64,000 nt of DNA, taken from contig OX597821.1 in the NCBI GenBank assembly GCA_951406725.2, positions 85,932,001-85,996,000 on the forward strand, in the 5' to 3' direction. Position 1 is the first letter of the stretch, and every line of letters starts with the position of its first letter. This stretch comes from Octopus vulgaris (taxonomy: Eukaryota). The notes beneath the pieces are model-generated. The model was not told the DNA's origin. It ran no database searches and saw only the letters and a list, made by a program, of their open reading frames with translations. The position numbers and the translations under genes are program-made. This document shows positions 1 through 64,000 of this stretch, one piece after another.

Positions 1-160
1 AGACTTAAGTGGTTGGCATTAGGAAGGGCATCCAGTCATAGAAACCAAGCCAAATCAGACAAGAACCTGGTGCAGCTCCCTGGCTTGCCAGCTTCAGTCA
101 AATCACCCAACCCATGCTAGCATGAAAAAGGGACATTAAAGCATGATGGCGATGATCATC
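1..160 (+). mobile_element. RTE-tail repeat (family B) fragment
   Basis: gtggttggcattaggaagggcatccag...aacccatgctagcatg followed by a degenerate GAT tail; same sequence as the 3' UTR of the RTE at 4783-6320. Confidence 0.75.
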
Positions 161-338
161 ATCATCATCTAATAAATACAAATAAAATTATTTCATAAAT
201 ACAACCACATGCACATGTACAAATTTATTAGCAATTAAAAATAGAAAGACAAGTAGACGCTAGATAGAATAGCGAAATAGGTGTATAGAGAGACGGGGAA
301 ATGGACTGATTACATAGACAAGTAAATTGAAGGTTTAC

Positions 339-437
339 CATTGATATAGTCTCTACTTCAGTTGGCAATGATTCAAGAGAAGGAGCTTTGTCAAGACTTT
401 TTTGTAAACTGGCTGACTTTTCTTTGAGAGTGGCAAT
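339..437 (-). CDS. EFCAB14: EFCAB14-like exon (99 bp, phase 0 to 0)
   Basis: Acceptor tttacatttatag and donor GTAAAC. Translates IATLKEKSASLQKSLDKAPSLESLPTEVETISM; SLPTEVE parallels recalled human SLPTTVE. Confidence 0.85.
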
Positions 438-740
438 CTATAAATGTAAAGGGATAATTTTCAATGGTGACACAAAGTGATGAATTGTTGTAACATGACT
501 GACAAAATAGAAGTGCAACTTTTGTAGACAAATAGTAGATGAAGTACTGAGATGACAAGCGATAACAGCACCAAACATCCAATGGTGGTAACACTGCCCC
601 TTAAAAAAGTAAAATTTATAGAACCATTCCATATTCTAAAATATTATTTTTAAACCGAGTAAGGATATAGATGCACACAGCATTTAAAAGAGAATCAAAA
701 AGGGACAAACTAGTAATTTATGGTTGATAACTTCACAAAT

Positions 741-1158
741 AGGCGCAGGAGTGGCTGTGTGGTAAGTAGCTTGCTTACCAACCACACAGTTCCGGGTTCA
801 GTCCCACTGCGTGGCACCTTGGGTAAGTGTCTTCTACTATAGCCTCGGGCCGACCAAAGCCTTGTGAGTGGATTTGGTAGACGGAAACTGAAAGAAGCCC
901 GTCGTATATATATATATATATGTATATGTATATATATGTGTGTGTGTGTTTGTGTGTGTGTCTGTGTTTGTCTCCCCAACATCGCTTGACAACCGATGCT
1001 GGCGTGTTTACGTCCCCGTTACTTAGCGGTTCGGCAAAAGAGACCGATAGGATGAGTACTAGGCTTACAAAGAATAAGTCTCGGGGTCGAGTTGCTCGAC
1101 TAAAAAGGCATTGCTCCATCATGGCCGCAGTCAAATGACTGAAACAAGTAAAAAGAGA
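741..1158 (+). mobile_element. tRNA-derived SINE, family A (CORE-like, possibly octopus OR-type), full length
   Basis: A box TGGCTGTGTGG, B box GGGTTCAGTCC, CORE-like ccttgggtaagtg, internal (TA)/(TG) tract and tail gactgaaacaagtaaaa; more than 10 copies in the window. Confidence 0.85.
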
Positions 1159-1799
1159 AAATAAAATATATATCCTATATTTCAGATTGGTATAAAAATA
1201 AAGGACGAAAGAGAATCTTTATATCATTTTTTTTTTTCTTCTTTTTCTTGCCTGATTTAGTCACTGCAGTTTAACTACATTAAAAATATGGTGATCTGCA
1301 ATATTTGTCTGAGGCAAATTTCTTTTCCACCTCAGACTTGATAGACTTGATCCTTTGCTCAGTTTAATAACATGTCTGACTCTTGAGTGCCTCTAGGGGC
1401 AACCTCTTTGTTGCTTGCATTCAGATCAAACCTCTGATCTAAAGATTATTTCATGTTTTGCTATGCTGCTTCTTACAGCTGCAACCTATGCGAGACATGG
1501 TTTCTTCATCACTGATCACAAAAAAAAGTTTGTGGGGGCAGCCCTTTCTTCGATGACTTAAAAAAAAAAAAAAGGTGGTGGTGGTCTGTGATTAAGAAAC
1601 TCACTTTGCAGCCATGTGGTTTCAGGTTCAGTCCCACAGCACTGCACCTTGGGGAAGTATCTTCTAGTATAGTTCCAGGTTGACTGATTGAGGTCTCGTG
1701 AGTAAATTTGATAGATAGAAACTGTGTGGAAGACTGGAAACGAACAACTTCCGTTGTATGACAACGATGCTCCTTTACAGCCATCATGTAATGCCTAGA

Positions 1800-2078
1800 C
1801 AAGGATACTTGTGCAGGTGCCACATGAAATGCACTAGTGATGGAGCCATGTAAAAGCACCCAAGCTGGAAGCATGTAAAAAGCACCCAGCACACTGTGTA
1901 AAGTGGTTGGCATTAGAAAGAGCATCCAGGTGTAGAAACAATGGTAAATCATGCAACTGGAGCCCCTGGACAGCTCTGCAGCTGGGCAAACAATTGGAGC
2001 CTGGGCAATTCTCCAGCTCCTGTCAAACCATCCAACCCATGACAGCATGGAAAAGGGAAGTTAAAAGATGATGATGAT
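1800..2078 (+). mobile_element. RTE-tail repeat (family B), diverged
   Basis: taaaagcacc units, ggttggcattagaaagagcatccag and a gatgatgat tail. Confidence 0.7.
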
Positions 2079-3558
2079 ATATGACAGATTTCTTTCAGTT
2101 TCCATCTTCCAAATTCACTCACAAGGCTTTTGTTGGCATGTGGCTATAGTAGAGGACACCTGCCTGATGTGCTGTGCAGTGGGATTGAACTGAAGACCTC
2201 ATGTTAACTACAAATGAATGTGTAGGGATGAAAGAACACGATTACTCAATGACAATTATTATTTTCATTTTTCAGGCCAGAAAGAGGAAAACTGCTGAAG
2301 GCCATCAGCTGGTCTGAACCTATTCTTCGATGGTAGAGTTAATGTGTCACCTGGTTTAATCAACTAGCCAGTGGAGACCCTTAGCAAAGTTTAAAAATAA
2401 TATTTTATGAGAAACAATTCTGGACATATTTTTGGTCTTATTCTGAGCTCATTAGCAAAGCATAGCCTTCACCCTAACTGTAGTGAAGTAGTGATCAAAG
2501 AACTATAAAGTCAATGTAGCAGATTGTACAGTTTTTGTTAGAGGGGAAATAAAATTATTTAGAAGTTAAATAATTCAAAAGGAAATATTCTACATCAAAG
2601 ACAACAGATAAACAATACAATCTATATTTATCATCTTGTATTGTCTGACTAGAGAACATGTCAGCCTAACTCTTCTAAGCAGACGTCTTGATACTTTACA
2701 AGTCAGGATCATACTTTTTAAGGGCTTTTATCTTAAAATTATTAATAAAATCATTCAGCGTTTATACTTAAATTATTAATATAATTATAGAATTAACTAA
2801 CCATACTGGGTTTATTTCCATAAACACAGGGCATCAGGTTGGTGAGTGATGTTGAGATTTTCATTGCCCTCCCAAAGGCATTTGTAATGGGAGACTAAAT
2901 GGCTTCCAGCCAGGAATTCAAAGCTAGATATACCTATTCATTTGACTACTTTATAGCATTTATTATAATAATAATAATAATATTAATAATAATAATAATA
3001 ATAATAATGATGATAATAATAATAATAACAACAATTTATTATAGAAATATAATACAAAAGTTATTTCCTTTGAAGTAGTTTTCTGACTTTTTGTTATCTC
3101 AATAAATATTTCCAACATAGAAACATTGCCAAATTTTCACAGGCAAAAGAATACGGTCAATGATACACCAAAATTTATTGATCCCAAACGTCAAAAGCGA
3201 AAGTGAACTCTGCTGGGATTTGAACACAGCACACACAGAGATACAACTAAATACTACCAAGTATTTGGTCTGGCAGCGTGAAGTGACTGTTAACTGACCA
3301 CACTACCGTTTCCTTACTCTAATTACACAGAGTGAGGAGTGGATTCACAGAAACAGCAGCATGGTGAAGACATGGTTTATTTAAATCTTTTGAAAATTCT
3401 AGGTTCAAATCCTGCTAGGGTGGAGTTTGTTTTACATCCCTCTAGTATCAATAAAGTAAGTACATGCCAAGAACTGGGAGGCAGGGAGATGTTAATGTAA
3501 CCAACTACGCTTTTTCCTAAAAATCTACAATACTGCACCAATGTTAGAAATCAATATT

Positions 3559-3778
3559 TAAGGTGGTAAGCTAGCAGAGTCTTTAGCATGCTAGGCAAAG
3601 GGCTTAGAGGCATTTCTTCCATTTTCATGTTCTCAGTTCAAATTCCAATGAGGTTGACTTTGCCTTTCATCCTTTTGGGGGGGTCAATGAAATAAGTACC
3701 AGTTGAACACTGGGGTTGATGTAATCAGCTTACTCCTCCCTTGAAATTGCTGGCCTTGTACCAAAATTTGAAACCAAT
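3559..3778 (+). mobile_element. tRNA-derived SINE, family C (Meta/MESC-like central domain, from memory)
   Basis: aaggtggtaagctagcaga head, gttcaaattcc B box and gcctttcatccttttggggg...aagtaccag central motif. Other copies near 23325-23515(-), 35962-36179(-), 39420-39635, 41359-41575, 55255-55465(-), 55492-55700 and 57361-57537. Confidence 0.75.
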
Positions 3779-3792
3779 ATTACAACCATAGC

Positions 3793-4280
3793 TATGGATG
3801 CATACGAGTGCAGCAACATCAAAGGTAAATTAACTGATAAGATAGCTTTCATGTGCGGCAGATGCACAGGGACAATAGACACCACAGATGTGCTGGTGGC
3901 ACATAAAAAGCACCAACCAAACGTGGACAATGCCAGCGCCGCCTTGACTGGCTTCTGTGCCGGTGGCACATAAAAAGCACCGTCCGAACGTGGCCAATGC
4001 CAGCGCCGCCTTGACTGGCTTCCATGCCAGTGGCACGTTAAAAGCACCAACAGATCGTGGCCGATGCCAGACTCCCCTGGTACCTGTGTCGGTGGCACAT
4101 AAAAAGCACCCACTACACTCGCAGAGTGGTTGGCATTAGAAAGGGCATCCAGCTGTAGAAACACTGCCAGATCAGACGGGAGCCTGGTGCAGCCCCTGGC
4201 TTCCCAGACCCTGTCGAACCGTCCAACCAGTGCTAGCATGGAAAATGGACGTTGAACGATGATGATGATGATGATGATGA
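3793..4280 (+). mobile_element. Internally deleted RTE LINE: ORF fragment joined to the 3' UTR
   Basis: 3793-3883 reads CSNIKGKLTDKIAFMCGRCTGTIDT, homologous to the 5390-6319 ORF, followed by four tandem UTR units and a (GAT)n tail. Confidence 0.75.
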
Positions 4281-4782
4281 CAGAGACTATGACAGCGCAC
4301 AGGTTAGTTCACCAGAAAGCAATGTTCATGAGTCTTCTTTTGTTTCCTAATAGGAATCATTCCATTTATATTGAGCATCACTTACTTTAATCTAGCCTCT
4401 CACAAAATAATCCTGCAGTGTTAAAACTATATGTTTTAGAGAGAGAGAGTCTCTACAGGACAACTAGATCCACTAGAAATAGCCACCAAATCTCCCTTGT
4501 ATCATACTTTAATGGACTCTTCCCTATTGTAGATAACAGATGAGGGTTCTGCATTTTACTGCTGAACAACCTGCATTGATGATTTATTTATAGTGAGGCA
4601 TAGGAGTGGCTGTGTGGTAAGTAGCTTGCTTACCAACCACATGGTTCCAGGTTCAGTTCCACTGCATAACACATTTGGTAAGTTTTTCCTACTGCATCCT
4701 CAGACCAACCAAAGCTTTGTGAGTGGATTTGGTAGACAGAAACTGAAAGAAGCCCATTGTGCGCGTGTGTGTGTGTGTGTAT

Positions 4783-6320
4783 ATCATCATCATCATCGTT
4801 TAGCGTCCGTTTTCCATGCTAGCATGGGTTGGATGGTTCTACTGGGGTCTGTGAAGCCAGAAGGCTTCATCAGGCCCAGTCAAAATCTGGCAGTGTTTCA
4901 ACGGCTGGATGCCCTTCCTAACGCCAACCACTCCGAGAGTGTAGTGGGTGCTTTTTACGTGCCACCCGCACAGGTGCCAGACAGAGCTGGCAAACGGCCA
5001 CGAATGGATGGTGCTTTTTATGTGCCACCGGCACGAGGGCCAGGCGAGGCTGGCAACGGACACGAAATGGGGCGGTGCTGGCAACGGTCGCGAAACGGAA
5101 GGTTCTCTTACATGCCACCGGCACTGGTAACACATCTGCAATTTCCATTGATCGATTTCCATTGATCGATTTCAATTCTGATCCTCACTTGCCTCAACGG
5201 GTCTTCACAAGTAGAGTTTCGACATGCCACCGGCACTGGTAACACATCTGCAATTTCCATTGATCGATTTCGATTCTGATCCTCACTTGCCTCAACAGGT
5301 CTTCACAAGTAGAGTTTTGTGTCCCAAGAAGGGAAGGTATGCATACGTAGGCCGGCTCCATCCCATGTAGAAGGCCACAGGTTATGGACTCACTTGTCCT
5401 GCCGGGTCTTCTCGCGCACAGCACACTTCCAAAGGACTCGGTCGCTAGTCATTTCCTCAGTGAGACCTAAAGTTCGAAGGTCGTGCTTCACCACCTCGTC
5501 CCAGGTTTTCCTGGGTCTGCCTCTTCCACAGGTTCCCTCAACCGCTAGGATGTGGCACTTTTTCACACAACTATCTTCATCCATTCTCGCCACATGACCA
5601 TACCAGCGCAAACGTCTCTCTTGCACACCACAACTGATGCTTCTTAGGTCCAACTTTTCTCTCAAGGTACTTACACTCTGCCGAGTATGAGTACTGACAT
5701 TACACATCCATCGGAGCATACTGGCTTCATTTCTTGCGAGCTTATGCATATCCTCAGCAGTCACGGCCCATGTTTCACTGCCATGTAGCATGGCTGTTCG
5801 TACACACGCATCATACAGTCTGCCTTTCACTCTGTGCGAGAGGCCTTTTGTCACCAGCAGAGGTAAGAGCTCTCTGAACTTTGCCCAAGCTATTCTTACT
5901 CTAGCAGTTACACTTTCAGCACACCCGCCCCCGCTGCTGACTTGGTCACCTAGGTAACGGAAACTATCAACTATTTCTAGTTTTTCTCCCTGGAAAGTGA
6001 CGGAAGTCGGTCTCAGAGCATTTTCAGTGTTTATTGTTCCTGAGCATCTGCCACATACAAAAACCATCTTCCTAGTTAGCCTTCCTTTGACATTGCTGCA
6101 CCTCTTATGTGTCCATAGCTTACACTTGGTGCATCTTATAGAGTTTCTACCTACACCTTTTCTACAGATCGAGCAGGGCCATCTACCTGAAGGCGTTTGT
6201 GATTTGTCTACCTTCCTACTGATTACGACTTTGGTTTTAGCTAGGTTGACTCTGAGGCCCTTCGATTCTAATCCTTGTTTCCACACCTGAAACTTCTCCT
6301 CCAGTTCTGATAGCGACTCA
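4783..6320 (-). mobile_element. 5'-truncated RTE-clade LINE with 3' UTR and (GAT)n tail
   Basis: ORF has late RT motifs (LRVNLAKTKV, EIVDSFRYLG) and an RTE-type C-terminus (RRLRWYGHVARM, GRGRPRKTW). The 3' UTR contains a roughly 100 bp tandem duplication (5111-5219 and 5223-5318). Confidence 0.92.
5390..6319 (-). CDS. RTE ORF C-terminal part (RT end, PHD-like finger, C-terminal domain); the first about 17 codons of the track ORF are SINE-derived
   Basis: Uninterrupted frame of about 310 codons; CxxC..CxxC..HxxC..CxxC sits between RT motifs. Confidence 0.85.
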   Translation of the reverse strand, partial: ESLSELEEKFQVWKQGLESKGLRVNLAKTKVVISRKVDKSQTPSGRWPCSICRKGVGRNSIRCTKCKLWTHKRCSNVKGRLTRKMVFVCGRCSGTINTENALRPTSVTFQGEKLEIVDSFRYLGDQVSSGGGCAESVTARVRIAWAKFRELLPLLVTKGLSHRVKGRLYDACVRTAMLHGSETWAVTAEDMHKLARNEASMLRWMCNVSTHTRQSVSTLREKLDLRSISCGVQERRLRWYGHVARMDEDSCVKKCHILAVEGTCGRGRPRKTWDEVVKHDLRTLGLTEEMTSDRVLWKCAVREKTRQDK

Positions 6321-7217
6321 TATACATATGTGTGTGTGTCTGTCTTTGTCCCCTCAACATCACTTGACAACCAATGCTGGTGTGTTTACATCCCTGTAAC
6401 TTAGCGGTTCAGCAAAAGAGACCGATAGAATAAGTACTAGGCTTACAAAAAATAAGTCCTGCGGTCGATTTGCTCGACTAAAGGCGGTGCTCCAGCATGG
6501 CCACAGTCAAATGACTGAAACAAGTAAAAGAGTAAATGTTTGTGCTGAACATTAGCTCACTTGCTCCATCAAATCAGCAAGTGCACAGTATGCCACATGT
6601 GCCACATGTCAGGTGGCAAAGTGATTGCAGAGCAATATGAGATAAAGTGTTTTGCTCTAGAACATAATGCACTGCTGGTCCAGGAATTGAGACGCAGCAC
6701 CAAATCCTGTTGCCTATGCAGTACTTACAAATACACGGGTAACAGTTTAGCATTCAGATTACTCAGTCAAATATAATGTTCATATAATCACACTGCTTTT
6801 TAAAATTAATCTTGCATTATCTCATAGTTTCAAGATTTCGATGATGTGATTGTTTATTTTCAGAATAACACTGTAGGGCAAGTGTGAGAGGTTGGATCTG
6901 GTCAGTTTGAACAAAACAGGAAGAATATTTGGGCCAGTTTAAATAATTTCGAAGGGGAACATTTTACAAGTAACCATCAATTATTGTTTCTACACTGTTG
7001 ACTAATGTTCATTAACATTTGTTAATTGGTTGTTTCCAGATTAATTAACACCAACATTACAGTTCTACCTTTGCAATACAACCACCAGTGCAAGTCAATA
7101 CTAGTTTCTTCACACACAATAGTAGAAAGAAAACAAAAGAAATGCCTGACTGACTGAGCAGTTGTCATGACTCACTGAGACAGATTAAGAAGATGATGAT
7201 AATGTAGACATACTTAC

Positions 7218-7363
7218 TTCCTTTGTAAGTAAGGTGACGTTATAAAGAATCGCCTGGAGGCCATTTTTGCCAGATTTGTAGTTATTGAGAGTTTTGTTCA
7301 ACTCTTGAATTTGTGTGTGAAGCCTTTGAAATTCTTCAGGTGTAAACTGGTTCTTTCTTTCAA
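7218..7363 (-). CDS. EFCAB14: EFCAB14-like exon encoding coiled coil (146 bp, phase 1 to 0)
   Basis: Acceptor tttatag and donor GTAAGT. Translates (V)ERKNQFTPEEFQRLHTQIQELNKTLNNYKSGKNGLQAILYNVTLLTKE; SGKNGL..I..NVT parallels recalled human SGEMGLNKVWINIT. Not in the ORF track. Confidence 0.88.
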
Positions 7364-7617
7364 CTATAAAATATTAAGAAGAAATAATGTTTAATACTAA
7401 TTTAACAAAAACAAAATAATAATAATAATAATAATACAATGTTTAGAAAAAAAAATGTAAAATGTGTATACGTATGCATACACACATGATGCACACACTG
7501 CTGATAAAGAAATTCAGATAAACAGTTATCTCATTTCCTGTGCAATGACCAATTTTAAAAAATATTGTGTCAGACAAAATTTTATCAAGGACAGCTATAA
7601 AGGTAAATGGGATTTTT

Positions 7618-7837
7618 ACATGCTTTAAAAAATAAACATGTAATGAGGGGGATTATGGGTTAACTGATGATTTTGGTAAGCTAACTGTTGAGTACAGATG
7701 GGGGAAGGAACAGTACCTATTGTATTATAGTAAAATGTGGTGCAGTAGGCTAATTGCTGCCTGCATTGGGGAAAGGACAGTATTCAATGGATTTCAGCAA
7801 AGAGTATAACTTGTGGAGAAAGACAATATTCACAAAA
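7618..7837. repeat. About 220 bp direct duplication, copy 1 (copy 2 at 11352-11574)
   Basis: Near identical: 4 substitutions and one 3 bp indel by eye. Confidence 0.9.
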
Positions 7838-7849
7838 ACGTAAATGGGA

Positions 7850-8205
7850 TGAAAACTGTATGTATACGTGTATGGGCCAACATCCCTAACTAAAAGGTTA
7901 CAGAAACATCAATGACAATTCAAAACCAACAGGACCTGGAAGAGAAACATCTTCCCTCAGGGAAACGTAATGTGGTGCAGTAAAATCCAAAAGGAAATTA
8001 AGACAACCAACATCCTGCATTACACATCAGAACCTGACCTGGAACTCACAAGAAAGATGGAAGAGAAGACACACTAAAAGAATAGCCAAAGGTGGGTTAC
8101 TGAGGAAGAGCTGAAAAAGCAGGGGTCCAACTGGAGAGAAGGAGAAAAGACAGCACAGAGCCAAGGACAGTAGCTCCATAGGAAGTAAAGGGGTCAAGCA
8201 AGTAC
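7850..8205 (+). mobile_element. Degenerate RTE-like LINE 3' end (different family)
   Basis: Reads LRQPTSCITHQNLTWNSQERWKR...EEELKKQGSNWREGEKTAQ, resembling the RTE C-terminal ITRQALTWNPQGKRKRGRP consensus. Confidence 0.6.
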
Positions 8206-8513
8206 TCCTCTTATAGATGGTTTGAATCCAAGACCTATCACATCCTCCCTTCTTTTAGCTATTTCTCTTGTACAAGACAGTTTTTAGAAGGTGTAGCTGA
8301 TTTTACTAACCCAAGTAGCATCATTGATACTTATTTTTTATATTCTTAAATCTATATTAATGATAAAAGTTATTACAGAGATGTACTCGCATAGCAAGTG
8401 ATTTGATCTGAGATCGTGTGCTGAAACGAAGACAATTGCAGCGTGGAAGGTGTTTGTAAGCCATTTAAGAAACACACAAAAGCCGTTCGATTCACTTCAA
8501 CATTTAAGTTTAA

Positions 8514-8560
8514 TTTGTCAAAATATTTTCGTTGCTTTAAGACCGCGACCTGTTCACTGA
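8514..8560 (-). ncRNA. Inverted copy of the G3-C8 hammerhead (helix I 5' strand truncated)
   Basis: Reverse complement reads TCA-GTGAACA-G-GTCGC(ggtcttaaa)GCAAC-GAAA-ATAT-TT-TGACAAA. Confidence 0.55.
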
Positions 8561-8575
8561 GATGCAGCACGGATT

Positions 8576-8625
8576 TTTGTCAGTGAACAGGTCACGGATT
8601 TTAGCGACGAAAATATTTTGACAAA
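8576..8625 (+). ncRNA. Minimal type I hammerhead motif, G3-C8 core variant
   Basis: TTTGTCA-GTGAACA-G-GTCAC(ggatttta)GCGAC-GAAA-ATAT-TT-TGACAAA: 7 bp helix I, helix II, palindromic helix III AATATT. Confidence 0.65.
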
Positions 8626-8727
8626 TTAAACTTAAATGTTGAAGTGAATCGAACAGCTTTTGTGTGTTTCTTAAATGGCTTACAAACACCTTCCACGCTG
8701 CAATGATAAAAGTGTCCAGCTGATAAT

Positions 8728-8914
8728 GTTATTGTAAAGGTCAAGTTAACCATATTTAAGAGCATCTATGATCAAAGGTATTCTAGCAATGACCATCCCA
8801 AATACCCTTTAGATTGGGTATCTAGGACTACACTATCCAGCATATCCTTCCTTTTTTTTTCAAGACAGGAGTGAATTGGCTGCTATTTCTAGCAAGTCAA
8901 GCAGCCATGTAGAG
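8728..8914 (+). repeat. Unclassified dispersed repeat, family D (representative copy)
   Basis: tgatcaaaggtattctagcaatgaccatccc...ggctgctatttctagca. Diverged copies near 13640, 15255, 16855, 40400, 40620, 43695 and 61810. Confidence 0.6.
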
Positions 8915-9355
8915 CAAGGGTTCTTAACAAGGTCCAAATGACCCTTGGGGGTCTATAAAAGATTTATCTGCAATAAATTGGTTATACTTCTTTTTCATAC
9001 AGTTCCCCAAAATATTTAATTATAAAAATACAATGAGATTTTTTAAAACCCTTTTGTTACCATATTTCTGTTGGGATGCTCAGTGTTTCTTTCAATTAAT
9101 TTTAAATATAACAAAGAAATTAGTAAAATAACTTAGTTATCATCAAGCTAGTGTTAGGAACATAAATTGTGACGAAGGTTTGGTGGAAGATTTTAATTCA
9201 AAACTTTTGAAAACAAGACATTTGTACCACAGAGCCAGAGGCGGTTTCAGCCAGGTTGGTATCAAAAGGGTTAAACATCAAATGGCTATGGGGGTCCACC
9301 TGACTAAAATAGGAAGCAAATGGGTCCAGAGGCAAAAAATGGTTGAGCGCTACTG
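8915..9355. mobile_element. hAT-type MITE
   Basis: Imperfect TIRs CAAGGGTTCTTAAC / GTTGAGCGCTACTG with a perfect 8 bp TSD ATGTAGAG (8907-8914 and 9356-9363). Confidence 0.8.
9049..9270 (-). mobile_element. piggyBac-type (TTAA) MITE nested in the hAT MITE
   Basis: CCCTTTTGTTACC / GGTATCAAAAGGG|TTAA; same family as 9528, 23737, 28964 and 30693. Confidence 0.85.
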
Positions 9356-9527
9356 ATGTAGAGGCTTAGCAGTCTACTCAATACATTCAGGCAGTTTTCT
9401 TTTCAACTCATCAACTTATGTTCATGTTAGTGCTTAACTCCTTTCAGTTCTATCAAGCAATTGTTCCAGTCATAACAGCCCTACATTTTTTTATATCAGG
9501 GACTACATTGTTCAATGTATCCTTTAA

Positions 9528-10010
9528 CCCTTTTGATACCAACCTGGCTGAAACCGACTCTAGCTCTGAGTACAAATGTCTTGTTTTCAAAAGTTTTGAA
9601 TTAAAATCTTCCACCAAACCTTAGCCACAATTTATGTTCCTAACACTAGCTGAATGATAAATAAGTTATTTTACTAAATTCATCATCATCATCGTTTAAC
9701 GTCTGTTCTCCATGCTAGCATGGGTTGGACGGTTCAACCAGGGATCTGGGAAGCCAGGAGGCTGCACCAGGCTCTGGTCTCATCTGGCAATGTTTCTACA
9801 GCTGGATGCCCTTCCTAACGCCAACCACTCCATGAGTGTAGTGGGTGCTTTTTACATGCCACCTGCACAGGTGCCAGGCGAGGCTGGCATCGGCCACGGT
9901 CGGATTGATGCATTTTACGTGCCACCTGCACGGAAGTCAGTTCTTTGTTATATTTAAAATTAATTGAAAGAAACACAGAGCATCTCAAAATATATATGGT
10001 AACAAAAGGG
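9528..10010 (+). mobile_element. piggyBac-type MITE interrupted by an RTE-tail repeat (9681-9940, minus)
   Basis: TTAA|CCCTTTTGATACC ... GGTAACAAAAGGG|TTAA; MITE sequence resumes after the insert. Confidence 0.85.
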
Positions 10011-11351
10011 TTAATGTGATGATTTAGCTGGAATTTCTAGCAGGCCTAGCAACTACATTGAAGGTTCCTCAACGGTGATGGTAGACATGTTTTACACATC
10101 AATAACTTATAGAATTTTAATCAAGTGAAGAAAGTATATGTGTGTAGTAGTGAGAGGAGCATGGAAATGACGAGAGATGCAGAGGAGTTGATGAGCAGAG
10201 ACAAGGTGTGTGTGTCTGTGTACGTCTTTAGACACTCGCATTCTAACAAGCCGATACACGAAGCTATTGAAAATCCTACCCAGAAATATAAGACTGGTCA
10301 TATGTTATCATCACTTAACATGTTTTTCATGCTAACATGAGATGCAAAGTTTGACAGGATCAGGTGAGCCACAGGGCAGCATTGAGCTCCAGTGTCAGCT
10401 TTGGGAGGCTTTCTTCATTAACTGATGATGATGATATGTGTGTGTGCGTGTGTGTGTTTGCAAGGAAAAAGATGACAGTGAAGTGACCTCAAAATTGCAC
10501 TTAGTCACCTTTGTCAGACTTTCTGACGAAAGTGACTAAGCCAAAAGAGTCACTGCCAACCATTTCCTTGTAATAATATTAAAAGACTTAAAAGGTATTG
10601 GTCAATCCTTCAATTAATATTTGACTATTATACACACATACCTACACTGTGTGTATACATACATACAAACATACATATATTATGTATGTCATCCATAAAA
10701 ATATATGTATATATAAAATATAATCCATCACATATAAATGAATAAAACTGATCATTTATACCAAAGCATACAATTTGAACCTTTAATCCAATGATACTAA
10801 CCTTCATGGACACATACACACATCATATAATTTCTGCTGACAGCTACTCTAATTACCTAAATCACAATTTTGTCATTATTGATTTGGCATCACTAAATGG
10901 TGTGAACTAATATGATAGAGTAGTAGGGAGGAAGAGGACTGGTAGGAGAGAGGTATTCAGAAGGAGAGAGAGAGAGAGAGGTGAGAGAAAAGGTGGAGGA
11001 GACATGTGTGATGGTGTTGGTGGTGGTGGAGAGGCAGAATGGAAAAGATGATGAGAGGCTAGGAAAAGTCGTTGAGCAAAGAGGTGAGAGAGAGAGAGAG
11101 ACAGTGAACAGAAAAGTAAAAGTAGTGTATGTAGGAGTGTGCATGTTTTATGCATGTGAGTATGCAAGAAATGTGTGTAAGAAGAATTAAAGGAGTCATG
11201 GGCCAACTGCCACCTGCAGGATTTTCTAAAGGAATGCCTAATAAAAAAATTTACCTTGGACTTTTTTTTTATTAGCACTGCTCTGATGATGAGCCGTGTT
11301 GCATATGGCCCTCTTCCTGAAAAAGGCTGGCCATGTCTGGTTTAAAATATG

Positions 11352-11574
11352 ACATGCTTTAAAAAATAAACATGTAATGAGCAGGATTATGGGTTAACTG
11401 ATGATTTTGGTAAGCTAACTGTTGAGTACAGATGGGGGAAGGAACAGTACCTTTTGTATTATAGTAAAATGTGGTGCAGTAGACTAATTGCTGCCTGCAT
11501 TGGGGAAAGGACAGTATTCAATGGATTTCAGCAAAGAGTATGATAACTTGTGGAGAAAGACAATATTCACAAAA
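11352..11574. repeat. About 220 bp direct duplication, copy 2
   Basis: Matches 7618-7837. Confidence 0.9.
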
Positions 11575-12268
11575 TCACAGAAAATAGCATTAAAAACTCA
11601 AGTAACCATGAGGGACATATAAAACCAGAAATGTAAGGTACTAAGCTAGAATATCATAAAGTCAGCTAATCAAACTGTCAGGTTATGTTGGTAATTAACA
11701 CTGACAGCAAGGAATCAGAATCACAGAAAATAAGGAGAAAAGGGTCTGTGTAGAATACATGTCCCTCTTGTAGATGGAATGAACAGGGTAAATAAAAGAG
11801 AAACAAGTCACTACCGCATATGAAAATTAGGTTGCTGGAAGCCCAACTTTTGAGTACCTAAATTAGTAAGTAATAGTTTTAGAAAGATGTTGCTATGGTG
11901 ATAGAGCTATATCTGAGTATCGATTGACTAATGAACAGAAAAGTGATTATATGAAGGGAAATTTGAGTAAAGAGGTTAGCAGAAAAGAAAAAAAAATTAG
12001 ATTGTATCTAATGTCAAGATGAATATGTAGTAATCCTCACCACCACCACCACCACTATCATAAACACCTTCACCATCATCACTATCACCAGCATTATCTC
12101 CAACATTATAATCCTCTCTTTTAAAATATCTGAATTTCCAAGCAGGCATCGCTTGATTGGAGAGAGGAACTGTTTATGTAGGAATGCAATAAGAATGTAA
12201 AATAATAATAAAAAAAAAGCCCCTGGTTAAACAGTATTTTTGGTTCTAAAGCTATTGTCTATGGTGGT

Positions 12269-12307
<39 letters not shown>

Positions 12308-12358
12308 CAAAAGATTTATATGTTAGAACAGTAAGTCTCAACAGGATTTTGTTGTTAA

Positions 12359-12532
12359 CCCCTTGTAGATGGATTTAGTACTTGACAGTCTTGGCTATTC
12401 AGTAACTTCACAATTTTTCATACAAGGAATTTTACAGTGTATTTAAAAACACAGTGCCACACAGAGCAAGGCATAGCACTGCTCACACACACCGTTCCAA
12501 TGCAGTCAGTACCGTTTCCCATCTGCAAGGGG
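12359..12532. mobile_element. piggyBac-type MITE (second family)
   Basis: TTAA|CCCCTTGTAGATGG ... CCATCTGCAAGGGG|TTAA. Confidence 0.85.
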
Positions 12533-12604
12533 TTAAACTTAATGCGCAAATATTTCTACAATACACAACAAATTTGAACATTTTTTTTTTAATACCAAAC
12601 CTAA

Positions 12605-12996
12605 TCTATATATATAAAAGTGAGGTTGTGTGCTGTCTGTCTCCTACGATTTAGATTCCTAACTACTCCCACATTTTGCGGTGCAGTTTAACCAAAACCG
12701 GGTATCTTATAGTCGTGATTCATATCTAGCCCTTCTGGGTATTAGCGTGCGTCTACGATGAGTCTACGATTTAAAAAAAAAATTACCATAATTTTTTCCC
12801 ATTTTTAATGCATTTTTGGCATATATAAGGGAAGTAACTCTCTAAAAATTTATTAAATCTCAGAACGTAAAAAGCTACAGTAACACCCCCCTTTGTGGTT
12901 AGCCATATTGAAATGGCTATTATACTTTACATCTCTAAAAATGCTTATATAGTTATTTCCCTTACAAACCCGAGCAACACCGGGCGATACTGCTAG
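12605..12996 (+). mobile_element. Non-autonomous Helitron
   Basis: A|TC start, subterminal hairpin cccg..cggg and CTAG|T end; second copy at 37526-37906. Confidence 0.85.
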
Positions 12997-13257
12997 TATT
13001 TAATAAAAATATAATAGCAAATTTTTTGACATTGAATGGTTATTAGGCTGCCCCCACCTTCTGCCCACCTCAAGTAAAATAGCAATCAAAAAACTCCACA
13101 GGCAAAACAGTAGTTGAGAATACTGCTTTAGAATAATGATGCTTTAAGATAGGTTTTGTTACAGATCCTCAAATTTATAAAGAAAACAGACATAGGAAGT
13201 TGTGACATTAATGCTTTCTCCAACCTCTATATAGTCAATTCAAATTGTCTGAAACAG

Positions 13258-13640
13258 TACTCCTTTACTCTTTAACTTGTTTCAGTCATTTGACTGTGGT
13301 CATGCTGGAGCACCGCCTTTAGTTGAGCAAATCGACCCCGGGACTTATTCTTTGTAAGCCCAGTACTTATTCTATCGGTCTCTTTTGCCGAACCGCTAAG
13401 TAACGGGGACGTAAACACACCAGCATCGGTTGTCAGACACACAAACATATACACACACACATATATACATATATACGACGGGCTTCTTTAGGTTTCCGTC
13501 TACCAAATCCACTCACAAGGCTTTGGTCAGCCCGAGGCTATAGTAGAAGACACTTGCCCAAGGTGGCACGCAGTGGGACTGAACCTGGAACCATGTGGTT
13601 CATAAGCAAGCTACTTACCACACAGCCACTCCTATGCCTG
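13258..13640 (-). mobile_element. Family A SINE
   Basis: Reverse complement of the 741-1158 consensus. Confidence 0.85.
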
Positions 13641-13824
13641 TAGTTAAATTTTCCTTCAAATCATACCTCACAACACTTAACAAAAAAAAAAAAAGGAGAG
13701 AGGGTGAGAATGATCACAACTGGGACACCTTTGACTTTAAATCTGCTGTCAGAGCTGCCCTAGGCTAAACAACAAAAACATCTTGGAAAACAACTTGAAA
13801 CAACAAAATGTGATTGGGAAGATA

Positions 13825-14119
13825 CATCATCATCATCATCATCATCGTTTAACGTCCATCATCATCATTTAGCGTCCGCTTTCCATGCTAGCATGGGTTG
13901 GACGGGTCAACTGGGGTCTGTGAAGCTGGAAGGCTTCGTCAGGCCCAGTCAGATCTGGCAGTGTTTCTACGGCTGGATGCCCTTCCTAACGCCAACCACT
14001 CCGTGAGTGTAGTGGGTGCTTTTTACGTGCCACCTGCACAGGTGCCAGATGGAGCTGGCAAACGGCCAAGGACGGATGGTGCTTTTTACGTGCCACCGGC
14101 ACGGGGGCCAGGCAAGGCT
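13825..14119 (-). mobile_element. RTE-tail repeat (family B)
   Basis: (CAT)n then cgtttagcgtccgctttccatgctagcatggg; duplicated tail. Confidence 0.85.
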
Positions 14120-14367
14120 ATATTAAAAAGTACACTACTGGTGCTACTACTATTGAAATAATGTTTACAGATAAAATAGAATTATTCAACTGATCGATTT
14201 TAATTTTGTTAGGCTCATGGCCTCAAATATACTAGGAAGAAAGTATAATTCTGTGAGATGGTCATGTCTTTCTTCAAGGTATTTGCAGTTTAAGTGGATG
14301 AGTTTTTAAAATCAAGAATTTAAACTAACTCAGAGACATAACTTGCAGTGGAGAATTTCCCTTTTAA

Positions 14368-14754
14368 TACTCTTTACTTGTTTCAGTCATTTGACTGCGG
14401 CCATGCTGGAGCACTGCCTTTAGTCGAGCAAATCGACCCCGGGACTTATTCTTTGGTAACCCCAGTACTTATTCTATCGGTCTCTTTTGCCGAACCGCTA
14501 AGTTACGGGGACATAAACACACCAGCATCGGTCGTCAAGCAATGCTAGGGCGACACATACAAACACACACACACATATATATATATACACGACAGGCTTC
14601 TTTCAGTTTCCGTCTACCAAATCCACTCACAAGGCATTGGTCGGCCCGGGGCTATAGTAGAAGACACTTGCCCAAGATGCCACGCAGTGGGACTGAACCC
14701 AGAACCATGTGGTTGGTTAGCAAGCTACTTACCACACAGCCACTCCTGCGCCTA
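14368..14754 (-). mobile_element. Family A SINE
   Basis: Full-length match to the family. Confidence 0.85.
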
Positions 14755-15369
14755 TGTTCATTGTTTCTTTAATAACCTTAATTAGTGTCAATATATTGTA
14801 GAAAGGCTTTGGTTAGGGTAAGTCTGACACAGTGTGACAGATGACTTAGATTCAACTCCCAGCCATTCATGATTGTCACACAACACCATTTCCTTTCCCC
14901 CGTCTTATTCATTTTAAAATGTTCATTAAAAGCAATGGTAATTAACTCATTTTACAGGTATATAATCTTACATGTACAGGGAGAGGAGACTGGGGATTTG
15001 AAACATTGATTTCTGTTGTAGGTTAGTAGAGAGTAGGGGAAAGAAACATGGGTAGGTAAGGAAATTTCCTGTGGAAGTTCAAAGCAGTTCATGGGAAGGT
15101 TCAGTGATTATGGAGCTGGTGAATGTAACAGGTGAAGAAGGAGGAGACAAGACAAGTACTCTGCAAAAAAGTGGAGACAGTTTGCATACAATCAATCAAT
15201 CAATCAATCAATCAACATGTTCAGAGACGAAAAGAGTATTGCAATGAAAATAGTTGTATTTAAACACAGGTCAGCCCTGATCCAATGCACCTATGATAAG
15301 AGTTCCATGACCATTCAATCTTATTTTCAGATATGATGCATTGAATACTATATATAGAAAAAAAAACAC

Positions 15370-15602
15370 GATTTTCCGTGACCGTTGCCAGTACCGCCTG
15401 ATCGGCCCTCGTGCCAGTGGCACGTAAAAGCACCCACTACACTCTCAGAGTGGTTGGCGTTAGGAAGGGCATCCAACTGTAGAAACTCTGCCAAATCAAG
15501 ATTGGAGCCTGGTGCAGCCATCTGGTTCACCAGTCCTCAGTCAAATTGTCCAACCCAAGCTAGCATGGAAAGCGGATATTAAACGATGATGATGATGATG
15601 AT
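15370..15602 (+). mobile_element. RTE-tail repeat (family B)
   Basis: gtggcacgtaaaagcaccc... and (GAT)n tail; a further fragment at 15810-15962. Confidence 0.8.
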
Positions 15603-15748
15603 TATATATATATATATATATTATATTAAATTAGAGACAAAACCACTATTATGCAAATCAAACAAAGAAAGACTTAAGCCAATACATAAAATAATTTATA
15701 TAAATTAAATTTAATTAAAATAACCACAATAAATTAAATAAATTAATA

Positions 15749-15798
<50 letters not shown>

Positions 15799-16472
15799 GC
15801 CAACTCTACATGGTGGTTGATGTTAGGAAGGGCATCCAGTTGCAAAAACCCTGCCAAAACAGTCACAGAAGTCTGGTGCAGGCTTCTGCCTGGCTGGCTC
15901 CTGTCAAACCAACCAACCCATACCAGCATGGAAGGAGGACATTAAATAATGATGATGATGATATATCAATGTGCAGTGGTTTTAAGATGGTAGGGTGTGG
16001 TTTGCAGGGACATTTATTTGATATTTCTAGTAGGTTGGTGGTTATTAGAATGGTTAATGATAGTTTTGTCAATACAAGCTGTGACAGCACAAAATTTCAG
16101 AAGAGAGAGAGAGAGAGCAAATAGTGAGTGAGAGAGAGAGAGAGAGAGAGAGAATGTGTATGTGTGTATGTGTGTGATAAAATAAATAATTGGTGAGACT
16201 AACACAAGAAACTGTTGGTGTGCAAGCTCTAGTGTGAAACACTAACAATACAAATTACTGCACTATTATTGCCAGAGCTGCTAATATGGGTAAATTCTTT
16301 AAGCTGCATTGATTAAGCAAGACACAATTCCAAGACAATAGAATTACAAGTTCAATTATTAAGCACTTCCTCAATGAAGCCGTTGCTATTGTTTTAAAGA
16401 ATAAGATATTTTATTAATCTATACAAGTAAGATTATAGGAGTTTTACTTGTGTATATGTGTGATAATGTTGC

Positions 16473-16517
<45 letters not shown>

Positions 16518-17500
16518 AGACTAAGCTGTCAAGTGAAATCTATTTTTTATTTTTTATAAACATAATCAATATGGACGTATTGATTATATTCAGTTTATGT
16601 CTAAGCAGTCTATGAAAGAGATTGAAAAAATGATAAGTCTGAAAGAAAACTTTATAAATCATTATTACACCCTCTCAGCTATTACAGCTAATGTGTCGGC
16701 TTCCCCGCCTCCTCTTCCTGCTCTTTATCTCTCACTTCAACCCCTCATCGAAACCTCCCTCTCCCTCTACATCCATCTGTTGAAATATTTCCCACTGATA
16801 AGAAAAGACTCTCTCCTACATTTTGACCATCAGTTACATAGTTTCTATGGTTGTTGTTGTTGTTAAACCCAAGGTCAGTAAATCTAGCAAAATTATGATC
16901 AGAGGCATTCCAGCCATGACTACCCAGTTCTTTTGTTTATTCTAAGATTATATTATCCAATTGCCCTTCCATTTTTAAGTTAGGTATTGTGATATGAAGG
17001 AAGGCTCCTCCATTGGTTCATAATGTAGGATATAACTTAGCCAGTAGTGTCTATAGTTGTGTACAGAGGTAGTTTAATGTTTGGTGTCTATGTCAGTGAA
17101 CAGATATAGTTTTGTGGGGAGTGTCTGTGGTTGAATAGGGAGGTAATTATGTAGTGTCTAAAGCAGATCATCATCATCATTTAATGTCTGTTTTCCATGC
17201 TGGCATGAGTTGGACAGTTGGACAGAAGCTGAAGGGCTGTTCAGGCTCCAATGTTTGCTTTGGCATGATTTCTACAGCTGGATGCCCTTCCTAAAGCCAA
17301 CTACTTAAATGCACTGGGTACTTTAATGCAGCACCAGAACAGGTGATTTTTATGTGGCATCAGCACTTATAAGCCCGCAAAATTAGGAATGCTTTGCTGG
17401 AGAGGGTTGCAAGGGACAAGTCTGAACACAAGGGTAGAAAATTTAGATAGCTGTAGTGTGTATACTAGTGTAGATAGGTATATAGTCTCTGGGAGTTTAA

Positions 17501-17706
17501 CCCTTTAGCATTTAAACCAGCCATATCAGGTCCAAATATTCTCCCTGTTTTATGTCCAAAAGGGCCATGCGTGACCTTTCACACCTACCTTACAATGTCA
17601 TTCTAAAAAAATAAATTATCAAATTTTTGAAATCTCAAAGCTGATGAGTTCAAAACTGTGAATAAATGAACATTGAATTTGACGGAATAGTCTGAATGCT
17701 AAAGGT
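17501..17706. mobile_element. piggyBac-type MITE (third family)
   Basis: TTAA|CCCTTTAGCATT ... AATGCTAAAGGT|TTAA; partial relatives near 6745-6940 and 62110-62260. Confidence 0.75.
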
Positions 17707-18669
17707 TTAAGAATGTAATGTCCAGCCACTCATGAATGCTACTGGTAGAATGTAACTTAGTACCATCTGCTGCATGGTTGGGTTGTCAGTGACTAAACCA
17801 GCAACCCCATCAAGCCAGAGGAAGGCGATCAATGGACACCTTGGGAGATGAAAGACAAAACCTGTTCTTGTCCAGCAATAATACTTCCACATCTTCCAAT
17901 ACTACACCCCATTCAATTGAGGGGCCTTGTCTTGTGAGTACTTGATGACTTCACTAGTGCTAGTGCCATGAAAAAAAGCATCCAGTACACACTGTAAAGT
18001 GGTTGGTATTTAGGAAGGGCATCTAGCTGTAGAAATCCTGCTGGATTTGAATCTCTCCATATTCAACTTCATAGTCCACCATCTGTAATACTCTACCTCT
18101 CTCTTGGTAATGAGGTACAGTCTTAGAGCAACTGATATCAGACACACCACTCTATCACACTATTACTCTCTGTCTTCCAGATCACTCATTACCGACATTC
18201 ATCACTTTTGGACACTCCCTCCTACCAACACCTTAACTCCATGACTAACCAATGCTTACCCTATCTTACCATCTAACATTACTTGCCTGTATTGCAAATC
18301 CTCATTCTCTCTCCTCCAGGTCATCCATCACCCTCTTTTACTACTGACTATTTTTATGACTATCACTTGATCTCTCTCCTACTAGCAAACATGTAACTGT
18401 TATTACTCTCTCCTTCCCTTTATTGCCATTACTGTGACCCCTTGAATTACAATAGCCTAGCATCTGACAGATAGGCCATCACACCAGTTTCTATCTACCC
18501 CAGTTCATTCACAAGGCTTTGCTCAACTTATAACCATGGTAGAAGACACTTACCCAGAGCACTGCAGAGTGGGATCTAATTTAACACCTCTGGATTTCAG
18601 AAGTAAACTTCTTAACTATTTATCTATGTCAGTGTGTGTGTGTATGTACATCTTAAAACTAAAATGATG

Positions 18670-19063
18670 CTTTTACTTGTTTCAGTCGTTTGACTGCGGC
18701 CATGCTGGAGCACCGACTTTAGTCAAGCAAATCGACCACGGGACTTATTCTTTGTAAGCCCAGTACGTTTTCTATCGGTCTCTTTTGACGAACCGCTAAG
18801 TTACGGGGGACGTAAACACACCAGCATCGGTCATCAAGCAATGATAGGGGGACAAACACAGACACACAAACATATACACACACACATATATATATATATA
18901 TACGACAGGCTTCTTTCAGTTTCCATCTACCAAATCCACTCACAAGGCATTGGTCGACCCGGGGCTATAGCAGAAGACACTTGCCCAAGATGCCACGCAG
19001 TGGGACTGAACCCGGAACCATGTGGTTGGTTAGCAAGCTACTTACCACACAGCCACTCCTGCG
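18670..19063 (-). mobile_element. Family A SINE
   Basis: Full-length match to the family. Confidence 0.85.
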
Positions 19064-19159
19064 CAGATACAAATATTTGATAGTGAATCAGAAGGATCTA
19101 GCAACAAGCTATCAACACATGGAATCAGTATTCAATCTGTCTTCAAATGTTTTTACATA

Positions 19160-19195
<36 letters not shown>

Positions 19196-19818
19196 ACGCG
19201 TGCGCATGCACGAGTGCATGCATGCAAAATCTATTTTTCCTATTTCTTCAGTTCTGGTTGTGTAAGATGACGTTTTTGCTATTTAACAAAATACTCAAAC
19301 TAAACTTCAACAACACAGACATACTGTCTTCCGTCTTTCACCTAAGCCAGGTAAAACTAAACACTACAATAACAGCTTACCTATGAGTAACTCGAGTTAG
19401 AAACTAGATTACTCTCAGCTCAAGTGTAAAGACAGAAAGAAAGAATAACAGAAATCCTTCCACGGTTGCTGACATCATGTGATATGTAACAAAATGCAAA
19501 AACTGAGATCAGAAACTGACATTTTGATAATTAGAGCAGAAACAGTCTCCCTCACCTCTGACGTATTCTGACTAGCAAATTGTATTCAACGAAAAGTTTG
19601 TGTTTTAATAAAAAAATTTTTTCATCACATTTGGTTGTCGACAACAGGTTTCCAATTATTAATCTCTTGAATTTCTGACACAACAAAAGCAAGAGAGTAT
19701 CTGAGCAACTTGGGCAAAACAAATATTGTGTGATGTATTAATGTTTGGAAGCATTTTCAGGGGTTGTTTTTTTTGCTTTTCACTTTCCTGGTCTTCACAT
19801 TTTGTAAATTCATAAAAG

Positions 19819-19908
19819 ATATACACCTATATACATATACATATATACACATGCATACATATACACATGTATATACATATACACATGTATACACATATAC
19901 ATATATAC

Positions 19909-19941
<33 letters not shown>

Positions 19942-20838
19942 CATACATATACATACATACATATATATACACATACATATACAGACATACATATATATAC
20001 ACATACATACATACATACATATATATACACATACATACATATATATAAACACACACATACATACATATATATACACACACACATACATATATACACACAC
20101 ACACACATACATATATACACATACATACATACATATATACACATACATACATATATATATACACATACATACATATATATATACACATACATACATACAT
20201 ATATACACATACATACATACATATATATATACACATACATACATACATACATATATATATACACATACATACATACATACATATATATATACACATACAT
20301 ACATACATACATATATATATACACATACATACATACATACATATATATATACACATACATACATACATACATATATATATACACATACATACATACATAC
20401 ATATATATATACACATACATACATATATATATACACATACATACATACATATATATATATATATACACATACATACATACATATATATATATATACACAT
20501 ACATACATACATATATATATACACATACATACATATATACACATACATACATACATATATATATATACACATACATACATACATACACATACATACATAC
20601 ATACATATATATATACACATACATACATACATATATATATACATATACATACATACATACATATATATATACACATACATACATATATACACATACATAC
20701 ATACATATACATACATACATATATACACATACATACATATATATATATACATACATACACACACACACATATATATATACACATACATACACACACATAC
20801 ACAAACACACATATATATATACACATACATACACACAC

Positions 20839-20884
<46 letters not shown>

Positions 20885-20925
20885 TATATATCTATATATA
20901 TATATATACACACACACGCATATAT
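19819..20925. repeat. 1.1 kb compound (TA)/(CA)/(TACA) microsatellite
   Basis: Almost pure purine-pyrimidine alternation; source of the 350-374 aa spurious ORFs. Confidence 0.97.
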
Positions 20926-20926
20926 A

Positions 20927-21235
20927 TGGCTCCCGTGTCAGTGGCACGTAAAAAGCACCTTCCGAACATGGTCAATGCCAGTGGCCCCTGACTGGCTCCA
21001 GTGCCGGTGGAATGAAAAAGCACTATCAGAAGGTGATCAATGCCAGGGCCGCATGACTAGCACCTGTGCTGGTGACACGTAAAAAGCACCCATTATACTC
21101 TTGGACCGATTGGCATTAGGAAGGGTATCCAGTTGTAGAAACCTTGCCAGATCAGATTGGAGCCTGATGCAGCTGCTGGCTCTCCAGTCAAACCATCCAA
21201 CCCATGCCAGCATGGAAAACAGACATTAAATGATG
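20927..21235 (+). mobile_element. RTE-tail repeat (family B)
   Basis: Three gtggcacgtaaaaagcac units followed by the conserved tail. Confidence 0.8.
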
Positions 21236-21454
21236 ACACACATACACAACACATGTATATCCTTAAAAATGTTTTAGCCGAAGGCCGCGGCCTTCAGGCT
21301 AAAACATTTGTACATGTATGTACATACACACACACATATGTACATATATACACATACAAATACACACAAACACATAAGTGTATATATATATACGACATGA
21401 TAGATCGTTAGTTACTACACACATTTTTTTCTCTCCTTGTTTCTTTTCTGTGTA

Positions 21455-21492
21455 TCTTTCTGTCGAAGAGCGTAGGCTCGAAACGTAAAAGA
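21455..21492 (+). ncRNA. Minimal type I hammerhead motif (A6U, extra A) inside a roughly 200 bp insert between TA tracts (about 21391-21590)
   Basis: TCTTT-CTGTCGA-A-GAGC(gtag)GCTC-GAAA-C-GTA-AAAGA; helix III is the ACGT palindrome. Confidence 0.6.
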
Positions 21493-21586
21493 CTTTTTCT
21501 ATTTCTGTTCCTGAGCGCTATACTAATACATTTATTTGTTTGTACTCCACCTGCTTTCGTCTTTTGTTTATTTTCGTAAACTTTCC

Positions 21587-21637
<51 letters not shown>

Positions 21638-22439
21638 TACATATATATCACAACTGCATGCTTTCAGATACATTCCAATACATGGCACAATGGGCAAGTG
21701 TTTTCTACATTGGCTCCAGGCTGGTCAATGTCTTGTAAGTAAAATTAGGAGACAGAATTCCTACTGAAGCCCATCATGTACACGCACGTACACACACACA
21801 CACTGTTAGGCAGGTAAATAGATTGTTGAACTAGTGAATGTGCTTACTAAGTCTTAAAGAGGGAGTATATTCTATTAGTAGGCTAAATATTTTATTAGAA
21901 GCCTAAGTTTTTTGTAACTGAGTTTCATGTTGATTATTCAAATGATTGGGAGACGAAAGTAGTGTGACAATATATAAGCAAAAAATATTTGTAAATGCAT
22001 TGAAATATGATTAATCATCACAATTCAATTGGTTGCTGGAAAACTGTTAGAAAATGCATCAAACATCTGTCTATTCATATGTCAAAACATGATATTTTCA
22101 TAGATTCAGTATCGTAGAAGACAATGAAAGCAAGGAATGCTGCAACAGGTATGAATTTAGAATACATACCTTTATTGTTTATTGCATGTATAATACGTAA
22201 TACTAAAGACATGAAAATATCATATGTATTTGCATGTGAATAGATGAATAGTTTACATATTCTATAGATGACATTTGAAAATTGAATACGTGGCATTTTT
22301 TTTAGGAGATTTTCATCAATCAGTCAAATCTCAACAATCAATCATATGTCAATGTGTTATATTTGGTTATGTTTTTATTTTTTTTTTTTACAGTCACACT
22401 GCTTCAAATGAATAACCAGCAATGTGAAACTTAAAGATG

Positions 22440-23300
22440 TGAGGGGGTACCCAAAAGTAACCAGAAACGCTCTCTGTGGGACAAACCTATGGGAGTTCAG
22501 GCTTCTGCTGCTAGAACTCACTTGATGCAACCCTCAGGTACCAGTCTACTAACTGGCACTGTCAGGTGAAGTCACACTGCCACGTGGTGCATCTTTCTTT
22601 TGCAGTGCTTCTCCCTTGTTTGTTGATTTTTACAATGGCTGACACGAAGGAACAGCATGCTTCCATGAAATTCTGTTTTCTGCTGGGGAAAACAGCATCC
22701 AAAACAGTTGTCATACTTCAAACAGCTTACAAAGACACAGCCATGAGCAAAAACACAAGTTTACATACAAGTGGTTTTCATGCTTTAGGAATGGTCACTT
22801 ATTGCTCATTCACAATGACCATCAATCTGCCAAATGAATGAAAACATCATGAAAATTCTGGAACTGATTTTGGAGGACTGTCACCAAACAATTGAGAAGC
22901 TTGTTGATATGACTGGTGTGTCCTAGGGTTCCTGCCAATGTATTTTGTGTGAAAACTTGCAAATGTAAAGAGTTGCAGCAAAATTTATGTCTCTCTTGCT
23001 CATGGAAGATCAAAAACAGTCGTGACTGAATGCGTGTCATGAACTGAAAGAACGGCAGGAAGTTGATCCAGACCTTTATTCAATGATCATCACTGGTGAT
23101 GAAAGCTGGTGCTATGGAATTTGTAGATGTGGAAGAGGTGAAGAAAAAAAATGATGGAGGCGTTAAAAGGCATCACTTCACAAGAGTTCCAGCATTGCTT
23201 TAAGAAGTGGAAAACGCACCTGGACTAATGCATTGCTTCAAATGGGGAATACTTTGAAGATGATAAAAGTGTAAACATGTAAAACTAAGTGAATAAAATA
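22440..23300 (+). mobile_element. Internally deleted mariner transposon fossil
   Basis: MADTKEQHASMKFCFLLGKTAS (mariner N-terminal HTH) from 22635, IITGDESWCYG (first catalytic D) near 23090, then a jump to C-terminal CIASNGEYFE; frameshifts and stops. Confidence 0.88.
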
Positions 23301-23736
23301 ATAATAATAATAATAACTGTTTCTAATTTAGGCACAAGGCCTGCAATTTTGAGAGGAGGGGACTAGACAATACTATCAATCCCAATACTTGAGTGATACT
23401 TTATCCTATCAATCCCAAGTTGGCTCAGGGAGGATATGAACTCAGAATGTAGGGAACTGGGACAAATACCGCCCGACATTTTTTCAACTGTCCTAACAAT
23501 TCTGCCAGCTCCACTGTTTCTAATCTCAGTCACAAGGCCAGTCATTTTTAAAAAGAGGAGCTTAATCAATATTACAGACCTTAGAACTTGACTGGTACTT
23601 TATCTTATTGACTCCAGAGAGATGAACAGAAGAGTTAACCACGACAGGATTTGAAATCAGACTGTAAAAGGCTGGAACATATACTGCAAGGCAGGCTGTC
23701 TGATGCTCTAAAAGTTCTGCAAATCCACCACCTTAA

Positions 23737-23958
23737 CCCTTTTGTTACCAACCCGGCTGAAACCGGCTCTGGCTCTTTAGTACAAATGTCTGGTTTTCAA
23801 AATTTCTGAATTAAAATCATCCACCAAACCTTAGTCACAATTTATGTCCCTAACACTAGCTGAATGATAACTAAGTTATTTTACTTAATTCTTTGTTATA
23901 ATCAAAATTAATTGAAAGAAACACAGAGCATCTCAAAATAAATACAGTAACGAAAGGG
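23737..23958 (+). mobile_element. piggyBac-type MITE
   Basis: TTAA|CCCTTTTGTTAC ... GTAACGAAAGGG|TTAA. Confidence 0.88.
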
Positions 23959-24329
23959 TTAATGATGATAATTATGTATGAACACATCAGTAGCAGCAGC
24001 AGCAGCTGTGTTTGACTAGTACAAAAAAAAGTACTCAAGTGGAGATATTCAAACTCATTAAAACAAGAAGTAGTAGTTGTATTTTCTCATTGAGAATGGT
24101 TTGTATGTAAAGGACTTCAGACAATACATACTAAGCTGTCCTGCTTACAGTAACATATTGCTTTATTTGCAAACTACACTTAGTATGAAACTTGCATAAA
24201 TAAAGACTGGCTTGAATTTCGTAACATTATATCCAGACATACACATGTGCATACTTGTGTGAGCGCATATTATGTTCTGGCTTTCTTTTTCAAATTTTCC
24301 ACCAATAGAGAGAAAAAAAGCTGTGATGG

Positions 24330-24670
24330 ACATTGTTGCAGGGGCCTGGAGGAATAGGTTCAGACAGGATGTATTTACATATTTAATGCATTAGATTCTA
24401 GCCACTAGCTTTTCACTGTGTGAATAGCTTTCCTTGTGAAATATCAGTTCTGTTTCTGCTAGTGCCAACAAGCTTTGTTAAATTTCTATCTCCATTGTGA
24501 GGTTGCAAGTAAAGGTTGATGAAATACTCACTGCAACTCTCAGGAGAAGGAAATTTCTTTTTAACCAATAACTGTTGAAGAAGTCACTTCCTGGTGCTTT
24601 TCTAGTCTCAAGTTTTTGAATCACAGTGTCAAGAGTATCATCAATGATGTTGTATTGAACAGAGAGTACA
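24330..24670 (-). mobile_element. Degenerate non-LTR RT fragment (domain 0-1)
   Basis: IQKLETRKAPGSDFFNSYWLK resembles KAPGPDG...WLK; downstream TSCLNLF resembles the RPIxCLN motif. Confidence 0.5.
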
Positions 24671-24904
24671 TTTTTCATGTATATGCATTTGTGCATGAAT
24701 GTATGTACACCACACACACACATTCACAGGTATAGCTGTGTAGTTAAGAAGTTTGCTTCCCAACCATATGATTATGGGTTCAGTCTCACAGTGTGGCACC
24801 TTGGGCAAGTGTTTCCTACTATAGCTTTGAATCAACCAAAGCCTTGTGAGGATATTTTGGAGCCAGGAACTTAAAGAAATCTGTTGTGTGTATGTGTATT
24901 TATT

Positions 24905-25266
24905 ATTTTACTTGTTTCAGTCATTTGACTGTGGCTATGCTGGAGCACCACCTTTAGTTGAACAAATTGATCCCAGGACTTATTCTTTGTATGCCTAGTA
25001 TTTATTCTATCGGTCTTTTTTTTGCCGAACTGGAAAGTTATGGGGACGTAAACGCACCAGTATAGGATGTTAGGTGATGGTGCGGGGACAAACAGACACA
25101 CACACACACAAACAGGCTTCCTTCAGTTTCCATCTACTAAATCCACTCACAAAGCTTTGATCAGCTTGAGGCTATAGTAGAAGACACTTGCCCAAGATGC
25201 CACACAGTAGGACTGAATCCAGAACCATGTGGTTGGTAAGCAAGCTACTTACCACACAACCACTCT
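24905..25266 (-). mobile_element. Family A SINE (diverged), with an opposed 5' fragment at 24725-24890
   Basis: Match to the family consensus. Confidence 0.75.
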
Positions 25267-25692
25267 GTTTATTTTTCTTGACATTGCAAAAAAGTTGTAA
25301 ATGCTTGTCAGTGTCATACAAGCAGTGTTGTTCATTCCTAATATTCTGTGAGAACATGACTAATGCCAACCACTTTACAGAGTGTATTGGGTGCTTTTAT
25401 GCAGCAGTGGCACAGGTGCTTTTTTCATGGCACCAACACCTATGAGCCCGCAAGATTAGGGACACTCAGCTGGAGCAGGTTGCAAGGAATGAGCCTGTAT
25501 GTACGGGCAACCACACACACACATACGCACATTTGAATCCACCCTGGTATCAGGGGAAAAGTTGATGAAATATTCATGTAGGTAGTGATGGAGAGATCAA
25601 GTTGATCAAAATATAATGTAGATGTAAATATTAAAACAAATCTCATACCAGCTGTTTAAACATTCATTTCACCTTTTAGCTTTTTCTACATA

Positions 25693-25762
<70 letters not shown>

Positions 25763-26159
25763 TGTGAGTGTGTGTGTGTATGAACTATAAATTTGTTTCC
25801 TTCCACTCCAGTGACATGTACCTGTTAAACTGAAGATCTGATTAATGGAAATGAAATAATTGTTCAATCTGAAAAACTGGTCGGAATGCCTGTCATTATA
25901 TTGTTCTTGGCTGTGTCCCAAAGGAGGAATGCGAAAAGGAAAGAGAGAAATAAAACTATGAAGTAGGAGCAGTGGGGTATTCTTTCTCTGTCTAAAGTGA
26001 CCTATACAACTATTGTTATTTGAAAATAACTATTGTTAAAATGTTACCTGTAAAGTGACAGCTGAAAACCAAGCTGACAGGCACACATTTCACCCTTTTA
26101 TTATCGAAATCATATACAAGGTGGCCCTAAAGTAGGTTTACAATTATTCAACTATCTCT

Positions 26160-26580
26160 TTTGGCCTCCGTGCCATCCGTTCGTGTCCATTGCCAGCCTC
26201 GCTTGGCCCCCGTGCCAGTTACACGTAGCACCATCCGTTCGTGGCCATTGCCAGCCTCGCCTAGCCCCCGTGCTGGTGGCACGTAAAAGCACCATCCGTT
26301 CGTGACCGTTGCCAGCCTCGCCTGGCCCCCGTGCCGGTGGCACGTAAAAGCACCATCCGTTCTTGGCCGTTTGCCAGCTCCGTCTGGCACCTGTGCGGGT
26401 GGCACGTAAAAAGCACCCACTACACTCACGGAGTGGTTGGCGTTAGGAAGGGCATCCAGCCGTAGAAACACTGCCAGATCAGACTGGGCCTGATGCAGCC
26501 TTCTGGCTTCACAGACCCCAGTTGAACCGTCCAACCCATGCTGGCATGGAAAGCGGACGCTAAATGATGATGATGATGAT
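26160..26580 (+). mobile_element. RTE-tail repeat (family B) with 4-5 tandem units of about 60 bp
   Basis: Repeated gtgccggtggcacgtaaaagcaccatccgttc; (GAT)n tail. Confidence 0.88.
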
Positions 26581-27160
26581 ATTAACAGCTTAGATCTTAA
26601 TTATAAAAAGAAATATGAAACCATTATTCTATGCTAATTTTGTTAATTGTAAGATAGAAACTTAAATGTAATAAAATGTTTTAAAAGGAATTTAAAGTGC
26701 CTGTGTGGTAACTGTAAACCTACTTTTGGGTCACCCTATATATCTACTCAAAATTTCATTACCCTTAACTGCCACTGAAATGTATCTTTTGTTGAGGAAT
26801 GTCACGTTTGAAACTACTTTCTGTTGAGACTAGTTAAATGACTTGCAGAAAATACCAGTTCTACTTTTTTTGGTAGATATTTAACATCATTACTGGAATA
26901 AGCTTGAAATGTAATTTCACAGTGAAAAGGTTAAATAAAAGTTCAAAGAATATCATACCAATATGGTACTTTTTATAAGTTTATCCTGCAACGTAACTTA
27001 TTTATGTTAATAGCATACAGCTTGTGCAAGAGTTATTTCAAGAATTTATCAGCAACTAATATTGCATCTCATATTTTAAGAAAGATTGTTAGCTAGTTGC
27101 ATTTTATATTATTTTTTTTCCCTCTCAAAAGACTGGCCTCAATACTATTTAAATGAATGA

Positions 27161-27540
27161 TAGGCGCAGGAGTGGCTGTGTGGTAAGTAGCTTGCTAACC
27201 AACCACATGGTTCCGGATTCAGTCCCACTGCGTGGCATCTTGGGCAAGTGTCTTCTGCTATAGCCCCAGGCCGACCAATGCCTTGTGAGTGGATTAGGTA
27301 GACGGAAACTGAAAGAAGCCTGTCGTATATATGTATATGTGTGTGTGTTTGTCCCCCTAGCATTGCTTGATAACCGATACTGGTGTGTTTATGTCCCCGT
27401 CACTTAGCAGTTCGGCAAAAGAGACCGATAGAATAAGTACTGGGCTTACAAAGAATAAGTCTCGGGGTCGATTTGCTCGACTAAAGGTGGTGCTCCAGCA
27501 TGGCCGCAGTCAAATGACTGAAACAAGTAAAAGTAAAGTA
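27161..27540 (+). mobile_element. Family A SINE
   Basis: Full-length match to the family. Confidence 0.88.
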
Positions 27541-28035
27541 AGTATGGCTATGTGGTTAAGGAGCTTGTTTCCAAACCAAATGGTCCGGGGTTCAGTCCCC
27601 ATGTGCAATACCAAAGGCAAATGTTTTTTGAAGCCTTGAGCTAACTAAAGCCTTGAGTGTGCATGTGGTAAATGGAAGCTCAAAAAGTGATTTGTTTATT
27701 TGTTTGTTTATGCCTCATGCATGCCTGTGTGTATATACACATGTACATTTGCATATATTAGCAATTGCTTGTAAAGTTTATGATGGGTTGTAGCGTTAGG
27801 TTTTTCGGTCAACATCATCATCAACTTGCTTCTTGCTTCTGAAGCCATGGGGAATAAAATATCCATTATTTGAAAACAAGTAGGATTAGCGATAGAAAAT
27901 TGCATCCTACTGAAAAACAATGCCTCAATAATACAATTATCTAACCCATGCTAAAAATGTTAAAATCACACAAGTATATATATATATATATATATATATA
28001 CTTTATATATATATTGACATATCGGTTCCATTCTA

Positions 28036-28087
28036 GCAAAAACTGTCCGATGAACGGCAACGGGAAACTCAGAGTAACAGGTTTTGT
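28036..28087 (+). ncRNA. Minimal type I hammerhead motif (U4C)
   Basis: GCAAAAACTGT-CCGATGA-A-CG(gcaa)CG-G-GAAA-CTCAGAG-TA-ACAGGTTTTGT; helix I about 11 bp with one mismatch, near-palindromic helix III, GUA site. Confidence 0.65.
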
Positions 28088-28183
28088 TGAATTTTCTGCT
28101 GCTTTAAATAAAGCATACTACTCTACCACTGGTATTTGAGTACTCTTTTTTCCACCTTGCTTCACATTTATGTGTTTACTCCG

Positions 28184-28215
<32 letters not shown>

Positions 28216-28299
28216 AATCCAAACGGGAAAACAAAAAAACAACAACAATGGAACAATTACAGTATTATTAATAGGCGCTCAGGAAATGGAAGCAGGGAG

Positions 28300-28334
28300 G
28301 TATGACGTTTCGAGCGGAGCTCTTCGTCGGAAAC
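28300..28334 (-). ncRNA. Minimal type I hammerhead motif (U4C, extra A)
   Basis: Reverse complement reads GTTT-CCGACGA-A-GAGC(tcc)GCTC-GAAA-C-GTC-ATAC; weak helix I. Confidence 0.55.
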
Positions 28335-28421
28335 ATAAAGAAGGAAGAGAGAGGAAAGAAAGATCCCAAAGCGGGCAACAGGGATAGAGAAAAAAACGAC
28401 TGGTGTTTACGAGTTACACAT

Positions 28422-28488
<67 letters not shown>

Positions 28489-28963
28489 CTACCTCTGTGC
28501 CAGGACAGAATAATTAAACAAATGTTAAATATATGTTTCTCACTTTGGTATGTGACTATAAATTTCAAAGGCAAGATGTAGTTAATTTAAAATGTTATAC
28601 TAATACTTGGAATTATCTGATACATTTATCAACTTGAAAGAGTGACAGACAACAAAGCCTTTGGCAGAGTTTGGATGTCAAAATATCGAGTCAGGTGACT
28701 AAAGACTAAGAGGTGTTTCTTTGACGCTCTTTTGGTTACTTCACCAATCTAATGATGATGATGAAGAATAACATTTCCAAAAGTGAGGGGTGTAAAAGAG
28801 ACTGAGATTCTGCTACATGCTCAAGTAACATTTGCTCATTCTGAGATTAATAAATGATAGATGCACTTTGTATCTTCACAGTTATATACACATTTGACAC
28901 AGCTTACAGAGAAGCTTCTGGATAGTTGCTTAACATGTTGCTTGAATTTAGTTGCCAAACCTA

Positions 28964-29172
28964 CCTTTCGTTACTAAACCGGCCGGCTCTTTAGTATAAA
29001 TGTCTTGTTTTCATAAGTTTTGAATTAGAATCTTCCACCAAACCTTAGTCACAATTTATGTTCCTAACACTAGCTCAATGATAACGATGTTATTTTACTA
29101 AATTCTTTGTTATATTTAAAATTAATTGGAAGAAACACAGAACATCTCAAAATAAATACAGTAACGAAAGGG
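28964..29172 (+). mobile_element. piggyBac-type MITE
   Basis: Family match; right end GTAACGAAAGGG|TTAA. Confidence 0.8.
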
Positions 29173-29282
29173 TTAAATACCCTACTTGTATTTAAATGGG
29201 GTCATACATTTAAAATCCTAAATCTCAGAGCTGCATTAATGCATCTTAACAAGATTAATGACAAGATTATGATAACTGGAAA

Positions 29283-29439
29283 GGTGATCAGATGTTCAAG
29301 TTTGGTTTTAAATTACATCTCAGTTATATTATAATTGTACAGATCAAGTTCCATCAAGTACTGTACATGTGCACTTGAGATGTACAAGTGTAAAATAACT
29401 GAGGTGTAATTTAAAGCCAAACATGAACATCTGATCACC
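29283..29439. repeat. Fold-back with arms of 45 bp or more
   Basis: ggtgatcagatgttcaagtttggttttaaattacatctcagttat / ataactgaggtgtaatttaaagccaaacatgaacatctgatcacc. Confidence 0.85.
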
Positions 29440-29582
29440 ATTTTAAAGCAACTTCACATATAAGACCGACGGCTATGCTTTGAGACATTTAAAAAGCAAT
29501 AGTGCATCTTATATGCCATCAGAAATGGTAACCAGATGGTTATGGCATCAATAATAGAGAGCAGAGTTAGCTGAAGCTTACC

Positions 29583-29988
29583 AGAGTGACTGTGTGGTAA
29601 ATAGCTTGCTAACCAACCACATGGTTCTGGGTTCAGTCCCACTGCGTGGCACCTTGGGCAAGTGTCTTCTACTATAGCCTCAGGCCGACCAAAGCCTTGT
29701 GAGTGGATTTGGTAGACGGAAACTGAAAAGAAGCCCGTCGTATATATGTATATATATATATATGCATGTGTGTGGTTGTGTGTCTGTGTTTGTCCCCCTA
29801 GCATTGCTTGACAACCAATGCTGGTGTGTTTATGTCCCCATTACTTAGCGGTTCAGCAAAAGAGACCGATAGAATAAGTACTGGGCTTACAAAAGAATAA
29901 GTCCCGGGGTCGATTTGCTCGATTAAAGGTGGTGCTCCAGCATGGCCGCAGTCAAATGACTGAAACAAGTAAAAGAGTAAAGAGTAAA
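29583..29988 (+). mobile_element. Family A SINE
   Basis: Near full-length match. Confidence 0.85.
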
Positions 29989-30692
29989 GATCAAATCTGT
30001 TTGTGTTCATTTATAGTAACATACATACAATTAGATATTTTGGTGTAAACATCTGAAACCAGCAATAAACCTCACTGCCATGTACAAATGGGGAAATAGT
30101 TAGAGGTTACATATACTGCAGTATGCAGTACTCATGCGCCATTTCAAGGAGTGTCCTCTCCCACCACTTTTATTCAAGCTAACATAGGCCATTACTAATC
30201 TTCCTATTTTGGTGACCGTCTTCATACAATACAGTGCTTGTGCCACGTTATACTATTAAAGGAAAGGCATGATAAAAAAAAAAAAAATCAAAACAGAATC
30301 TGTATTTATAGGAAAACAAAAGTGAAAACAAAACACTGGTAATGTAATGAGCAAAAACACAAAAGAATAATTGAATAACAGAAGTGGACGGGTTATTCAA
30401 GTGTAAGGTGGTTGAGGTAACTTAATTATAACTAATAGCTCACCGCATTGAAAATCAGAATGCTAACTTCCAATAAGTAATTTCCATGAGAAACTTGTTC
30501 GCATTATATTGATTTCAAGTGAAGAGAAGAAACAGTGTTTACTGTGAAGAAGAAGAAGTGAAGATAAAGTTGACTATTGTCTATTCACTTCCTGATGGAA
30601 GCCAGTTTCACAACTGCTAGATGGGCAGAGCATCAAGCAAAATGCCTGGCAACAAATAGCTGCAAGGTATTTTCTTTATATTCTAAGTTTAA

Positions 30693-30911
30693 CCCTTTCG
30701 TTACCAACCCGGCCAAAACCGGCTCTGGCTCTGTAGTATTAACGTCTTGTTTTCATAAGTTTTTCATTAAAATCTTCCACCAAACCTTAGTTGCAGTTTA
30801 TGTTCCCAACACTAGCTTAATGATAAGTAAGTTATTTTACTAAATTCTTTATCATATTTAAAATAATTGAAAGAAACACAGCATCTCAAAATAAATACAT
30901 TAACGAAAGGG
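30693..30911 (+). mobile_element. piggyBac-type MITE
   Basis: TTAA|CCCTTTCGTTA ... TAACGAAAGGG|TTAA. Confidence 0.88.
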
Positions 30912-33308
30912 TTAATTTCTGCCAAAACTGACTGTGTTTCAACCTTCCAGGATTAATAAAACAATATACAAGAACTGGGGGTCAATATAATCAATTGCAA
31001 TCACACCCCTTCTCCCATATGTGTGACCATGTACCTATGTAAAAAGCCATTATTACAGATAAGGTATGAAGTTTACAGTTCTTTAGTGTCCATAAGAAAG
31101 AACATAACTCAAATATGCTGGACACACAATGCAAAGATCAACATCTAAAAGCTTTGTCTTTGTAATGTGTCTCTAGTCAACCTGTTTGCTCCACTCATTC
31201 CAGACAAAAATGGGTGAAGGATATTTTCAAGCAACTAAACTAGCAAGTAGGCAAAACAAACAGTCTTTTGTAAATATATTTAATGCAAATATTTACGTTT
31301 GTTGAACTGTCTAGTATATACTGACTTATATAAAAATGGACAGAAAGAAATAACATTTAAATATATAAACGTTGTTTTTTTTACTTTTTTCTGTATCACA
31401 TTTTTTATGAACAATAGTATCTTTAGTCACCAATTTTGTTTAGGTTAATCGTAGATTCACTAGATTTATTATGGTGGAAGTAATATTTCAAGCATCTGCG
31501 CAACTTGAGTGGAATGTATACTACAATTTCATTTTATTCTAAAGCACTGATTTATCATCTTTCAAGCTAATGTTTATATCTTTCAGTGAAAGACATACAC
31601 ATACATACACAGAGGGCTCCCACAGTTTCTGATAACCAAATTTCACTCACAAGGCATTAACTCAAGGCTTAAGGTAGAAGACATAGGGAATGAACTCAGA
31701 ACCACATGATGTGAAACAAATTTCTTAACCACATAGCTATCCCTGTGTCCATCTTGCTTAATCCTTTTTTATTTGAACCAGTGTGAGTCATTATCTTAAG
31801 GATGAGCACGAGTTTGCTAAAAAGACACGGTCACTGCACAAAGTATTGCTTTAAAAAGTATTTAAAGAAGTAATAACCATAAATTTCTGTCATTTTTGTG
31901 TGAGAACATGTTCCTAACTTTGTAGTGAGAACATGTTCAGTTGAATTTAGAAGTTCTGTATAATAATGACATGAAATGACAAATCAATTCCAAAGACTTG
32001 AAGTGAATACAATAAGCCAGCTGCAGAACATTGCTTGTCCAGTCTTGCTCTCAACTATCTCAATAATGGTATGATGACAATAGAGCTAAACTTCGAGATG
32101 CCTCCAGTATTAAAATAGCAGAATATTTGAAATTCAGGAAACTAAGTTCACATTGTAGCAAGATAGACTTGCAATTCCACTTTCAGAGAACAGATTCTCA
32201 AGTAGCAAAGTACCACCACCACCACCACAATAGAAGTGGAGAAAAAAAATGAGGTGAACAAAGTTTTTTTTGTTTTTACCGTTTTACTCAGGAGGAAAGG
32301 TAGGGTCCATGATTCTTTCTTTACAGGGCTTCCAAGATTAGAGGGAAGGAAAGAGAAAGGAATTCTTGAACCAAAGACTTGGCCTGAATGTTTGCAACTG
32401 AAAGGGGTCCACTAAAGCAATGAAGTGCTTGGTATTGATGTTAAAACTAGGTAACAGGTTAACGAAGGTTCTATTACTAATCAACAAAGACTGACCTCAC
32501 ATCAAGGTACAATGACTAGTTCTAACAGCAGTAAGGTAATACATCCAGTACTGCATACCTGATTAACTCAGGTAAGTACAGTAAAAGGAAAGCTATAACA
32601 AAAAAAAACCTCTAAAATGGCATCAATGAACAGAAATTATTAAATAATAATAAAAAAAAAACAATTCAGCACAATAGCGAACATATCTTGAAATTACAAG
32701 TCAAAGGGTTTCGATGTGGTCTTTTGAAAAATAGTAGCCAAATACTTCTCAAAAATCACACCCGGCCATCTTATAAAGAAACTATACATTGGATAGTGTA
32801 AATAATAAAAGTTGTGCTCTGAAAATGTTATTTCCTTGTTTCATACATTTGTCCTCTTTCAGAGGGGAAGAAAATATACAGTTGTTTCGGTTCAAAATTA
32901 CTACTGATGAAGTGATTTAAGTTCAAGAGCAATGTGGAGCAGTTTGTGTGGGGAAATGAAAAAAAAAAATAATAATCAGTGAGTGTGCAGGAGGGCTTGG
33001 TCGAAATAGGTGATGAGGGTGGTGACAAAATGAAGACTAACTAGGTCAAGTAAGGTGAGGAAAGTGGAAATGCAATGCAATTCTGAAAGGACACTAATAA
33101 TAATACAGATTCAATAATGTAGTCCAGGTTTGATTATAGATAAATTGTACTTAGAAAAATACAAACAAGATAATTATGGCTAAAATGTCTTTGATTACAG
33201 CTCAGCTAAACTAAGTCCAACTCGGGGTTAAATAACAAACAACAAGTCTTAAAATTAAGATCACTAATGTTACTGAAAGCAAATAAAATTTTATATCAAA
33301 TATATACA

Positions 33309-33438
33309 TTATTCTTAAACAAGAATGTTGTTGACAATGGCTTCAAAATTTTGGCCTGCTAAGTCATCAGACTACAATCAGACAATGGCTTAGCTGGCCA
33401 TCAAAGTCACTGTCAACAACATTCTTGTTTGAGAATAA
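33309..33438. repeat. 130 bp hairpin/fold-back
   Basis: ttattcttaaacaagaatgttgttgaca / tgtcaacaacattcttgtttgagaataa, plus inner stem tggcctgctaagtcat / atggcttagctggcca. Confidence 0.85.
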
Positions 33439-33514
33439 AAGATTTGTAATTAACAAAAATATATAGAGTAACCCATCAGATTAGTATAAAACTGTTTTTA
33501 TTATAAATGAACAT

Positions 33515-33636
33515 AAAACACACACATATGTGTATGTATATATATATATATATATACATATATATACATACATACATATATATACATACATACATACATA
33601 CATACACATACATATACACACACACACACACATACA

Positions 33637-33667
<31 letters not shown>

Positions 33668-33685
33668 GGAGAGAGAGAGAGAGAT
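33515..33685. repeat. Compound (TA)/(TACA)/(GA) microsatellite
   Basis: Direct reading. Confidence 0.95.
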
Positions 33686-33965
33686 ACAATGTAATATAAA
33701 AGTTTAAATTAACACCATTTTTCTTTCTGAAAATTCAACAAAAATATATTTGAATCACATACTTCACTTATTTTCTTCTGAAATACTGCTATAGTTAAGA
33801 TAAACAATAGTAAACAAGAGTTACAAAACAAAAAAATACCCAATGGAGTGTTTGAAAAACAAGTAAAAGCATACAAAATGTGCAGTTAGAAAGAAAGCAT
33901 GCTGTTAATGAGGACAAAAAAAGTGTATTGCTGAGGTGGCAGATTTGGTAAAAGACAAACTTTAC

Positions 33966-34114
33966 CTGTTTCTAATTTTTTCTGAAAGTAGTCCAAATTT
34001 TTCCGTAGTGCAAAATGCATCCAAAGCAGAGTTCCACAGGCAACAAGACAAGCTACCAAGACTAAAAAACCGGAGACAGTCAAGCATGTGGTACATACAT
34101 TCGAACGACTCCGT
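33966..34114 (-). CDS. EFCAB14: EFCAB14-like exon encoding the transmembrane segment (149 bp, phase 2 to 1)
   Basis: Acceptor ttttatttctag and donor G|GTAAAG. Translates RSRSNVCTTCLTVSGFLVLVACLVACGTLLWMHFALRKNLDYFQKKLET, closely resembling the recalled human EFCAB14 segment LCGFVILAACVVACVGLVWMQVALKEDLDALKEKF. In frame with the next exon. Confidence 0.9.
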
Positions 34115-34547
34115 CTAGAAATAAAACAGGGAGGTGGTAGTTAGTAGAATTAGAAGCACCCAACCCACGATCAATTAAGCATTATTAATAGGGGGAAAAA
34201 AAAAAAAAATTTAATTGAATAAGAGAACTTTCACAATTTCATCTTTGCCATAAAATCAAATACATATTGTTTTGATTTCCTTCTGCTTTCCCAAAGACAA
34301 AATCATTGCCATATAACAAAATAGAATTAATTTCAATTATTATCCGAGATTTTAATTTGTGGACTTCAAAGGAATAGAAGCAATGGAATAATATACTTTA
34401 ATTATCTAGTTTTGTTTCATTTCAGAATAATCTTATGTTTACAAGATGCTCTTCACATTATACACACACACACATATATATCATCATCATCATCATCATC
34501 ATCATCGTCGTTTAACGTCCGCTTTCCATGCTAGCATGGGTTATATA

Positions 34548-34848
34548 TAAAAGGATAAAGACCCCCTTTGATTATGAATGACCATGGGATTGCACCAAGA
34601 AAGTTCCTCTCCAAGGTACAAGTCTGGGCAAATTTGTTTATAGGAGACCAGCAGTCACCCATGCATAACAGCCTTCCCTCTCTATGCCACCGATGTTATC
34701 AAAGGGAAAGGCAAAAGCTGATACAGCTTGGCACCAATGACGTTGCAACTCATTTCTACAGATGAGTGAACTGGAGCAACATGAAATAAAGTGTCTTGCT
34801 CAAGAACACAACACAGAGCCTGATCCAAGAACTGAACTCACTACCTCA
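34548..34848 (-). mobile_element. tRNA-derived SINE, family E
   Basis: Reverse complement has a B-box-like gagttcagttc and gtgttcttgagcaagacactttatttcatgttgctccag; related fragment at about 6540-6700. Confidence 0.6.
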
Positions 34849-34856
34849 TTATATAT

Positions 34857-35440
34857 ATCATCATCGTTTAATGTCCGTTTTCCATGCTGGCATGAGTTGG
34901 ACAGTTTGACTGGAGACTGGCAAACCAGGAGGCTGCACCAGGCTCCAATCTGATCTGGCAAGGTTTCTACAACTGGATGTCCTTCTTAATGCCAACCACT
35001 CTGAGAGTGTAGTGGGTGCTTTTTATGTGCCACCGGCACAGAAGCCAGTCATGCAGCACTGGTATCAGTCAGGTTCAGATGGTGCTTTTTATGTTCCACT
35101 GGCACAAGAGCCAGTCATGCAGCACTGGTATCAGCCAAGTTCGGATGGTACATATTATGTGCCACTGGCACAGCCAAGTTCGGATGGTACTTTTTATGTG
35201 CCACTGGCACAGGAGCCAGTTGAAGGTGGCATCAACAACATTCAGATGGTGCTTTTTACGTGCCATCGGTATGGGGAGCCAGTCAGGCAGCACTGGCATC
35301 GACCCATGCATGGATGGTGCTTATTGCGTGCCACCATCCACAGGCACCAGTCAGACGGCACTGACATCAGCCACAACTACAATTTCCATTTTGATTTTGA
35401 CTTCATTGAGATTCTAATTGTGGTTTTGATTTTACTTGTC
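34857..35440 (-). mobile_element. RTE-tail repeat (family B) with about 6 diverged tandem units
   Basis: Repeated ggtgctttttatgtgccactggcac. Confidence 0.8.
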
Positions 35441-35961
35441 TCATTGAATCAAGTAATGGCTCTTTCTAGCAAGCTGAGGGACTGAGAAGAAATTGCCTCA
35501 CTAATTTTTATATATTTGGTGAATATAATATCCCCAAATATAAACATGTGGGCATGATATAAATCCCTTCAGAAATAAGTTGGAAATCAAAGAACATGAA
35601 CCAAAAGGAAGTTGATCCCATTTTATTTGTAATAGTTTCTTCTCACTTGTCTCAAAGTACAATAAGTAAGCCAAATGAATTTGAAGAATTTAGGATTGTA
35701 TGAAAACAATACATAAATGGTTTTCGTCAGGGAAGTCTATTTAAACTGGTGGCTTTTTTCTTGATACACATTAAATCAACATCTGCTGTGCAGCAGAGAT
35801 ACTTTTTTTCTACCAAATTTTACTATGCAGCCAGGTCGCATTACCAACCAATAGACTTTGGTTATTTATTTATTTGTCAGAAATGCCTTCCTATTTTGAA
35901 TTCCTGATTCACACTAAGGCAGCCTAACAATTTCTTTTCATTAATTTTAAATATATTTCCT

Positions 35962-36179
35962 TACTACCCACAAGGGGCTAAACACAGAGGGGACAAACAA
36001 GGACAGACAAAGAGATTAAGTCGATTACATCGATCCCAGTGTGTAACTGGTACTTAATTTATCGACCCCGAAAGGATGAAAGGCAAAGTCGACTTCGGCG
36101 GAATTTGAACCCAGAACGTAACGGCAGACGAAATACGGCTACGCATTTCGCCCGCCGTGCTAACGTTTCTGCCAGCTCG
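35962..36179 (-). mobile_element. Family C SINE, well preserved
   Basis: CpG-rich copy with intact head and central motif. Confidence 0.85.
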
Positions 36180-36819
36180 AAATAAATCACACATGTCATC
36201 TTCCTGTTCCTATTATTTAGCAGAAGAGTTTCATTTATTTTCAGGGTAGAGCAACAAAACACCACCACCACCCCCATCTGGCACCTGGAGTATCTTTAGC
36301 AAAGTCTACTCTGGCTCAAGCATTTGAGCCAGGTCTCCAGCTTGAGGCTTCCTTTGTTCCACTAATCTTGCAAAGACTGTGAAAAGTTATGGGCACTGTT
36401 TTTCCTCTTGACTAAAAGATTCAAAAGAAACATGTCCTCACAGATAATGGTGACCTGTGGAGTGAGGGGAATGAAACAACAATGTAGAATATACTTGAAC
36501 TATATTTTAACCTTCACACTATGCTTTAAATATTGTGTTGATTAAAACGGATTAAAGGAGAAAAAGATTCTTTTCATAAATGCAATACTGAAAACTGAAC
36601 TTCAAACTGGATCTGAACTGTCACCCTGTGATTTACATTAAACAATAATTGCTTTTATCCAGAAAATGAAATGAAATGTGAACTATTCTATTAAACATTC
36701 TATTGAACTATTCTATTGGACTATGTCATATGAATGATAGAAAACAGTATAGAAAAATACCTGATTATATTTGAGCCAGCATCCAGATTTTGTTTAATAA
36801 CAAACATACCTTTTTATTA

Positions 36820-37156
36820 GAGTTGTTGTATACTGTCAACTTAATGTGACAGTCCCATGAAGGGAATCACACTACTGCTATTTAGCCCTAGGAGGCAGCA
36901 ATGCTTCCTGTCGGCCTTGACACATTTCCTGTGTCCTTATGTTTACAAGGGGGAGATAAACACCTCCACCCAGCTAAGCCTGCATCCAGAGACTAGTTTC
37001 TGAGTATTTGCTCGTCATCAGTCTGGAGTAGCATGGCCTGCTAGTTGGAGATGCCTATCTAACTCTTGTAAACATATAAGAATTCTAGGGCTAAATAGCA
37101 GTAGTGTGATACCCTTCATGGGACTGTCACATTAAGTTGACAGTATACAACTACTC
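36820..37156. mobile_element. 337 bp element with 72 bp terminal inverted repeats and a central hammerhead
   Basis: Arms 36820-36891 and 37085-37156 differ at 2 positions; the interior is also self-complementary. Confidence 0.85.
36985..37027 (-). ncRNA. Type I hammerhead ribozyme motif with canonical core
   Basis: Reverse complement reads TCCAGA-CTGATGA-C-GAG(caaata)CTC-A-GAAA-CTAG-TC-TCTGGA; palindromic helix III ACTAGT, GUC site, extendable helix I. Confidence 0.8.
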
Positions 37157-37525
37157 CATATACCACTCTGAGATATTTAGAAATGTATTATTTATATCTT
37201 TTTATTATTTTTCATCTTTTTACTTGTTTTAGTGGACAGCAGCCATGCTGGAGCATCACCTCAAAGGGTTTAGACCAACAAGTCGCCCCCAATGCATTAT
37301 TATTTTTAAGTGTGATACTTTTTTTATTTGTCGTTTTTGCTAAATACCAAACTGCTATGTTGTAGGGATGTAAACAAACCAACACCAGTTGTAAGTGGTG
37401 GTGGGGGACAAGCACGAAGACTAAGGTAGCAACTTTGAAGGGAGGGTTAGTTGATGCCACTGACTCAAGTATATTGCCTGATACTTTGAGTAGGGGGAAG
37501 GGTAAATGTATAATAATATAAACAA

Positions 37526-37906
37526 CTAGCAGTATCGCCCGGCGTTGCTCGGGTTTGTAAGGGAAATAACTATATAAGCATTTTTAGAGATGTAAAGTAT
37601 AATAGCCATCTCAATATGGCTAACCACAAAGGGGGGGGTGTTACTGTAGCTTCTTACGTTCTGAGATTTAATAATACATTTTTAGAGAGTTACTTCCCTT
37701 ATATAAACTGAGCGAAAATGCATTAAAAATGCGGAAAAATTATGGTAATTTTTTTTTTAAATCGTAGACTCATCGTAGATGCGCGCTAATACCCAGAAGG
37801 GTTCGATATGAATCACAACTATAAGATACCCGCAAAATGTGGGAGTAGTTAGGAATCTAATTCGTAGGAGACAGACACCACACAACCTCACTTTTATATA
37901 TATAGA
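37526..37906 (-). mobile_element. Non-autonomous Helitron (copy 2)
   Basis: Reverse complement of 12605-12996; A|TC ... CTAG|T. Confidence 0.85.
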
Positions 37907-38654
37907 TATCATGTTCATCTAACCCAAGCTGTCATGGAAAAACAGACATGAAAACAAATGAATAACATAACACCACAACTTGATACCTTGAGAACCTTTA
38001 GCAGAGCTCTGTAAAGGGTTATGGGCACTACTTTCCCTCTTGTCTAAACAATAAAAATAATTATTTAAATACATACTGCTAACTATTGTTGATATAACAT
38101 GTGTAAGTGGTTCCTTTAATGTTGCACGTAAAGTGTCAAACACAGTCACTAGGTGAAAGAAAGAAAAACGGCAATGCGATCCTCTTCTGCTTAAAGCATA
38201 AATAAAAAATTTAAGCACATACTTATTGCACACTAGACTTATCTCTAAATAGAAACACTTACTGCAAACTGATAATAATGCTAACTATCAAACCCAGTTT
38301 GATTTTAATCACAAGCCTGACTAATTAGCACCTGCTGATATAGCTGCTGTTTCAGATGGGAAAGCAAAGCACTAATCAATAATACATACATATAAGGATG
38401 TACTCATCGAAACCATCCTAACTTGGACAAATGGATGTAAATATATATATATATATATATATAGAACCAAGATAGGGGAAGCAGTCTATAATAATGCTGA
38501 CAGTATAAATTGTGAAAAGAGAGTGATATTGGCTGAGGTCTTCTGCACTGTAGTTATTTTAGTCTCAAGAAGAGGAAAAAAAAAACTGACAACTCTAAAT
38601 GAAAAAGAGCCACTTCAATAAAAATTTAGAGCAAAGAGCTTTAAACTTACTACA

Positions 38655-39093
38655 TAGGCACAGGAGTGGCTGTGTGGTAAGTAGAATAAGTACTAGGCTT
38701 ACAAAGAATAAGACTAAAGACAATGCTCCAGCATGGCTGCAGTCAAATGACTGGCCGTTCGCCAGCCTTGTCTGGCACCCGTGTCGGTGGCACATAAAAA
38801 ACACCATCTGAGCGTGGCCGTCTGCCAGCCTCGTCTGGCACCTGTGTCAGTGGCACATAAAAACCACCATCCGTGCGTGGCCGTTCGCCAGCCTCGTCTG
38901 GCACCTGTGTCGGTGGCACATAAAATCACCCACTACACTCTCGGAGTGGTTGGCGTTAGCAAGGGCATCCAGCTGTAGAAACACTGCCAGATCTGACTGG
39001 CCTGGTGCAGCCTTCAGGGCTCCCCAGATCCCAGTTGAACCGTCCAACCCATGCTAGCATGGAAAGCAGACGTTAAACGATGATGATGATGAT
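38655..39093 (+). mobile_element. Deleted family A SINE fused to an RTE-tail repeat
   Basis: The SINE head jumps to the SINE tail, then three UTR units and (GAT)n follow. Confidence 0.75.
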
Positions 39094-42029
39094 ATATATA
39101 TATAAACTTCAGTTATTTGAGAGTAGGTCTTAACCATTTAACTGCATCTTAAATATCTCATAAAAGAGAGAATTAGTATTTTCATACTGACTCAATAAAC
39201 TTGACACATCTCAACAAAAATTAGTTTCAAAGTTGACATTCCTCAACAAAAGATAGTCTGGTACATAAAACTGCTTCTGCAGTTAAGAGTAATGAAATTT
39301 TGAGTGAATATATCTGATTTCCACCATAAAAAAAAAGATCAAAGATTTATTTGTAAATTGGTCCAATGTGCATGATATAAAAAAAAAAGGTTATAGTTTA
39401 TATAATTGATATGTAAAACCAAGGCGGCAAGCTGACAGACTCGTTACCACGCCAGGCGAAATGCTTAGTGGTATTTCATCTGCTGCTATGTCCTGAGTTC
39501 AAATTCCACCAAGGTCGACAGTGCCTTTCATCTTTCGGGGTAGATAAATTAAGTACCAGTTGTGTACTGGGTTTGATCTGATTAACTGGGCCTCTCCCCT
39601 GAAATTTCAGGCTTTGTGCTTATAATAGAAAGGAATAATTGATATGTAAAATCCTTTGTATCCAATATGTAGCCAGCTCCCAGTATTTCATATATCTAGG
39701 TAAAAGCCAACATTATTATTTTCAAATGAATCTTACTATATTTCTTAAGCTGTGGAAAGGTTTTTAGTCACACCAGTTGTTTAGTCTACCTTGTAGAGAT
39801 GATTTGCCTGGTGTGACAGTTGTTATGAATTGTAAACACATTGACATTTCTGTTATCATCATTAACAGTACAATAATAATTGTTTTTGCTCTCTCTATAT
39901 CTACTTTTCGACAGTTCTTAGTCATCTGACCTGTTCAGTTGAAATGTTATATTTACTATTACATCAGCCTTTTGAATAAAAATTCTATAAATAAGCCAAA
40001 ACTAAGATTTATGTGACACAAGCTAAAAACAGATATCATCCAACAAATACATTTTTGACAATGCTATCGAATTACACAGATCAATGTGACAGCTTCTCAG
40101 CTGGGCTGGAAAAACATTGTAATCCTCGCAGCTTAAGTAGTTATATCTACATATGCAACCAAAGTGCTACCAACCCTTCCTCCAACCATCTATTACACCA
40201 TTTCTAACTAATTCTTACACAGACATACCACCTCTCTGAAGTAATGAAATTGAAGTAGTTCCTACCTGATCCCCACCTCTTTCAACAATTACTTTTCTGA
40301 AAGAATGAAATAGAAAATGTGTGTGTATGTGTGTGTGAGAGAAGGAGAGATAGACAGACAGACAGGCTGTCATTTTTAACTGGATATGATGTTGAATAAG
40401 GGAGCTTCTAGATGATTGCTGGAAATAGCAGCCAAATTTGTTACAAATCACATTGCACTGCCTTAAAGAATATAATGGACAACATAGATCCTAACAAAAG
40501 AAAAAATAATGTAATGAAAACAAGGTTTATGACTAGCATGCCTTTCATCATAATCTACCCAATAAGAACTGACCTGGAATTAAACAACCAAGTTTACTTT
40601 AAGCCAATAATAGTACTGGCATGATGGTTCAACCTGCTAGAAATAGCAGTCAAATTTCCCTCAAATTACAACCTCTCATCTCAAATTTGGAAAGGACACA
40701 TTGGTAATTCTATAGACAAACAGAATGATGAGGAGGGTGTGTGTGTGAGAGAGAGAGAGACGGACAGACAGACAGAGACAGACAGATATAAGCTAAGATA
40801 AAACTGTTCTGAGTGTAGTGATTCTCCTAGTAACTAAAAACTTAAATGAATAGCAAAGAAAAATACTAAAACAAAAATGCTTGATTAGTTGTAAAATAAG
40901 ATATATTCTGAAGAGAGAAAAAGTGTAATTGTCATTATCATCATTTAATGTCCACTTTTCCTTAACTTGCATGGGTCAGAGGCAGATTTCCTACGGTTGG
41001 ATGCCATTCCTGTCACTGACCCTCACCAGTTTCCAAAGCAAGGTACTACTTCAATATGGCCAGAATATTGGAACTGAATGACAGTCACTTATAACAATTA
41101 CACAGTCTCAAGACACAGGGAGACAAACACACACAATCGGTTTCTTTCAGATATCAAATCCACTCACAAGACTTTGGTTGGCCTGGGGCTATAGTTGAAA
41201 ACACTTCCCCAAGATGTGATGCAGTGGGACTGCATCTGAAACCATGGGGGTTAGGACCTTCTTCACAAATCATACAATCACTTAAAAGTCTATAATGATA
41301 ATAATGATAATTTCTGACTTTAGTGGGAATAGTCAAATGATCTCAATATTTGATACGAGAAGGCAGCAAGCTGGCAGAGTAGTTACAGTGCTGGGCAAAA
41401 TGCTTAGCAAGCATTTCATCAGTTTTTAGGTCCCGTATTCAAAATCCAAGGTTGACTTTGCCTTTCATTCCTTTGGGGTCGATGAAGTAAGTACCAGTTG
41501 AGTACTGGGATCGATGTAATCGACTTACCCTGTTCCTCAAAATTGCTGGCCTTGTGTTAAAAATTGAAATCAATATTTGATACAAGAAAGAGATTAAAGG
41601 CAGCTGAAACTGGCAAGATTTGAAGTCAGAACATAAAGGAATGTAATAGGAAAAGAAAGCAAAACCTTATAGGACCTAGAGGTTTAATCTTTTAATTGTG
41701 GTCATCTTTATATAGGAGGATAATTTGTGGAGTAGCATGTTAATTCATTGATAATTGAGTAGCCTTTTAAAAAATATAAAATTTAACCCTTTTGATACCA
41801 GCTCATAAAAGACCTCTTCTGATTCAACAGTACAAAACCTCCCATTTTGAATTAAAACTTGCCATCATTTTATATCAGAACTTTTAGTTATTAAATCCTT
41901 CAAACTCTTGTTTAATAATTTACAAAAAATAATTTACTTTATTAAATTTATCTAAAGCTTTCATTATTTTCAAAATAAACCAAAACAGAGAAGTGATATA
42001 TCTCATTAGAAATACGGTCATTAGAATGT

Positions 42030-42515
42030 TTTATCTTTTATTTGTTTTAGTCACTGGACTACGGCCATGTTGGGGCATCCCTAGAAGGGTTTTGATCAAA
42101 CAGATTGACCCCAGTACTTATAGTCTCTTTTGCCAAACTGCTACGTTACAGGGACATAAACCAACACTGGTTGTCAAGTGGTGGTGGATACACACACACA
42201 CACATATATATGGCAGGCTTCTTTTAGTTTCTGTCTACTAAATCCACTCGCAATGCTTTACTCAGCCTGGAGCTACAGTAGAAGGCATTGTGCCAATTAG
42301 TGGGATTGAACTTAGAACCATGTAGTAGGGAAGCAAACTTTTTACCACACAGCCACAACTCACACAGTAAACCTCTACCAAAAAATTCACTCACAAGGCA
42401 TTGGTTGGGTAGGGGCTGTAGTAAAAGACACTTGGCCATGATACTGTACAGTGGGACTGAATCCAAAATCATGTGGTCGCAAAGCAAGTTTCTTAACCAC
42501 ACAGCCATGCACCAT
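42030..42515 (-). mobile_element. Diverged family A SINE plus a tandem head fragment
   Basis: Recognisable family motifs. Confidence 0.65.
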
Positions 42516-44629
42516 TCTTAATATTTCACAAAGAAACACTCAATCTTTGAAGAAGGAAGAAATTGTGGAATGATTATAAAGTAGGTGAAACTTTGGAAAT
42601 CTGATTGAAAGCATCCACCAGGCTAGCAGCATATTGCCAAAACCACTTATCCACATCCCTGGACTAAGAAACGCTGCAGCTTCTAACAGCATGTTGACCA
42701 TTACCTGATGACATAACAACAAGCCCATTTCAGACCATAACTGGCTGGCTTAGAGGGTATGTGTGAGAAAGAGAGAGGGGGGAGGAGTATATTGATGAAT
42801 TCTAGACTTTTTCCACCACACACATGCTACATCTATAACACAAAGATCAAAGGACAACTAATAATGTTAGGACATTGGTAAAAGACATAATTGATCCCTT
42901 TGCTGTGGATGAGGTGGCTGTGAGACCTGCTGAAGCCAATACTATGGGAATAAAGTGGATGGAGAGAGAAAAAAATGCAAAAGTGTTGGGATGAAAATGT
43001 GTGCAACACTCAGTGGGCTTCAGAGAGACAAATTGTAGCATTATTTGAGTCATGGTAGTTGAACCTTAGTGACACAATGCTTCATGAATCCAAGTTCAAA
43101 CAGTAGCATTTTTTCTTTTCAAATGACTTCATGAGAAGGAAGTGGCTACATTCATAACTTTCGCATGCCTACTGAGACTGAGGCAATTTATATTCAACTT
43201 CAAAAGTTAATGACTATAGATAAAAAAAAAAAACAAAGATTAGAAGGGAGATGACATTCTGAAAAGGCAGACTGAGTGAAGTGGTTAATGTAAGGTCCTG
43301 AACTATGAAACACAGTAGGGGTAACCAGATGAGTGTCTTGTATGGAGGTGGTGTGTGTTGTTCCCATTGTGTCACAACGGTGCTTCTTCATTGTTAAGAA
43401 GTCTCTGACAACAAACTGTGTTGGTCGTACTTCAATCTTGGACATTGTCCTTTCAACTGACACTAGAAAAGTTGGTTTGAAGGTCTGCAAAACTTGCACT
43501 ATGACAACCAGTTGAGATGATATTTGCAAGCTATTGACAATACAACTTGTTGCAGTGCTTTGCACATTCCCTTATTTCCTCTTTTGAACAAAATCACTCT
43601 TTATCTGACACTTGCAATTTTACTAAGGTATCTAACAGATACACACATAGAGTGTTCTTTTCAAGTTGGATTTTAAATGTCATGTCTGACGGTTATTGCT
43701 GTTTAGTCTCAGATCAGATCTGATTGAACAAGCTTGCATAACCAAAGGCATTCCAGCTTTAAAAGTTCCATCTTTTCCTAGGTGCAATAAACCTAGGACC
43801 ACATTAACTCACGAGTTTATTTGTAAAGTGGTAGATGATTTCAAAGAGAGTTGACTGTTATTCCTAGCAGAACAATCAACTGCATTGGCATATCACGAAG
43901 CTGATTTCTAATTTAGTGCCATTCAAATATTGACCTTCCAATAATGTTTTAATATTTTATAATGGAATTGGTTGGCTGTTAGCAGTCTTTGTCTTGTCAA
44001 CTTCAATTAGTAAACAATGGAAGTGGTGCAAGAAATTTTGCTGTCTTGTAATCTTGTAAGATTGATTATTAAATAATTTAATATGAATAGTCTCTTTTGA
44101 ACAGCTAATGGAATTCCAAGGCAGCATGTTTGCTGAGATTGACTTTTCCTGTTATTAATCTCATTGACATATGTCACGTCTTTTCACTGATGTGGAGCAA
44201 TGAATGACAATCAAATGCCTTACATTTTAGATACAGCTTTATAGAGCAAATCTTTTTGCAGCCAATTTGGTTGATTTCCTTGGTTCAGATTCATGTAGAC
44301 CAGAAAATGTGCCAAGTGTTTTTTTGTTTTGCTGTGCTCATATAGATGCAACCATGGTTGTGTGGTTAAGAGGTTTGCTTCACAACCACATGGTTTTGAC
44401 TTCAATTCTACTGTGCAGCACCTTGGGCAAGTGTCTTCTACTATAACCCTGATCTGGCAATTGCCTAGTGAGTGAATTTGATAGAGAAACCTGTTTTGGG
44501 TATAAATGTGTGTGTGTGTGTGTGTGTGCGTGCGTGTGCATATTGGGATATTTATATTTTTATATAGGGGAATTTGTTTTGGGGGTAGGAAAGCCATTTA
44601 CTGTATTTTCTCATGGAGAAAATATCTCA

Positions 44630-45875
44630 GTCACTAGTCATTGCCTCTGTGAGGCCCAAAGTTCAAAGATCATGCTTCATCATCTTGTCCCATGTCTTCC
44701 TGTGTCTACCTCTACCACGGGCTCCCTCCACAGTTAGAGATCGGCACTTCTTTACAGAACTGTCCTTGTCCATATGCATCACATGGCCATACCAGCGCAG
44801 TTGCCTCTCATGAACACCACATCTGATGCCTCTTATTCCCATCTTTTCTCTCAAGATGCTTACACTGTCAAGCATACATACTGACATTACACATTCAGTG
44901 GAGCCTATTGGCTTCAATTCTTTCAAGCCTATGCATGTCCTCAGCTGTCACAGCCCAGGTTTCGTTGCCGTCTGATGTAGCTCTTCATACACATGCACCA
45001 TACAAGCTGCCTTTCACTCTGAGAGAGAGAGGCCCTTTGTTGCCAGCAGAGGAAGGAGCTCTCTGAATATTGCCCAGCCTCATCTTATTCTCACAGCTAT
45101 GCACTCAGCACATCCACATCCACTACTCAGTTGGTCACCTAGATAAATGAAACTATCTACTACTTCTAGTTTACTCCAATGGCAGTTGGAGTCTATTTTC
45201 TGTACATTTTTGGTGTTTATTGTTCTTGAGCATCTTCCACACACAAAAGCTATTTTGCCCGTTAACCTTCCTGTGATATTGCTGCACCTTTTATGTGTCC
45301 AAAGCTTACAGTGGGAATATCCTATGGAGTTTCTACCTATGCCTTTTCAACAGATCGAGCAGGGTCATCTACTTGAAGGGTTTTGTGATTTGTTTGCCTT
45401 CTTACTAAGACTTTAGTTTTTGCAACATTTGATTCTAGACCTTGCTTCCAGACCTGGAAATTCTTCTCTAGTTCTGGTAGTGATTCAGCTATAAGAACAA
45501 GGTCATTAGCATAGAGGAGCTCCCAGGGGTAGCCTGTCTTAAATTCCTCTGATATTGCTAGGAGTACTATGATGAACAAGAGGGGCTGAGGATCAATCCT
45601 TGGTGAACCCCTACTTGTACCCTGAATTCTTTGCTATACTCATTGCCAACTCTCACCTTACTGGTAGCATCTTTGTACATGGCTTGTACAGCTCTCACCA
45701 ACCACTCATCTATCCCTAGTTTCTACCTTGACCACCAGATAAGGGATTGGGGTCTCTGTCAAAGGCTTTCTCCAAGTCAACAAAAACCAAATGCAGAGGT
45801 TTATCTTTGGCTATATATTTCTCCTGCAGCTGCCTTACCAGAAATATAGCATCAGTGGTGCTTCTCTCTGGCAGA
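44630..45875 (-). mobile_element. Degenerate RTE LINE (RT core to C-terminus)
   Basis: STTDAIFLVRQLQEK, FVDLEKAFDR, GVHQG, LLYANDLVL (YADD motif) and LRWYGHVMHM; frameshifted; homologous to 5390-6319. Confidence 0.9.
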
Positions 45876-46698
45876 GGACCCATCAAACCAAATGAAATCA
45901 TAGTCATGGCTGATGCTGGTGTCACATTACTGGCACCTGTACTAGTCGCACATAAAAAGCACCTTTCCAGTGTTTGCCCTCACTGTGGCAATGACTGAGA
46001 CCTTTGGCATTATGTTGTGCTTGAGAAGACCCATCAAGCTGAGCAAAACTGCCGTCATGGCAGATACCGGTGTCAAGCAAATGGCACCCATTACACTCTC
46101 AGAGTGGTTGACATTAGGAAGAGCATCCAGCTGTAGAAAAACTATGCCAAATCAGACTGGGATGAGGTGCAGCCTTCCAGCTTGCCAATCCTGATCAAAC
46201 CATCCAACACATGCCAGCAGGGACATCGGACTTAAATGATAATATATATATGTATGTATATATGTATGTATATATGTATGTACGTAAATATGTATGTATA
46301 TATGTATGTATATAAATATGTATGTATATAAATATGTATGTATATATATAAATATATATAAATATGTATGTATATATGTATGTACGTAAAAAGCACTATC
46401 CGACTCGTGGCCGATGCCAGCGCCGCCTCGACTGGCTTCCGTACCGGTGGCACATAAAATACACCAATCCGACCGTGGCCGTTGCCAGCCTCGCCTGGCA
46501 CCTGTGCAGGTGGCACGTAAAAAGCACCCACTACACTCACGGAGTGGTTGGCGTTAGGAAGGGCATCCAGCTGTAGAAACATTGCCAGATAAGACTGGAG
46601 CCTGGTGCAGCCTCCTGGCTTCCCAGATCCCTGGTCGAACCGTCCAACCCATGCTAGCATGGAGAACGGACGTTAAACGATGATGATGATGATGATGA
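45876..46698 (+). mobile_element. Two RTE-tail repeats separated by a (TATG)/(TA) microsatellite
   Basis: Family B motifs at 45876-46240 and 46383-46698. Confidence 0.75.
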
Positions 46699-46808
46699 TA
46701 TAGTTGATGCTGGTGTCATGTTAATGTACATACAGTTGTATTTACGCTGTGAAGCCGTTGTGTTCGTGGGGTATGTATAATTGTTCGTCTTTATGCGCAT
46801 TGGGTTGT

Positions 46809-46870
46809 ATTACACTGGTGATGGAAAGAGAGGGATTTCCCTTTAATCCTGAAATCAATTGATATGTAAT
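46809..46870 (+). ncRNA. Type I hammerhead motif (A6G) with a long helix II
   Basis: ATTACA-CTGGTGA-T-GGA..AGGGA(tt)TCCCT..TCC-T-GAAA-TCAATTGA-TA-TGTAAT; helix III palindrome ATCAATTGAT. Confidence 0.65.
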
Positions 46871-47012
46871 TAAACCTTTACATAAATCTTTATCGTTTAT
46901 TTGCCTGAATTCAGCGTGTATTTATTGTGATAATTTTAAGGTAGCTTAGAGACATTCGTCTTCTTATAGCATGTGGCAAACTAGTGTACTTACTCGCTTA
47001 CCCTGAATATTA

Positions 47013-47049
<37 letters not shown>

Positions 47050-47052
<3 letters not shown>

Positions 47053-47840
47053 TAATGCTTCGATATATGAGTAAATTTGTTCCCAGAGACCGCTCATAAA
47101 TTGAAAAATCATAAAGCAGAGCAATAATTTCCCAAAGTAGCAATGTTATAAATTGTAACTCATTCCCAGAAAAATGTTTTACCTATAAAATTTATAATAT
47201 TCATAAATAAATGGCAATAAAACAGTAGAATGTAAAGAATATTTTCTGTAAACTAAAAAAAAATATGTCAAAATCATTTATAATATAAAATATTATTATT
47301 ATAATTGTTTTCTGAATCACTTCATTCGCACTAGACTCATGCACACCATCACTTGTAGATGTGATCACTGATTCACAAGCATTCATAGACAGACTTGTAA
47401 ATGTCTTTTTAAAAAGCAAGTCTAGAGTTGTTTACTTAGCAGAATCTTTTTTCGCTCTCTATAAATTTCTCGGCAAAATATAGAAGCATTTGTTATGGCA
47501 GTAGAGACTTTCGCACTTCATTCAAAATTTGGATCTTGTGCTTGAAAAATTTCCAAGGCTTTATCCAAATGCTTCCACAAATCCTTTCAGCGTAAATATA
47601 TTAACTGGCATTTTATCAACAGCGTCATTTTCCTCTTCTATTGTTGCTTGGTCCTGCATTGCAATAAGGTCTTCATGGGTGAGTTCAACACTACATGACC
47701 GAAGCGTCAGAACCAGTGTTGCCACATGTTGCGACATCACCATACACACAAAAAGGCTATTTAACCTTTGTATATTTATTACAAAATAAAACTCATAAAC
47801 CCAGGGTTTCATAAAGTGGGTCCTCATAAAGGTATTACTG
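47050..47840 (-). mobile_element. Tigger/pogo-like DNA transposon deletion derivative
   Basis: Termini CAGTAATGCTT / AGGTATTACTG|TA; ELTHEDLIAMQ...EEE...FTLKGFVEAF resembles the Tigger transposase C-terminus. Confidence 0.7.
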
Positions 47841-47885
47841 TATGTGTGTGTATATATATATATTTATGGGGAAATTTGTTTTGGG

Positions 47886-48190
47886 ATAGGAATGCCATTC
47901 ACTGTATTTTTTCATGAAGAAAATTTCTTGCTGTAGAGAAATAGGTGTAAATACACAGTGCAACCAGTGATTGAGTGATGACAGGAATATCATAAGAGGG
48001 ACTTGCCTCTCAAGTCAGTTCATAGAGTCTACCTTTCTAATCTCTGTTGCTGAAGAAGAGATAACCACTCAGAAATGCATGCAATCCAAAAGTCTGGTTA
48101 GGGTGCATTGCAAACTGATTTGGTGTTTCTACCCTTTACTGTCTTTGAGAAATTTTCTCCATAACAAAATATAGTGAATGGTTTTCTTAT
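47886..48190. mobile_element. 305 bp element with 44 bp inverted termini and a central degenerate hammerhead (48046-48085, plus)
   Basis: Arms 36/44 identical. Motif GTTG-CTGAAGA-A-GAG(ataacca)CTC-A-GAAA-TGCA-TG-CAAT. The left arm is also present at about 44564-44625. Confidence 0.6.
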
Positions 48191-50459
48191 GAGTTTGAAT
48201 AGTCTGCATTGACACACTTCTGTTTGTTTTTGCTAAAATGAAATACCCCATGTCTTTCATTTCGAGATGTTTCAATGCCAATAAGAAATTCATGTTCTAA
48301 AACAGTTGGGTTAATACATACATTATCAACCTAAATTCATTAAAGTAGATCGATACCACATTACTGAGTCTATTCAATAGATTAACCAGTACAAGCAACA
48401 TGTGTGAGTGCATAAACTGTAGTACTTTCAGCTTAGCTTAATACCCTAATTTACAACAATTATATATACAAATTAAATACAATAACACCTTTAAATTTAT
48501 ATTGCCTTTCACTAGAAACACCTCTTGTTTTTTCCTTTCTCCCTAGTTCTACCATTTCAGGATGATTATTCTAACAAAATTACACTGCCTGCATGTTTCA
48601 ATTAATTTTGAAAATACTAAAGACTTCTGACAGAATTTAGTGTTTGGAAAAACAGGTCTTCAAATAATTTTGTTGAGAAGGTCTTAAATACTTTAAAAGA
48701 ACAGTTTTGTTTCAGAGCAGGGTATAGGCTAGGGTAGATTGCTACTGAAAGAGTTAACATTTGTAACTAGACTATTATACTGCAATCCACAAAGGCTTCT
48801 AGAAGCTATATAAAAATCTGCTCTAAATTTTGGGGGTCTAGCAGATATTTCTCTAAATTGTTACTAAATTCTAGTATCCTACTAATCTTCCAGACTAATC
48901 ACTTACCTCATACCCCCCTCCAAGAACTCTATTTTTAACCAATTACAAGACCAACTTTTAATATAATGAGTTTATAATTTAATTAAAATTTTTCCTTATA
49001 TATATATTTTAGCTCGTTTGATCGCCTTCTTTTATATTGCTAAATAATTTGACTGAGCTTATACCCTTTGTAATTCAATTTTGTATCTTGCATGAACTTC
49101 AGTTCTACCGGAGAACTTATAATATTCATAATAAAATTTCACTTTAAACACATTGTAATGTCTTTAATAACTACCAACTTATAAGAGTTCAGAAGCTACC
49201 ACCTTTGTTAGATTCAGTGTGCATGACACAAGATAACATTTTTTTTTTAAATGACATACACTCACAGATAGCCCAATACCTATCGTTTGAATAATCCATA
49301 ATAGTGAAACTGTGCAGTAATGGAAGTGTTAAGAACTTATATTGTTTAATTCACACCCATCAACTCTACAGCAGTATTGCATTCTCCCTGTATTTTATAT
49401 TATGCACTGTGTGTATGTGGTGTGCATGTGTATGTAGATCATTTGACAGTCACTTCCCATGCTAGCATGGGTTAGATGTGCCATTGAAATCTTAGTAATT
49501 TCTTATTGGGAGTTTCAGCTCCCATAGACTGATCTTCATACATGTCATTTGGTTTAGTTCCTACAGCTGGATGTCCTTCCTATTGCCAACACTTTACAGA
49601 GTATACTGGTTCCTTTTTCTCACGGAACTACCACTAGAGAGATTGCACAAAGGGATCTTAGAGCCATATACATACTTCTATACATAGAAGTGCTGCTGCT
49701 ACACCAACATATTAGGCCACTTAAAAAAGTACATTCAGCCAACTGATAAAGACTGTTTCACAAACACACTACAACCACTGGTCATACTGTTTCTTCTTTC
49801 TATTTCATCTGTTACTATTACAATGGAATCTGTCCCTTATCTCTACCTCATTAGTCTCACCAAACACAGCATTAGTTTTCTTTGAATATCATGTGGTCAA
49901 TGTGAAGCCATCTGGATTTTTTGAGCTTATTCAAGAAATGTGATAATGAAAGGGTTAAGTACAGATCATTGAGAAAGCTTATGAAATCATGTCATTTCAA
50001 TTGAAATACACAAATCTAAATAACATTCTCCTCAAATATCAGCTTAACAAAAGAAGATTTAAAGTATATGACCTAGTGATATATCGTCTCTAATAGATGA
50101 CACAGATAGGCCTAATTTCACTTATGAGTATACAGTTATTCTTATGTCATGGTGCCTATAAGTACATTGTTGATACGACCACAGAGCATCTAATTTACTA
50201 ATGCGATTACAGGTCTGTTTGGTTGGCAAGCTGCTTTAGGTCTTAGGAAGCTGCTTCTAAATGGATGACTGACTGACTGACATAAATATTGTTTACAGAA
50301 GAAAAAATTTACAATTGATGGATGAAATATAATAATAAACAATATCTGAGATTAACTAGCAAGAGTAGTAGAGGACAGGTGTACAGACAGAGCAGTTCAG
50401 AATCAAAAGTATGAGGTGATTTGTGCAGTCAATACAAATGTATAGGTATAGATATCTCT

Positions 50460-50598
50460 TTTCTCTTTTACTTGTTTCAGTCATTTGACTGTGGCCATGC
50501 TGGAGCACCGCCTTTAGTCGAGCAAATCGACCCTGGGACTTATTCTTTTGTAAGCCCAGTACTTATTCTATCGGTCTCTTTTGCCGAACTGCTATGTT
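50460..50598 (-). mobile_element. Family A SINE 3' fragment
   Basis: Family match. Confidence 0.8.
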
Positions 50599-51588
50599 AT
50601 GCAAATGAATGAGGAGAACTGGGTACTAGTGGCAGAAGACTAAGGACTACACAGAAAGACTTGTTGAAGTCAGATCTTAAGAAAGCCCTTGTAGGAGAGA
50701 TAGAAAATGACCACGACAACATATTGTACTGCAAATTGAGTTAACCCATGACAGTACAGAAAAAAATTGTTAAAATGATTAATAGTGTGGATAAACCAAA
50801 ATATAAGCATAGCGTTTTATATAATTCCCTTTTGGTGGTATATGATAAATTCGCATAAAACACACTCTCTCTCACACACACATGCATCATCATCATCATC
50901 ATTATTATTTTATATTAATTTTTCTATGCTGGTGTAGGGTTGTCAAAGAGTGAGCCAGTTCTTATTTCAAGTTATGGTCCTCCTAGATGGGTTGAGTACC
51001 AGGTTTTATGTATAAGTTCCATCTTCAGCATGCTTTATACAGCTGATGCCCTTCCTATCACCAACCACTTTATCAAGTGCACTGTGTGAATTTTTCATGG
51101 CACCAGAGGGTGTTGTCAGGTTGTTGGTAAGACTAAAGAATCCTATCTCCTTATGATGTCTTCACTTATCTATTTTACAGAGTGCACAGGGAGCATTTTA
51201 TTGTGGGACCAACATTGTAGGGACTGGCTTACTCCAGTAAAACTGAAAAACTCTCTCTGCCCTATGCCATTTTACAGAGTGTACTAGATGCATTTTAACT
51301 GGTGTTTAGCACTACAGAGCATATCTTGCCCCTTAGTAGAATTTCTACCTACCCCTTTTATGCATTATTTCTAGCAGAGTAAACAACTTCACAGAGGTTC
51401 TAGAGACTGTATTGCCCTATTAGAAGGGCCATTTCTAATTTAATGACATTCTAATAATGACATTTCAATTATAACGTTCTAATATTTTATTCTTGAATTG
51501 TTTGGCTGTCTTTGTCATGTCGACTTGGTAAACAATTCTAGTTTCTGCCAATCCTCTAAGAGAGAGAGAGAGAGAGGGGGAGAGAGAG

Positions 51589-51625
<37 letters not shown>

Positions 51626-52567
51626 ACGCGCGCGAGAGGGTTTATATGCGTGTGTGTGTGTGTGTGTAAAGACTTGTGAATCAGAAAAGAACTAATCAAA
51701 ATGATATTTCACCTGCTGAGAAACTGAAGTGCAATTACCAGTCAATGTCCAAAAGCAGAACTATTAAGAATTTAATCTAGTGAAATCAATATCATGTAAC
51801 GTTAAAGCAAAGCCATGAGAAAAGGACATCTATCAATCTGTGCAAGAAAAAGTGTATGTCTATGTATATATGTGTAACTATTAAACCTACAAGCTGCTGT
51901 GACAGATCTCTTTATAGATGCAGTAATATCATATTTTAAAGACTACTTTCCTTAAAATAAAAATACTTACTTCAAATAAATTAATAATTTGAATACATAA
52001 GTATTTTCCAAATAGCTTTCTAATTTAAATAGAGAATGGAATTTTAAAGCTAGTCTGTCTGAAGGCAAGAAATTGGAGAAGAGTTTAGTTAATTAAATCA
52101 ACCACAGCACCAGACTGGAATTTAGTTTGTTGATTTTAGAAAGATGAAAGGAAACAGTTGCACCGGTTGAGTGTTGAATTTAATGTAAGAGAATGTAACT
52201 CTATACTTTAATTTACAGCTATTCAAATGTATATACATGTTCTTCATTCAACTTCTTCTGAGGTCAAAAACCGCAGCACTTGAGGAAGAGCACAGTCAAC
52301 CTAACTGATTCTAGTACTCGACTGATACTTTTCCATTTTATTGGGCCCGGAAACACGAAATACTAAGTGGGTCCCAGAGTGCAAACTAAGGATGTAAAAA
52401 TGATGCATTTAAATACTCATTTTGTCACTGTAAAAATAAAAAGAATAATGCTTTCCTAAACAGTCACAAATACTGCTGGATAGAGAATGAATGGTTAATC
52501 ATAGTGATCTCAGGACTTGACTGTGTTTATTCTATTTGTCAAACAAGGCCTGATTTGAACTAAGTAT

Positions 52568-52827
52568 ATCATCATCATCATCGTTTAACGTCCGTTTTCC
52601 GTGCTAGCACTGGTTGGACGGTTTGACCGGGGTCTGGGAAGCCAGGGGCTGCACCAGGCTCCAGTCTGATCTGGCAGAGTTTCTACAGCTGGATGCCCTT
52701 CCTAACGCCAACCATTCCGCGAGTGTAGTGGGTGCTTTTTACATGCCACCTGCACAGGTGCCAGGGGGGTCCGGCATCGGCCACGATCGGTTGGAGCTTT
52801 TAACATGCCACCAGCACGGAAGCCAGC
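52568..52827 (-). mobile_element. RTE-tail repeat (family B)
   Basis: (CAT)n and the conserved tail. Confidence 0.85.
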
Positions 52828-53667
52828 CTCTATGTAGCAAAACCTCTATAAACAAGAATTACTTTTACCAGAATTAGAATGCCAATGAAGGGCAATCTCA
52901 TATCAATGTATCGTAGAATAGACATAACAAAACCACCATAAATCAAGAACCCTAAACAAGTTCAACCCAACAAGAACTAGAGTTTCAATGAAGGGCAACT
53001 GAGAACCAAGAGAACACAAGATACAAAGGGCTCACAGTCAACAAATACATCCAAATATCGCAAAGAATTTTGTCTATTCTGCAATCCATTTCCATGGCGG
53101 TGATGATAATAGTTTTTAAGCGAGGCACAAGGCCAGCAATTTTAAAGGGACCAGGGCTGGTCACTTATAACTCCAGGACTTTCTTAAAACTTCGATGTAT
53201 CGACCCTGCGCCTTTTGTTTGTGTGTGTGTGTGTGTGTGTCTATGCATGCGCACATGCATGCATGTGTGCATGTATGTATATGTCTGTGTCATCTTCTCT
53301 CGACATAGCATGATGGTTGTAAATGAGTGTCACTCTCATACAAGCAGTGTCATTCAATTCCCAATATACTTTAAAAAAACATGTCTGGCCATGGGAAAAT
53401 ATTACCTTGCATGGAAACAGGTGAGGTTTGACGACAGGTTCAGCGCCTGGCCATAGAAAAACTCCATCTGTCCTATGCAAGCATGGGAAAGTGAATGATG
53501 AAATGATGATGATGACTATGATGATGCTTTTTTACTATCACTCATGCAACTCTACACCAGCACAGTTTGCACTTATAATTTAATATATATATATGCATAC
53601 TGGCTCTCAAACATACATACTCATATGCATACATGTCTACACTTACAAGTATATACATACATTATAT

Positions 53668-54058
53668 ACTTTTACTCTTTTACTCGTTTCAGTCATTTGA
53701 CTGCGGCCATGCTGGAGCACCGCCTTTAGTCGAGCAAATCGACCCCGAGACTTATTCTTTGTAAGCCCAGTACTTATTCTATCGGTCTCTTTTGCCGAAC
53801 CGCTAAGTGACGGGGATGTAAACACACCAGCATCGGTTGTTAAGCAATGCTAGGGGGACAAACACAGACACACAAACACACATATATATATATACATATA
53901 TACGACAGGCTTCTTTCAGTTTCCGTCTACCAAATCCACTCACAAGGCATTGGTCGGCCCGGAGCTATAGCAGAAGACACTTGCGCAAGATGCCACGCAG
54001 TGGGACTGAACCCGGAACCATATGGTTGGTTAGCAAGCTACTTACCACATAGCCACTC

Positions 54059-54061
<3 letters not shown>
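53668..54061 (-). mobile_element. Family A SINE
   Basis: Full-length match to the family. Confidence 0.88.
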
Positions 54062-54101
<40 letters not shown>

Positions 54102-54412
54102 TATATATAATCCATATTTTAGCTTCTTGCTATTCAATCATGTAACCGCCTCTCTCTCAATGTTACTGTAAATAATAAAGCCACATACTGATTGCTACTA
54201 CCCCTTCACACTCTAAATTACTTTCTGCAAATGATTAAGCACAGGACTGTCAATTTCACAAGTTCTAATCAATTACTAACAAAACAAGTCACACACACCA
54301 GCAGAGTCCTAGAAAACTATAATAGATGTGTAAATCTTTCTTTCTTGTGTTAGAAACTACTAATAAAATCTAACAAGAGAAAATGATTACAAAAAAAATT
54401 TTAAAAAGCAAC

Positions 54413-54446
<34 letters not shown>

Positions 54447-55709
54447 TTTTTTTTTTTGTAATGAAACACTCTCATGAGCCTTCCATCTTTATCATATTAG
54501 CTTTTTTTACAGAAATAAGTATTGATTTAAATCGAGATATGTCATCAGGTTTAAGAAGGTAGAGAATCAGGCAAGCTCTGACATCAACATCATTCTACAG
54601 GTGTATTAGCACAATCTGAGTATCAATATCAGGTGTTGGACTCAAGCTAACTTATCTTATATTAGAATAATCACACACGCACAAGCATTTTACAACTGAG
54701 CGTATTAGACATGGCAGATTGCTGGTTTTTGAAACAAAATAATAAATTTTAATCCAGCAAAAATGAGATTAAAAGAACACAAAGACACAAACAACAATGT
54801 ATAACATACACACACACACACATACAAAAAAGATACTTATAAATAAAATCTTTTAAATTTGCTATCCTGTTCATGGTGATTGTAAATCTCTTAAAGTACT
54901 TATACATCAATATTCATCAAACATCAGATCTATCCTGCTAGGAATCATTAATTTTTTTTCCTTTGATTCAATAGTTATTTGACACTTGACTGCCATACTA
55001 GCTAGCTAATGGTAATCAGATGGTATGTGCTATGCAATTACTTCTAAACAAAAGGTCAACAAAGCCAAGGTGGTATTAAGAACTGTCAGAAAATGTTAAC
55101 ATATATGCCACATCCCGCCCCATACACATGTCTTCATTAAATATTTATTCAGAAAAACGTTTGTTTCCTTGCACCAAAGGTCTTTCATACAGGTCCATTT
55201 TAACCAATTTAGTCTCCAAGAAAACACTTGGATCTATTTCAGAAATAATAATTCTTTCTATTATAGCACAAGGCCTGAAATTTTGGTGGAGGGAGTTACT
55301 CAATTACGCCAATCCCAGTGATCAACTGGTACTTATTTTATTGACTCTGAAAGAACAAATGGCAAAGTTCACCTTAACAGCATTTGAATTTAGAGTGTAA
55401 AGAGTTGGAAGAAATGCTAGTAAGAGTTTTATTCAGTGTGGTTATGATTTTGCCAGCTCGCCACATTATTATTATTATTATTATTATTATTAAGGCAGTG
55501 ACTGGCAGAATCGTTAGCATGTTGAACGAAATGCTTAGCAGTATTTTGCCCGCCACTACATTCTGAGTTCAAATTTCGCCAAGGCCGACTTTACCTTTCA
55601 TCCTTTAGGGGTCGATAAAATAAGTACCAGTTGAACACTAGGGTCAATGTAATTGACTCATCTCCTCCCCCAAAGTTGCTGCCCTCATGGCAAAATTTGA
55701 AATCGCTGC

Positions 55710-56755
55710 ATCTCCAGCTTTTCCTTGATGGTGAGCACTTTTCCAGAGCTTGTCTCTTTCACTGAGCTGCAATCCTGGATTAAGCATAGACCAAGGAGGG
55801 GTGCTTGACACTTTGAGTGCCATCAAGCACTCACAGCCCTCCACCAGGTGGGCAATGCAGTCGCTGGTAGTTCCACTCTAGTGTTCTATAGAGAGCTAGT
55901 GAAGGGAAAGTGCGACAACGTTCTCAGAAAAACTCTGGGCGTCGATGAAGATCAACTAATCGGTCTGTTTCAGAGAACTTGCAGGCCTGGACCTATGGAT
56001 AACTTCCAGAAATCCCTTGCCTAGCAGTGCTACCAAGGGGCACTACCTGTTCAGGATAAACTTAACAGGCACTGAAGTGCTGTCAGCCAGGCCTGCCTCA
56101 GGTGTGCCCAGAACAATGAAACTGTTCTGCACACCCTAGTCCAGTACCTGAGTATTGTCAACCTGTGGGTTTATGTTGAACACCTACTGTTGTGTGTAGG
56201 ATGGATCCAGCTATCAGCTGAATCCATTGTGAAGATTGCCCCACTGCCCTCTTTTGGCCAGGAGGAGCAGGCAATTTTTAATTGTCTGGTGGTTGTAGTG
56301 AAAGAGGTCGTATGGTGGACCCGTTTGAGAGGGCTAAAGACAGACACTTTCCTCTTTGGCAAAGCCCCCATCAACTTTTACAAGTTTCACTTGAAAAGGA
56401 AGTTGAGGGTGAAGAGAGTATTGTTGCCTTGTAGCAAGTTTGTTGAAAGGTGGGTGAATGTTAAAAGAATGGCCAGTGTGAAAGGACTACTTCTGAGTGT
56501 GCACCTGTAAAAAAAAAAAGAAGGGCTCTTGCCTTGTTGTTCAGGCACTCGTGGTTTTTGTGGGTTTTTCCACAAAGTGCCTCTCCTATTGGGAATTTTA
56601 ATTTGCTCAATTTTCTGTTATTACATTACGTACGCACAGAAAACCCATTGTATCATCCTGTTTTTGTCTTATATGTTGTTGTATGTCAATAAATGTTTTG
56701 TATGTGAGCCCTTGCGGCCAATAAAAGAATTATTATTATTATTATTATTATTATT
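55710..56755 (+). mobile_element. L1/Tx1-like LINE 3' remnant
   Basis: DNFQKSLA*QCYQGALPVQDKL...ACLRCAQNNETVLHTLVQ is a zf-RVT-like CCHC region; 3' end has aataaa and (TTA)n. Confidence 0.7.
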
Positions 56756-58316
56756 CATAATGATTTATTTCATTTGCTACCATTAACTCTTACCAATTCC
56801 CTATATAAAAAAAAGCTGTTATGTAATACTGTTATGTAATTAAATAAATGTCGACAAAATAAAATAGAAAGATTGTCCAAAAGTAATATCTTATTCATTC
56901 CATCCTAAAAGTAATAATTAACTCAATAAACACTGGGAAGCAGAGTCTATCAGTCTGGTGTTCTTCTCCTTTGTAGACATTTCACTTAACCTATAACTGC
57001 ATTTCGTTTCTTCTGATATCAATTTTTTTCATTAAACTGCACTTAATGTACTCCCTGCTTTTATATCCATCTCCTCCATAGCTGAGTAGAGGGGATGGTT
57101 AAAAAATTAATAAGCTAAAGAAAGGAGTGGAACTTTCTGTGTGTGTGTGTATGTGAGAGAGGGAGAGAGAGAGAGGAAAACAAATCTAGAACAAGCATAG
57201 TTAGGTGTCTTGTTCACAGGCAGAATTCAACAACAGTAATAAGATCTGAATTCTGAAGCAGCCAATGACTCTGTATTTCAATATTTTCACCTCACAGCCA
57301 TTGCACATTTCTCTTTATTATTATTATTATTATTATTATTACTACTGTTATTACTATTATTAAGGTGGTGAGCTGGCAGAATTATTAGCATGCTGGGAAA
57401 AAATGCTCAGCGGTATTTCATCTGCTGCTATGTTCAGAATTCAAATTCCGCCGAGGTCAATTTTGCATTTGATCTTTTCAGGGTTTTGACTAGTCTATTC
57501 CTCAAAATTTGAGGTCATGTGCCTTTAATAGAAAGGATTATTATTATTATTATTATTTTGTTAAATCTGAGGTGTTTATCTTTGTAAAAAAATCATCTTT
57601 CTGGAACCAAATATTCCACCATAGGAGTCAATAACTTCCTCTATTGTAAGGAGACTGCAAATGCTACACTGAAACGCATACAGTGACATCAAATGCTGAA
57701 TTTATGAACAAAGATGTATTTACAGCAAGGAATCTTTCTTTGATGACAAGAATAACCCAAACTGATTTCAAATTCAATGAAGGCCTTCAAATATTTTTTC
57801 TAGATAGTTCTTATAGCAATATTGCAGTATCAGTTATCTAACAATTTCAAGCAATAATCTCATCACCAAGTAGAAGCCTCATCAAAAGCAAGCAAAAGTT
57901 GAGCCAGTGGAGGACTATCTATGTAGTTAGTCCATCTAATAGAAATAGCAATTACATATAAAAAGCACCCATGCTGGTGTCATGTAAAAAGTATTTGCAC
58001 TGATGCCACGTAAAATGCACTTAATACATTAGGAAGGGTGTCCAGCCATAGAAACCATGCCAAAACAGACAAATGGAGACTAGAGCAGCTCCCTTGTTTG
58101 CTAGCTTCTGTCAAACTGTCCCACCTATGTCAGACGGAAAATGGGCATTAAATGATGATGATCAGTTCCCTTCAATCACAACCTGCCATCTTAAAAGAAG
58201 GACACTTTATACAGAGTAGTTTTAAATACATTATGGACCTTACTACTCAATATCAACAATAGGAGATTCTCTCCTTTTAGCTATTGATTGCCAGTGACCC
58301 TGTAATCCTGTGGGTT

Positions 58317-58640
58317 TCAATAGGCCAGCAGGAATTTCCCAAAATGCAAGCATGGTCCAAAGACCTCCGTTCCAGGGTTAAGTAAGTTCCCTGGGTCGAG
58401 GGAGTCCTTTAGAATCCTCGCCTGTTCCACTAAGCATAGTTTACAGTGCTTGGTCTTGTTTATGTAGGGGCCTGGATTTTCTAGGATTCTCCATGATATT
58501 GTGTATGGAATGCCATCATCCTTCAGTTGCCATACATGGCTGGCTAATGAAGGGGGAATATGTTCCTGGAGCAGCTGGTGTATCTCTGTGGTCAAGTCTT
58601 GGCAGTGCAGTGTCTTGGTGTTGCTGGTACTGGTGCTGTT
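58317..58640 (-). mobile_element. Penelope-like element, GIY-YIG endonuclease C-terminus
   Basis: SLASHVWQLKDDGIPYTISWRIL...TKHCKLCLVEQARIL...LLNPGTEVFGPCLH matches the PLE pattern LSxYIWxLK..I.WxI...CxLCLxEK..I...LLN.RxE...C.H. Confidence 0.85.
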
Positions 58641-59152
58641 GGTGGGCCCACTGCAAAACCAAGGGAGCTGTCTATGAAGCTAAGGTACTGGCTGACCCTA
58701 ATAGCAGCAGCAACATCAGCAGCTCCCCAAACGGCTACTACAGTAGCAGGGATAATAGTAGGAATAGTAGCAGCAGCAAAGACATGAACAGAATCAGTGG
58801 CAGCACCATCGTCAGCGATAACAACAGCAAAGGTAGCAATGGCAGTATCCCTAACGGAAACAGCAGCAGAACCATTGCCAATCATATCTATAACAGCAGT
58901 GACAGCACTTCCATCAATGATGATGATCATAACAACAACAGCACCATTACCAACACCGGCAGTGATGACACCAATAGCGCCAGTACTAACAACATTAGCA
59001 GCAGCAGCAATGCTAACATCAACAGACAGAGCACCACCAACACCCAACCACATACATCAGCTGCTCCAGGAAAATATTCTAACAATGCCTCTCCAACCAC
59101 ATATCCTCCTTCAGGATACTAGAAAGGAGATACATTACGTCATTAGCCAGCC
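58641..59152 (+). mobile_element. Penelope-like GIY-YIG N-terminal part in inverted orientation, with a Ser/Asn-rich insert
   Basis: HCKTKGAVYEAKV, then low-complexity sequence, then (frameshifted) TYISCSRKIF*QCLSNHISSFRILERRYITSLAS. Confidence 0.75.
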
Positions 59153-60559
59153 TTTCACACAGTTTCCATTTACCAAATTTACGCACAAGATGTTGCTCAG
59201 CACAAGAGTATAAGTAAAAGACATGTGTCTGAGGTGCCATGCAGTGGGATTGAACCTGAAACCACAGGGCTGCAAAGCAAGCTACCTAACGCCACAATTG
59301 AGTGGAAAATGAAATGTATAGTCTACCTCTCAGCCACACTCTTTGGATTAATTAAATCAACTAAAACTCTGCTCAACAGTTTCAAGGTCTTATGTCAACG
59401 AGAAATTATATATAGGTGTTGGAATAGGGTTAAATACTAAATGGAAGGTGTAAAAGAATTTAGTTTTGTTGTTCTACATTCTGAGTTCAAACTCCACTGG
59501 GATTCACTATGCATTTTACCCTTCGAGGATCAATAGAAAGAGAGTGCCATTACTTTGAATGGAGATTGATTTCATTGACTACCCTCTCAATTAACAAATC
59601 TGCAACTTTGCCAATGTTAGAAGTCATTATGATATTAATTACTATAATTATCCTTAAAATAATAAAGTTTTAAAAAGGTCAGTAACTCAAGTTAAGTGTT
59701 TTGGTCAGAGAAACAACACAGCTGTACAGGAAAAATAAACTCGAGAGACCTGAAATTAATCCCTTCACTTCTGATAATAGCAACAACATTTCAATATATC
59801 TAGTTTGACTACCTCTAGACTTCAGACCATACTCAAACAAACATCTACAATACATCTGACCACCTTACCTTCAAACTACTATATTATACAAACATATATA
59901 ATGACTGATATCAATCATTAATATTTAACATCTGTTTTACTCAAACTGCCAAGTAGAAACTTACTTCTTGCCTTTCTAGCCTGGCATAATTTCAACTTGG
60001 TATTTTATGAGGGCCTTTCCTTGTTTTTTATCTACGTAGTCATAACAATAGTCCAGAAAAATCTATTTCTATTGTCTGCTTTCCACTATGTTTTCATTGG
60101 CAGGTTTAAACTGACATCAATACCGTACTTGAGTTATTTACAAGATGAAGTTTGTTTTTATCTATAAATAGAACCCAAACAGATTAATAATATTAATCTG
60201 TTTATGTTATGATACTATAACTAATACTACTACTATCACTACGACAACTAATAACAATAATGGATAAGATCCAGCATCTTAAACTTAAATGGTAATAACA
60301 CATGTGTAAACAACATTTTACAATTTTGTAAAGAATTTATACAGTTAACAAGAATAATGTTCTATGTAGTCCAAGTTAGAATAACTGCAGAGACTTTCTA
60401 GTTCTTGCAAGCCAACAACGAGTGCACCGGTTCAACCCTAGCCTACAGGTAGGTGAATCAGAAGTAGTCTTTTCAGAAAAAAAAGAAAGAGTATGATGGA
60501 AATGAGAATCTTTATTTTAAAACAAACTGAAGCCATTAAATTAACTAAAATTCAAATTC

Positions 60560-60830
60560 TTTATAGAAATTCCAAAAAGAAATGGAGTAAAAAAGCCATA
60601 CTGGATCAATGAAAAGAAAGACATTGGAAATATCAGTACGGAAGGGAAAGAGACGAGGGAGATAAAAGCGAGAAAGTAGCAGGGAGTCGTTAAGTTGAAA
60701 ATGGATTTTATTAACAATAGCAGGCATTTTCTAGGCATGACAAATAAATAAAAGACAGAAAACCGTTCAGCAGTGGTGGAGATTAGAAACCATAAATGAT
60801 GCACACAGAGTTATTAAACGGCAGTTTTTC
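60560..60830 (+). mobile_element. Possible very old RTE ORF remnant
   Basis: IPKRNGVKKPYWINE..TLEIS..KRR resembles the KKxWLSEE.L.IA..RR linker of RTE ORFs; weak. Confidence 0.35.
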
Positions 60831-61477
60831 ACTTCTGAAATAATGTACTGAATGAGACGAGCCAGGTAGAAAGACTGCAGACACAACAGTGCCACTTTAG
60901 AGACACCAGATAAAGATATCATACAATTAAAATGATACTACTGAGAGACACATGTTCATATTTTTTAACTTACACAATAATAAATTTAATGGAGATTAAA
61001 AAGCTTTGAGACGATGGAAAAATAATCTAAATCATGATCTCTATTTCATTATTCAGTCACCAACTGATTAAATGTTTCTGATATTTCGGTATAAATTTAA
61101 TGAAGTTCAAATAAGAAAAAGCAATCTAATTCAATGGTCTGTAAGGCTGAAGGAATCTAATACTTTAAGGCCACACCCTCATAGTTTGTGTTCTGGTTAG
61201 CACAACAATGACCAAATAAATATCCTTCTAAACAATTAAAGAGTAAGCTAAGATTATTCAGTGAACATATTTGTATTTTTAAATCTAAATATAGATTACA
61301 AAAGATACAAAGTGGAAAATATAGCACATTTAGTGTCTCACACAACCAGCATTGTTGCTTACTTCATCTCAAATGTCAACATCTTTGGGCTAATGAGAGG
61401 TCCTCTATGTTGCGGTACGGCATATTGTAAATAGCACCCAAATTTCTCTCAAATTACATGCTACTACAGTGTAGTAC

Positions 61478-61805
61478 TTTGTGCAAGTGTCTTCTACTAC
61501 AGCCCCAGGCCAACCACTGCCACATGAGTGAATTTGGTAGATGGAAACTGTGCAGAAGCACTTCGTGTGTGTGTATGTATTTGTATGTGTGAGTGAGAGT
61601 CTTTGTGTTTATGTGTGTCCCACAACTTTGCAACCGGTGTTGGCTTGTTTACTAATTCCCTGTAACTTAGTGGTTCAGCAAAAGATACCAATAGAATAAG
61701 TACCAGACTTTTAAAAAATCGTATGAGGTTGATTTGTACAATTAAGCCCTTCAAGACAATGCTCCAGCATGGCTGCTGTCCTATGACTGAAACAAGAACA
61801 AGATG
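61478..61805 (+). mobile_element. Diverged family A SINE inserted in a family D repeat
   Basis: Family motifs; family D sequence on both sides. Confidence 0.65.
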
Positions 61806-62337
61806 AAGATACTATCTTAAAAAGGATACAGCAGATAATGTAGTATAGGGGATATAATGTCCGAAAACAAATGGGATGGCCGCAGCTGAATTACCTTTGA
61901 TTACAGGTGTTGTTAATGAGAGCCGAGTTAGGGCTGCCATCACATAATATATTCCTAAATAACTTTGCTTAAAAACCAAACTGCAGTAGTTAAGATTGGA
62001 ACCCCTTTGATCATGAGTCTCACTCAAGATAAAACAACAAATAAATTTTTGCTGCATCTGCAACTGTTTACATCTCAGTGAAAACTTTTGTTTCAGTTTG
62101 TTTATGTTAACCTTTTAGCATACAAATAACTCTGCTTACTTATTCACATTGCTTTGAATTAATCTCGCATTATCTTGTAGCTTTGAGATTTCAATGATAT
62201 TATTGTTCACTTTTTGAATAACATGGTTTTCATGTCTGGCTTAGAAATCAGATATGAAACAAACAACATCACTTATAAGATGCTGGTGCTTGTTTGCAAT
62301 CATTACATGGCATCAACACAAGAGTACACACAATTTA

Positions 62338-62613
62338 TCATCATCATCATCATCATCGTCATTTAGCGTCCGCTTTCCATGCTAGCATGGGTTGGACGGT
62401 TCAACTGGGGTCTGGGAAGCCAGAAGGCTGCACCAGGCCCAGTTTGATCTGGCAATGTTTCTACAGCTGGATGCCCTTCTTAACGCCAACCACTCCATGA
62501 GTATAGTGGGTGCTTTTTACGTGCCACCGGCACAGGTGCCAGACGAGTCTGGCAAACGGCCATGATCGGATGGTGCTTTTTATGTGCCACCAGCACGGGG
62601 GCCAGGCGAGGCT
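62338..62613 (-). mobile_element. RTE-tail repeat (family B)
   Basis: (CAT)n and the conserved tail. Confidence 0.85.
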
Positions 62614-63504
62614 GACACATACCCTGTGTAGCTAAATGGAAATAAATCACATCTATGTATTACTGTCAACTCTTTCACACATCTGTGGAATCTTTATTAA
62701 CAGTTCACTAATAAACTGGTAAAAAAAACAAATCATCCTTTTAATGAAATGGTCTGAATTCAGGCAAAGCAGTAATGAAAATTGACAACAGATTAAATAC
62801 TGAAGTGTAATGGAGAGAAGTTTTTAGGTGGAAATTCCATACAATACTCAGATCAGAAAATAAAACCTACTCTGAGGTTTCTTACTGTGTCTTTGTATGT
62901 GTTTGTTATTCTGTTTCAGTTAACAATGCCTATTCATATTTCAATAGATGTAAATGGATAAATGAGTAAGTGGTCCATAGAGTTCCTCTAAATAATATCA
63001 CTGCCTGTTTTGATCCCAGTTTTCAAAACACTACCACCATCATTCTCCTTTATGCATCTCCTTTCACGAGTATTTCTTTTATCTGTTGTCTTCCTCTATT
63101 TCCCTATTGCCCTGAGACAAGAAAGAAAGGTTAAAGAAACACGGAAGAGGTAAAAAAAAAAAGTTTGATATCATAAAAATGTGATGTTGCTATAATCACC
63201 ATCACTTCCCTCCTTCTCTGGCTATGTAACTATCCTCATGTGTGTCTTTTATTCTCTACCTCTTTCTATTCTACAAAGAGATAGAGAAAGATTGACACCA
63301 CTACTCTATTTCAACTTCTCTTCTTTCTACAACTTTCCTGGCAGACAGTACAGTGTGGTTTGAGGAAAATTTCATTGCTATTTCTCAAAATAATGTGCAA
63401 GTAAGCTTCCTTTCAAAAGGACACCCACAAAACCATATAGATCTGGTTTTCTGGGTGCTCTTTTGATAGTTTCTGATTACAAGGTGGATATACATATAGA
63501 CAAT

Positions 63505-63578
63505 TCACATACACACACACACATATATATATATATATACACATACATATACATACATTATATATATATGTATGTATG

Positions 63579-63623
<45 letters not shown>

Positions 63624-63666
63624 GTATGTGTGTATATATATATATACACATACATACATTATACAC

Positions 63667-63699
<33 letters not shown>

Positions 63700-63711
63700 A
63701 TATACATACAT

Positions 63712-63742
<31 letters not shown>

Positions 63743-63778
63743 GTATGTGTGTATATATATATATACACATACATACAT

Positions 63779-63813
<35 letters not shown>

Positions 63814-63815
63814 AT

Positions 63816-63892
<77 letters not shown>

Positions 63893-63948
63893 TATTATAT
63901 ACGTATATCATAGACATAAATATATACATATATACATACGTATATATA
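63505..63948. repeat. Compound (TA)/(CA)/(TG) microsatellite
   Basis: Direct reading. Confidence 0.95.
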
Positions 63949-64000
63949 CTGAGAGAAGGCTAAATAAATAGGTGCATGAGTATATGTGTGTATGTATGTA

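Follow-up and report, generated by a model that had tools for sequence, protein, structure and literature searches.

Eight candidate hammerhead ribozyme motifs lie in the 64,000-nucleotide stretch of Octopus vulgaris DNA analysed here (the window), all of them at the positions and on the strands given by the first-pass annotation. They are minimal type I hammerhead folds carried by seven abundant repeat families (Table 1), and as judged from sequence they are candidate ribozymes. The type I order that had been read from the window is borne out, running from helix I through the core, helix II, GAAA, a palindromic helix III and H17 back to helix I. Dimer-type palindromes form helix III in all seven families, as had been proposed. 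A helix I of at least 4 bp, helix II, GAAA and the core boxes are likewise present in the family alignments of all seven. The number of carriers had been put at about six; seven dispersed repeat families are counted instead, because 8514 and 8576 belong to one insertion and 21455 and 28300 represent related families. The motifs had been placed within the introns of a single gene. No host gene was confirmed, as none of the 150 non-repeat frames scanned (of 320) reached the Pfam cut-off and no relative was found for the best exon-like frames in the window.

Table 1. Candidate hammerhead motifs, the repeat copies that carry them and a further endonuclease fragment in the window
Feature	Position	Strand	Description
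f8 insertion	8371..8704		head-to-head inverted pair of ~205-nt PLE-type element
motif 8514	8514..8560	-	G3-C8 core (GUGAACA), helix III AATATT, U17
motif 8576	8576..8625	+	G3-C8 core, 7-bp helix I, helix III AATATT, U17
f21	21393..21588	+	5'-truncated 3' end of Neptune-type PLE, in (TA)n
motif 21455	21455..21492	+	A6U core (CUGUCGA), 4-bp helix II, helix III ACGT, A17
f28a	28013..28183	+	5'-truncated 3' end of Hydra-clade PLE, in (TA)n
motif 28036	28038..28086	+	U4C core (CCGAUGA), short helix II, GNRA loop, helix III ACTCAGAGT, A17
f28b	28209..28419	-	5'-truncated 3' end of Neptune-type PLE, in (TA)n
motif 28300	28300..28334	-	U4C core (CCGACGA), helix III ACGT, C17, weak helix I, one mismatch
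f36	36820..37193	-	part of 351-nt ORF-less head-to-tail unit with inverted 5' copy
motif 36985	36985..37027	-	intact CUGAUGA, C.A mismatch at 10.1/11.1, helix III ACTAGT, C17
f46	46726..46996	+	part of ~500-nt ORF-less head-to-tail unit, 3' end at (TA)n
motif 46809	46809..46870	+	A6G, U.U at helix II base, helix III ATCAATTGAT, A17
f48	47886..48190	+	old copy of ~348-nt ORF-less head-to-tail unit with 43-nt inverted 5' copy
motif 48046	48044..48092	+	decayed; family form CUGAAGA, 4-bp helix II, helix III ATGCATGCAT, C17
PLE endonuclease fragment, eighth family	58317..58679	-	C-terminal end, probably Hydra-like

A CUGANGA-like box had been described for the motifs. It is intact in the window copies of 36985 and 48046, while the other six copies differ from it. 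At the family level, strict CUGANGA is kept in f36, f46 and f48 and is absent from f8, f21, f28a and f28b, where the core variants are family traits (G3-C8 in f8, A6U in f21, U4C in f28a and f28b). The copy at 46809 has A6G, and the commonest word in the f46 family alignment is CUGAUGA. The window copy at 48046 is damaged by an inserted A and other changes; its helix III had been read as ATGCAT, where the family has ATGCATGCAT followed by C17. At 8514 the inversion junction leaves 3 bp of helix I. The predicted cut site of motif 36985 is between 36991 and 36990.

Three of the families are joined to protein-coding sequence. The upstream extent of f21, f28a and f28b is staggered among copies, and in each of them the hammerhead-bearing end is joined to an ORF with reverse transcriptase (RT) plus, at the C terminus, a GIY-YIG domain. 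The carriers of 21455, 28036 and 28300 are regarded as 5'-truncated ends because longer copies run upstream into these Penelope RT/GIY-YIG ORFs, which agrees with the link to Penelope-like elements (PLE) that had been suggested. In f28b, 13 of 20 loci have at least 1 kb of upstream sequence in common, the end of the ORF lies ~2.8 kb upstream in long copies, and an ORF with RT, Zn-linker and GIY-YIG was reached in 3 of the 7 extended loci; its GIY-YIG match (PF01541, E=0.007) is below the cut-off of that model. A same-strand upstream ORF of the f28b type was found in 7 of 20 f21 loci, these loci having been picked by upstream sequence, and an upstream ORF in 3 of 5 extended f28a loci. From the Zn-finger-like linker before GIY-YIG, together with sequence motifs, we take the f21 and f28b parents to be probable Neptune elements. 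The predicted translation of the f28a parent ORF (L365/L366), inserted in (TA)n, carries RWK, DKT and CxCx5C. These motifs define the Hydra clade (Craig et al. 2021, PMC8557442), and by this published definition the predicted parent belongs to it. A6U is fixed in 22 of 25 f21 loci and U4C in 20 of 20 f28b loci. The A6U and U4C families are among the most abundant, with 15 and 6 descriptor matches in 600 kb.

The f8 insertion in the window has a tail of ~60 nt on the left arm and none on the right, with a 12-nt target duplication at 8359–8370 and 8702–8713. Among 30 f8 loci, found with a one-arm query, 19 have the head-to-head arrangement and 11 are without the inverted arm. Of the 19, 16 have the tail on one arm only and none has it on both, and the copies differ in their junctions. 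A one-armed tail is a pattern described for PLE (PMC8557442; Frangieh et al. 2024, PMC11167929). The 5' boundary of f8 is fixed, about 20–25 nt ahead of helix I. No common sequence was found further upstream in the 30 loci or in 4 unselected loci, none of the tailed arms ran on into shared sequence, and the search for a parent ORF gave no frame longer than 164 codons in 150 scored of 15,036 candidates. The family is probably a short ORF-less element with a Penelope tail, which fits the non-autonomous class. Exact copies with the family's G3-C8 core number 4,713, compared with 156 for G3-G8 and 11 for C3-C8. A canonical C3-G8 sister family was considered; one exact copy was found, and with a looser pattern two, one of them at the same place. 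Such a sister is without support because ~0.4 copies would be expected from single changes.

The remaining families, f36, f46 and f48, consist of units a few hundred nucleotides long that lack an ORF, are joined head to tail and have one type I hammerhead each. The period of f36 is 351 in 7 of 30 loci and 344–357 in 9 of 30, a full dimer with 350-nt spacing was found, and the longest ATG-frame is 48 codons. The window copy has a 14-nt direct repeat at 36806–36819 and 37194–37207. Circular folds of two natural f36 monomers gave z = -8.0 and -11.3, and those of f48 monomers, which are old copies, were no better than shuffles (0.3 and -1.7). The f48 period is 347–348 in 3 of 25 loci. In f46 the 5' part is joined to the family's own 3' end in 9 of 35 distinct loci, and no parent ORF was found among the loci examined. 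No mobilising enzyme was assignable to any of the three. Covariation within families, which had been named as a check, was found in f36, where helix III alternates between ACTAGT and ACATGT; the first 100 of 439 exact motifs comprise 83 with ACTAGT, 15 with ACATGT and 2 with one-sided changes. The ACATGT form occurs 62 times genome-wide, and the swap may be a single event. RNA reads on one f36 monomer numbered 268–386 of 11.5–12.9 million in runs of a probably related organism, with the strands about equal and the reads mostly <95% alike. No pile-up of read ends was seen on the monomer in standard RNA-seq, a type of library that can miss small circles, and among the holders listed none is on record as RNA.

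In these families the 3' ends are fixed and lie at AT-rich or (TA)n sites, the 5' ends vary and inverted 5' copies occur; a tail of PLE type was measured in f8 only. It is very likely that three families are the ends of ORF-bearing PLE and that the other four are small elements without an ORF, which the same enzymes likely mobilise. Published PLE biochemistry suggests that the RT/GIY-YIG protein would nick AT-rich DNA and that reverse transcription would start inside the RNA, ~100–250 nt downstream of the hammerhead. A hammerhead would be present in nearly every insertion because reverse transcription would usually stop early. In a tandem transcript, two motifs could join by pairing of their palindromic helix III and cleave the RNA into units, probably helped by protein, and in the ORF-less families the cut units may circularise and generate more-than-unit copies. 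The single, partly decayed copies in the window would be inert passengers.

Alternatively, the folds in the PLE end repeats of the variant families could lack catalysis or be expendable, and could persist because they bind protein or pair with RNA, or as mere hitchhikers. This is possible, if rather unlikely. A change at the A6 or U4 position lowers hammerhead activity (PMC3088659), and A6U and U4C are fixed in very abundant families. The f36 reads are without cleavage ends, and in the PAc Poseidon element of Anolis the hammerhead mutants insert normally in vitro, without reduction (PMC11167929). Against this, the G3-C8 swap of f8 is a paired one, as the copy counts of the alternatives indicate. 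The 3-8 pair matters for catalysis, and C3G/G8C partly rescues cleavage in PAc (PMC11167929). The covariation of f36 helix III and the ability of U4C to support viroid infectivity (PMC3088659) also speak against it. The fixation of A6U and U4C in large families and the 156 G3-G8 copies of f8 suggest that full catalysis may not be needed.

A tentative proposal is that the largest families operate on non-standard cores, f8 being a natural G3-C8 hammerhead and f21 an active A6U ribozyme within a population of ~10^5 PLE-type hammerheads. In that case f8 would be a parentless, PLE-dependent, SINE-like element of ~205 nt with a fixed 5' end, and the families would be a natural mutant series for the role of the hammerhead in PLE transposition. 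Should f8 and f21 prove to cleave, either as dimers or together with PLE protein, about half of the hammerheads of such genomes would escape standard descriptors. Among the young families both the catalytic positions (canonical, G3-C8, A6U, U4C) and the lifestyle (with or without an ORF) vary, and the role of PLE hammerheads is therefore testable by setting cleavage rate against family success.

It had been proposed that the carriers are all non-autonomous ribozyme elements of 200–340 bp. Every window copy is short and non-coding, and the non-autonomous description holds for the ORF-less units of f36, f46 and f48, at ~350–500 nt, and probably for f8, with its fixed 5' boundary and unshared upstream sequence in both the 30 and the 4 unselected loci. 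It is ruled out for f21, f28a and f28b by the PLE ORFs into which their staggered 5' ends extend, and as an account of all seven carriers it is improbable. Even less probable is that the f8, f36 and f48 inserts, which have inverted arms of 102, 72 and 43 nt, are MITEs with hammerhead-like centres by chance. The terminal inverted repeats are not constant, and single-arm copies rule this reading out, the arm being missing in most f36 and f48 copies and in 11 of 30 f8 loci; the f8 junctions are variable, its tail is one-armed, and the target duplications are 12–14 nt.

A first, stricter descriptor found none of the eight motifs with a perfect core and three with up to two core changes. Allowing two core changes gave 6 window matches in all, against 1.8±1.4 in shuffles, and the three extra loose matches are unique or nearly unique sequence. 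An Rfam scan gave no hammerhead model among 85 matches at E≤1. A relaxed descriptor, which tolerates a mismatch at 10.1/11.1 and accepts four core variants that are paired or already known, found four of the eight motifs in the window against 0.03±0.18 in 30 shuffles. In 599,900 unselected genomic bases it gave 27 matches against 0.35±0.48 in 20 shuffles. Because three of the core variants were picked after the window had been seen, the comparison in the genomic sample is the more impartial of the two. Despite the loose window matches and the Rfam result, the excess over shuffled sequence in this sample, a comparison that the first-pass annotation had called for, rules out chance matches of a loose descriptor in AT-rich DNA, a reading that is hardly credible when each family alignment keeps the fold and reversed-pattern controls gave 0.

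Since 27 matches in 600 kb compare with 0.35 in shuffles, ~10^5 motifs are estimated genome-wide, or ~126,000 when scaled from the sample (83,000–183,000 by Poisson, and wider given clustering). This is consistent with the very large and varied ribozyme population that had been predicted. The window is not enriched in motifs and the eight are no cluster, as 4.7–5.3 per 64 kb are expected at the sample rate (P = 0.10–0.17). None of the nine other hammerhead motifs of the genome sample matched the window.

Small PLE hammerhead variants that cleave as dimers, of the same short-stem-III dimeric class, have reportedly been described by Lunse et al. in RNA Biol. The minimal hammerheads of PLE (Cervera and de la Pena 2014, PMC4209133) are described as being, like those here, of type I with a palindromic loopless helix III and an extra nucleotide between 9 and 10.1. 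They also occur as many unrelated families per genome, mostly as single motifs of truncated PLE, with some close pairs on opposite strands. The published load is ~2,000–9,000 per genome, against ~10^5 estimated here with a different descriptor, and the published core swap is U3-A8, whereas whole families here have G3-C8, A6U or U4C. Neptune and Hydra PLE (PMC8557442) are alike in their C-terminal GIY-YIG, (TA)n targets, 5' truncation, inverted 5' copy and tail at one end, although the tail is described there as 30–40 nt and is ~60 nt in f8. PAc (PMC11167929) also has AT-rich targets, and a pair of internal RT start sites there accounts for a tail such as f8 has. In PAc the G3-C8 core was made by engineering, whereas f8 has it naturally. 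The metazoan non-LTR retrozymes (Cervera and de la Pena 2020, PMC7229834; Li, Clavereau and Pollet 2026, bioRxiv 10.64898/2026.07.22.740005), the second study of which included minimal motifs, share ORF-less ~350-nt head-to-tail units with one type I hammerhead, a self-paired circular fold (f36 here), long target duplications and a PLE-dependent origin. They are described as long arrays with canonical hammerheads and units near 350 nt, whereas the present families are mostly dispersed partial dimers with inverted copies and minimal hammerheads, known from DNA copies and reaching ~500 nt in f46.

This kind of system is already published (Cervera and de la Pena 2014, 2020; Li et al. 2026 preprint). 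The finding therefore mainly extends PLE hammerheads to a genome for which no description was found, and what is possibly new is that whole families are fixed for G3-C8, A6U or U4C and that the motif density is high. Neither a natural G3-C8 hammerhead, as distinct from a laboratory rescue mutant, nor a cephalopod hammerhead was found in the literature, where the supplements of PMC4209133, PMC8557442 and the 2026 preprint may list cases of either.

The endonuclease fragment at 58317 had been put forward as a fossil of the enzyme mobilising the eight motifs. Pfam gave no useful match to it. It is assigned to PLE because it resembles the f28a parent (36–38%) at its endonuclease end and because other copies of its family have a hammerhead of their own ~130 nt past the stop, which is lost at 58317. 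As a separate family with a separate hammerhead, it is ruled out as the parent of the eight. Helix III in 30 loci of this eighth family is ACCTAAGGT in 5, ACCCAGGGT in 4, another sequence in 3 and unparsed in 18.

All eight minimal hammerheads of the first-pass annotation were found in the window (contig C8, 85,932,001–85,996,000) at the same coordinates and strands, and each of their carriers is a dispersed repeat of this genome (2.8 Gb, 227 contigs). About 45% of the window consists of matches to other fetched loci. The motifs fall into seven families, named by window position, with the hammerhead fold visible in the alignment of each. Comparison of the loci demonstrates the structure, family links and insertion signatures of these carriers. 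The system works like the pLTR hammerheads of Penelope-like elements (PLE), and for three of the families it is that system. The alignments are biased to copies resembling those of the window, because the best 40 candidates were scored per family and 20–30 loci retained. The f46 and f48 families are older and were poorly parsed by locus. The window copy of f46 carries A6G; that of f48 is damaged and the register first read there was off, the family form in the alignment being ATGCATGCAT, followed by C17 and a 6 bp helix I.

Hammerhead families and other features of the window
Feature	Window position (strand)	First-look candidates	Core word	Loci with core word
f8	8514 (-), 8576 (+)	2,011	GUGAACA	22/25 (3 unparsed)
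f21	21455 (+)	1,306	CUGUCGA	22/25
f28a	28036 (+)	1,095	CCGAYGA	18/20
f28b	28300 (-)	1,458	CCGACGA	20/20
f36	36985 (-)	2,296	CUGAYGA	27/30
f46	46809 (+)	100	CUGAUGA (usual, from alignment)	
f48	48046 (+)	389	CUGAAGA (usual, from alignment)	
f8 5' boundary	8560-8570			
f8 tail end	8372-8385			
PLE remnant, endonuclease end	58317-58679			
LINE-type RT fragment	5390-6385 (-)			
223-nt stretch, two copies	7618-7837, 11352-11574			
Inverted-repeat elements	9047-10012, 29288-29434			
Mariner-type transposase HTH remnant	22515-22838 (+)			
Protein-like frames, non-repeat DNA	55647-55877, 43203-43571, 42850-43065, 32151-32411, 23366-23599 (all -)			

Judged by sequence, the f21, f28a and f28b carriers are the ends of ORF-bearing PLEs. 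The loci of f28b have at least 1 kb of upstream sequence in common in 13 of 20 cases, and a frame with reverse transcriptase (RT), Zn-linker and GIY-YIG, ending about 2.8 kb upstream, is reached in three of seven extended loci; its PF01541 match (E=0.007) is under the Pfam cut-off. Among 20 f21 loci, picked for their upstream sequence, seven have a related same-strand ORF upstream. The upstream ORF found in three of five extended f28a loci has RWK, DKT and CxCx5C, the marks of Hydra PLEs (PMC8557442). All three families have (TA)n at the end and staggered 5' ends. The carriers had been taken for short non-autonomous elements; the upstream ORFs contradict this for these families, while it holds for the ORF-less units of f36, f46 and f48. 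The PLE remnant at 58317, which has 13,978 candidates in the genome, had been taken for a fossil of the mobilising enzyme; none of 30 loci link it to the seven families. Other members of its family carry a separate hammerhead some 130 nt past the stop, which the window copy has lost.

The period of f36, f46 and f48 is too short for an ORF and these families therefore fit non-LTR retrozymes in their sequence-level marks (PMC7229834; Li, Clavereau and Pollet 2026 preprint). Seven of 30 f36 loci show the 3' end again 351 nt upstream, nine of the 30 show it at 344–357 nt, and two exact motifs on contig C2 are spaced 350 nt apart. Two natural f36 monomers have circular fold z-scores of -8.0 and -11.3 and a longest ATG-frame of at most 48 codons. 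A period of 347–348 nt is seen in 3 of 25 f48 loci, where the circular fold of the old monomers is no better than shuffles. Of 35 distinct f46 loci, nine have a 3' end that continues into the element's own 5' part; one complete 500-nt repeat was seen. Exact f36 motifs number 439; helix III in the first 100 is ACTAGT (83), ACATGT (15) or one-sided (2), with 62 ACATGT genome-wide. This swap, also present in RNA reads, preserves the palindrome needed for dimer pairing and may be one event. A separate array on contig C1 near 20.00 Mb (L255:2200-4763) repeats a 359-nt unit 5.6 times at 98% identity and includes an inverted run; every copy holds a minimal hammerhead whose canonical core is perfect, and the circular fold z is -4.7. 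As a candidate active retrozyme it is more promising than any of the copies in the window.

The two f8 motifs are a single insertion with a 12-nt target duplication. This head-to-head arrangement is present in 19 of 30 loci found with a one-arm query; in 16 of these 19 a single arm bears a tail of about 60 nt, and in none do both, a one-armed tail being the PLE pattern (PMC8557442, PMC11167929). The 5' boundary lies about 20–25 nt before helix I, with no common sequence beyond it in the 30 loci or in four unselected loci. No parent ORF was found among the 150 scored of 15,036 candidates, where the longest frame is 164 codons. Transcripts of the window copy from either strand are likely to form a long hairpin and, since the motifs are on opposite strands of inverted arms, they would be unable to pair as a dimer with each other. 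Exact counts of the core pair are G3-C8 4,713, G3-G8 156, C3-C8 11 and C3-G8 1. Identical motifs with the G3-G8 mispair cluster at 1.6–10.6 Mb of contig C16, probably spread by DNA duplication. The 5' boundary is complementary to the tail end over 6–7 nt, and a 31-codon open frame traverses the tail.

None of the 85 Rfam matches in the window at E≤1 is a hammerhead. With a perfect core required, a first descriptor recovered nothing; with up to two core changes it gave six matches (three among the eight) against 1.8±1.4 in 25 shuffles. The second descriptor, which tolerated a mismatch at the helix II base and accepted the cores CUGANGA, U4C, A6U, G3-C8 and U3-A8, recovered four of the eight against 0.03 in 30 shuffles. 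Three of these variants were picked with the window already known, so unselected genomic DNA gives a fairer comparison. Sixty such stretches of 10 kb yielded 27 matches against 0.35±0.48 in 20 shuffles, upholding the motifs in the shuffled-sequence comparison proposed earlier. The core is canonical in 12 of the 27, seven of them from a single array. The U3-A8 swap occurs in three (L281, L288, L297), so such families are also in this genome. Head-to-head pairs joined about 10–90 nt upstream of the hammerhead are frequent in families unrelated to one another (L271, L292, L295, L306, L312, L256), as though copying were prone to halt or turn back at that point.

Extrapolation from the 27 matches gives about 126,000 motifs genome-wide (83,000–183,000), or 98,000 with the array counted once, bearing out the very large population that had been predicted; canonical cores alone give 28,000–56,000. 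Homology in the 600-kb sample gave 34 matches from four families (f21 15, f28a 8, f28b 6, f8 5) and none for f36, f46 and f48. The union of descriptor and homology is one per 12–14 kb, making eight motifs in 64 kb unremarkable (P 0.10–0.17). Published loads are about 2,000–9,000 minimal motifs per genome (PMC4209133) and 126,247 canonical motifs in axolotl (PMC7229834), a rough comparison as descriptors differ. Natural U3-A8, A6C and U4C variants are on record (PMC3088659). In the portions of the literature consulted, G3-C8 was found only as a laboratory mutant (PMC11167929) and A6U not at all; among the results listed by literature searches there was no description of cephalopod hammerheads.

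None of the listed sequence holders is on record as RNA. Three raw RNA runs from a probably related organism contained 268–386 reads of 11.5–12.9 million matching an f36 monomer, about equal by strand and mostly <95% alike, with no end pile-up seen. Hammerhead mutants of PAc, a Poseidon-type PLE of Anolis, insert normally in vitro, and its hammerhead cleavage requires protein (PMC11167929). Dimers cleaved in one of nine tested (Li, Clavereau and Pollet 2026 preprint) and single minimal motifs did not cleave (PMC4209133). On these grounds the copies in the window are probably inert. Following PMC11167929 and PMC4209133, AT-rich DNA would be nicked, and RT would start internally, downstream of the hammerhead, and stop early, optionally adding an inverted copy. 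Tandem RNA would be cut by hammerhead dimers, and ORF-less units might form circles.

The motifs had been placed in the introns of one gene; a Pfam scan covering 150 of 320 non-repeat frames and searches for relatives of the best exon-like ones confirmed no host gene around them. The minus-strand frames could be exons of one gene, and no relatives were found for those searched. No hammerhead was detected in the further inverted-repeat elements. The Mariner-type remnant is weak (PF17906 E=0.0085), and the two 223-nt copies have 97% identity and lie 3.7 kb apart. The LINE-type fragment, of 331 codons with a PHD-like Cys/His insert, has near-identical frames elsewhere in the genome.

What the first reader, a model, noticed from the sequence alone, without database searches (positions are those of the whole stretch)
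36820..37156. MITE-shaped rod with a canonical hammerhead at its tip
Seen: 72 bp terminal inverted repeats (2 mismatches). The interior also pairs (tatgtttacaag/cttgtaaacata, agata/tatct, ctcca/tggag, tccaga/tctgga), so nearly the whole 337 nt folds as one rod ending in CUGAUGA..GAAA..GUC on the minus strand. A repeat annotator would call it a MITE, but DNA MITEs have no use for a ribozyme and I see no TSD. Inference: a retrozyme- or viroid-like RNA-mobilised element, or a Penelope pseudo-LTR with an inverted end. It is sense to the EFCAB14 pre-mRNA if the first exon lies upstream, so it could cut the intron or act as an ADAR/Dicer substrate.
Basis: partly seen in the sequence, partly recalled or inferred. 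Interest (0 to 1): 0.8.

Follow-up and report, generated by a model that had tools for sequence, protein, structure and literature searches.

The report
Penelope-type stump insertion with hammerhead, octopus
The rod is real, but it is best read as a short, cut-down insertion of the hammerhead-bearing end of a Penelope-like jumping gene in an octopus intron, with an outer mirror-image arm that was probably made when it landed; it looks like a new family of a known kind, not a ribozyme-carrying DNA transposon or a viroid.

Summary
The 72-bp arms (2 mismatches), the inner pairing and a type I hammerhead motif on the minus strand are all present and beyond chance. The element runs 36820-37193 (374 nt), with a 37-nt tail on one side only, inside a 14-bp target-site duplication (36806-36819 / 37194-37207). 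Reads from related runs show a high-copy family with a steep 5'-truncation gradient and inverted arms of many lengths, so the 'TIR' is a per-insertion product, not a MITE end. Inverted truncated arm, one-sided tail, long TSD and a hammerhead with palindromic helix III are the published marks of Penelope-like element (PLE) insertions. The host is Octopus; the site is most likely an EFCAB14 intron, hammerhead sense. Helix III covaries as a palindrome (ACUAGU/ACAUGU), which fits dimer cleavage. A C.A mismatch sits at the base of helix II, and one RNA run showed no pile-up of ends at the cut site. Open points: the parent (coding PLE or non-coding retrozyme) was not found, cleavage is untested, and the family's ~47-bp helix I extension is unusually long. 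Verdict: new member of a known kind; interest 0.3.

The parts
36806..36819 (.). Left copy of 14-bp target-site duplication
   Evidence: best flanking direct repeat, 13 of 14 identical to 37194-37207; these are the only two places in the window, both strands, at <=1 mismatch. The one mismatch (36809) reads T, a perfect match, in the single flank contig of each of runs X1, X2, X3 (table 3).
36820..36891 (-). 3' end of the main, hammerhead-sense copy (left arm); ends without the tail
   Evidence: Depth jumps from 6-50 in the flank to over 17,000 in the bin 36814-36841 (table 2).
36892..36937 (-). Body between arm and inner rod; two small hairpins; variable between subfamilies
   Evidence: many majority variants and loose ends at 36893-36905.
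36938..36984 (-). 3' strand of the inner rod (extension of helix I)
   Evidence: 41 pairs beyond helix I, 36 Watson-Crick and 5 G.U; family variants mostly keep pairing.
36985..37027 (-). Type I hammerhead motif: helix I 37027-37022 / 36990-36985 (6 bp); core 37021-37015 and 37000-36997; helix II 37013-37011 / 37004-37002 with C37014.A37001 at its base; helix III palindrome 36997-36992; predicted cut 36991|36990
   Evidence: palindrome-keeping double change at 36994/36995.
37028..37084 (-). 5' strand of the inner rod (37031-37076) and 5' end of the main copy
   Evidence: Family depth falls to about 640-890 flank-equivalents at 37038-37065 and 74-114 at 37066-37093.
37085..37156 (+). Inverted, 5'-truncated second copy of the element's 3' end (right arm)
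   Evidence: other copies start this arm at many different points (tables 5, 5c).
37157..37193 (+). 37-nt tail, on the inverted arm only
   Evidence: Family reads cover 37150-37205 at about 930-1160 flank-equivalents; loose ends at 36818 and behind 37155 hold tail-like sequence; 49 RNA reads leave the window sequence behind 37193 (ratios).
37194..37207 (.). Right copy of 14-bp target-site duplication
33966..34114 (-). Nearest downstream exon of the host gene (EFCAB14 by its source name), 2.7 kb from the element

Best explanation
The stretch is one insertion of the hammerhead-bearing terminal repeat (pseudo-LTR) of a high-copy Penelope-like family in Octopus. Inferred mechanism: a PLE endonuclease/reverse transcriptase made staggered cuts 14 bp apart in AT-rich DNA and primed two cDNAs on the element RNA at two start sites 37 nt apart. 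One cDNA ran about 265 nt, through the hammerhead, and stopped at 37084. The other began at the further site (hence the tail), ran about 109 nt and was joined head to head. Repair left a 14-bp TSD. The outer 72-bp stem is thus a by-product of insertion. The hammerhead and its ~47-bp inner stem are inherited family features. The ribozyme is of the dimer-dependent type and is probably silent in this lone intronic copy. Shown: anatomy, TSD, tail, high copy number, variable arms, truncation gradient, palindrome covariation. Inferred: the enzyme, the two priming events, dimer cleavage, silence at this locus. Whether the master copy codes for its own protein is unresolved.
For: (1) 14-bp TSD exactly at both read-defined ends; background 18 of 1558 AT-rich 14-mers for the 84-nt zone searched and 1 of 1558 for a 7-nt zone; perfect in three runs. 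(2) One-sided 37-nt tail; published tails are 30-40 bp on one end (PMC8557442; 31 bp in PMC3846280) and equal the distance between two RT start sites (PMC11167929). (3) Of 15 joints shown (of 49), 9 join a truncated body to the right arm or tail at 9 different points, 37083 to 37159. (4) Summed depth over flank depth falls from about 14,000-16,000 (both arms) to 8,000-10,600 (36898-36953), 700-3,600 (hammerhead) and 74-114 (37066-37093) in three runs. (5) Helix III palindrome kept by a double change at 36994/36995: 3.0/3.0%, 24.7/27.7%, 3.0/3.0% in X1-X3 and 64/65% in RNA run X24; short palindromic helix III marks PLE and retrozyme hammerheads (PMC4209133). (6) Unrelated contigs with the same core pattern show the same plan: 3 of 5 tested have a 10-12-bp TSD and a 28-34-nt one-sided tail, and one family has palindromes of 227, 376 and 626 nt. 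(7) PLEs fill 6.83% of the O. vulgaris genome (PMC13282606 supplement).
Against: No RT or endonuclease frame is linked to the element: no genome is held and the parent was not found. The 14-bp TSD is longer than the 8-10 bp in the passages seen and is AT-rich. No empty site appears among the 15 joints shown. The joints are mostly single contigs at 80% likeness with sides of 20-45 letters, some with inserted letters, and summed contig depth is not a copy number. Linkage of the two palindrome changes is inferred from matching counts, not from single reads. Helix sizes (6 and 4 positions) fit the 'canonical' class typical of retrozymes better than the minimal PLE class. The long inner rod is not described in the passages I read.
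Confidence: 0.8

Rival explanations
1. The master is a non-coding, retrozyme-like RNA element in its own right: a roughly 300-400-nt unit whose hammerhead sits at the tip of a long selected rod, is cut from tandem copies as a dimer, circularises, and borrows PLE enzymes only to integrate. The insertion anatomy would be the same as in the best explanation; the source RNA differs.
For: Canonical helix I and II sizes. Variable paired sites in the inner rod mostly keep pairing: 36957/37057 A-U to G-C, 36960 U.G to C-G, 37038 G.U to A-U, 37048 C-G to U.G; 36981 breaks. 5 G.U against 1 A.C on the hammerhead strand (not significant). Depth collapses at the rod's 5' edge. Three metagenome loci share helix I and helix III exactly, and two of them hold direct repeats 727 and 1021 nt apart. 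Animal retrozymes are proposed PLE derivatives (bioRxiv 10.64898/2026.07.22.740005).
Against: No tandem copy in the window and no back-going joint among the 15 of 49 shown. In RNA run X24, 81% of laid reads run on into unlike sequence, both directions are equal and no place shows piled ends. The family continues past the tail in 49 reads, as a pLTR running into its frame would.
Confidence: 0.12
2. A DNA MITE with 72-bp TIRs that captured or happens to contain a hammerhead.
For: Near-perfect 72-bp inverted ends, small size, high copy number.
Against: The right arm is not terminal: 37 nt of family sequence lie outside it. Arm length and body length vary between copies, depth shows a one-way gradient, and the TSD is 14 bp.
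Confidence: 0.03
3. The copy has been taken over by the host as an intronic self-cleaving or double-stranded control element of EFCAB14 (not exclusive of a PLE origin).
For: Sense to the pre-mRNA, 2.7 kb from a 3' splice site. The left junction is shared by runs of three organism labels (table 8). Core letters are intact.
Against: Those flanks differ by only 1-3 letters in about 400, so sharing needs no selection. The monomer fold pairs the core, no partner hammerhead lies in the window, and the copy differs from the family majority at several sites, including loop II (37006). The RNA run laid had no reads on this locus's left flank.
Confidence: 0.05

Closest known systems
Insertions of endonuclease-bearing Penelope-like elements with inverted pLTR, tail and TSD (Arkhipova et al. 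2013, PMC3846280; Craig et al. 2021, PMC8557442; Frangieh et al. 2024, PMC11167929)
   Same: Inverted 5'-truncated copy head to head with the main copy; 30-40-bp tail on one arm only; TSD; strong 5' truncation; AT-rich target; hammerhead within the terminal repeat; palindromic sequence at the pLTR 5' end.
   Different: No coding frame in this copy and no parent identified; TSD 14 bp against 8-10 bp in the passages seen; the 5' palindrome spans about 140 nt and is centred on the hammerhead, against 18 and 38 bp in Adineta.
Metazoan type I hammerheads of PLEs and satellites (Cervera and De la Pena 2014, PMC4209133)
   Same: CUGAUGA and GAAA core, GUC site, 6-bp helix I, 2-bp helix III with palindromic loop, so expected to cut as a dimer.
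   Different: C.A at the base of helix II (or one extra base on each side of G10.1-C11.1); helix I extended to about 47 bp; no Rfam match; activity untested.
Animal non-LTR retrozymes (Cervera and De la Pena 2020, PMC7229834; Li, Clavereau and Pollet, bioRxiv 10.64898/2026.07.22.740005)
   Same: Short non-coding repeat, about 300 nt, thousands of copies, canonical-size type I hammerhead; the axolotl Amex2 motif also has a mismatch (U.U) at the base of helix II and cleaves weakly as monomer, better as dimer.
   Different: Defined by tandem arrays and circular RNA; here a single copy with an inverted arm; arrays and circles not shown.
MITEs (definition from my own knowledge, no call)
   Same: Small size, inverted ends, high copy number.
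   Different: Ends are not fixed or terminal, TSD is long, copies are 5'-truncated.

Membership tests
EN+ Penelope-like element insertion | Inverted 5'-truncated terminal-repeat copy of variable length | tested here: met
   72-nt arm; 9 different arm or tail start points in 15 of 49 joints shown.
EN+ Penelope-like element insertion | 30-40-bp tail on one end only | tested here: met
   37157-37193, covered by family reads, absent at the left end.
EN+ Penelope-like element insertion | Target-site duplication at an AT-rich site | tested here: met
   14 bp, 13 of 14 in the window, 14 of 14 in three runs; empty site not seen.
EN+ Penelope-like element insertion | Heavy 5' truncation among copies | tested here: met
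   Depth gradient of over 100-fold from the 3' end to 37093 in three runs; contig depth is a rough measure.
EN+ Penelope-like element insertion | Hammerhead motif within the pLTR | tested here: met
EN+ Penelope-like element insertion | Parent element with RT and GIY-YIG frame sharing this pLTR | not testable with these tools
   No genome held; an exact 21-nt arm pattern found nothing in three collections. A separate PLE endonuclease remnant lies 21 kb away with no link shown.
Type I hammerhead ribozyme | Core CUGANGA, GAAA, NUH with helix I closing both ends | tested here: met
   No core position is among the 40 best-supported variant rows of 147.
Type I hammerhead ribozyme | G10.1-C11.1 pair next to the core | tested here: not met
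   C37014.A37001 next to the core; a G-C pair one step out. Neither site is among the 40 rows shown, so this is probably the family state. A U.U precedent cleaves.
Type I hammerhead ribozyme | Helix III stable, or short and palindromic for dimer cleavage | tested here: met
   6-nt palindrome, self-duplex -6.2 kcal/mol, kept by a double change.
Type I hammerhead ribozyme | Match to an Rfam hammerhead model | tested here: not met
Type I hammerhead ribozyme | Self-cleavage after the GUC | not testable with these tools
   No piled ends in one ordinary RNA-seq run of a related organism (table 6); such libraries may not show them.
Non-LTR retrozyme | Tandem repeats, each with a hammerhead | tested here: inconclusive
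   Not met at this locus; family-wide arrangement not visible (15 of 49 joints shown).
Non-LTR retrozyme | Abundant monomeric circular RNA | tested here: inconclusive
   763 reads laid of 12.9 million records, 81% running on into unlike sequence, no back-joint shown; one run, 6% read.
MITE | Fixed TIRs at both termini and uniform length | tested here: not met
   One-sided tail outside the arm; variable arms and bodies.
MITE | Short superfamily-specific TSD (2, 3, 8 or 9-11 bp; recalled) | tested here: not met
   14 bp.

The most novel reading that the evidence does not exclude
The family's master is a non-coding, PLE-mobilised RNA element of octopuses whose hammerhead caps a covarying ~47-bp rod. 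The rod holds the monomer inactive and exposes only the palindromic helix III for dimer cleavage, giving a viroid-like circular RNA with thousands of genomic footprints; its fold-back insertions would also be a large source of intronic double-stranded RNA in an animal group known for heavy RNA editing (recalled).
Probability: 0.12. Interest if true: 0.6.

Novelty: new member of a known kind. Interest (0 to 1): 0.3.

Why it matters
As read here it is mainly an annotation lesson and a new family. MITE-shaped rods in octopus can be Penelope stumps, recognisable by a one-sided tail and a long TSD. I found no paper describing an octopus hammerhead family (5 papers hold both terms, 4 listed, none about that by title or abstract start); most subscription papers, Repbase and Dfam were not searchable. 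The family offers natural covariation in helix III that supports dimer cleavage, and thousands of copies with which to test the two-start-site model of PLE insertion. It would matter more if the master proved non-coding and circular.

Tried and rejected
Own-genome search: no genome held. Rfam at gathering and at E<=10: no hammerhead hit. Self-BLAST of the window: no second copy. Exact 21-nt arm pattern: 0 matches in viral, metagenome and prokaryote genome collections. A loop-II-specific hammerhead pattern: 0 in viral contigs. A looser pattern gave 29 metagenome loci; 9 of 29 have no helix III palindrome and are treated as chance; none resembles the element beyond 15-42 nt of the core; several are duplicates of one locus (L001/L021/L023, L007/L014, L024/L028, L009/L010/L018); the inverted-arm family scores only 2-3 of 6 helix I pairs in my fixed register, so it is a core match, not a verified ribozyme. 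TSD search in those loci: L007 gave only 7 bp, L019 none. Parent hunt through the window's endonuclease remnant: no longer homologue at E<=0.001; 1414 hits in the representative library, 150 listed, none with an N-terminus like the possible frame start in the tail. A>G and T>C counts in RNA run X24 (16 and 18 places) were not read as editing, since copies and alleles look the same. Three of the five opposite-strand joints shown (36939/37061, 36941/37088, 36956/37040) may come from the inner palindrome; none of the five was counted. Earlier findings by sequence, genome and relatives: nothing. Lunse et al. (PMC5785218) is not held; seen only as a citation in PMC6765202.

Full report
1. Observation. 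The arms are at 36820-36891 and 37085-37156, 72 nt, with mismatches at 36824/37152 and 36865/37111. The minus strand folds at -207.5 kcal/mol, z -22. Without the arms the interior 36935-37080 still folds as a rod, -65.3 on the minus strand (z -7.2) and -56.3 on the plus. At its tip lies a type I hammerhead motif: helix I of 6 bp, core at 37021-37015 and 37000-36997, helix II of 3 bp with C.A at its base, helix III a 6-nt palindrome, cut site 36991|36990. My helix-checked pattern hits once in the window, in 1 of 100 window shuffles and in 1 of 5000 element shuffles. Rfam does not recognise it. It is the only copy in the window.

2. Host. The exon at 34114-33966 matches two Octopus proteins at 100%, one named EF-hand calcium-binding domain-containing protein 14 by its source. 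Further exons lie at about 7364-7218 and 437-342 on the minus strand; the first ~55 residues have no match in the window. The element is therefore most likely intronic with the hammerhead sense to the pre-mRNA. This is inferred from the missing exon.

3. The family. No genome is held, so I used reads. 20 of 24 listed runs hold part of the element, the best 58% of 31 words, under five organism labels and one metagenome label. I laid 4 of them (three contig sets, one raw RNA run) on 36450-37260 at 80% likeness. Left-flank depth is 6-49 and jumps over a thousand-fold at the left arm. Relative to flank, summed depth is about 14,000-16,000 on the two arms together, 8,000-10,600 at 36898-36953, 700-3,600 over the hammerhead, 640-890 at 37038-37065 and 74-114 at 37066-37093. 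Summed contig depth is not a copy number, but the one-way slope repeats in three runs and is what 5' truncation gives. Of 15 joints shown (of 49), 9 join a cut-down body to the right arm or tail, each at a different point from 37083 to 37159. These are mostly single contigs with short sides, some with inserted letters. A MITE would give one arm length.

4. True boundaries. Family reads also cover 37150-37205 at about 1,000 times flank depth, loose ends at both arms carry tail-like sequence, and 49 RNA reads leave the window sequence behind 37193. A search for flanking direct repeats then gave 36806-36819 / 37194-37207, 13 of 14 identical, the only two such places in the window. I scanned 14 left boundaries and 83 right ones, so the hit had many chances; it fell exactly on the arm edge and on the read-defined tail end. 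Background is 72 of 20,200 14-mers for the zone searched (18 of 1558 AT-rich ones) and 5 of 20,200 for a 7-nt zone (1 of 1558). The mismatch at 36809 reads as the matching letter in the flank contig of all three DNA runs. The element is 374 nt with a 37-nt tail on the inverted arm only. Those contigs run from the flank into the left arm, so the insertion is shared by the three labels; no empty site appeared among the joints shown.

5. Comparison. In rotifer Penelope elements an inverted, shorter pLTR completes the insert, a 31-bp tail is optional on one inverted pLTR, TSDs are 8-10 bp, and pLTR 5' ends carry 18- and 38-bp palindromes (PMC3846280, passages). Craig et al. give the same plan with a 30-40-bp tail often at one end (PMC8557442, passages). 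For the anole element, cleavage prefers AT-rich DNA, the tail is the stretch between two RT start sites, the hammerhead needs protein to cut, is not needed for insertion in vitro, and no RNA-seq ends were seen at its cut site (PMC11167929, parts 1-2 of 4). Metazoan type I hammerheads have a 1-2-bp helix III with a palindromic loop and act as dimers (PMC4209133, parts 1-2 of 4; PMC6765202, passages). PLEs make up 6.83% of the O. vulgaris genome in 190 families, 31 recently active (PMC13282606, passages and supplement rows). As an outside control, a core pattern gave 29 metagenome loci, 20 with a palindromic helix III. Of 5 palindromic loci tested, 3 have a 10-12-bp TSD and a 28-34-nt one-sided tail, and one family shows palindromes of 227, 376 and 626 nt. 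The plan recurs in unrelated sequences.

6. The ribozyme. The palindrome changes at both middle positions in matching shares: 3.0/3.0%, 24.7/27.7%, 3.0/3.0% in DNA and 64/65% in the RNA run. This keeps self-complementarity and is the best sign that the motif is under selection as a dimer-type hammerhead; linkage is inferred from counts. No core position is among the 40 variant rows shown of 147. Against activity here: C.A at 10.1-11.1; the monomer pairs C3-U4-G5 at 0.83-0.87 probability, with the open-core fold 1.7 kcal/mol higher; no partner in the window; no piled ends in the RNA run. The axolotl Amex2 motif has U.U at the same place and cleaves 22% as monomer, better as dimer (PMC7229834, passages and section 15), so the mismatch need not be fatal. 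In the RNA run 763 of 12.9 million records were laid, 538 under 90% alike, both directions equal, 81% running on into other sequence and none on this locus's left flank: other copies embedded in other transcripts, not a discrete RNA.

7. What stays unusual. Helix I extends by 41 pairs (36 Watson-Crick, 5 G.U; one A.C mismatch). Of the listed variants at paired sites of this rod, 36957/37057 together, 36960, 37038 and 37048 keep a pair and 36981 breaks one. This may be a selected RNA helix or an old inversion fixed in the master; the data do not separate them. The parent was not found, so a non-coding retrozyme-like master stays open; animal retrozymes are proposed to derive from pLTRs (bioRxiv 10.64898/2026.07.22.740005, parts 1-3 of 5; its supplements were not seen and cover no mollusc by the text read). 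The octopus repeat library behind PMC13282606 was not available and may already list this family without the ribozyme.

8. Earlier notes of this scan (unchecked AI notes on other genomes) describe similar hammerhead-centred palindromic PLE stumps. They are not evidence; they pointed me to PMC3846280, which I read in passages, and suggest the pattern is common.

9. Verdict. It works like a PLE insertion and meets every insertion feature I could test. Membership of a coding PLE family is untested. It fails the MITE tests. New member of a known kind; interest 0.3; best explanation 0.8; novel case 0.12.

Noticed in passing
window 58317-58679 (-), with a low-complexity stretch at about 58590-59120: Decayed C-terminal end of a PLE-type endonuclease. 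Its longer relatives carry RT motifs and one has a weak GIY-YIG hit (E 0.0098, below cut-off). The best short relative (P0005) also has a long Ser/Asn/Thr-rich stretch in front, recalling the N-rich inserts of rotifer PLEs.
   Followed up: partly
window 37157-37193 and reads beyond: An ATG lies 11 nt before the tail's end, and 49 RNA reads continue past 37193 in family sequence; this may be the start of the parent's reading frame.
   Followed up: partly
window 37014 and 37001: The C.A mismatch at the base of helix II seems to be the family state, while loop II position 37006 differs from the family majority (about 70-97% of depth).
   Followed up: partly
L005:629-664, L011:314-348 and 1041-1075, L020:765-799: A family, 68-87% alike among itself, with the same helix I and helix III as the octopus motif and direct repeats 727 and 1021 nt apart; no frame of 120 aa. 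Candidate long-unit retrozymes.
   Followed up: partly
L019:517-671: Another hammerhead motif at the tip of a long imperfect rod (z -13); no TSD found.
   Followed up: partly
L001:1603-2032, L013:882-1162, L028:807-1297, L007:1960-2585: Hammerhead-core palindromes, three with one-sided tails and 10-12-bp TSDs, in AT-rich non-coding contigs; in L001 and L013 the tail lies on opposite arms.
   Followed up: yes
window 5390-6385 (-) and about 44660-45980 (-): Remnants of a LINE reading frame (RTE-like by recall; weak PHD hit below cut-off).
   Followed up: no
window 34114 to 7364: The next EFCAB14 intron is about 26.6 kb, and the first coding exon is outside the window, so the intron holding the element exceeds 29 kb.
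   Followed up: partly
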